Assembly (NCBI GenBank): GCA_964480775.1
Contig: CAYZRF010000029.1
Location: 1 to 19,594, forward strand
DNA length: 19,594 bases
DNA from: an uncultured Nitrososphaerota archaeon
Lineage (GTDB): Archaea; Korarchaeota; Korarchaeia; Korarchaeales; Korarchaeaceae
Direction of reading: 5' to 3'
Made by a program: the position numbers and the translations under genes. This document shows, piece by piece, positions 1-19,594 of the stretch; positions within the stretch are counted from its first letter, which is position 1, and the number at the start of each line of letters is the position of its first letter. The notes beneath the pieces were generated by a model that was given only the letters and a program-made list of their open reading frames with translations, was not told the DNA's origin and made no database searches.

Positions 1-1
1 C

Positions 2-172
2 TTTAGCTTCGATTCATCACAAACAGTAAGGGAGACAGGAGTCAAAGTTAAAGTTCGCGATACCGATAACTGGCATTACTTCCTTCTCCTTAGAGATATT
101 TTATCTTCTCCGCTAAATCCCGATGCTGGAGATACTATCACCATAACCTATGTTATTCAAATGAATGGTTGA
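2..172 (+). CDS. 3' end of an upstream ORF (partial), possibly another surface protein
   Basis: This frame is open from the window edge to TGA 170-172 (56 codons: FSFDSSQTVRETGVKVKVRDTDNWHYFLLLRDILSSPLNPDAGDTITITYVIQMNG). It is below the ORF-track cutoff. Its stop overlaps the TTG 169 start of the next gene (TTGA). Confidence 0.35.
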   Translation, partial: FSFDSSQTVRETGVKVKVRDTDNWHYFLLLRDILSSPLNPDAGDTITITYVIQMNG

Positions 173-1446
173 GCAAATTGAGCAGGGCTAAGAAGATAGC
201 CGTAATTCTTGTGCTATCTGTCTTAGCCTTTACCGTTTCCTTTTTTCTAACCTTGGATTATAGTGAAGAATTCCTCGTCCGCATCGTATCGAATCTTCTG
301 ATTGGATCTGATGTAATAAAAGCCGGAAATATCACTTCTTCTTTCTCGACTGATAGTTATGTATTGCCAGAAGCTTGTAGTCCCTTCATTAACGCTGTTT
401 TAGCAAGGAATAAGAGATTTATCCATGCTGTAAGGAATTACATCGAGACTCAGCCAGATTTGACCAAAGATGGCTTGGTGTTTGAAAACGTAGAGACAGA
501 TACCAAGCTTGCTGGAAGCCCAAAGATTACCGTACTTATGTCAGCTACCCTACAACAGCAAGTTTCTCTTTCTTTAGATGCTGTTCTTGTAACTGACACC
601 TCTAACAACTCAGTATCGACTTTGGATGTCAACACAGAGTTCTGGATCTACATCAACATAACCTGCACTTCTGGGCTTGATGATCTGGCAAATATAACGG
701 TGTGGCTCTATCACTCGGATCACTACTCCAGTCCTCCTTCTCAGCACCATCTTAACTCAAGCTATAAGTGGGCTTGGGTAAACGGAGAGGGATGGCAAGA
801 AAAGGGACCTGATGGAACGGGAACGCCAGATAACACCAACCCATCAGGCTATAAGCACATTCCCGGAACGTGCCATACTCCTTCCCTTACTGACACTTAT
901 GGTGTCTGGAAGCTCTCATTCAACTTATCAAAGATAGCAGAAGATACAGGGACGACGAATGATTGGATCCTGAACGTAACGGTTTACAATAGTAGCGCCA
1001 ACACATGGGACAGCACGACGCTCACTCTCGATCTTAACTTCTATCAAGAGATCTCAGTTAATGCTACTATGGTAACTTGGGACGGGCTTCCGGGCTATGC
1101 AGGAGTAGCTCCAAACGGAACAACGACCTATACTTTCATCTGTAATGACGCCTACAACATAACGGCTAAAGGAACCGATTTTACCTCTGGATCCTATACG
1201 ATAGGAGTTGGGAACTTTACCGTTGACGATGATTCAACGCCAGATGAGGCGACGGAAACAGGCGCAGATGAGCTACAACTTACGACCGTCTATCAAGATT
1301 TCATTACCAACAACCCCGTAACTACGACCGAAGCGGGAGATAATAAGGACTTCTGGTGGTTTGCAGATATTCCATCAGCAGCACCGCCTACAACCTATAC
1401 TGGAACGCTTTACATATCGGTTAATGACTGCAATCCAGACTCATAG
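169..1446 (+). CDS. Membrane-anchored/secreted sequon-rich surface protein, paralogue A of 2499-3497
   Basis: 425-aa ORF with TTG start (exact start uncertain) and an N-terminal hydrophobic segment IAVILVLSVLAFTVSFFLTL. The C-terminal ~290 aa are collinear with 2499-3497 (TYTFICNDAYNITAKGTDFTSG, GVGNFTVDDDSTPDE, KDFWWFADIP, YTGTLYISVND). Many N-x-S/T sequons. Confidence 0.75.
   Translation: MSKLSRAKKIAVILVLSVLAFTVSFFLTLDYSEEFLVRIVSNLLIGSDVIKAGNITSSFSTDSYVLPEACSPFINAVLARNKRFIHAVRNYIETQPDLTKDGLVFENVETDTKLAGSPKITVLMSATLQQQVSLSLDAVLVTDTSNNSVSTLDVNTEFWIYINITCTSGLDDLANITVWLYHSDHYSSPPSQHHLNSSYKWAWVNGEGWQEKGPDGTGTPDNTNPSGYKHIPGTCHTPSLTDTYGVWKLSFNLSKIAEDTGTTNDWILNVTVYNSSANTWDSTTLTLDLNFYQEISVNATMVTWDGLPGYAGVAPNGTTTYTFICNDAYNITAKGTDFTSGSYTIGVGNFTVDDDSTPDEATETGADELQLTTVYQDFITNNPVTTTEAGDNKDFWWFADIPSAAPPTTYTGTLYISVNDCNPDS
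1110..1169 (+). repeat. Near-identical DNA tract shared with 3161-3220 (59/60 nt)
   Basis: Hand alignment: tccaaacggaacaacgacctatactttcatctgtaatgacgcctacaa[c/t]ataacggctaa occurs in both paralogous genes, while flanking DNA is much more diverged. Confidence 0.9.
1396..1429 (+). repeat. 34-nt tract identical to 3447-3480
   Basis: tatactggaacgctttacatatcggttaatgact is present at the 3' end of both paralogous genes. Confidence 0.9.
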
Positions 1447-1447
1447 T

Positions 1448-1768
1448 TTAAGGAAGCCCAGCAATAACTTCTGAGACTATTACAGCAAGATAGATTGTAA
1501 GAAAGAGAAAACAGTATATGAAAAGAAACTTGTTGGTTCGCTCCAGTTCTTTAAGGAGAGCTCTTATGAACCTAAAATACACATACAAAACAACGATCAC
1601 ATAGTTTAGAACGAATACAAGGGCTTGGAATAAGCCTAAGCTTTCAAGAATTTGAATAAGTCTGCTTACCTCGTAAGAGAGAAAAACAAAGCTCAGAGCT
1701 ATTATTCCTCCAAGCGCTATCCACAGAGCCATTTCATCAAAGAGCGCGAGAGCCTCTTTGATCTTCAA
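1448..1768 (-). CDS. Small polytopic membrane protein downstream of the RHH gene
   Basis: 106-aa ORF (TTG 1768, or ATG 1732) that is almost entirely hydrophobic helices (WIALGGIIALSFVFL, ALVFVLNYVIVVLYVYF, FLFIYCFLFLTIYLAVIV). It starts 1 nt after the RHH stop. A second RHH gene at 17801-18085 is also followed by a small membrane-protein gene (17577-17804). Confidence 0.6.
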   Translation of the reverse strand: MKIKEALALFDEMALWIALGGIIALSFVFLSYEVSRLIQILESLGLFQALVFVLNYVIVVLYVYFRFIRALLKELERTNKFLFIYCFLFLTIYLAVIVSEVIAGLP

Positions 1769-1769
1769 C

Positions 1770-2051
1770 TCAACCTATCTCCTTCAACCTCTTGATTTCC
1801 TCGTCTATGATCTGAGGCTTGTTCAGAACTATGTATCTAATGACCTTTCTCATGCCATCTTCTGTTAGTTTCAGCCCCCCCTCCCAGTCTATACCAGATT
1901 CCCTTAAGCGGAAGAAGGACACAATTATTTCTCTTATCGCCTCGGATTTATTTGGGATTCCCCTCTCCCTCATAAAGTTCTCTATTTTCCTTTTGGTTTC
2001 GTTTCCATGAGCAAAGGCTGTTCTATGAGGCAGGGTTGACTTCCTACGCAT
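1770..2051 (-). CDS. Ribbon-helix-helix (CopG/Arc/MetJ-like) DNA-binding protein with C-terminal extension; paralogue of 17801-18085
   Basis: RHH pattern: beta strand HRTAFAHG, then helices KRKIENFMRERG and NKSEAIREIIVSFF. About half the residues are identical to 17801-18085 by eye. I prefer ATG 2051 (AAGGGTGGT RBS upstream; 8-nt overlap with the upstream stop) over the track's GTG 2060. Confidence 0.8.
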   Translation of the reverse strand: MRRKSTLPHRTAFAHGNETKRKIENFMRERGIPNKSEAIREIIVSFFRLRESGIDWEGGLKLTEDGMRKVIRYIVLNKPQIIDEEIKRLKEIG

Positions 2052-2295
2052 GGCTACCACCCTTTAGCTCCACCAATTTTTCAAGAGCCCAATCTCTCTC
2101 ATCCTCATCAACAGGAACCGAGGCTACTCTTGCCAGAAAGGCTTTCTTCGCCCTTTTAGTGAGCTGACAATAACAATAACCACAACTGGGACATACGAGA
2201 GTATTACAGATTGGACAGACCTTTGCCTCTGTTGGATCAAAGGGCTCCAGACAATGGAAGCAGATAGCGACTTTCAGCTTGGGCTTTGCGATCAT
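2044..2295 (-). CDS. Small Cys-rich zinc-finger/zinc-ribbon protein
   Basis: 83 aa with CFHC-x12-CPIC-x4-CPSC-x2-CYC. ATG start preceded by AAGGGG. First gene of the minus-strand three-gene cassette. Confidence 0.7.
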   Translation of the reverse strand: MIAKPKLKVAICFHCLEPFDPTEAKVCPICNTLVCPSCGYCYCQLTKRAKKAFLARVASVPVDEDERDWALEKLVELKGGSHA

Positions 2296-2498
2296 AAAAC
2301 CCCTTGTATTTAGTAAAATAGTTTCTTATAAAATTATACTTTATCTAAATAAGATCTTGAGTGAGGTCTTCAACTAAATTACTTTCCTTGCCTTGCTCTT
2401 GCATTTCCTTTTGGTATCTGACTCCCTTCATCACCTTGGTGAGGGATCTTCTAAACATAATTTTAAATTAAATAAAAGCCATTTTCCAAGGTAGGCAC
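2296..2498. promoter_or_regulatory. Divergent promoter region; longest non-coding stretch in the window
   Basis: TATA-like attttataag (minus strand, plus coordinates 2325-2334) lies ~30 nt upstream of ATG 2295. TATA-like ttttaaattaaataaaag (2461-2478) lies ~25-35 nt upstream of ATG 2499. A pyrimidine-rich CCTTG-CCTTG-CTCTTG run sits near 2385-2405. Confidence 0.4.
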
Positions 2499-3497
2499 AT
2501 GAAAAAACTGGCGCTCATTTTAGTAGCTTTGCTTTTGATTCCTACCATAGCCCTCGTGAGAGTTGCGAGTGAGCAAGCCGTCTCTGGTCAACTGACTGTT
2601 GGGAACACGGCGCCTACAATAAACGGCATAGATATAACTGATACAAGCAACGTTTCGGTCTCCTCCATCAATGCGAACACAGAATATTGGATCTACATCT
2701 CTATATCCGACTCCAACACCCTTGCGGACATCAAGAACATCACGGTTTATCTGTTCCACGGAGACAAATACACAGATCCTCCCGGATCTTATGCTTTAAA
2801 CAATAGCTATGCCTTCGCTTGGGTAAACGGAAGCGGTTGGAAAGAGCTCGGACCCGATAGCACGGGAACCCCAAGCGATACTACTCCATCAGGCTATGAC
2901 CACATTCCCGGAACCTGCGCCGTTCCATCAGATTTCAGCGCTTCTACTGGACAATGGAAACTTTCATTCAAAGTCAGCAAGATAGCGGAAGACACGGGGG
3001 CAACGAACACTTGGTATGTGAACGTAACGGTCTATGATAATGCGAGCACTCCAAACACCGATAACATCGAGAGCACGTTTGACGTGAACTTCTACTCAGA
3101 GATCTCCGTTAACGCCACTTTGGTTACATGGGCTGGATCTCCGGGAGCTACTGGTCTATCTCCAAACGGAACAACGACCTATACTTTCATCTGTAATGAC
3201 GCCTACAATATAACGGCTAAGGGGACTGATTTCACTTCAGGAACCAACGTCATTGGAGTCGGGAACTTTACTGTCGATGACGATTCAACGCCAGATGAGG
3301 GAACCGAAACTGGCGTTGCTGAGCTCCAGCTTTCAACTACATATCAGACCTTCATAGAGAATGTTGGAGTCAGCACGACAGAGACGGGCGATGACAAAGA
3401 TTTCTGGTGGTTTGCGGACATTCCAGCAACCGTAGCAGAAGGAACTTATACTGGAACGCTTTACATATCGGTTAATGACTACAATCCTAACTCTTAG
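2499..3497 (+). CDS. Secreted sequon-rich surface protein, paralogue B of 169-1446
   Basis: Sec-type signal peptide MKKLALILVALLLIPTIALVRVASEQ. About ten N-x-S/T sequons by my count. The GNTAPTINGIDIT start of the mature part resembles Ig-like/cadherin-like domain boundaries. No C-terminal anchor. Confidence 0.9.
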   Translation: MKKLALILVALLLIPTIALVRVASEQAVSGQLTVGNTAPTINGIDITDTSNVSVSSINANTEYWIYISISDSNTLADIKNITVYLFHGDKYTDPPGSYALNNSYAFAWVNGSGWKELGPDSTGTPSDTTPSGYDHIPGTCAVPSDFSASTGQWKLSFKVSKIAEDTGATNTWYVNVTVYDNASTPNTDNIESTFDVNFYSEISVNATLVTWAGSPGATGLSPNGTTTYTFICNDAYNITAKGTDFTSGTNVIGVGNFTVDDDSTPDEGTETGVAELQLSTTYQTFIENVGVSTTETGDDKDFWWFADIPATVAEGTYTGTLYISVNDYNPNS

Positions 3498-3506
3498 GAG
3501 AGTAAA

Positions 3507-4541
3507 ATGAAGCGCTTGATTCCTCTACTCGTACTGCTTTCAGTAGGAGCGTTTAGTGTCTTTGCAGGTCCCTCAATAGGTCTGAGCTCGCCTTCCTATA
3601 TTTTCGAGGTGGTTCCCAGCACTACCATAAAGACGTATTTTCTTGTCTATAACCCAAGCAACAGCACGGTTACGATACATATAGAAGCAGAGGGTTTAGA
3701 GGTTTCATTCTCTCAAAACGATTTTGAGCTTAAAGGAGGAGAGAACCAGAAGGTCTACGTCTATATAACCGTTCCTCAAAGCCTACCTGCTTCAGGGCTA
3801 ATAGACATACAGCCCATCGGTGCAGGCAACATAATGGTCGGGGCTTCAAAGCAGATTTTCCTATCCCAGAAGGATCCATTCGTCGAGGTTAGCACAGATG
3901 TTGTTACGGTTGTTGAAGGAAAGTCCTTCTGTCTTAGGGTTACTCCTAATTTCCGATCTACAATCTCCATTTCTTATGATGATAGCTACTTGATCTTTGG
4001 AGAAACTCAGAAGGAGGCTTATGCCTGCGAAACTATAACATTCAGGGGAAGAGCCCTACGAGCTGGAACCACGAGAGTTAGTGTCAGAGCCGTTGGAGAA
4101 GGGCATGACGTCTCAAAGGAATTGGAGATAGAGATTGGGGGGTATAGTGGGCAGTTCTACGTTACATACCCTGATAAAATCTCGATCAGAGTTGGGGAGG
4201 TAAAGAAAGTAGAGTTTTGGGCTTCAAAATACTGTTCTCTTTTTGTTGATGAATATGATGATTCTATCATTTCTGTCAACGCTCCAAGCTTTCTAAATGC
4301 TGGGAGCAACTTCATCAAAATCGAGGGTTTGAAGAGAGGATCCACTACCCTGAAGATGCACGTTACCTATGAGAACATAACTGGATACATAACGATCAAC
4401 GTCAAAGTTGGGGGGATTGGCGGGCTCAACCTTCCCAGCGTTGGTGAGACAAGAGATTACCTTATTTTCGGTGGAATAATAAGTCTTTTTGCTCTTGGAA
4501 TCGTATTAAAGAAGAGAAAGCAGGAGTATTATGGGTATTAG
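3507..4541 (+). CDS. Secreted Ig-like multi-domain protein with C-terminal TM anchor
   Basis: RBS GGAG precedes the ATG. Signal peptide MKRLIPLLVLLSVGAFSVFAGPS. N-terminal CARDB/Ig-like pattern (FELKGGENQKVYVYITVP). Two Big_2-like patterns (VVTVVEGKSF...RAGTTRVSVRAVGEG and ISIRVGEVKK...KRGSTTLKMHVTYEN). C-terminal LIFGGIISLFALGIVLKKRK. Confidence 0.85.
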   Translation: MKRLIPLLVLLSVGAFSVFAGPSIGLSSPSYIFEVVPSTTIKTYFLVYNPSNSTVTIHIEAEGLEVSFSQNDFELKGGENQKVYVYITVPQSLPASGLIDIQPIGAGNIMVGASKQIFLSQKDPFVEVSTDVVTVVEGKSFCLRVTPNFRSTISISYDDSYLIFGETQKEAYACETITFRGRALRAGTTRVSVRAVGEGHDVSKELEIEIGGYSGQFYVTYPDKISIRVGEVKKVEFWASKYCSLFVDEYDDSIISVNAPSFLNAGSNFIKIEGLKRGSTTLKMHVTYENITGYITINVKVGGIGGLNLPSVGETRDYLIFGGIISLFALGIVLKKRKQEYYGY

Positions 4542-4548
4542 TTCATAA

Positions 4549-4575
4549 GCTTTTTTAGGTATCGGGCTCTTTTTA
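4549..4575 (+). terminator. Oligo-T tracts after 3507-4541
   Basis: gcttttttagg and ctctttttag follow the stop codon directly. Archaeal termination uses oligo-T. The next gene starts at 4581, so termination here may be only partial. Confidence 0.3.
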
Positions 4576-4580
4576 GAGGG

Positions 4581-5213
4581 ATGAAACGGGGCTTAGCACT
4601 ACTGCTACTTCTCTTTCTGCCGTGCATTGCTATCATAGCAGACGAAGAATCCGTGAGTGGAGAGGTTGGTGTCGGTCAATTCTATAATCTTACGATCTCT
4701 TCTTCAGGCATTTCTGAAATAGAGGGAAGAGCCCTCGTAAAAATAGATGGGAATGCTGTAGGTGAAGTCTACGACGGCTCTTCAATCACAGTTGAAGTTA
4801 AAGAAGGAACGCATAGTGTTTGGGTAGAGGAGCAAACTACTGGTGTTGAATATACATACTCTTTCGATCATTGGGAAGGAGGCTCTTCAGACGATCCGAT
4901 AACGATTAATGTTGTTTCTGATATGGAGCTCGTCGCCTATTACATAAAGACACCAATAACTACGCCCAGTCCACCACCTGTTCCCCCTCCCGGCACAAGA
5001 CCTCCTACAACAACGGCTCCCCCTCCCGTTACAACCGCTCCCCCGAAGGTTATCATTATAACTCCAAGCAGAGGCGCCTCTTTCTTCATTATTCTAATTA
5101 TACTTATTCTTCTGATAGTGGGCTTGATTCTTGTTCTATACTATAAAAAAGAGAAGGGGGAGAGCGCTCCTTCGTCTCAACTCAAAGGTTTTATTTTTCC
5201 CTTAATTAAATAA
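4581..5213 (+). CDS. Secreted protein: InlB-B-repeat-like beta domain, Pro/Thr-rich stalk, C-terminal TM anchor
   Basis: Signal peptide MKRGLALLLLLFLPCIAIIADEE. GSSITVEVKEGTHSVWVEE...YSFDHWEGGSSDDPITINVVSDMELVAYY matches the G..v.l.a.p..GY.F..W.G....np..i.m..d..v.A.F pattern of divergent InlB B-repeat domains. The stalk is TPSPPPVPPPGTRPPTTTAPPPVTTAPP, followed by TM FFIILIILILLIVGLILVLYY. Confidence 0.85.
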   Translation: MKRGLALLLLLFLPCIAIIADEESVSGEVGVGQFYNLTISSSGISEIEGRALVKIDGNAVGEVYDGSSITVEVKEGTHSVWVEEQTTGVEYTYSFDHWEGGSSDDPITINVVSDMELVAYYIKTPITTPSPPPVPPPGTRPPTTTAPPPVTTAPPKVIIITPSRGASFFIILIILILLIVGLILVLYYKKEKGESAPSSQLKGFIFPLIK

Positions 5214-5217
5214 AGGG

Positions 5218-8200
5218 ATGCAAAGGAAATCTCTGCCTCTCGCTTTCGCTTTTGCCTTCATTGTAATTATGGTTCTCTTCAGTCCTATAAAAGAATACAG
5301 CGCTCAGAACGAGCCTCCAAACAAACCAGAACTCTATGAACCAAGCCCTAGTGGAACTTATGTTACTACGATAACTCCTTGGTTGAACTGCACCTTCATC
5401 GATCCTGATGGAGATTCCATGAATGCAACGTGGTATTGGGCTAATGGAACGAAAATAGGAGAGGTTCTCAATATTCCTAACGGAACTACGACAGGAATTC
5501 AGGTAAATGTTGCTTGGGATTCTTCCTATAGCTGGTATGTCGTCGTTACAGATGGAACCTCTAACAATCAATCAGATACTTGGTCCTTTACAACATGGGC
5601 GCCGGGTTGCCTGTTATGGTACCCCTTGGATAGAGATGAGGTTCATGGAACCACAGTCTATGATAGGTCTGGAGCAGGAAATAATGGTTTAAGAGATTCT
5701 ACTGACAATGTTGTTCCCTATTTTTGGAATTATCCCGAAAACTACGTTTTCTGGCACAAGGGTGGCTCAACAAATGCCATACATTTTGATAGCTTAAAAA
5801 ATGAATTTTTAGCCAATGATTTCTGTGTCTTCGCTTGGACTTGGTTTTATGAGCTGGCTCCCGCAGGTCAGCATGGAATTTTTGCAACCCTTGGAAATAA
5901 GAAGGTTCGTCTCTATTCAAAAGATTATTACACTGGTAAGATAAAATTCTATGTTACATACACGAATGGGAGTTCTAAAGAATATGAAGCCAGCGAGGCT
6001 ATAGATGTTAAGAAATGGGTTGCTCTGGTGTATCAAAGAAAGGGTTCTAGACTTGAGATCTTTAAGAATACAACAAAAATTTTAGATCAGGACATAGGAA
6101 ATGAGGACTTTTTCATAGATTCGATTGATGATCATAGAATTGGCTATTACACGAATTGGTACGGGATGCCTAAGTTCTATGGAAAGGATTATCGGATTTA
6201 CAGTCGAGCCTTGACCTCAGAGGAAATTACTCAAGCGGAGTATTTGCTGCGTAACATAATTCCTGCTGGCTATCTTCAGATAAATTGGTCTTCTTGGGAA
6301 TTTGCTGAGAAATATTACTATATTGTCTACAAAGGAGACTTTAATACTGTTTACGCTTCTGGATCAACTACCAATACCTTCTTTAACATAAGCTATGAAC
6401 CGGGGTTCCAATACTTTGTTAAGATCATCGCAGAAGATACCTCGCAGAGCAAAAACACGACATGGCTTGTTGAGAGCTTCATGACAGATGGTGCACCTCC
6501 ATTAGAGGGCTGCTTTGGTTGGTGGACTTTAGATGAAGGATCTGGATCTATCGCCTATGACTATTCTGGTTGGGGAAACAATGGAACAATTACTGGCGCT
6601 ATTTGGAAATACATAAACGAGAGCTGGGGCTATGCTCTTAGCTTTGATGGAGGAGGATATTACGTTGATTGTGGGTTTGGAGACCTTCTAAACCCGAAAG
6701 GAGATCCCTTTACTATTGTAGCTCTAGTTTCGACCAATTACACAAACCTTGGTGGAATGTTTGGAAAGGTTATGTATGGAATGGGTACCAGCACAGAGTT
6801 TGGATTCTTCTACTATCAGCATAAATGGTATTTTACCGTAGGACCTCCGAGAGCTAATCTTTATTCGGATGAATATGACACGGGATCTTGGTACCTTATT
6901 CAGGGATTAAGAAAGAGCGATGACTACATATATTTCTATGTAAATGGAATAAAACAGGCTGGAACTGCTCAGGTGACAGGAATAACTGGTTTTGAGGACT
7001 TCCCCTTCTACATAGGAAGGGCAGCTACTGGGATTTATCCGGGCGCAGCTATTCAGGATGAGCATCGGTATTATAGAAGGGCTTTAACTGATTCTGAGCT
7101 CAATCAGACTGCATATCTTCTATCGCACATAATTCCTGCTGGCTATCTTCAGATAAATTGGTCTTCTTGGAGTTATGCTGATAAATACTACTATGAGGTA
7201 TGGCAAGATAACTTCAGCACGTTATATGCTTCAGGAGTAACAACGGATACATATGTAAATTTGAGTTACGATCCCTCGCACAAGTATTATGTAAGAATAA
7301 TAGCGGAAAATTCTTCTTATAATCTGAACTTAACTTGGCTCGTCGAAGATTTCTATGTGAAGAACAACTGTCCTCAAGCTTCCTTGGCTTCTCCCTTACC
7401 GAACGGGACGATAATAAACAGCATTAATCCTTGGTTAAATAGCACATTTATCGATTTGGATCTTCATTTGATGAATGCAACGTGGTATTGGGCTAATGGA
7501 ACGAAAATAGGAGAGGTTCTCAATATTCCTAACGGAACTACGACAGGAATTCAAGTGAACTTGCAAAGAGGAAGATGGTACTATTTCTATATCAATACGA
7601 CTGATGGATGGGATATCAACCAAACAAAGATCTTTGCATTCTATGTAAACGCCCTTCCAGAGATCCACAGTATAAACGTTAACTCCTCCTCCATCTTTAG
7701 AGGAAAGGCTTTGAACATAACGGCAAACATAGATGACCTTGAGGACATTCCTGAAGTCTATATTTCTATAGGAAAAGATGGCTCTTGGTTCGTGGTCAAT
7801 CAGTCTATGACCTACCTTGGATCAAATGTGTTTTCCTACATCTACAGTCCAGCTTTCTCAGATGCCATCGGTTCATACGACATAAAGATATACTCCAACG
7901 ATAGCAACGGAGGAGAGAATACTCTACTCATCAATTCTGCCTTTAATGTCAAGAATAATCCTCCAGCAATTCTAGAAATTAACATTCCTACTCCAACAGA
8001 AGGGAAGCTATCTACTATTACGATAAACGTAACTGATCTTGAGACTTCCACCGATCTTCTCCGTGTTCATGTCGAAATAGAGAAGAAGGGTTCTACTCTG
8101 GCTTCTGGAGAAGCAACCTACAAGGACGGAGTCTTTGTCTTTAGCTGGACTCCTCCCGCTGGCAGTAGCGATCCGACGGCTATAATAACAGTTACAGACA

Positions 8201-8463
8201 AGGATGGTAACTCTACAACAACCTCTGTTGATTTCAACGTTCAGAGCCCATCGAGCACGGGCGGAGGCACACCAAGCGGGGGTGGGACACCTTCGTCCTC
8301 GGGTTGGAGTCCACCTCGAACCTTCCCAGCACCGCCGGGCGACGAGGATGTTATTGTTGTTCCAACAGAAGGAGAAGGAACCTCTGTAAAGATTCCTATA
8401 ATACTTGCGATCGTATGTGCAGCAGTCGGCATAACTTATGGATTTGCAAGAAAAAGGGAATAG
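5218..8463 (+). CDS. Giant surface protein with two LamG (concanavalin-A-like lectin) domains, duplicated modules, Ig-like repeats and a C-terminal TM anchor; putative adhesin
   Basis: 1081 aa with a signal-like N-terminus. Two Laminin_G_3-type signatures (GCLLWYPLDRDEVHGTTVYDRSGAGNNGL and GCFGWWTLDEGSGSIAYDYSGWGNNGTITG). Each is followed by an FN3-like module starting IIPAGYLQINWSSW. The NATWYWANGTKIGEVLNIPNGTTTGIQVN module occurs at both ends. Two Ig-like domains begin with NALPEI and NNPPAI. A Gly/Ser/Thr/Pro linker is followed by TM ILAIVCAAVGITYGFARKRE. Confidence 0.9.
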   Translation: MQRKSLPLAFAFAFIVIMVLFSPIKEYSAQNEPPNKPELYEPSPSGTYVTTITPWLNCTFIDPDGDSMNATWYWANGTKIGEVLNIPNGTTTGIQVNVAWDSSYSWYVVVTDGTSNNQSDTWSFTTWAPGCLLWYPLDRDEVHGTTVYDRSGAGNNGLRDSTDNVVPYFWNYPENYVFWHKGGSTNAIHFDSLKNEFLANDFCVFAWTWFYELAPAGQHGIFATLGNKKVRLYSKDYYTGKIKFYVTYTNGSSKEYEASEAIDVKKWVALVYQRKGSRLEIFKNTTKILDQDIGNEDFFIDSIDDHRIGYYTNWYGMPKFYGKDYRIYSRALTSEEITQAEYLLRNIIPAGYLQINWSSWEFAEKYYYIVYKGDFNTVYASGSTTNTFFNISYEPGFQYFVKIIAEDTSQSKNTTWLVESFMTDGAPPLEGCFGWWTLDEGSGSIAYDYSGWGNNGTITGAIWKYINESWGYALSFDGGGYYVDCGFGDLLNPKGDPFTIVALVSTNYTNLGGMFGKVMYGMGTSTEFGFFYYQHKWYFTVGPPRANLYSDEYDTGSWYLIQGLRKSDDYIYFYVNGIKQAGTAQVTGITGFEDFPFYIGRAATGIYPGAAIQDEHRYYRRALTDSELNQTAYLLSHIIPAGYLQINWSSWSYADKYYYEVWQDNFSTLYASGVTTDTYVNLSYDPSHKYYVRIIAENSSYNLNLTWLVEDFYVKNNCPQASLASPLPNGTIINSINPWLNSTFIDLDLHLMNATWYWANGTKIGEVLNIPNGTTTGIQVNLQRGRWYYFYINTTDGWDINQTKIFAFYVNALPEIHSINVNSSSIFRGKALNITANIDDLEDIPEVYISIGKDGSWFVVNQSMTYLGSNVFSYIYSPAFSDAIGSYDIKIYSNDSNGGENTLLINSAFNVKNNPPAILEINIPTPTEGKLSTITINVTDLETSTDLLRVHVEIEKKGSTLASGEATYKDGVFVFSWTPPAGSSDPTAIITVTDKDGNSTTTSVDFNVQSPSSTGGGTPSGGGTPSSSGWSPPRTFPAPPGDEDVIVVPTEGEGTSVKIPIILAIVCAAVGITYGFARKRE
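5419..5501 (+). repeat. 83-nt tract 100% identical to 7471-7553 within the same gene
   Basis: Hand-checked: atgaatgcaacgtggtattgggctaatggaacgaaaataggagaggttctcaatattcctaacggaactacgacaggaattca is present in both copies. DNA immediately 5' and 3' of the tract is diverged. Confidence 0.95.
6254..6297 (+). repeat. 44-nt tract 100% identical to 7127-7170 within the same gene
   Basis: acataattcctgctggctatcttcagataaattggtcttcttgg is present in both copies. It encodes the IIPAGYLQINWSSW start of the two FN3-like modules. Confidence 0.95.
7471..7553 (+). repeat. Second copy of the 83-nt identical tract (partner 5419-5501)
   Basis: See partner feature. Confidence 0.95.
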
Positions 8464-8490
8464 TTTTCGAAGGTATAACTTTATAAGAAG

Positions 8491-9285
8491 TTGATATACT
8501 TCATACATGGTGATGAAGTGCCAAGAGTAGGACCAATATGGTTCGATGTAGCTGAAGCCAGAGACTTCTTAGTGATGAAGGGAATGGTCTCTACCCTTAG
8601 ACCAAGAAAGAGAACTGAAGGAATAACGATAGCCATGTTCCATGGAAAAGATGGAGTAGTGAAAATAGGGCGTGTCGTCGTTCGATTCATAGCTGAGATA
8701 GATGATCCTGAAGAAGATCTCATGGAGCTCGTGCCTTTTTCAGGCTTCAAGTCTTTGGAAGCTTGGTTGAAAGCTGCCAAAGGATCCAGATTCCTCTACC
8801 TTGTCTTCTTGATAGAGCCCTTGGATCTCAAGAAAAGATTTGAGATACTCTCTCAGGGGAAAGGTAGCAGAGATCTTGAGATCCTTAGGAAGATGATCGA
8901 GGAAGGGAATGAAAAAGACTTTACTCACGCTGGGTTGCCGTGCCACATTCATAGAACTCAACAGGGCTTCCTTTGTGGATATGTGGGTGTTCCAAGTAGC
9001 CATCCACTCTATGGAGTTGGATTGGATATCTTAGAAGAGATCCCCCTTGACATCGTTCATGGAGGCGTAACTTGGGCTGGTCGAGCTCATTGGAAGGAGG
9101 ATGAGTTCTGGTATTTTGGATTTGACTGTGGTCACTATGGGGATTATGCCCCCTTCTTTATAGCTAATGCGCCAGACGCCAAATATAGAGATATGGAATA
9201 TGTAGAGAAGGAGTGCAGGCGGTTAGCTGAGTTATTATCAAATGTGAGGTGGTTGGGTGCCAGACTTGAACGTGAAAGTTCCTGA
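8491..9285 (+). CDS. Two-domain protein: ASCH/PUA-like N-terminal half fused to a conserved phage/plasmid-type domain of unknown function
   Basis: N-terminal half: IWFDVAEARDFLVMKGMVSTLRP...VVVRFIAEI...SGFKSLEAWLKAA...LYLVFL resembles the ASCH pattern (tentative). C-terminal half: GYVGVPSSHPLYG...VHGGVTWAGR...FWYFGFDCGHYGDYAP...YRDMEYVEKECRRLAELL is a motif string I recognise from uncharacterised phage proteins but cannot name. Start is ambiguous (TTG 8491, or GTG 8518 preceded by GGTGA). Confidence 0.7.
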   Translation: MIYFIHGDEVPRVGPIWFDVAEARDFLVMKGMVSTLRPRKRTEGITIAMFHGKDGVVKIGRVVVRFIAEIDDPEEDLMELVPFSGFKSLEAWLKAAKGSRFLYLVFLIEPLDLKKRFEILSQGKGSRDLEILRKMIEEGNEKDFTHAGLPCHIHRTQQGFLCGYVGVPSSHPLYGVGLDILEEIPLDIVHGGVTWAGRAHWKEDEFWYFGFDCGHYGDYAPFFIANAPDAKYRDMEYVEKECRRLAELLSNVRWLGARLERESS

Positions 9286-9523
9286 AAAGAGAGAAGAGAT
9301 AGCTATTGTCGCCTGTGTGAAGGCTGTTCCAGTTCAGAAAGAGATCGTAATAGAGCACGGAGTTGCGAGGGAGGACATCTGCGTTGAATGCCCAATCAGC
9401 GGGATATGCGTAAAGATAGGAGAATGCCTTTCATGCCCCCACTTCGTCTCTCTCACAAAGGTCAGGAAGAGCAAGATAAAGCGCCACAGGCTGGGGTGGT
9501 TCGACGTTGACCTTCCTCTCTGA
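9257..9523 (+). CDS. Cys-rich mini-protein (putative metal-binding), translationally coupled to the primase gene
   Basis: GTG start preceded by GAGGTGG at 4-nt spacing. Cluster CVEC-x5-C-x6-C-x2-CPH. Overlaps the upstream stop by 29 nt and the primase start by 17 nt. Basic tail KVRKSKIKRHR. Confidence 0.55.
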   Translation: MPDLNVKVPEKREEIAIVACVKAVPVQKEIVIEHGVAREDICVECPISGICVKIGECLSCPHFVSLTKVRKSKIKRHRLGWFDVDLPL

Positions 9524-10703
9524 GGAAGAGATCAGAGCTTTCTATGAGAAGCAGGACTTTAGTCCGCTCTTTAAGCTCGATCCGAAGTTCTTCAAATGGA
9601 GACAAATTCGCTTAATGCTAAGCAATGGAAAGTTTCTAAAGATCAGAAGGAATGTCTCTTCACCTCAAGCACTTCAGAAGATTCTGCTGAAATTTCTGCC
9701 TGTGAAGGCATACTACATGGTGGCTCGTTTCTCTCAGCCAAGGAGCGTTGGAGCAAGAGATGGTCCCAAAGGTGCTGGATATGTCGTTGCCGATAACTGC
9801 TTTCTGTTTCAGGATGAATTTGTCTTTGACGTCGATGAGGATCCAGAGAAGAATCTTCCAGCATTAATCTCCTATCTACGAGAGAAGGGCTTCCCCATAA
9901 AATACATCTGCTTTTCAGGGAAGAGAGGCTACCATGTGTGTATAAAAAGACCGATTCGGCTTCGGATAGAGGATCCAAGGTCGAGGGAACAGCTTACGTT
10001 AGCCCACAACAAAGCATTGATAGAGGACGTTCTTAGCAGAGGCATAGCCGTCGACGATACATCGAACACAAGACAGATCGTCAAGATTCCGCTATCTTTA
10101 GATGCAACAACAGGTAATGAATGTTTTTTAGTTAGGAACCCGTTTGGGTTCATAGGGCTAGGGAACCTCAGAAGAGGTGATGACAGAGAGCCGTTTGCCG
10201 AGTGCAACACCGAGGACGGCGGGGGAGCTAGCCCTACCCCCCGTCCTCAGTTTAATCTCCTTCTCTGCGTTTCAAACAACGTCTTGGGAACGAGAGGTCA
10301 GTATGTCCCCTTCCTGAAGTTTGAAGGAGCTAAGAAAGAAAGAGTTAGAGCCATTCTCAAGAAGATAAGAGAGCGCTATGGAATAGGATCCTTCTATGTA
10401 TTTGAAGATGAGGAGGTTTTTGTGGCTGTCTCTTTAGAGATTGTTTCTTTTGAAAGGTTGATGAAAATCCTAAGATTTGCTAAGCAATGGGGCTATCTCA
10501 ACGCCTTAAGAAAATACAAGCACAACCTTTTAGAGCTCTCTTTCTTCAAGAAACCCGTAGCATATACGCCAAGAGGTGGTAGGAGCATATCTAAAGGGCA
10601 CCTACATCTTCTCAGGGTGTATGGCGTTCCAAATCTCCCATCAGGAGATCTGAATTTTGCAGGAAATGGAAAGGTGAGGATTGGTCTCTATGCCTCGAAG
10701 TGA
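9507..10703 (+). CDS. PriS-like archaeo-eukaryotic primase (AEP) catalytic subunit homologue with an extra C-terminal domain
   Basis: AEP motifs are present in order: motif I FVFDVDED, motif II FSGKRGYHVCI, motif III TRQIVKIPLSLDATTG. The N-terminus (EEEIRAFYEKQ...VKAYYMVARF) is collinear with cellular PriS. TTG start is preceded by GGGGTGG. The motif I-II spacer is ~23 aa with a single Cys, so it has no zinc knuckle. Confidence 0.85.
   Translation: MTFLSEEEIRAFYEKQDFSPLFKLDPKFFKWRQIRLMLSNGKFLKIRRNVSSPQALQKILLKFLPVKAYYMVARFSQPRSVGARDGPKGAGYVVADNCFLFQDEFVFDVDEDPEKNLPALISYLREKGFPIKYICFSGKRGYHVCIKRPIRLRIEDPRSREQLTLAHNKALIEDVLSRGIAVDDTSNTRQIVKIPLSLDATTGNECFLVRNPFGFIGLGNLRRGDDREPFAECNTEDGGGASPTPRPQFNLLLCVSNNVLGTRGQYVPFLKFEGAKKERVRAILKKIRERYGIGSFYVFEDEEVFVAVSLEIVSFERLMKILRFAKQWGYLNALRKYKHNLLELSFFKKPVAYTPRGGRSISKGHLHLLRVYGVPNLPSGDLNFAGNGKVRIGLYASK
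10212..10248. repeat. GC-rich inverted repeat (8+4 bp stem) inside the primase CDS
   Basis: GAGGACGG (10212-10219) pairs with CCGTCCTC (10241-10248). After one bulged C, GGGG (10221-10224) pairs with CCCC (10037+200 i.e. 10237-10240). The loop contains the palindrome GCTAGC. The repeat encodes the Gly/Pro linker EDGGGASPTPRPQ between the two primase domains. Confidence 0.7.
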
Positions 10704-10950
10704 TTACATGAAGTTATGGGGCTGGATTACAAGGAACTTCGACTTCAGCGAATATATGAGTCCAGAAGAGGCTAGGGCTGCTCTTGAGGATTACTTCGCA
10801 AGAGAGGGGAGTATCGGAGCTCTTATGGCTTTAGGCACAGGTTATTTTGATGACTTGATAGCAAGAGAAGTCATCAGACAGGCTATTCCTGAGTATCTTC
10901 CAGAATGGTACGAGTCCACAGAGAGAGAAAGCCTTGAAGAATGGACATAG
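10690..10950 (+). CDS. Small acidic protein of unknown function
   Basis: ATG 10690 is in frame with the track's TTG 10681, is preceded by AAGGTGAGGA and overlaps the primase stop by 14 nt. 86 aa, Glu/Asp-rich and predicted helical. Confidence 0.6.
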   Translation: MPRSDYMKLWGWITRNFDFSEYMSPEEARAALEDYFAREGSIGALMALGTGYFDDLIAREVIRQAIPEYLPEWYESTERESLEEWT

Positions 10951-10962
10951 TTTTTATTTTTT
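10951..10962 (+). terminator. Oligo-T tract after the acidic-protein gene
   Basis: tttttatttttt follows the stop codon directly. A GAGGAGGT RBS for the next gene comes right after it, so this may attenuate rather than fully terminate. Confidence 0.3.
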
Positions 10963-10981
10963 GAGGAGGTAAAAAGGAAGA

Positions 10982-11464
10982 ATGCCCCAAGAATCGACTG
11001 CTAAAATACTCAACTGCTTACTTCTTGCAAAGAACGCTCTAACTCCTAAAGAGATTAGTGAGAGAACGGGGGTTTCTCATCTTTATGTAAAAAAGCGTCT
11101 CCGTGAGTTAGAGGCTGATGGGAAAGTTGTCAGGCTTGAGAGGGGGAGATACCTAATTAGTGACCTTGGGGTAACTTTCGTAAAACCAGTCGAAGAATCG
11201 CCCATAGAACTTTTGATAAAAAAGATAAATGAGATAAATCAGAAATTGGATCTCATACTTCAAGGAAAGGTCGATTTGACCATAAATAAGGAATCTCTTA
11301 AGCAAGAAGTTAGGGAGACCATGCCAGAGATTAGAAGAGAGGTTGCAAAGCCTGTAGAGAGACCTAAGATACAGAAGCCGAAGATGAAACTACCCGCAGG
11401 AATCCCTGATTTTGTAGCAGACAATCCTTGGGGCGAGATAATTAGTGAAAAAGGCAGAAGATAG
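10982..11464 (+). CDS. Winged-helix-turn-helix DNA-binding protein with coiled-coil C-terminal half
   Basis: Strong RBS GAGGAGGT 8 nt upstream of the ATG. LTPKEISERTGVSHLYVKKRLRELEADGKVVRLERGRYLIS is a MarR/ArsR-type wHTH pattern. A helical, K/E-rich tail follows. Confidence 0.85.
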   Translation: MPQESTAKILNCLLLAKNALTPKEISERTGVSHLYVKKRLRELEADGKVVRLERGRYLISDLGVTFVKPVEESPIELLIKKINEINQKLDLILQGKVDLTINKESLKQEVRETMPEIRREVAKPVERPKIQKPKMKLPAGIPDFVADNPWGEIISEKGRR

Positions 11465-11473
11465 GCAAAAAAA

Positions 11474-11558
11474 GGGCAGGCATCATCTGGATGACCACCC
11501 AGCCGCTATCCCGACTAGATTGCTCCCGCTCCGAGGGAGGAGGTGAGTCCGCCTGCCC
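11474..11558 (+). ncRNA. Candidate structured small RNA or 3'-UTR element (GC island E1); strand uncertain
   Basis: 85 nt with 56/85 G+C by hand count, against the AT-rich surroundings. Closing helix GGGCAGGC/GCCTGCCC. Internal hairpins TCAT-CTGG-ATGA (11483-11494) and CTCCC-GCTCCGA-GGGAG (11523-11539). Followed by an oligo-T tract. No ORF and no tRNA features. Confidence 0.35.
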
Positions 11559-11565
11559 AGAATAT

Positions 11566-11592
11566 TGTTCTCTTTTTTCTTAAAAAGATTTC
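11566..11592. terminator. Bidirectional oligo-T terminator region between convergent units
   Basis: Plus strand has tcttttttctt (11571-11581). The minus strand reads tctttttaag directly after the stop of the 11593 gene. Confidence 0.45.
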
Positions 11593-11934
11593 TTAACGCA
11601 CCAAATACGCTAAAAGCAGGATTAACCAGTATCCTATGAGCCAGAAGCCAAAGAACTTTCCTATCAGCCTTAGCTTTTTAGATTGCCACGTCGCTCCTAA
11701 AGCATAGCAACCCAAAGCACCTATGAACAGCATTATGGATCCATACACCAAGCCGACTAGAGTCAGGGCTATCAACGCTATTAGGGCTCCTATGCCTCCA
11801 AGCAGACCTAGTTCGGGTATTTGGGGGAGTTGCGGGTTTATAACAAGGAATATGGGAAGTCCCAGCGTGGCTAGCAGTCCTATAAAACCTATTACAGCAA
11901 ACACTAATCCTATAAGTGCCTGATACCAGCGCAT
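11593..11934 (-). CDS. Polytopic small membrane protein (about 4 TM helices)
   Basis: The hydrophobic protein starts at MRWYQALIGLVFAVIGFIGLL (ATG 11934). The track's longer version (to 12084) overlaps the upstream gene by 118 nt and adds a non-hydrophobic, low-quality N-terminus. No clear RBS, so the start is uncertain. Confidence 0.6.
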   Translation of the reverse strand: MRWYQALIGLVFAVIGFIGLLATLGLPIFLVINPQLPQIPELGLLGGIGALIALIALTLVGLVYGSIMLFIGALGCYALGATWQSKKLRLIGKFFGFWLIGYWLILLLAYLVR

Positions 11935-11966
11935 TATTTCTTTTTGTTGTTTTTTCTTAAAAAGCC

Positions 11967-12242
11967 TTACGCCATGAGTGCTAAGAAAACAAGAACAAAG
12001 ATCCCTACCATCCCACCAAAAGCTCTCCATTGAGTAGATATTGCTCTCCTTCTTGGAGTCATTTCCCTTTTTATTCTGCTCCAAACGTTTGCTCTTTTAA
12101 GATTGAGTTCGTATAGCTCTTCTGAGAGCTTTCTAGCTTCGAATGGAAGTCCTTTCTTTAAAGCTTCTCCTAACTCGCTTTCTTTTTCTTTGATCATTCG
12201 TTCTACTGTTTCCAGCTCTATCGAAAGAGGTTCGAGGGGCAT
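11967..12242 (-). CDS. Small coiled-coil protein with C-terminal TM anchor
   Basis: 91 aa. N-terminal heptad-like K/E/L-rich helix (IELETVERMIKEKESELGEALKK...LYELNLKRA), a basic stretch, then TM FGGMVGIFVLVFLALMA. A/T-rich TATA-like box cttttattatttt lies ~25 nt upstream of the ATG. Confidence 0.7.
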   Translation of the reverse strand: MPLEPLSIELETVERMIKEKESELGEALKKGLPFEARKLSEELYELNLKRANVWSRIKREMTPRRRAISTQWRAFGGMVGIFVLVFLALMA

Positions 12243-12276
12243 CGTGAATCTTAGTGGGAAAATAATAAAAGTTTTC

Positions 12277-12552
12277 TTAAAACTTCTTTCTTCTCGATAA
12301 AATGTAAAAAGTCAGAAGGGATAGAGAAAGACCAAAGATTACAAAATTCGGATTAAAAGAAAGGATGGAGAGCATAGCTCCTATCAAAAGGATTAGGAGA
12401 GGCTTCCTATCCTTTTCTTTTTTGATCCCAAACCTCTTTTTGAAAAGATCTACTCGCCTACTTATAAGACGCCTCTCCTTTTTCAGGCTCATACAGAAAA
12501 AAGTAAAGGATCCTTTTCTTAAAAGCGCTTCGTTACTTGTGCCAAGTCTCAT
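12277..12552 (-). CDS. Small basic membrane protein (start uncertain: ATG 12552 or 12492)
   Basis: C-terminal two hydrophobic helices PLLILLIGAMLSILSF and FVIFGLSLSLLTFYIL follow a Lys/Arg-rich segment. The track start at 12633 would overlap the divergent gene's start head-to-head, so I shortened it. Confidence 0.4.
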   Translation of the reverse strand: MRLGTSNEALLRKGSFTFFCMSLKKERRLISRRVDLFKKRFGIKKEKDRKPLLILLIGAMLSILSFNPNFVIFGLSLSLLTFYILSRRKKF

Positions 12553-12623
12553 AAATTTCTCGAAAATCGGGATGTTTTTGGGAATCTTTTTTAAAAAGTA
12601 ATGTGCAGTATTTTGTGCAGAAA

Positions 12624-13556
12624 ATGCCTTCAAAGACGTCCTTCATTGTCCTCTTGTTGCTCCTTCTTTCAGCGCTATCTGTTCATGTTAGTTGTCAACC
12701 AAGATGCAATTGGATTGGAATCAAAGTAGCGGATGGTGAGACGTTCCATGTCGGGGATTACGCTATAACTCCAACGATTATCAGAAAATTGGGACAGTTT
12801 CTCATAAGTATTGAGAAGAATGGATTTCTCTACGCTCAACTCCAATATTTTCCGAACCCTTACCCTATCAGAATGACCTCGGTCAGGGAGCGTGGAAACT
12901 ACTCTCATATCATTTTCTATGTTCTTTTTGACAGAGACAGATCTTCGACAGAGTACGCATACATAGAGATAAGGGATAGCGAGATCTTTCCTCCATACGC
13001 CCTCTTAACTCTTGAACCTCTTGGACTGAACATCTCTCATGCCAGAGAGAAAAACATAGAAGGAAGGCAAGAGGATGTTGTCAAGGTTTGGATTAGAAAT
13101 CTTGGAGGCGCTGACACGAATGTAAGCATAAAGGTTCTCTATGAAGCAAAGGAGGGAGATTTCGAGGGAAACTTCACTCCCGTTGCAATTAATCTGTCTT
13201 ATCCTAAACAACTTTTCATAAAAGCAAAGAAGGGCGCTCTTCTTCCTATTACGATTAAAGTAAATAGGACGAAGTGGTGTGTTGCCATTAAGATCACGGT
13301 TATAGCTAACTATACCTCGCCTTGGCTTACTGATGACCAAGTTACCTTCAGATATAGCGATGGAGAGAACATGACAGCAAGCACGAGCTTCTATGTTAAC
13401 TTCTTTGAAAAGCAGAGGATAGAGACGCCTTCATGGGAAGGACGACCAATACCCTCAGCGCTCCCAGCTTTCATCTGTTCCGAGAAGGGAACTGGTGCTC
13501 TTCTCATAACTCTGGCTTTGTTCATAGGAGGAATAATCCTGAGAAAAAGGGGTTAG
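12624..13556 (+). CDS. Secreted CARDB/Ig-like protein with C-terminal TM anchor
   Basis: In-frame ATG 12624 gives a classical signal peptide MPSKTSFIVLLLLLLSALSVHVSCQ (the track uses GTG 12603). VVKVWIRNLGGADTNVSIKVLYE fits the CARDB pattern. Several N-x-S/T sequons. C-terminal GTGALLITLALFIGGIILRKRG. TATA-like cttttttaaaaag lies ~25-35 nt upstream. Confidence 0.85.
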   Translation: MPSKTSFIVLLLLLLSALSVHVSCQPRCNWIGIKVADGETFHVGDYAITPTIIRKLGQFLISIEKNGFLYAQLQYFPNPYPIRMTSVRERGNYSHIIFYVLFDRDRSSTEYAYIEIRDSEIFPPYALLTLEPLGLNISHAREKNIEGRQEDVVKVWIRNLGGADTNVSIKVLYEAKEGDFEGNFTPVAINLSYPKQLFIKAKKGALLPITIKVNRTKWCVAIKITVIANYTSPWLTDDQVTFRYSDGENMTASTSFYVNFFEKQRIETPSWEGRPIPSALPAFICSEKGTGALLITLALFIGGIILRKRG

Positions 13557-13891
13557 AGCTTTCTCCTATAGAATACGGCTCCATCCTCAATAAACCCTAT
13601 GTCTTGGTGCTTGAGTATATTGTCCAAAACCCTCTTTATTTGGTAGGTTGAAATTCCAAGCTCATTAGCTACTTCCATTACGCTAACTTCAGATCTAGTT
13701 GATAACATCTCCCTAATCTTGGCAACAATCTCGTTGGTTAGAGCCCATGCTTCTTTCTTCCTATTCTCACGCTTTTCCTTTGGACTTCGTTTATTTCTTC
13801 TTTTTTTAGTAGCTCTTTCCTTTTCACGCTCCCTCATTGCTTCCAGAGCTCGGAGGTATCTTATAGTAAAATCCTCGGTCATCTTTCTCAA
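13553..13891 (-). CDS. Highly basic HTH DNA-binding protein
   Basis: 112 aa. Arg/Lys-rich middle (REREKERATKKRRNKRSPKEKRENRKKE), then HTH-like VSVMEVANELGISTYQIKRVLDNI. ATGA overlap with the upstream DUF3467 gene. Its stop codon overlaps the stop of the convergent gene 12624-13556. Confidence 0.8.
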   Translation of the reverse strand: MRKMTEDFTIRYLRALEAMREREKERATKKRRNKRSPKEKRENRKKEAWALTNEIVAKIREMLSTRSEVSVMEVANELGISTYQIKRVLDNILKHQDIGFIEDGAVFYRRKL

Positions 13892-14193
13892 CCAATATAG
13901 CTGGTTGACTCTTTCTTCTCCTTATCTCCCGGTAGTTTTATTTCTCCAAACTGCTCTTCATAGCTTTTTATATTGGCTTCTAACTCCTTCAAGAAGCGTT
14001 TTGCGTGTTTGGGCGTCAGGGTGATGATTGCTTTAGCAACTGGTTTCCTGCCGGGAGCTGATCTAATAAAGATAAGGGAAAATTCGTCCCATCTGTTCAT
14101 AATTAGAACTCCGTTGCTAAAGACTGGCTCCAGATTCTCTGGAACATCTACTTTTATTTTGTTTTTTCCTATCTGTATCTCGATTGCGCCCAT
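13888..14193 (-). CDS. DUF3467-family protein
   Basis: SNGVLIMNRWDEFSLIFIRSAPGRKPVAKAIITLTPKHAKRFLKELEANIKSYEEQFGEI matches my memory of the DUF3467 consensus (...EF.lDF......a.v..rIilTP.hAKrLl.aL..ni..YE..FGEI). RBS GAGGT upstream. Confidence 0.8.
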   Translation of the reverse strand: MGAIEIQIGKNKIKVDVPENLEPVFSNGVLIMNRWDEFSLIFIRSAPGRKPVAKAIITLTPKHAKRFLKELEANIKSYEEQFGEIKLPGDKEKKESTSYIG

Positions 14194-14198
14194 TACCT

Positions 14199-14606
14199 TT
14201 ACCTCTTGCTCTTTTTCATAGATATGTAGGATACCAAGATGGCTAAGAATAAGAGAGCTATGACCAGCTCTTTCCTAACGCTACTTACACCGCCAAGCTT
14301 TATGGCTAAATACCAGCCTCCTAAAACAACTCCGGGTAGAAGCATAGATTTCAATTGAAGGAAGGTCATAATCGTCCTTCCGATGTCTGATGCTGTTTTT
14401 AGAGCCGTCATTGCAGAGAAGCTTTCTCCCCTTAATTTCTTAAGAATGCTTTCTCTTTCAGCCTTTAACCTCTCTAACTCTTGTTTATAGAGGAATGGGC
14501 TTCTCTTTTCCGCTATCTCTGTTTGAACGGCTTGTTCATATCGTCCTATCTGATGTTCGAGGAACCGTAGCTTGTCCTCTAAAACCCTTCTGTCCTCTGA
14601 CATCAT
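14199..14606 (-). CDS. Coiled-coil protein with C-terminal membrane segments
   Basis: 135 aa. N-terminal ~60 aa are heptad-like (LEDKLRFLEHQIGRYEQAVQ...ELERLKAERESILKKLR). Hydrophobic segments follow (LLPGVVLGGWYLAIKLGG, LVIALLFLAILVSYI). First gene of a three-gene minus-strand operon. Confidence 0.75.
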   Translation of the reverse strand: MMSEDRRVLEDKLRFLEHQIGRYEQAVQTEIAEKRSPFLYKQELERLKAERESILKKLRGESFSAMTALKTASDIGRTIMTFLQLKSMLLPGVVLGGWYLAIKLGGVSSVRKELVIALLFLAILVSYISMKKSKR

Positions 14607-14620
14607 ACTAATTTATAGAC

Positions 14621-14634
14621 AAAATTTAAAAAAC
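14621..14634. promoter_or_regulatory. A/T-rich BRE/TATA-like box, possibly bidirectional
   Basis: aaaatttaaaaaac lies 20-30 nt upstream of the first G of GC island E2 on the plus strand. It also lies ~20-25 nt upstream of ATG 14606 on the minus strand, which would give a leaderless mRNA. Confidence 0.4.
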
Positions 14635-14653
14635 TAAGCGGTAGAATATCTTT

Positions 14654-14723
14654 GGGGCGGGTATGTCCCATGTGAAGGTGCGCCCACGTATCTCCGATGA
14701 GGACAGCCCCCTAAACCCGCCCC
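14654..14723 (+). ncRNA. Candidate structured small RNA (GC island E2)
   Basis: 70 nt with 46/70 G+C by hand count. 9-bp closing helix GGGGCGGGT/ACCCGCCCC, second helix TGTCC/GGACA, inner hairpin ATGTG..GG-TGCG-CC-CACGT. An unpaired ATCTCCGATGA segment remains. TATA-like box at the right distance on the plus strand. Not tRNA-like (no T-loop or D-arm). Confidence 0.35.
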
Positions 14724-14726
14724 GCT

Positions 14727-14756
14727 AATTAAAAAAAGAAATGGGTTTGAGCACCC
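14727..14756 (-). terminator. Hairpin plus oligo-T terminator of the long minus-strand operon
   Basis: The minus strand reads GGGTGCTCAAACCC, then ATTTCTTTTTTTAATT, directly after the stop of 14761-15150. Confidence 0.5.
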
Positions 14757-14760
14757 TGTT

Positions 14761-15150
14761 TTATAGAACTCCTGCTTTATGAAGATTCATTCTGAACCTT
14801 CGTATCTGATGTTTTAGAAGATTGGGAGATTTTCCTACAGTTATAGCTATGTCCTTTATCCTTATTCTTTCTTTCGGAATCGTGTTCTCTGCTATGTTTT
14901 TTGGTTTTATCTTTGTTTGAGACAGATCCATCTCAACAAGCCCTTCTTTTTCCATATCCAGAAGAGTGGTTATTATGGTCTTTGTAGAAAATGATTCCCA
15001 TCCCTCATAAAGACACCAAAGGTTCATTAGCTTCAGCAACTCTTCCAAAGTCATGTTCTCGTTTTTTAGCATATTTTTTGGAGTCTCAGTAAGAATCGTG
15101 AAGATTATCTGTTTGATTGGTGGTCTTGGGATCTTAGAGAAAGTTTCCAT
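14761..15150 (-). CDS. Putative winged-helix DNA-binding protein
   Basis: 129 aa. TLEELLKLMN...FSTKTIITTLLDMEKEGLVEMD resembles a wHTH recognition helix plus wing. Overlaps the upstream gene's stop by 17 nt. Last gene of the operon. Confidence 0.65.
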   Translation of the reverse strand: METFSKIPRPPIKQIIFTILTETPKNMLKNENMTLEELLKLMNLWCLYEGWESFSTKTIITTLLDMEKEGLVEMDLSQTKIKPKNIAENTIPKERIRIKDIAITVGKSPNLLKHQIRRFRMNLHKAGVL

Positions 15151-15517
15151 CGAGGAGCCCCCTCCTAATGAGAGCCTTCTTTATAGTGCTCCAAAGCAAG
15201 CCTACTCTTGTTATGAGTTCTTGTTCATCTATCGGGTTTTCCTTTGTTCCTATAGGGATTATCCTGCGGTAGCGTTCTGGAACAATTCTTACCAGCACAT
15301 GAATAACAGAGTCTTCGTTTATTTCCCCGAACTCCTTTTTTGCCCTTTCTAAAACCTCTTTGAAGAACTCTTCTGTAACCACATAGCCCAGCCCCTTCTC
15401 AAAGTCATGGATAATCCTAACCATACCGAGCTCAGCCATTTCTTCGATGATTAGCCGTGTTTCTTCGTAGCTTGGCTCTTTCTTCCGTCGTCTAACCACA
15501 TAGATTTTATCCACCAT
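15134..15517 (-). CDS. Hypothetical protein (127 aa)
   Basis: I place the start at ATG 15517 (MVDKIYVVRRRKKEP...), preceded by GGGAGGT and overlapping the upstream stop by 11 nt. The track's longer form (to 15634) would overlap the protease gene by 128 nt. Confidence 0.7.
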   Translation of the reverse strand: MVDKIYVVRRRKKEPSYEETRLIIEEMAELGMVRIIHDFEKGLGYVVTEEFFKEVLERAKKEFGEINEDSVIHVLVRIVPERYRRIIPIGTKENPIDEQELITRVGLLWSTIKKALIRRGLLDGNFL

Positions 15518-16151
15518 ACAGAACCTCCCACCAGTCGAATTCATCTGGAAAGACGTTGATAGCCTCGAAAATGCTCTCGAACTCGTGTTCATACACAAAG
15601 TAATTGTCAAAGTATGGGTTATCCCACCAGACAATGCTATATGTCGTTGGTTCTACGGGCATCCATCTATTCGGACTTGTTTCTACAAGTAGCCAAGCGT
15701 GCTTTCCTCCTCCAAAAGGAGCTCTGCCCGTTACAATAATGGTGTGGTAGCCCTCATTTTCCAATCTCCATTCGAGATATGCTGCCATTTCAGAGCAGTC
15801 AAAAACATCCTTTGTATAGGCTCCCTCAGTCCACTCCCATCTCTCCAGATAGTCTGCTAAGTCATAAACCCCGTATCTCTGGCTGGATAGTGAGCAGTAG
15901 TAGAAGAAGAACTTCTCTTCCTCCAACCTTTGCTGTAAAGTCTGTATTTCGCTTCTAAGCTGTCTATTTTCCGATTGAAGCTTCTCTATGTATCTGGAAG
16001 CGTAGGTAATACTTGTGTTGAGCTCATTTAAGATCTCTGTCATCTCTTTAATCTCTCGCTCTCTTAAGAGCAGACCGAAGCCTATCCCGCCTGTAAATAT
16101 GATAGCAACAAGGATTAGGAGAGCAGGATAGGATATTGACATCTTTTCCAT
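15507..16151 (-). CDS. Membrane-anchored coiled-coil protein with transglutaminase-like cysteine protease domain
   Basis: N-terminal TM YPALLILVAIIFTGGIGFGLLL. Coiled coil EKLQSENRQLRSEIQTLQQRLEEE. Then FDCSEMAAYLEWRLENEGYHTIIVTG...GKHAWLLVE...WMPVEPT, which matches the Cys...His...Asp/Glu arrangement of the transglutaminase-like/papain-like superfamily. Confidence 0.75.
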   Translation of the reverse strand: MEKMSISYPALLILVAIIFTGGIGFGLLLREREIKEMTEILNELNTSITYASRYIEKLQSENRQLRSEIQTLQQRLEEEKFFFYYCSLSSQRYGVYDLADYLERWEWTEGAYTKDVFDCSEMAAYLEWRLENEGYHTIIVTGRAPFGGGKHAWLLVETSPNRWMPVEPTTYSIVWWDNPYFDNYFVYEHEFESIFEAINVFPDEFDWWEVLYGG

Positions 16152-16154
16152 GGC

Positions 16155-16334
16155 TTACACCTCTATTACGGGTTTCTCAGAAACAGCTTTGAGGAAATCG
16201 TTGTTCAGCTCAGCGATCTTTTGATTAAATTCCTCCTCGCTTAGAACTTCGCAGACAGGCTCCAGCCCCCGCTCACAATCCCTATAAAATGGAAGCACGC
16301 ACCATCTCTTCTTATACTCGCACCATACCAGCAC
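16155..16334 (-). CDS. Small Cys-containing hypothetical protein (59 aa)
   Basis: GTG 16334 sits 5 nt downstream of a GGGAGGTGA RBS. The track's GTG 16343 lies inside that RBS. Sequence LVWCEYKKRWCVLPFYRDCERGLEPVCEV... Confidence 0.5.
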   Translation of the reverse strand: MLVWCEYKKRWCVLPFYRDCERGLEPVCEVLSEEEFNQKIAELNNDFLKAVSEKPVIEV

Positions 16335-16521
16335 GTTTCTCACCTCCCTTCAAATCTTCTTGCATTTTCGTAAGACCTTCGAGAAACGCAACGACAAGGG
16401 CATCCTCTGGTTTGTGCCCCATCTTCCTGCTCCATCTTATTAAGAGATAGAATTCGTTCTTATCGAGCTCAATATTGGCAAAAGCTCTATCAGGAATCTT
16501 TCTGAAGAAAGAAACCTTCAT
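16312..16521 (-). CDS. Small hypothetical protein (69 aa), possibly RHH-like
   Basis: ATG 16521 (MKVSFFRKIPDRAFANIELDKNEFYLLIRWSRKMGHKPEDALVVAFLEGL...) overlaps the stop of the upstream Zn-ribbon ORF as ATGA. The track's longer N-terminus (to 16710) competes with better-looking small ORFs in other frames. Confidence 0.5.
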   Translation of the reverse strand: MKVSFFRKIPDRAFANIELDKNEFYLLIRWSRKMGHKPEDALVVAFLEGLTKMQEDLKGGEKRAGMVRV

Positions 16522-16664
16522 TTCTTTCCCCTCTTTACCTTCTTTATGTCCACCCTCTCTCCGCAGTTCAAGCAATTGACGAATTTGTCGTATCCCTTGG
16601 GAATCCTTATGCTCTTCCCACACTTCGGGCAATTTATGGTCTCGTAATAGGATTCCCAGTCCAT
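16518..16664 (-). CDS. 48-aa zinc-ribbon protein (not in the supplied ORF track)
   Basis: My translation: MDWESYYETINCPKCGKSIRIPKGYDKFVNCLNCGERVDIKKVKRGKK. CPKC-x15-CLNC is a classical Zn ribbon. RBS-like GGGGTGG upstream. TAATG overlap with the upstream ORF and ATGA overlap with the downstream ORF. Confidence 0.6.
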   Translation of the reverse strand: MDWESYYETINCPKCGKSIRIPKGYDKFVNCLNCGERVDIKKVKRGKK

Positions 16665-16837
16665 TAGACCACCCCTTCTCTCTTAAGCTCCCGCAAGACC
16701 TCCCGTGCACCAGCTACTCTACCCCTGTAGAACTCAATCAGTTTCTCGTCCTTTTCTTCTTCCATCTTCGTGACTAATTCAGCCTCAAAATCTTCGATCA
16801 GCCCTTCTATTATCTGCTGGATCCTATCTCTTTTCAA
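16664..16837 (-). CDS. 57-aa helical micro-protein (not in the ORF track; TTG start uncertain)
   Basis: My translation: (M/L)KRDRIQQIIEGLIEDFEAELVTKMEEEKDEKLIEFYRGRVAGAREVLRELKREGVV. A G-rich stretch lies 6 nt upstream of TTG 16837. Its stop overlaps the Zn-ribbon ATG. An alternative ATG at codon 25 would give a shorter product. Confidence 0.35.
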   Translation of the reverse strand: MKRDRIQQIIEGLIEDFEAELVTKMEEEKDEKLIEFYRGRVAGAREVLRELKREGVV

Positions 16838-16994
16838 CCTTATCCCCCCCGAATTCTTTATCGTAATCTATACCTAAACGCTCTGCGTATCTTCTGGCTA
16901 CTTCCTCCCCCTCGATTTGCCTGAGAAGAGAAATCATAGCAAGATGGAAGCCGTTCATATAGTTTGTGTTGATCCTATGGATTATCTCTGCCAT
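16824..16994 (-). CDS. 56-aa micro-protein (not in the ORF track)
   Basis: My translation: MAEIIHRINTNYMNGFHLAMISLLRQIEGEEVARRYAERLGIDYDKEFGGDKVEKR. A perfect GAGGTGA RBS lies 4 nt upstream of ATG 16994. Confidence 0.5.
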   Translation of the reverse strand: MAEIIHRINTNYMNGFHLAMISLLRQIEGEEVARRYAERLGIDYDKEFGGDKVEKR

Positions 16995-17003
16995 GTACTC
17001 ACC

Positions 17004-17165
17004 TCACTCGCTTATTTCTATGGTAACTTTGTCTGTGGGCTTCAATTCAAGCCTCTCTCTGATAATGCGCTTCATGTGTTTTATCAGTAGCTCTTTCGGT
17101 AAGTTCTTTGCATATCTCGGAAAATCTTCAGAAAGGCTGGCTTTAATTATGACCTCCACCATCAT
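17004..17165 (-). CDS. 53-aa micro-protein (not in the ORF track)
   Basis: My translation: MMVEVIIKASLSEDFPRYAKNLPKELLIKHMKRIIRERLELKPTDKVTIEISE. GGGAGGGAGG lies directly upstream. ATGA overlap with the stop of 17162-17560. Confidence 0.5.
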   Translation of the reverse strand: MMVEVIIKASLSEDFPRYAKNLPKELLIKHMKRIIRERLELKPTDKVTIEISE

Positions 17166-17560
17166 CCTCCCTCCCAAATCCCTAAAACAACAGTTCCGTT
17201 CTCGAAGATCAAAAGAACCTCGACTCTATAGACCAGATCCCCTGTCTTTGCATCATGAAAGCTTATTGCATCCCCTTCTGCCAAAAGCAAGGGCTTATAT
17301 CTTGATGACTCGCCTTCCCAAGCAGAACTAAAGATTTGGAGTTTTACTTCTTTCGTTTGAAACCAGAACCAGCCAGACCTCCTTATCCCTAAGTTTCTGA
17401 TGAAGATGGGCTCTTCTATTGATTCTCCCACATCCAAATTTACTTTTGTAAAGTTTTCGAGTGTTCCTTGCTTCAATCTTGACGCTGGCGTTGAGAGCAG
17501 TATAAGAGTCATACTTAGAATCAGCACGCCGATGGCAACAAACGAGAGAATTTTATTCAT
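17162..17560 (-). CDS. Secreted or N-terminally anchored small beta-rich protein
   Basis: Signal/anchor MNKILSFVAIGVLILSMTLILLSTPAS. RBS GGGGGAG upstream. 132 aa. Confidence 0.75.
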   Translation of the reverse strand: MNKILSFVAIGVLILSMTLILLSTPASRLKQGTLENFTKVNLDVGESIEEPIFIRNLGIRRSGWFWFQTKEVKLQIFSSAWEGESSRYKPLLLAEGDAISFHDAKTGDLVYRVEVLLIFENGTVVLGIWEGG

Positions 17561-17576
17561 ATCATCTCCCCCATAC

Positions 17577-17804
17577 TCATTTTAGCAAGAAAACTGCTGA
17601 GAGAAACAGGAGCACAGCGGACTGACTTATTATTGTAAGAAGATAGAATTGCAGATCCTTCTCACGCCATTTTATCTTGATGAACCCCCCTTTAGATCTC
17701 ATGGTTTGGATTTCTTTCTTTGCTTTCCTATACAAGAGAATGAAGTTTATTAGAAATGAAGCTACAGAGCCTAGAATAAGTATTTCCCAAAGATTTAAGC
17801 TCAT
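17577..17804 (-). CDS. Small two-TM membrane protein downstream of the RHH gene
   Basis: 75 aa. LWEILILGSVASFLINFILLY and YLLTIISQSAVLLFLSAVFLL flank a basic loop. ATGA overlap with the RHH gene stop. Same gene order as 1448-2051. Confidence 0.65.
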   Translation of the reverse strand: MSLNLWEILILGSVASFLINFILLYRKAKKEIQTMRSKGGFIKIKWREKDLQFYLLTIISQSAVLLFLSAVFLLK

Positions 17805-18085
17805 TGCCCGACCTCCCTAAGCCTTTTTATCTCATCGTCCAAGATCTCCTTTTTCTCTAATAGAATCCATCGTATGACTGTTCTGGCTCCATCATCTGTC
17901 AGGCTGAGACCGTTGTCCCACGTGATTCCATGTTCTTTTAGGCTGTAGAAGCGCTTTATGATCTCCCTTATGGCTTCTGATCTGTTGTTTAGCCCCTTTT
18001 CATTGAGAAAGGAGTCTATTTTCTCCATAGTTTTACCATCGCAAGCGAACGTGAGCCTATGAACAAACCCCCTCTCCAACTCCAT
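17801..18085 (-). CDS. Ribbon-helix-helix DNA-binding protein, paralogue of 1770-2051
   Basis: HRLTFACDG beta strand, then helices TMEKIDSFLNEKG and NRSEAIREIIKRFY. The C-terminal half (GITWDNGLSLTDDGARTVIRWILLEKKEILDDEIKRLREVG) aligns with the other copy. Confidence 0.85.
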   Translation of the reverse strand: MELERGFVHRLTFACDGKTMEKIDSFLNEKGLNNRSEAIREIIKRFYSLKEHGITWDNGLSLTDDGARTVIRWILLEKKEILDDEIKRLREVGQ

Positions 18086-18105
18086 TATGAAGATAGTAAA
18101 CCAAA

Positions 18106-18123
18106 TTCATATAAAGTTTTACC
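18106..18123 (-). promoter_or_regulatory. BRE/TATA-like promoter of the RHH-led minus-strand operon
   Basis: The minus strand reads AAAACTTTATATGA, ending ~23 nt upstream of ATG 18085, which implies a leaderless or very short leader mRNA. An inverted repeat TATGAA(18087-18092)/TTCATA(18106-18111) brackets the TATA-to-ATG interval. Confidence 0.45.
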
Positions 18124-18138
18124 TTAGTATGAAAGTCT

Positions 18139-18549
18139 TTAATAAAGCTCGGTGAACATCTCTGGACGCAAGAAAAATGACCTTATTGCTACATAGAAGA
18201 CGAAAGAGCAGATCATTAGCCATATTGCGATCATCATGGCTCTTTTTATGTCTCCCGCTGTCCAATGAGAAGCTCTATGGATAAAGTGAATGGAGATGCC
18301 ATAGAATAGCAGTATGAGTCCAACGGAAAGGTCAAAATAGCTTGTAAGAATCGCTACCGCTGATATTGCGCTTGCTAAAAGGACTGTCCAATGAGATGGC
18401 TTATCTAAACTATAGAGGATCTCTTTTAGATGGATTAGAGAAAGGAGGGCTAAGACTATGGAGAAGCCGAGAGCTACTACTGGAAGCTGAAGGATTCTTA
18501 TCATAGCCATAAAGACAAAGGTAGGGCGAATTAAATTGCGCAGATACAT
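18139..18549 (-). CDS. Polytopic membrane protein (about 4 TM helices)
   Basis: 136-aa hydrophobic ORF (VVALGFSIVLALLSLI, LLASAISAVAILTSYF, GLILLFYGISIHFI, MMIAIWLMICSFVFYVAI). Confidence 0.7.
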   Translation of the reverse strand: MYLRNLIRPTFVFMAMIRILQLPVVALGFSIVLALLSLIHLKEILYSLDKPSHWTVLLASAISAVAILTSYFDLSVGLILLFYGISIHFIHRASHWTAGDIKRAMMIAIWLMICSFVFYVAIRSFFLRPEMFTELY

Positions 18550-18550
18550 T

Positions 18551-18679
18551 TTAGCTCGCCTCTTCAGATTTTAGGTATTCCTCTACTCTTTTTTTTAGCT
18601 TCAATAACTCAGTCTTTAGATCTGTTACAGCAAATATGAGCGCTAACAAAAGGATCCATTGAATTATCTCATTTATCAT
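18551..18679 (-). CDS. 42-aa single-TM micro-protein (not in the ORF track)
   Basis: My translation: MINEIIQWILLLALIFAVTDLKTELLKLKKRVEEYLKSEEAS. It fills an otherwise empty gap. It overlaps the upstream stop by 11 nt and ends 1 nt before ATG 18549. Weak RBS. Confidence 0.35.
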   Translation of the reverse strand: MINEIIQWILLLALIFAVTDLKTELLKLKKRVEEYLKSEEAS

Positions 18680-18956
18680 CTTTCTTAGCTCTCCCGTCAG
18701 GATCAACAGAGATTGGAGGTCTAACCAGCTCTCTCGCCAGCTCTTGGTAATCCTCTGCCTCTTCCTTTACCTTCTTGATTATTCTTACGCTCTTCTGCCT
18801 TGCGATCTCCTCGATGACATAAACTTCTTTGCCATTCTCGTCAATAGCTTTCCAGAGCGCAACGTATATGGCGTTTGGAAATAGATTGCCTATATAAATT
18901 CTCTTATCTCTACCGACACGCCTAATTATGGGAAATTCTATTTTCTCCTCAGCCAT
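18669..18956 (-). CDS. Hypothetical protein (95 aa)
   Basis: I place the start at ATG 18956 (MAEEKIEFPIIRRVGRDKRIYIGNLFPN...), preceded by AAGGAGGGG. The track start at 18980 lacks an RBS and overlaps the upstream gene by 32 nt. Confidence 0.7.
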   Translation of the reverse strand: MAEEKIEFPIIRRVGRDKRIYIGNLFPNAIYVALWKAIDENGKEVYVIEEIARQKSVRIIKKVKEEAEDYQELARELVRPPISVDPDGRAKKDDK

Positions 18957-19236
18957 CCTTTTTCCCCTCCTTGCTATCATAGGCTAATAATGCGAGATCC
19001 ATTAGGAGCTTTTTTAATTTCTTTCCTTTTCTTGTTAGCACAAAAATTTTGAAATCGCCATATTCGAGAGTAGGCTTTAGGAAGCCAAGGTGCTCAAGCA
19101 TAGTGATTTCCCCGCAGAATTTTGTATCATAGGTGAGCTCACCTTTTTCAGCGAGTTCTATAGCTTCCAAAACCTTCGGTCTAACAAGAGCTCTCACAAA
19201 AGTGAGCATTTCGGGTTTAAATTCTTCATTTTCCAT
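18949..19236 (-). CDS. Putative winged-helix protein (95 aa)
   Basis: VLEAIELAEKGELTYDTKFCGEITMLEHLGFLKPT...FKIFVLTRKGKKL resembles a helix-turn-helix plus beta wing. RBS GGGGTGAT upstream. Confidence 0.6.
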   Translation of the reverse strand: MENEEFKPEMLTFVRALVRPKVLEAIELAEKGELTYDTKFCGEITMLEHLGFLKPTLEYGDFKIFVLTRKGKKLKKLLMDLALLAYDSKEGKKDG

Positions 19237-19250
19237 AAGATCACCCCAAT

Positions 19251-19267
19251 TTCGAATAAATTCGAAT
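19251..19267. promoter_or_regulatory. Operator-like repeat TTCGAAT-AAA-TTCGAAT
   Basis: Two TTCGAA palindromic cores lie exactly 10 bp apart, which also reads as a 7-bp inverted repeat TTCGAAT/ATTCGAA with a 2-nt spacer. The site sits in the 37-nt gap between 19274-19588 and 18949-19236, just upstream of the RBS. Confidence 0.3.
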
Positions 19268-19273
19268 CATTTT

Positions 19274-19588
19274 TCAACCACCGTATTTCTCACCGCAATA
19301 ATAGTGTTTCTCAATCAACTCTTCAAGTTCATTTACCACTTCGATGATTTTTTGCCAATCACTATTTTCTTCGTTGCAAAATCCATGAAATTGCGCATAT
19401 GGACATTCAATTTCGTCGCAATAAATCGGAAATCCTTTTTTCCGTGCTTCAAGATTTCGCAAAACGCAAAAATAGCAGGCGTCGCCAGATATTGGAAATT
19501 TTCCAAGCCAAGCAAGCAGTATTTGTTGTTTAAGACTCATTATCTCCTCAACAGTTTTGGCTTTTTTCATCAATTCCAACAGATGCAT
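19274..19588 (-). CDS. Cys-rich hypothetical protein (104 aa)
   Basis: CYFC-x22-C-x4-C-x9-C plus His residues suggest a metal-binding fold. The start lies close to the window edge, so the upstream context is unseen. Confidence 0.6.
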   Translation of the reverse strand: MHLLELMKKAKTVEEIMSLKQQILLAWLGKFPISGDACYFCVLRNLEARKKGFPIYCDEIECPYAQFHGFCNEENSDWQKIIEVVNELEELIEKHYYCGEKYGG

Positions 19589-19594
19589 AACTTC

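Follow-up and report, generated by a model that had tools for sequence, protein, structure and literature searches.

Gene content and limits of the contig

The window analysed here is an entire NCBI contig of 19,594 bp with a G+C content of about 43%, in which 36 genes, together with an ORF that is incomplete on the left, account for 95% of the bases (Table 1). Stop-to-stop ORFs of 80 aa or more occupy 93% of it, against 24% (35% at most) in 50 shuffles, a gene density far above chance. Neighbouring genes overlap by 4-47 nt at about half of their junctions, and two longer overlaps are artefacts of the start codon. A previous sequence-only reading had listed over 40 tightly overlapping ORFs: the tight packing stands, but the count drops to the figures given above, because some of the listed ORFs are antisense shadows. 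The three modules that it distinguished were recovered where it had placed them, namely surface proteins (169-8463 and 12624-13556), a primase module (8491-11464) and small genes (11593-19588).

In agreement with the earlier remark that metabolic and translation genes are missing, no tRNA gene was found across the window, no Rfam RNA matched anywhere in it at E<=1, and no metabolic or translation family was detected among its genes with Pfam and NCBIfam. Likewise, the reported lack of capsid, ATPase, integrase and tRNA was confirmed: integrase, capsid and terminase gave no match in Pfam or PHROGs, the Walker A motif is absent from all six frames, and no partition or packaging ATPase was found. 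Besides, the window encodes no helicase or polymerase, contains no att site, portal gene, or partition, conjugation or toxin-antitoxin gene, and no terminal repeats were found on the contig.

At the left end, a + strand ORF devoid of Pfam match runs off the contig, its TGA stop overlapping the TTG start of gene 169-1446. The contig is therefore a fragment, one of the two options previously proposed (a fragment or a new type of element), and the complete element exceeds 19.6 kb. Two non-coding features were also noticed. The divergent intergenic region is presumed to hold the promoters of both arms, while the hairpin lies within an AT-rich intergenic gap and has neither an Rfam match nor an IMG/VR homolog.

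Table 1. Genes and other features along the 19,594-bp window
Feature	Position	Strand	Basis or remark
Last 55 codons of a gene truncated by the contig end	2..169	+	contig end and joined ends translated
Secreted beta-rich protein, paralog A, 425 aa	169..1446	+	N-terminal hydrophobic segment, 12 NxS/T sequons
106-aa protein, 3-4 hydrophobic helices	1448..1768	-	between paralogs A and B, opposite strand
RHH-type regulator	1770..2060	-	paralog of 17801-18085, 55% identity, E=6e-35
83-aa zinc-ribbon-like protein, 8 Cys	2044..2295	-	weak FYVE_2 match, E=0.0023
AT-rich divergent intergenic region, TTTTAAAT/TTATAAAA boxes	2296..2498		sequence read directly
Secreted beta-rich protein, paralog B, 332 aa	2499..3497	+	10 sequons
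344-aa protein, signal peptide and C-terminal TM anchor	3507..4541	+	weak Ig-like/Fn3-like matches
210-aa protein, signal peptide, Pro/Thr-rich linker, TM anchor	4581..5213	+	21-nt repeat in linker
1081-aa surface protein, two LamG/ConA-like domains, 32 sequons	5218..8463	+	Pfam Laminin_G_3 E=5.9e-14, two stretches
264-aa two-domain protein	8491..9285	+	N-terminal aa 10-108 common to contig L007; C-terminal aa 134-253 = phrog_2164
88-aa Cys-rich protein	9257..9523	+	directly upstream of primase; sequence features
Predicted PriS-like archaeo-eukaryotic primase (AEP), 398 aa	9507..10703	+	motifs, family profile, structure model
89-aa acidic protein	10681..10950	+	overlaps primase stop; same place in L007, 35% identity, E=1e-9
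160-aa winged-helix regulator, coiled-coil tail	10982..11464	+	Pfam HTH_24 E=1e-6; PHROGs transcription regulators
Three small hydrophobic or TM proteins	11593..12633	-	113, 91 and 71 aa with internal starts, as called on contig L005
310-aa protein, signal peptide, C-terminal TM anchor, 8 sequons	12624..13556	+	sequence features
Three genes	13553..14606	-	basic 112-aa; DUF3467 (101 aa); 135-aa coiled-coil with C-terminal TM
G+C-rich 73-nt hairpin, 10-bp closing stem GGGGCGGGTA/ACCCGCCCC	14653..14725		z=-3.9 (+ strand)
Run of 16 small genes in one direction, 51-214 aa	14761..19588	-	RHH 17801-18085, two Cys-rich, five TM proteins

Surface proteins, small genes and the likeness to Thermococcales viruses

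Six proteins of the surface module possess a signal peptide; a C-terminal TM segment is present in four of the six, and 8-32 NxS/T sequons per protein are likewise found in four. Paralogs A and B are 66% identical over 293 aa and have no relative besides each other among 5.8 billion proteins, the structure model of paralog B reaching a pLDDT of 40 only. The 344-aa protein matches FixG_C below the Pfam cut-off (E=7.5e-4), and the 310-aa protein has no family match in Pfam, NCBIfam or PHROGs. The 1081-aa protein successively displays a signal peptide, the LamG pair, Ig-like domains on the C-terminal side, an S/T/G/P linker and a TM anchor; its LamG domains fall within an internal duplication of ~684 aa, and its gene contains a 137-nt repeat (87% identity, 2052 nt spacing). 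These proteins would reside on the envelope of a virion or at the surface of the host cell, may be glycosylated and, the LamG-bearing one included, would bind surface glycans.

The minus-strand small genes include those for RHH, wHTH, Cys-rich and TM proteins. The RHH paralog at 17801-18085 matches Pfam RHH_1, the DUF3467 protein matches its family at E=1.5e-12, and the basic 112-aa protein gives weak HTH matches, while the three proteins encoded at 11593-12633 match no family in Pfam or PHROGs. The 16-gene string encodes, among others, a 214-aa TM and coiled-coil protein and a 129-aa protein common to the metagenome contig L007, whose copy shows a weak WHD_Cdc6 match. Altogether, this third part of the element would constitute a leftward-transcribed variable arm of ~20 small genes, with RHH/wHTH regulators and small membrane proteins among their products.

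The closest virus systems are PAV1, TPV1 and the candidate families 'Osirisviridae', 'Sethviridae', 'Thothviridae' and 'Anubisviridae' (PMC12934983), the candidate families being compared by description. Like the window, they combine a size class of 15-34 kb, moderate G+C and a hyperthermophile-type protein composition with TM-anchored ConA/LamG lectin proteins beside small TM proteins, RHH/wHTH regulators, a possible stand-alone AEP module and a long small-ORF arm. The window thereby recalls the core described for these families, which consists of ConA-like lectin proteins with TM helices and a TM-protein cassette including the capsid protein, and is accompanied by exchangeable replication modules, stand-alone AEPs among them, and by a sizeable variable arm made of small ORFs without annotation (PMC12934983). 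It is thus conceivable, although we do not consider it likely, that the window belongs to an enveloped Thermococcales virus, spindle-shaped or similar (PAV1-like, TPV1-like or from two further candidate families). The LamG-bearing and paralogous secreted proteins would then be virion adhesins, one small hydrophobic protein would be a helical-hairpin capsid protein, and an AAA ATPase and an integrase would lie off the contig; the window being cut at its left, core virus genes could indeed be missing. In this context, the 106-aa product of gene 1448-1768, which has no significant match in PHROGs or Pfam, is a possible candidate for a capsid or membrane protein: the position of its gene between the paralogs, on the opposite strand, resembles that in 'Anubisviridae' (14.6-20.6 kb), where the capsid gene lies between lectin genes and TM ORFs occupy the opposite strand (PMC12934983). 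The G+C content of 43% and the thermophilic composition also resemble PAV1. However, in the comparison suggested earlier, no window protein matched PAV1 or pT26-2 with a threshold as permissive as E<=0.1, so the PAV1/TPV1 flavour previously perceived holds for architecture and not for sequence. In addition, apart from one phage-type domain, no record of the phage collection was matched, no PHROGs capsid family was hit, the window encodes neither an AAA ATPase nor an integrase nor a recognisable capsid protein, and its two lectin domains reside in one protein instead of two.

The primase and its relatives

Gene 9507-10703 is predicted, from its motifs and its modelled fold, to encode a PriS-like AEP primase, the one firmly identified enzyme of the window. 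Its AEP domain (~aa 1-210) carries the motifs VFDVD, SGKRGYHV and DDTSNTRQIVKIPLS, and the corresponding DxD, SGxxGxH and D...R..K.P.S patterns are kept among its closest relatives; its C-terminal part (~aa 250-398) is a conserved alpha/beta domain of ~150 aa that was matched to no family. A profile of 60 family members retrieves S. solfataricus PriS (E=7.5e-19) and the P. furiosus primase (E=4.6e-16). Pfam DNA_primase_S matches 31 of these 60 relatives; the window primase's own sequence gives no such match and stays far under the NCBIfam PriS cut-offs. When the AF2 model (pLDDT 75.7) was submitted to Foldseek, PriS 5of3_A ranked first (E=8.5e-8, probability 1.0). PriS of the AEP proper clade (S. 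solfataricus, PDB 1zt2, 5of3), with the same catalytic fold and motifs I-III, is therefore the best structural and profile match, yet identity is just 15-17%. Unlike PriS, the window primase bears the additional C-terminal domain, has no PriL or PriX partner encoded beside it, and belongs to a family seen only on metagenome contigs.

Among the 522 representatives found for this family, all those looked up are of metagenomic origin (JGI, ENA, Logan) and sit on contigs 1.3-72 kb long, and no isolate genome occurs among those whose contigs could be placed. Short-peptide pattern scans, which distant relatives would escape, retrieved no close relative from 185,579 GTDB species-representative genomes and no relative from IMG/VR. 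Wherever the context is readable, the contigs look MGE-like, one of them (L039) displaying a dense small-ORF array with Alba, a faint Hjc match and a PolB exonuclease domain. They range from 29 to 55% G+C and have the primase as their sole shared gene, which fits an exchangeable replication module such as those described for Thermococcales viruses (PMC12934983).

The replication module would comprise the primase, the Cys-rich, acidic 89-aa and two-domain accessory proteins, and the winged-helix regulator. The primase probably initiates replication by making primers at the origin of the element, after which host polymerases and helicases would take over; since neither of the latter is encoded, this role is deduced from the family context. 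The accessory genes partly recur elsewhere. L007 (JGI 3300033144, Ga0366838_1019480; 11.7 kb) shares four genes with the window, namely the primase, the acidic gene just downstream, the N-terminal domain of 8491-9285 and the 129-aa winged-helix-like protein; its G+C (42%) and thermophilic composition are also those of the window. Nevertheless, identity between the shared genes is merely 31-38% (blastp), and its DUF5131, PAPS reductase, TauE, thioredoxin and other secreted proteins have no window counterpart. On contig L001, a Cys-rich 61-aa ORF also directly precedes the primase, a likeness of position only, as its sequence does not match that of the 88-aa protein.

Among archaeal plasmids, replicons based on an AEP are typical (PMC5862659; PMC2926602). 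The hyperthermophile replicons pT26-2 and pTN2 (12-21 kb) consist, like the window, mainly of orphan genes, and pTN2 replicates with an AEP, PolpTN2 (PMC2926602); the latter, set beside the window primase by description only, carries a large fused PriL-like domain on its C-terminal side and makes up a separate cluster (PMC5862659). A plasmid, possibly vesicle-borne, replicated by its own primase and providing its host with new cell-surface proteins, would agree with the lack of a capsid or packaging gene in the Pfam and PHROGs searches, MGE communities without capsid protein having been classed as probable plasmids (PMC12934983). This explanation nonetheless appears doubtful: the contig being incomplete, a missing capsid gene is weak evidence, pT26-2 shows no protein similarity, matches in the plasmid collection amount to single domains at most, and genes for partition, conjugation or toxin-antitoxin systems are lacking.

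A probable mobile element and its host

When six window proteins were checked against ~15 billion sequences, five stood alone as singleton clusters, and the Logan assembly of the same element was the only other place where the sixth occurred. In the light of these data, the window is probably an incomplete contig, organised in three arms, from a mobile genetic element (a virus or a plasmid) whose host is a hyperthermophilic archaeon. This mobility is what we infer from four points: the sole identified enzyme is a PriS-like AEP whose relatives lie on metagenome contigs that are MGE-like where readable; five of the six checked proteins are singletons and the large surface paralogs match only each other; one gene, 8491-9285, bears a domain (phrog_2164) that elsewhere characterises phages and plasmids of bacteria; and the truncated left-end ORF supports a fragment. 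The initial view of a virus- or plasmid-like element rather than chromosomal backbone thus gains support. With nearly all its genes orphan, it would represent a new, unclassified archaeal mobile element that belongs to a familiar kind and does not stand for a new sort of biology.

Archaeal genomes commonly contain islands of surface proteins. As the record originates from an NCBI genome source, the contig may be MAG-binned and might represent a chromosomal or integrated region, and no integrase or att site marks it as mobile. A chromosomal origin, either as a hypervariable cell-surface island or as a decayed, no longer mobile integrated element of an uncultured archaeon, is still quite improbable, given zero housekeeping genes in 19.6 kb, proteins without relatives in any genome, and a primase family encountered only on metagenome contigs, MGE-like where readable, with close relatives absent from the representative genomes in the pattern scans.

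As regards the host of the mobile element, its archaeal and hyperthermophilic nature is likewise deduced, the amino-acid composition pointing to a hyperthermophile: the IVYWREL fraction of soluble proteins is 0.464 in the window, compared with 0.452 in PAV1 and 0.464 in L007.

Gene content and contig ends

At 19,594 bp, the window corresponds to an entire NCBI contig record. It is densely coded, with stop-to-stop ORFs of 80 aa or more covering 93% of it, compared to a mean of 24% and a maximum of 35% in shuffled sequences (n=50), and the accepted set of 36 genes and one truncated ORF brings the coding fraction to 95%. Gene junctions are tight: overlaps of 4-47 nt are frequent, and there are only four gaps longer than 60 nt. 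TATA-like AT-rich boxes are found in the intergenic gaps. The sequence-only reading was therefore right as to the dense packing, although its count of over 40 ORFs was somewhat too high, and its three modules, comprising surface proteins, a primase and a long series of small genes, were all recovered where it had located them (see the table). The small proteins include four Cys-rich proteins and about ten membrane proteins, TM proteins being encoded, among others, at 1448-1768, 11593-11934, 12277-12492, 17577-17804 and 18139-18549.

Features of the window and their coordinates
Feature	Coordinates	Strand	Remarks
Surface-protein module	169-8463, 12624-13556		
Primase module	8491-11464		
Small-gene module	11593-19588		
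Truncated left-end ORF	2 to TGA at 167-169	+	Frame open from base 2
Surface protein	169-1446		TTG start; 66% identical to its paralog 2499-3497
RHH protein	1770-2060		Paralog of 17801-18085, 55% identity
Surface protein	2499-3497		Paralog of 169-1446
LamG protein	5218-8463		1081 aa; two Laminin_G_3 domains, E=5.9e-14
Repeat in LamG gene	5371-5507 / 7423-7559		87% nucleotide identity over 137 nt, spacing 2052 nt
Phage-type domain protein	8491-9285		Residues 134-253 = phrog_2164, E=8e-30
Cys-rich protein	9257-9523		88 aa
Primase	9507-10703	+	398 aa
Acidic protein	10681-10950		89 aa; overlaps primase 3' end
Match in run SRR15988952	10835-14136		3,302-bp Logan contig, 100% identical
Winged-helix protein	10982-11464		
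DUF3467 protein	13888-14193		
AT-rich intergenic region	14607-14760		
Hairpin	14653-14725	+	73 nt, G+C-rich, 10-bp closing stem; MFE -36.4 kcal/mol, z=-3.9
TM/coiled-coil protein	15507-16151	-	214 aa
RHH protein	17801-18085		Matches RHH_1
Divergent gene	19274-19588		

No match pointing to metabolism, translation, capsid, terminase, integrase or ATPase was obtained in the window with Pfam, NCBIfam or PHROGs, and isolated domains gave no Pfam match at E<=1. In the same line, all six frames are devoid of Walker A motifs, ARAGORN detected no tRNA gene, Rfam returned zero matches at E<=1 over the whole window, and PADLOC reported nothing beyond coiled-coil noise. The lack of a recognizable capsid protein, ATPase, integrase and tRNA att site in the window, already remarked from the sequence alone, is thus upheld. 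Signs of integration, in terms of a tRNA, a recombinase family match or long direct repeats beyond those between paralogs, were likewise not found in the window.

At the left end, the stop codon of the open + strand frame overlaps the start of the first complete gene, a coupling that is typical of genuine adjacent genes. The two contig ends have neither a common repeat nor an overlap, and circular closure is unlikely given that, once the ends are joined, the truncated + strand ORF would start within the 5' end of the divergent gene at the right end. Because of these three observations, the left end is read as a break within a gene and the contig as a fragment, which was one of the two alternatives put forward from the sequence alone. 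The absence of an ATPase, an integrase and a capsid protein from the window is therefore weak evidence on the whole element. The same element is contained in run SRR15988952, since one of its Logan contigs is identical to part of the window; this 3.3-kb contig was the only match in an exact look-up of the window proteins on contigs.

A PriS-like primase and its metagenomic relatives

A PriS-like archaeo-eukaryotic primase (AEP) is defined by motif I (DxD), motif II (sGxGxH) and motif III (D ... R/K.P.S) in this order, and the putative primase of the window presents VFDVD (106-110), SGKRGYHV (137-144) and DDTSNTRQIVKIPLS (182-197) in the right succession. Across 12 relatives, D108, D110 and G141 never vary, and conservation reaches at least 90% at G138, H143 and D183. 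The protein alone has no match in Pfam. Two relatives were retrieved by a word-indexed search of 5.8 billion proteins, and an exhaustive HMM search of 1.84 billion representatives yielded 522, including 58 at E<=1e-30, most of them about 400 aa long and matched over their full length. Among 60 of these relatives, Pfam recognizes DNA_primase_S in 31 and LigD_Prim-Pol in 10, and the profile built from the 60 matches PriS of S. solfataricus in the PDB with E=7.5e-19 and the Pyrococcus primases with E-values of about 1e-15.

The predicted fold is in line with these profiles. An AlphaFold2 model computed from a five-sequence alignment (pLDDT 75.7) has as its best PDB match 5of3_A, which is PriS of the S. 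solfataricus PriSLX complex (E=8.5e-8, probability 1.0), and the best 50 PDB matches listed all have the AEP fold, namely PriS/Pri1, the LigD polymerase domain, CAPP Prim-Pol and a cyanophage PrimPol. A search of predicted viral structures ranked highest the AEP domains of uncultured tailed phages, LEF-1 of a baculovirus and the primase of an archaeal virus. Taken together, motifs, profile and modelled fold identify the protein as a PriS-like AEP with predicted primase activity, thereby confirming the primase annotation made from the sequence alone. The region from about residue 250 to 398 is a well-predicted alpha/beta domain with the conserved motifs SNNVLGT, KYKxN and SxGH, and it matches no Pfam family.

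Compared with the NCBIfam equivalogs of cellular PriS, the protein scores far below the curated cut-offs, with 23.5 bits where TIGR00335 requires 143.5 and 20.6 where NF001641 requires 326, and no PriL-like gene was found in the window. Judged by equivalog score and PriL partner, the window primase would therefore not appear to be a cellular archaeal PriS. In its closest relative, P0002 (positions 6791-7990 of the metagenomic locus L001), the motif II histidine is replaced by a glutamine (SGRRGYQV); a survey of AEPs reports that this position varies in a coevolving fashion, glutamine included (PMC5862659).

All primase relatives whose contig was looked up come from metagenome sources (JGI, ENA, Logan), on contigs of 1.3-72 kb. 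No close relative was met in pattern scans of 185,579 species (one genome per species) or of IMG/VR, and the scans of genome contigs, metagenome and IMG/VR together gave a single relative on a 2.5-kb contig (L003). The same scans returned none of the LamG, 264-aa, 214-aa and 89-aa proteins.

Locus L007 (11.7 kb, 42% G+C) has four genes in common with the window, which encode the primase, the acidic protein overlapping the primase 3' end, the N-terminal domain of 8491-9285 and a 129-aa winged-helix-like protein, besides DUF5131, PAPS reductase, TauE and thioredoxin-like genes. Locus L039, a 44.7-kb contig of 37% G+C, is a dense run of small unannotated ORFs in which Alba, a faint Hjc match, a PolB exonuclease domain and DUF2201 were detected, and it represents a probable large virus or plasmid of an archaeon. 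As for the four loci L001, L002, L003 and L008 (2.5-9 kb, 29-55% G+C), only the primase is common to them and the window. In view of the metagenome-only family, of the contexts in L007 and L039 and of the sharing of the primase alone across loci of 29-55% G+C, the primase looks like a replication gene moving between mobile elements of different hosts. The same exchange behaviour was described in Thermococcales viruses, for replication modules that include stand-alone AEPs (PMC12934983). These data point to a sizeable family of stand-alone PriS-like primases with a conserved extra domain, comprising about 500 representatives at 50% identity and found here on metagenome contigs only. If the window primase can initiate replication unaided by PriL and PriX, it would be of interest as a compact thermostable enzyme and also as a useful marker for further archaeal elements.

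The L039 contig (JGI Ga0186713_117126) also carries a polyprenyl synthase and a radical SAM gene; its primase, 39% identical to that of the window, recurs on contigs of up to 72 kb, and the element was seen on 12 contigs. The acidic proteins of the window and of L007 (1718-1999, 93 aa) both contain the motif W-x-W-I-x3-DFSE. No relative of the former was detected in IMG/VR, and it may be an accessory subunit of the primase.

Surface proteins and a phage-type domain

Six proteins of the window start with a hydrophobic signal-like segment, four of the six ending with a TM segment followed by basic residues, and four surface proteins contain 8-32 NxS/T sequons each. In the 1081-aa protein, the two LamG domains fall inside a stretch of about 684 aa that is internally duplicated, and weak Ig-like matches occur near the C-terminus. 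From the sequons and the lectin family, these proteins would be glycosylated and would bind glycans. The duplicated unit of the LamG gene is whole, consisting of an N-terminal beta domain, the LamG domain and the next domain, and it includes the nucleotide repeat listed in the table. The duplication is recent and agrees with reports that viral lectins shuffle their domains rapidly.

The two paralogous surface proteins at the left of the window have no further relative among 5.8 billion proteins, within the sensitivity of the search tool, and the 332-aa one, modelled from a two-sequence alignment, gave a fold of low confidence (pLDDT 40). At the DNA level, their genes are 75-79% identical in the C-terminal two thirds, whereas their N-terminal parts differ, and three opposite-strand genes, encoding a TM protein, an RHH protein and a Zn-ribbon protein, lie between them. 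Since this RHH protein is itself a paralog of the one encoded at 17801-18085, a segmental duplication took place in the element.

The C-terminal phrog_2164 domain of 8491-9285 has its counterparts in hypothetical proteins of Gamaleyavirus and other Escherichia phages, of Staphylococcus and Streptococcus phages and of Bacillus phage G, as well as in Nostoc and Vagococcus plasmids. Its conserved His, Asp and Cys residues (HIHR, VHGG, FDCGHYGD) suggest metal binding. The N-terminal domain to which it is fused stands alone in L007.

The 214-aa protein combines an N-terminal TM segment, a coiled coil and a C-terminal Cys...His pattern (FDCSEMA, KHAWLLV) reminiscent of papain- and transglutaminase-like peptidases. 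Its assignment as a transglutaminase-like cysteine peptidase (DCSEMA ... HAWLLV) was supported by no library and was dropped. PDB sequence searches with the 264-aa, 214-aa and LamG proteins gave no match.

Relation to known elements and origin

Nothing similar to the whole window was found by megablast among 50,697 phage and 72,556 plasmid records. With the primase as one query and all other proteins joined into two artificial ones, tblastn against the same collections gave only single-domain matches (phrog_2164-type, DUF3467, LamG), and archaeal viruses in the phage collection gave no match beyond that of LamG to an Altiarchaeum virus (E=0.09). A resemblance to the spindle-shaped viruses PAV1 and TPV1 had been put forward, and a comparison with PAV1 and pT26-2 proteins proposed. 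This comparison revealed no similarity: at E<=0.1, tblastn gave no match of any window protein to pT26-2 (GU056179), hence no core protein shared with that plasmid family, and none to PAV1 (EF071488) except a chance-level one (E=0.04). The resemblance thus holds for the layout, in which lectin proteins anchored by TM segments occur together with further small TM proteins, regulators of the RHH and wHTH types and many small ORFs in one long arm, but does not extend to the sequence in the case of PAV1.

Three features define the spindle-shaped families, namely an AAA ATPase, a cassette of TM proteins including a capsid protein of the helical-hairpin type, and two ConA-like lectin proteins with TM helices (PMC12934983). 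The window has neither a Walker A motif nor an ATPase family match but, being a fragment, may lack an ATPase gene that lies beyond its ends. It encodes several small proteins of 2-4 TM segments, but none of them matches PAV1 ORFs or PHROGs, helical-hairpin capsid proteins being usually recognized by structure alone. As for ConA-like proteins, one lectin protein is clear, with two LamG domains and a C-terminal TM segment. The contig is not placed in any of the spindle-shaped families, the 2026 candidate families having been compared by description only.

The soluble proteins of the window have an IVYWREL fraction of 0.464, compared to 0.452 for PAV1 and 0.464 for L007; the published linear rule translates this value into roughly 100 C, which constitutes evidence of a hyperthermophilic origin. 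The PriS-type primase, the TATA-like boxes and, in related contigs, Alba, the faint Hjc match and a weak Cdc6-type winged helix point to an archaeal host. A G+C content of 43% would fit Pyrococcus, Palaeococcus or some Thermococcus species, and also other hyperthermophiles.

The analysis supports the initial view of the contig as an uncharacterised archaeal virus- or plasmid-like element, and as a fragment. The additions made here are the PriS-like AEP identity, the metagenome-only family, the four-gene module shared with L007, the evidence for a hyperthermophilic origin and the negative comparisons with PAV1 and pT26-2. A joint reading, which we regard as rather doubtful, would make the contig the first sampled member of an undescribed hyperthermophilic-archaeal virus family, in which the 332- and 425-aa paralogs and their neighbours would be envelope folds or families devoid of database relatives, and the primase with its C-terminal domain and 89-aa partner would form a self-sufficient initiator specific to mobile elements and exchanged across hosts of 29-55% G+C. 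One 2026 preprint added 16 candidate virus families for Thermococcales (PMC12934983). Sampling of mobile elements from hyperthermophilic archaea is still sparse, and the contig adds a replicon with almost all proteins orphan; the finding leaves concepts unchanged and offers a lead for cataloguing and enzyme work.

Finally, a TTTATA box on the + strand precedes the hairpin of the AT-rich intergenic region by about 35 nt. ARAGORN and Rfam were negative for a tRNA fragment or att site, and no homolog was found in IMG/VR, where 30 pattern matches share the stem alone, as expected by chance. The hairpin may belong to a small RNA, or else serve as an element of an origin or as a site of recombination.

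Follow-up and report, generated by a model that had tools for sequence, protein, structure and literature searches.

The closest described counterparts of the enzyme considered here are the archaeal primase small subunits (PriS; PF01896; structures 1zt2/5of3, 1g71 and 1v33) and a set of single-chain primases (pRN1 ORF904, RSF1010 RepB', NrS-1 Prim-Pol, PolpTN2 and NEQ395) in which an archaeo-eukaryotic primase (AEP) domain is joined by a linker to an accessory domain and no separate large subunit participates. The first four of these monomeric enzymes are encoded by mobile elements, as is proposed below for the present locus, while Nanoarchaeum NEQ395, a PriS-PriL fusion, is cellular. In all these single-chain enzymes the accessory part is a purely helical bundle (PriCT-1/2, PriX-like or PriL-CTD), that of PolpTN2 being PriCT/PriL-like, and both NEQ395 and PolpTN2 bear an Fe-S cluster. 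RepB' and NrS-1 are zinc-less AEP primases (PMC4434180, PMC8718748, PMC10250227, PMC5862659) and provide monomeric precedents for an enzyme of this kind.

The locus under study lies within the window, by which is meant the whole 19,594-nucleotide stretch of DNA analysed, and consists of five co-directional ORFs that overlap or are closely packed, the overlaps between successive ORFs being 29, 17 and 23 nt. Its features are as follows.

8481-8487, + strand: TATA-like box TTTATAA, read from the sequence in the 27-nt gap between a surface-protein gene and the operon
8491-9285, + strand: 264-aa two-domain protein, with an orphan N-terminal half (~aa 1-130) followed by phrog_2164 (~aa 134-253)
9257-9523, + strand: mini-protein of 88 aa, rich in Cys (C42-x2-C45-x5-C51-x6-C58-x2-C61) and ending in a basic tail
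9507-10703, + strand: 398-aa primase
10681-10950, + strand: 89-aa protein, acidic (pI 4.3), found to recur as a neighbour of the primase
10951-10963, + strand: oligo-T tract TTTTTATTTTTT, with GAGGAGG following it before the wHTH start, read from the sequence
10982-11464, + strand: 160-aa basic winged-helix protein, with the wHTH at aa 8-57 and then a coiled-coil-like region

This layout, together with Pfam matches of the 160-aa protein to HTH_24 (E 1e-6; 28.7 bits against a cut-off of 21.9) and HTH_11 (3e-6), both of which pass, bears out the original prediction that the primase shares a tightly organised operon with a wHTH protein and an acidic one. The TTTATAA box is a candidate archaeal promoter, in which case the first gene may really begin with the GTG at 8518, and TTTTTATTTTTT plus GAGGAGG may represent an attenuating terminator with a ribosome-binding site. 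The winged-helix protein is a candidate for a regulator that binds DNA or for an origin binder, and the related loci yielded no homologue of it. A Pfam scan covering most window ORFs of at least 75 aa returned no match to the PriL family, in agreement with the expectation that no PriL-like gene would be present, which is a point of difference from PriS.

The primase itself could be resolved into the following features, for which conservation and spacer counts were taken over 76 aligned family members.

9507-10151, + strand: AEP catalytic domain (aa 1-215 of 398), from family profile, Pfam and Foldseek
9819-9842, + strand: motif I FVFDVDED (D108 in 73/76 members, D110 in 75/76)
9912-9944, + strand: motif II FSGKRGYHVCI (S137, G138, G141, H143), with G141 in 76/76
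10041-10058, + strand: motif III GIAVDD (catalytic D183 in 73/76), aligning to the motif III region of PriS
10068-10115, + strand: post-motif-III segment TRQIVKIPLSLDATTG (R189, K193, P195, S197), a conserved R/K-P-S/T
10152-10238, + strand: disordered Gly/Pro/acidic linker (aa 216-244), pLDDT <50
10239-10703, + strand: family-specific mixed alpha/beta C-terminal domain (aa ~245-398), from AlphaFold model and alignment

Judged by profile and by structural model, ORF 9507-10703 is a genuine PriS-clade AEP that lacks a zinc knuckle. Membership of the AEP superfamily had been made dependent beforehand on profile searches and on conservation of the catalytic Asp and His positions: the family profile matched structures of PriS with E values between 8e-21 and 1e-15 (Sulfolobus PriS 1zt2, E 8.4e-21; Pyrococcus PriS, ~1e-16), and the catalytic residues proved to be conserved, position 143 being His in 62 members and Gln in 11, a replacement known in PolpTN2-like families (PMC5862659). 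The predicted collinearity with the N-terminus of PriS was likewise confirmed, profile positions 7-104 aligning to residues 18-106 of the Sulfolobus protein and including the 'YY' helix. A Foldseek search with the AlphaFold model (pLDDT 89.5) gave PriS chain 5of3_A as the best match (E 1.5e-7), with eukaryotic Pri1 also among the top matches, so that PriS heads both the profile and the structural comparisons. PF01896 was matched by 36 of the 76 members, and phrog_16345 'primase' was also matched by family members. By way of contrast, members fall below the equivalog cut-offs for PriS, and the weak NCBIfam match of the window protein (TIGR00335) scored 23.5 bits against 143.5. Motifs I and II stood as originally read, but the segment then taken for motif III, TRQIVKIPLSLDATTG, lies beyond the real catalytic aspartate, D183 of GIAVDD. 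That segment, in which position 193 is K/R in 76/76, P195 is present in 68/76 and position 197 is S/T in 75/76, aligns to 'RLIRIPNSLHGKSG' of Sulfolobus PriS and corresponds to the R/K-x-P-x-S/T-x3-K/T-G segment that follows motif III in both.

A total of 522 cluster representatives matched the family profile at E<=1e-3, at least 307 of them at E<=1e-10, and most were ~400 aa in length and aligned through both domains. Inteins typically reside in essential replication proteins; two members carry one, with the insertion point in one case inside motif II, and such carriage would indicate an important, active enzyme. One relative, P0013 (30% identical; JGI name 'DNA primase catalytic subunit'), adjoins pyrF-like (OMP decarboxylase), Band_7 and VTT genes in a setting that looks chromosomal.

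It is improbable that the protein serves something other than mobile-element replication, either as a cellular primase of undersampled archaea or as a repair, translesion or defence AEP resembling LigD PolDom or CRISPR-associated Prim-Pol. The neighbours and name of P0013 would suit such a role, as would the presence of Alba, Hjc and polyprenyl synthase on the L010 contig; in addition, the best single-sequence PDB match of the window protein was to CAPP Prim-Pol (E 0.016), and 10/76 members touched the LigD_Prim-Pol model. However, the family profile favoured PriS (8e-21) over LigD/CAPP (3e-4 to 6e-4), ligase, Ku and CRISPR genes were not found near the primase in any locus, and a search of 185,579 GTDB species genomes with a close-subfamily pattern found no relative. 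The window and most of the related loci instead hold short orphan ORFs along with RHH/wHTH regulators and proteins of surface or fibre-like type, as archaeal viruses and plasmids typically do.

DNA was readable for eleven independent related loci, making 12 with the window, and L015 has five genes in common with it (the primase and four others). Besides numerous small ORFs, the genes found among related loci include those for a TFIIB-domain protein, Alba, Hjc, YopX, LAGLIDADG proteins and fibre-like proteins of beta-helix type. Signs of circularity were absent from the contig, as were virion and integrase hallmarks, leaving gene content as the basis of the mobile-element label; origins, iterons and terminal repeats were looked for and none was found.

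As had been predicted, the spacer between motifs I and II is short, 26 aa with one Cys in the window primase, where Sulfolobus PriS has an insert of ~40 aa that the alignment skips; both the knuckle and its stem are missing. In each of the 76 aligned members the spacer measures 24-36 aa and contains 0-2 Cys, so the family as a whole lacks the zinc knuckle. The original prediction sought its replacement in the 88-aa protein, which was proposed to bind zinc, dock on the primase and supply the metal- and template-binding module in trans. The predicted features of this ORF were confirmed, namely the C-x2-C-x5-C-x6-C-x2-C pattern, a basic tail (pI 11) and a 17-nt overlap with the primase gene. Its GTG start is preceded at 5 nt by GAGGTG, and the overlap, together with a ribosome-binding site within the upstream gene, is consistent with translational coupling of the two genes. 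A four-Cys pattern and basic tail also occur directly upstream of the primase in the closest locus, L001 (primase 44% identical), and Zn-ribbon-like small ORFs are found within ~1.5 kb upstream in several others (L002:1556-1744, L005:34-153, L007:417-734, L012:9364-9558).

The in-trans proposal nevertheless appears very improbable, since all 76 members are zinc-less, yet most loci have no mini-protein. Among the eleven independent loci readable, a small ORF with C-P-x4-C-x6-C-x2-C was found only in L001 (6601-6786), and similarity to its window counterpart was marginal (BLASTP E 0.01); jackhmmer recovered nothing homologous to the mini-protein from the related loci, and searches of Pfam, PHROG, NCBIfam and PDB gave no match. 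The same position is occupied in L015, a related element, by an unrelated Cys-free 94-aa ORF, and in other loci by a different small protein, sORF-B, with negative HMM scores against the mini-protein; in L006 the ORF upstream of the primase is broken by the contig end. None of the other Cys-rich ORFs is a homologue of the mini-protein, and further examples lie distant from the primase (L003:3311-3595, window 2044-2295 and 19274-19588); with such small ORFs scattered through these elements, proximity by itself is weak evidence. The zinc-less RepB' (PMC4434180) and NrS-1 (PMC8718748) function without such a partner. The mini-protein is probably a lineage-specific, small metal-binding and nucleic-acid-binding protein.

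The expected ~150-aa C-terminal domain beyond a Gly/Pro linker was confirmed as a confidently modelled unit (mostly pLDDT >90; seven strands and five helices predicted) tethered by a disordered segment whose length differs between family members (27-76 aa). Profile searches detected no relative in PDB, PriS structures included, or in Pfam, and none outside the family. Within it S362 (75/76), H365 (73/76) and G386 (74/76) are near-invariant, and K320 and G261 are also conserved. A stand-alone paralogue in one related locus (L003:2015-2563; E 2e-13) indicates that the domain is autonomous. It differs from the accessory domains of the monomeric primases in its predicted mixed alpha/beta, seven-stranded topology, in its want of sequence similarity to any PDB chain and in having no conserved Cys cluster, C309 (32 members) being the only Cys column present in at least 20/76. 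As a further difference, no helicase is fused to the primase here.

The C-terminal domain might be a sequence-specific origin-binding or recruitment domain and the whole protein an initiator-primase recognising its own origin, a reading that seems unlikely. Its model would be the origin-binding domains, ferredoxin-like in fold, that viral initiators of the Rep/E1 type possess. The predicted order (beta-beta-alpha-beta-beta-alpha, then helices) would fit a core of ferredoxin-like or RRM-like type; the domain is also mobile, occurring as a gene of its own, and the full-length protein has a basic pI of 9.8. Set against this are the empty PDB profile search and a probability below 1% when the domain was aligned by hhalign with the family's own RRM-like AEP domain. 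Moreover, most loci have separate HTH proteins beside the primase, and a Ser-x-x-His that stays near-invariant in elements so widely diverged points to chemistry or ligand binding, not to the recognition of diverse origins.

The acidic protein, characterised by W-x-W-x3-(N)-(F/V)-D-F-S, G-x-F-D-D and a C-terminal EEW, has a homologue at L015:1565-1840 (34% identical, E 1.5e-7), and jackhmmer added L014:4917-5339, L016:2615-3172 and L010:12323-12982, all four lying downstream of the primase gene. It is present in five of the 12 independent loci, the window included, several contigs being too short to judge. The L016 and L010 members have C-terminal HTH-like regions with Pfam matches below the curated cut-offs (E 1e-3, and 23.4 bits against 24.4, respectively).

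At the other end of the operon, the 264-aa protein had been interpreted as a fusion of an ASCH/PUA-like half to a His/Asp-rich domain of phage proteins. The latter part stood: the C-terminal half is phrog_2164 (E 8e-30, whole profile covered), a Cys/His/Asp-rich domain matched by 292 phage records, those listed being all hypothetical or unnamed, and it retains the invariant C-G-Y, G-F-D-C-x-H-x2-D and H-G-G motifs of this family, to which gp45 of Bacillus phage G and proteins from the early region of N4-like coliphages belong. The ASCH/PUA label found no support, the N-terminal half having no Pfam match at E<=10, no ASCH/PUA match by Foldseek against PDB and pLDDT <50 over much of its length, while most of aa 130-250 exceeded 90 with dips to 75-88 in three blocks. 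The protein as a whole had no match by Pfam, PDB or Foldseek, and its 94 database homologues are all confined to the C-terminal half; a stand-alone homologue of the N-terminal half occurs at L015:3099-3410(-). In phages phrog_2164 is a ~150-aa stand-alone protein among early genes, whereas here it is joined to a 130-aa orphan domain in an archaeal element, adjacent to a primase.

Taken together, the region somewhat more probably than otherwise represents the operon with which an archaeal virus or plasmid, itself lacking a helicase and a DNA polymerase, initiates its replication. At its core would be the single-chain PriS-clade primase, with full acidic triad and motif II His but no zinc knuckle, whose AEP domain is predicted to be tied by the flexible linker to the family-specific domain. 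By analogy, the latter may stand in for PriL-CTD, PriX, PriCT or helix-bundle domains, gripping template and initiating nucleotide for dinucleotide synthesis, with the Ser-x-x-His and conserved Lys/Arg as putative participants in holding them; as the predicted topology is unlike that of the known all-helical helper domains, this functional analogy is purely one that we infer. The acidic protein would probably bridge the basic primase and a DNA-binding HTH module, here the separate wHTH protein and in two relatives apparently fused to the acidic domain, and the mini-protein and phrog_2164 fusion protein would be lineage-specific accessories outside the primase core. The primase would prime the element's DNA, leaving host polymerases to extend the primers. 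On the evidence of their sequences, single-chain PriS-like primases in which the zinc knuckle is lacking and a new domain forms the C-terminal part constitute a sizeable, hitherto undescribed family.

Five forward-strand genes make up the operon in which the primase resides.

Genes of the primase operon
8491-9285, forward strand: two-domain fusion protein, 264 aa
9257-9523, forward strand: Cys-rich mini-protein, 88 aa
9507-10703, forward strand: primase, 398 aa
10681-10950, forward strand: acidic protein, 89 aa
10982-11464, forward strand: wHTH protein, 160 aa

The first four of these ORFs overlap successively by 29, 17 and 23 nt, Shine-Dalgarno-like sequences precede the starts of the 88-aa ORF (GAGGTG) and the 398-aa ORF (GGGGTGG), and a TATA-like TTTATAA (8481-8487) lies directly upstream of the operon within a 27-nt gap. 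An oligo-T tract plus GAGGAGG was also recorded at 10951-10963, between the acidic-protein and wHTH genes.

When searched as a single sequence, the 398-aa protein matched Pfam DNA_primase_S at E 0.11 and NCBIfam PriS at E 3e-5 (through motif II only), found its best PDB match in a CAPP Prim-Pol (E 0.016), and matched nothing in PHROGs or, by tblastn, among phage records. A profile built from the 76 aligned members of the family preferred PriS to the Prim-Pol and NHEJ families, with E values of 8.4e-21 for Sulfolobus PriS (1zt2/5of3) and 2.8e-16 to 1.6e-15 for Pyrococcus PriS, as against 3e-4 for LigD PolDom and 6e-4 for CAPP Prim-Pol; eukaryotic Pri1 was matched at about 1e-5, and the alignment to the Sulfolobus protein took in the N-terminus, where profile positions 7-104 pair with PriS 18-106. 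Pfam PF01896 was matched by 36/76 members, LigD_Prim-Pol by 10/76, and phrog_16345, annotated as 'primase', by 38/76. The AlphaFold model of the window protein was confident (pLDDT 89.5) and had PriS 5of3_A as its top Foldseek match (E 1.5e-7; TM 0.49 normalised to the target), with human and yeast Pri1 and LigD PolDom as further top matches, and in BFVD it retrieved AEP domains only.

The AEP motifs are present in order, namely motif I (hhhDhD) at D108/D110, motif II (sxH) at S137-x5-H143 and motif III (hD) at D183, with D108 and D183 each conserved in 73 of the 76 members, D110 in 75 and G141 in all 76; position 143 is His in 62 and Gln in 11, a variant of motif II known from PolpTN2-like AEP families (PMC5862659). 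Profile, fold and conserved catalytic Asp/His residues together confirmed the original prediction of an AEP at 9507-10703 and identified the 398-aa protein encoded there as a primase of the PriS clade. The segment formerly taken for motif III proved to be a conserved R/K-P-S/T segment that follows the catalytic Asp, the true motif III being GIAVDD, which contains D183. An antisense ORF at 9929-10210 on the reverse strand was rejected, its apparent conservation being a by-product of that of the primase gene on the opposite strand.

The number of relatives recovered varied with the search deployed. A word-indexed homologue search returned three proteins from the primase and four from the 76-sequence profile, and an exhaustive HMMER search seeded with the primase and two close relatives matched 522 cluster representatives at E<=1e-3, of which 307 reached E<=1e-10; most are of ~400 aa and align along both domains. 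A locus scan with a 12-sequence alignment gave none in GTDB genomes or IMG/VR and a single locus in JGI metagenomes, and no GTDB genome contained an exact 40-mer taken from the window.

As predicted, the motif I-II spacer has no zinc knuckle or stem in 76/76 aligned members: it is 26 aa long with one Cys in the window primase, where AlphaFold models it as a helix between two strands, and 24-36 aa with 0-2 Cys across the family. Neither the window ORFs that were scanned nor the genes called in the related loci yielded a PriL-like gene, and the window primase differs in both respects from the cellular heterodimeric PriS-PriL primase, which has a zinc knuckle and a PriL with an Fe-S C-terminal domain; a PriL may come from the host genome. 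A 2015 review describes a zinc motif in nearly all structurally known AEPs, RepB' being the sole exception among the structures to that date, and considers its role still unclear (PMC4434180), and NrS-1 Prim-Pol adds a later zinc-less case (PMC8718748).

A Gly/Pro-rich, disordered linker (aa 216-244; 27-76 aa long across the family) connects the AEP domain to a C-terminal domain of ~150 aa, which AlphaFold predicts, with pLDDT mostly >90, as a mixed alpha/beta fold of 7 strands and 5 helices. Positions conserved in this domain include S362 (75/76), G386 (74/76), H365 (73/76), and both K320 and G261 (67/76 each). The profile of the domain matched no PDB chain at E<=0.1, a Pfam scan of the domain in 30 members gave no consistent family, and an origin by internal duplication of the AEP domain was rejected (hhalign probability 0.8%). 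C309, present in 32/76, is the only Cys column to reach at least 20/76; the domain thus has no conserved Cys cluster and is therefore unlike the helical helper domains of other AEPs, PriL-CTD, PriX, PriCT and HBD (PMC5862659, PMC10250227). Monomeric AEP primases of the helix-bundle, PriCT or PriL-CTD types carry an all-helical helper, in contrast to the mixed fold predicted here; fold searches with the model of the whole primase were dominated by its AEP domain. The four Cys ligands that hold the 4Fe-4S cluster in the NEQ395-type PriS-PriL fusion are not conserved in the C-terminal domain of this family. In one related locus (L003:2015-2563) the domain has a 182-aa gene to itself (27% identity across 130 aa; E 2e-13), which belongs to the operon of a full-length primase and lies two genes downstream of it; to judge from this arrangement, the domain is an autonomous module.

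It had been proposed that the Cys-rich mini-protein supplies the missing zinc or template-binding module to the primase in trans, and all ORFs of the window were accordingly compared by BLASTP and jackhmmer with those of eleven independent loci carrying primase homologues (L001-L016, the near-identical pairs L003/4, L008/9, L010/11 and L012/13 each being counted once). The mini-protein has the motifs CVEC and CLSC; jackhmmer detected no homologue of it in the eleven loci, and it matched nothing in the PDB, in Pfam at E<=10 (zinc ribbons included) or in the IMG/VR scan. Only L001, which holds the closest primase (44% identity), has an ORF of similar Cys pattern directly upstream of that gene, a 61-aa ORF with C-P-x4-C-x6-C-x2-C and a basic tail (pairwise E 0.01), which is without the first CxxC of the mini-protein, the common pattern being C-x5-C-x6-C-x2-C. 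An unrelated, Cys-free 94-aa ORF occupies the same position in L015, while other small Cys-rich ORFs near some primases are not homologues of the mini-protein, and similar ORFs occur elsewhere in the elements too. The pairing of primase and mini-protein genes is hence absent from most of the homologous loci, with L001 alone similar, and because the whole family is without a zinc knuckle and most members are without a mini-protein ORF, a required zinc module acting in trans appears unlikely. The most fitting reading of the mini-protein is a small protein specific to its lineage, probably metal-binding, with a putative nucleic-acid-binding tail (pI 11).

A second type of small protein, sORF-B (~85 aa), lies upstream of the primase in five of the loci (L003/4, L005, L007, L010 and L016) and is absent from the window; its coordinates are L003:1-231, L005:1373-1633, L007:417-734 and 731-967, L010:9199-9462, and L016:165-431. 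It carries the motif KD-x2-F-x-FEF...A-x-RRG-x-W-x-KK and had no match in Pfam, and one of the L007 copies has a CxxC...CxxC zinc ribbon joined to its N-terminus. The sORF-B HMM gave negative scores for the mini-proteins of both the window and L001.

A clear homologue of the acidic protein (pI 4.3) directly follows the primase in L015 (34% identity; E 1.5e-7), and jackhmmer found others at L014:4917-5339, likewise immediately downstream, L016:2615-3172 and L010:12323-12982; they share the motifs D-Y-x-R-L-x2-W-x3-N-V-D-F-S, G-x-F-D-D and, at the C-terminus, EEW. In L016 the homologue runs on into a wHTH-like region (HVO_A0261_N, E 1e-3) and in L010 into a Myb-like HTH (E 6.6e-5), both below the Pfam cut-off; the 160-aa wHTH protein of the window scored above the Pfam cut-offs for HTH_24 (28.7 bits; cut-off 21.9) and HTH_11 (27.3 bits; cut-off 25). 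On gene order the acidic protein is the recurring primase neighbour found, and since its domain appears fused to an HTH-like region elsewhere and stands beside a wHTH gene in the window, the arrangement suggests that it could link the primase to a DNA-binding module. It is a better candidate partner of the primase than is the Cys-rich mini-protein. Two other apparent relationships were discarded: PDB matches of the acidic-protein profile to designed PPR repeats were repeat artefacts (per-domain E 3 to 41), and aligning it by MAFFT to the ORFs found downstream in L001, L002 and L003 revealed no real homology.

The C-terminal half of the 264-aa fusion protein corresponds to the phage family phrog_2164 (E 7.9e-30; aa 134-253 against profile positions 16-129 of 135), and most of aa 130-250 was modelled with pLDDT >90. 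This Cys/His/Asp-rich domain, at 8878-9282, has an invariant C-G-Y and G-F-D-C-x-H-x2-D, motifs common to 60 homologues, and the invariant Cys, His and Asp suggest a metal site. Profile searches of Pfam and the PDB found no relative of this half, and Foldseek against the PDB returned nothing below E 0.3. Elsewhere the domain makes up an independent protein of ~150 aa, encoded in bacteria and in 292 phage records, among them 223 from Staphylococcus phages, 43 from Escherichia phages (N4-like coliphages included) and Bacillus phage G gp45, and in all records listed it is hypothetical or unnamed; in Bas90, the single phage record examined, its gene sits within an early cluster of small genes. A domain known otherwise from bacteria and their phages is here joined to an orphan domain and encoded by an archaeal-type element. 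The sole homologue found of the N-terminal half is itself a stand-alone protein, L015:3099-3410 on the reverse strand, and the 264-aa protein is therefore a genuine fusion. The ASCH/PUA-like label originally attached to the N-terminal half is unsupported, with no Pfam match at E<=10, PF04266 included; the model of this half has pLDDT <50, at which the lack of a Foldseek match carries no information, and an ASCH- or PUA-like fold may yet apply. No evidence tying the 264-aa protein to replication was found.

L015 (ENA ERZ23486261 scaffold_11724) has the primase and four further genes in common with the window, corresponding to 8491-9285, 10681-10950, 14761-15150 (reverse strand) and 18949-19236 (reverse strand), one of these four being 48% identical; this sharing marks L015 as a related element and makes it the best point of comparison when defining the core genes of the window's element type. 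Elsewhere among the related loci, a gene for a TFIIB-repeat protein lies directly upstream of the L016 primase, L010 encodes Alba and Hjc, and numerous short orphan ORFs, YopX, LAGLIDADG and large beta-helix proteins are also present; several of the loci originate in South China Sea cold-seep metagenomes (PMC9357000). Two primase relatives contain inteins, inside motif II in P0118 (...DYVAF|SLTGDS...ILLHN|TGHKGFR) and just past the AEP domain in P0058 (...VEPN|CIIPG...VVVHN|CDAERL), and these, together with the content of the loci, may indicate that the enzyme is important and active in archaeal mobile elements. Some members, among them P0013 (JGI 3300075153), may be chromosomal: this relative, named 'DNA primase catalytic subunit' by JGI and 30% identical to the window primase, is neighboured by OMP decarboxylase, Band_7 and VTT-domain genes.

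The window is a whole 19.6-kb NCBI contig in which forward-strand genes span 2499-11464, those upstream of the operon encoding Ig/LamG-type proteins of up to 1081 aa that are secreted or anchored in the membrane, and the remainder holding chiefly short orphan ORFs with RHH, wHTH and DUF3467 matches. The surface-protein genes 169-1446 and 2499-3497 are paralogous and share nucleotide repeats (73-79% identity) whose offset stays constant at ~2051 nt, and the 1081-aa LamG/Ig protein has an internal duplication (5371-5507 and 7423-7559; 87% identical). No tRNA, Rfam family, terminal repeat, iteron, integrase, helicase, DNA polymerase or capsid gene was found in the window; a hairpin at 11473-11558 was not significant (z = -1.5), and a sigma-70 promoter and terminator scan gave results at or below chance, the sigma-70 model being not applicable to archaea. 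The AT-rich stretch 12243-12602, between gene blocks, contains the short repeats TTTTCTTAAAA and ATCCTTTTCTT, twice each, as well as an inverted repeat of 16 nt and a palindrome centred on GGATCC, and is a candidate regulatory or origin region.

Overall, the data define a sizeable primase family, hitherto uncharacterised, whose single-chain, PriS-like members belong to archaeal mobile elements; they have no zinc knuckle, end in a new alpha/beta domain and have an acidic protein as their recurring partner. To form the first dinucleotide, AEP primases are believed to require a helper module, and to our knowledge all helpers characterised to date (PriL-CTD, PriX, PriCT and the helix-bundle domain) are helical. 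The favoured reading, which extends beyond the catalytic domain, is that the protein would be a replication-initiating primase whose C-terminal domain stands in for PriL-type helpers and which would be recruited via the acidic and HTH proteins. The fullest version of that reading, an undescribed architecture in which the C-terminal alpha/beta domain, bearing its near-invariant Ser-x-x-His, would replace both the zinc knuckle and the PriL/PriX/PriCT bundle in primer initiation while a small acidic adaptor would link the primase to an HTH origin binder, is advanced tentatively, as a proposal we consider somewhat improbable; if true, it would constitute a third, independent solution to dinucleotide initiation in AEP primases. 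With hundreds of members that have neither zinc motif nor helical helper but a different conserved domain, the family would offer a compact natural system in which to test what priming truly requires, and it marks a replication module carried by a group of archaeal elements, all uncultured, that are known from metagenomes of sediments and seeps.
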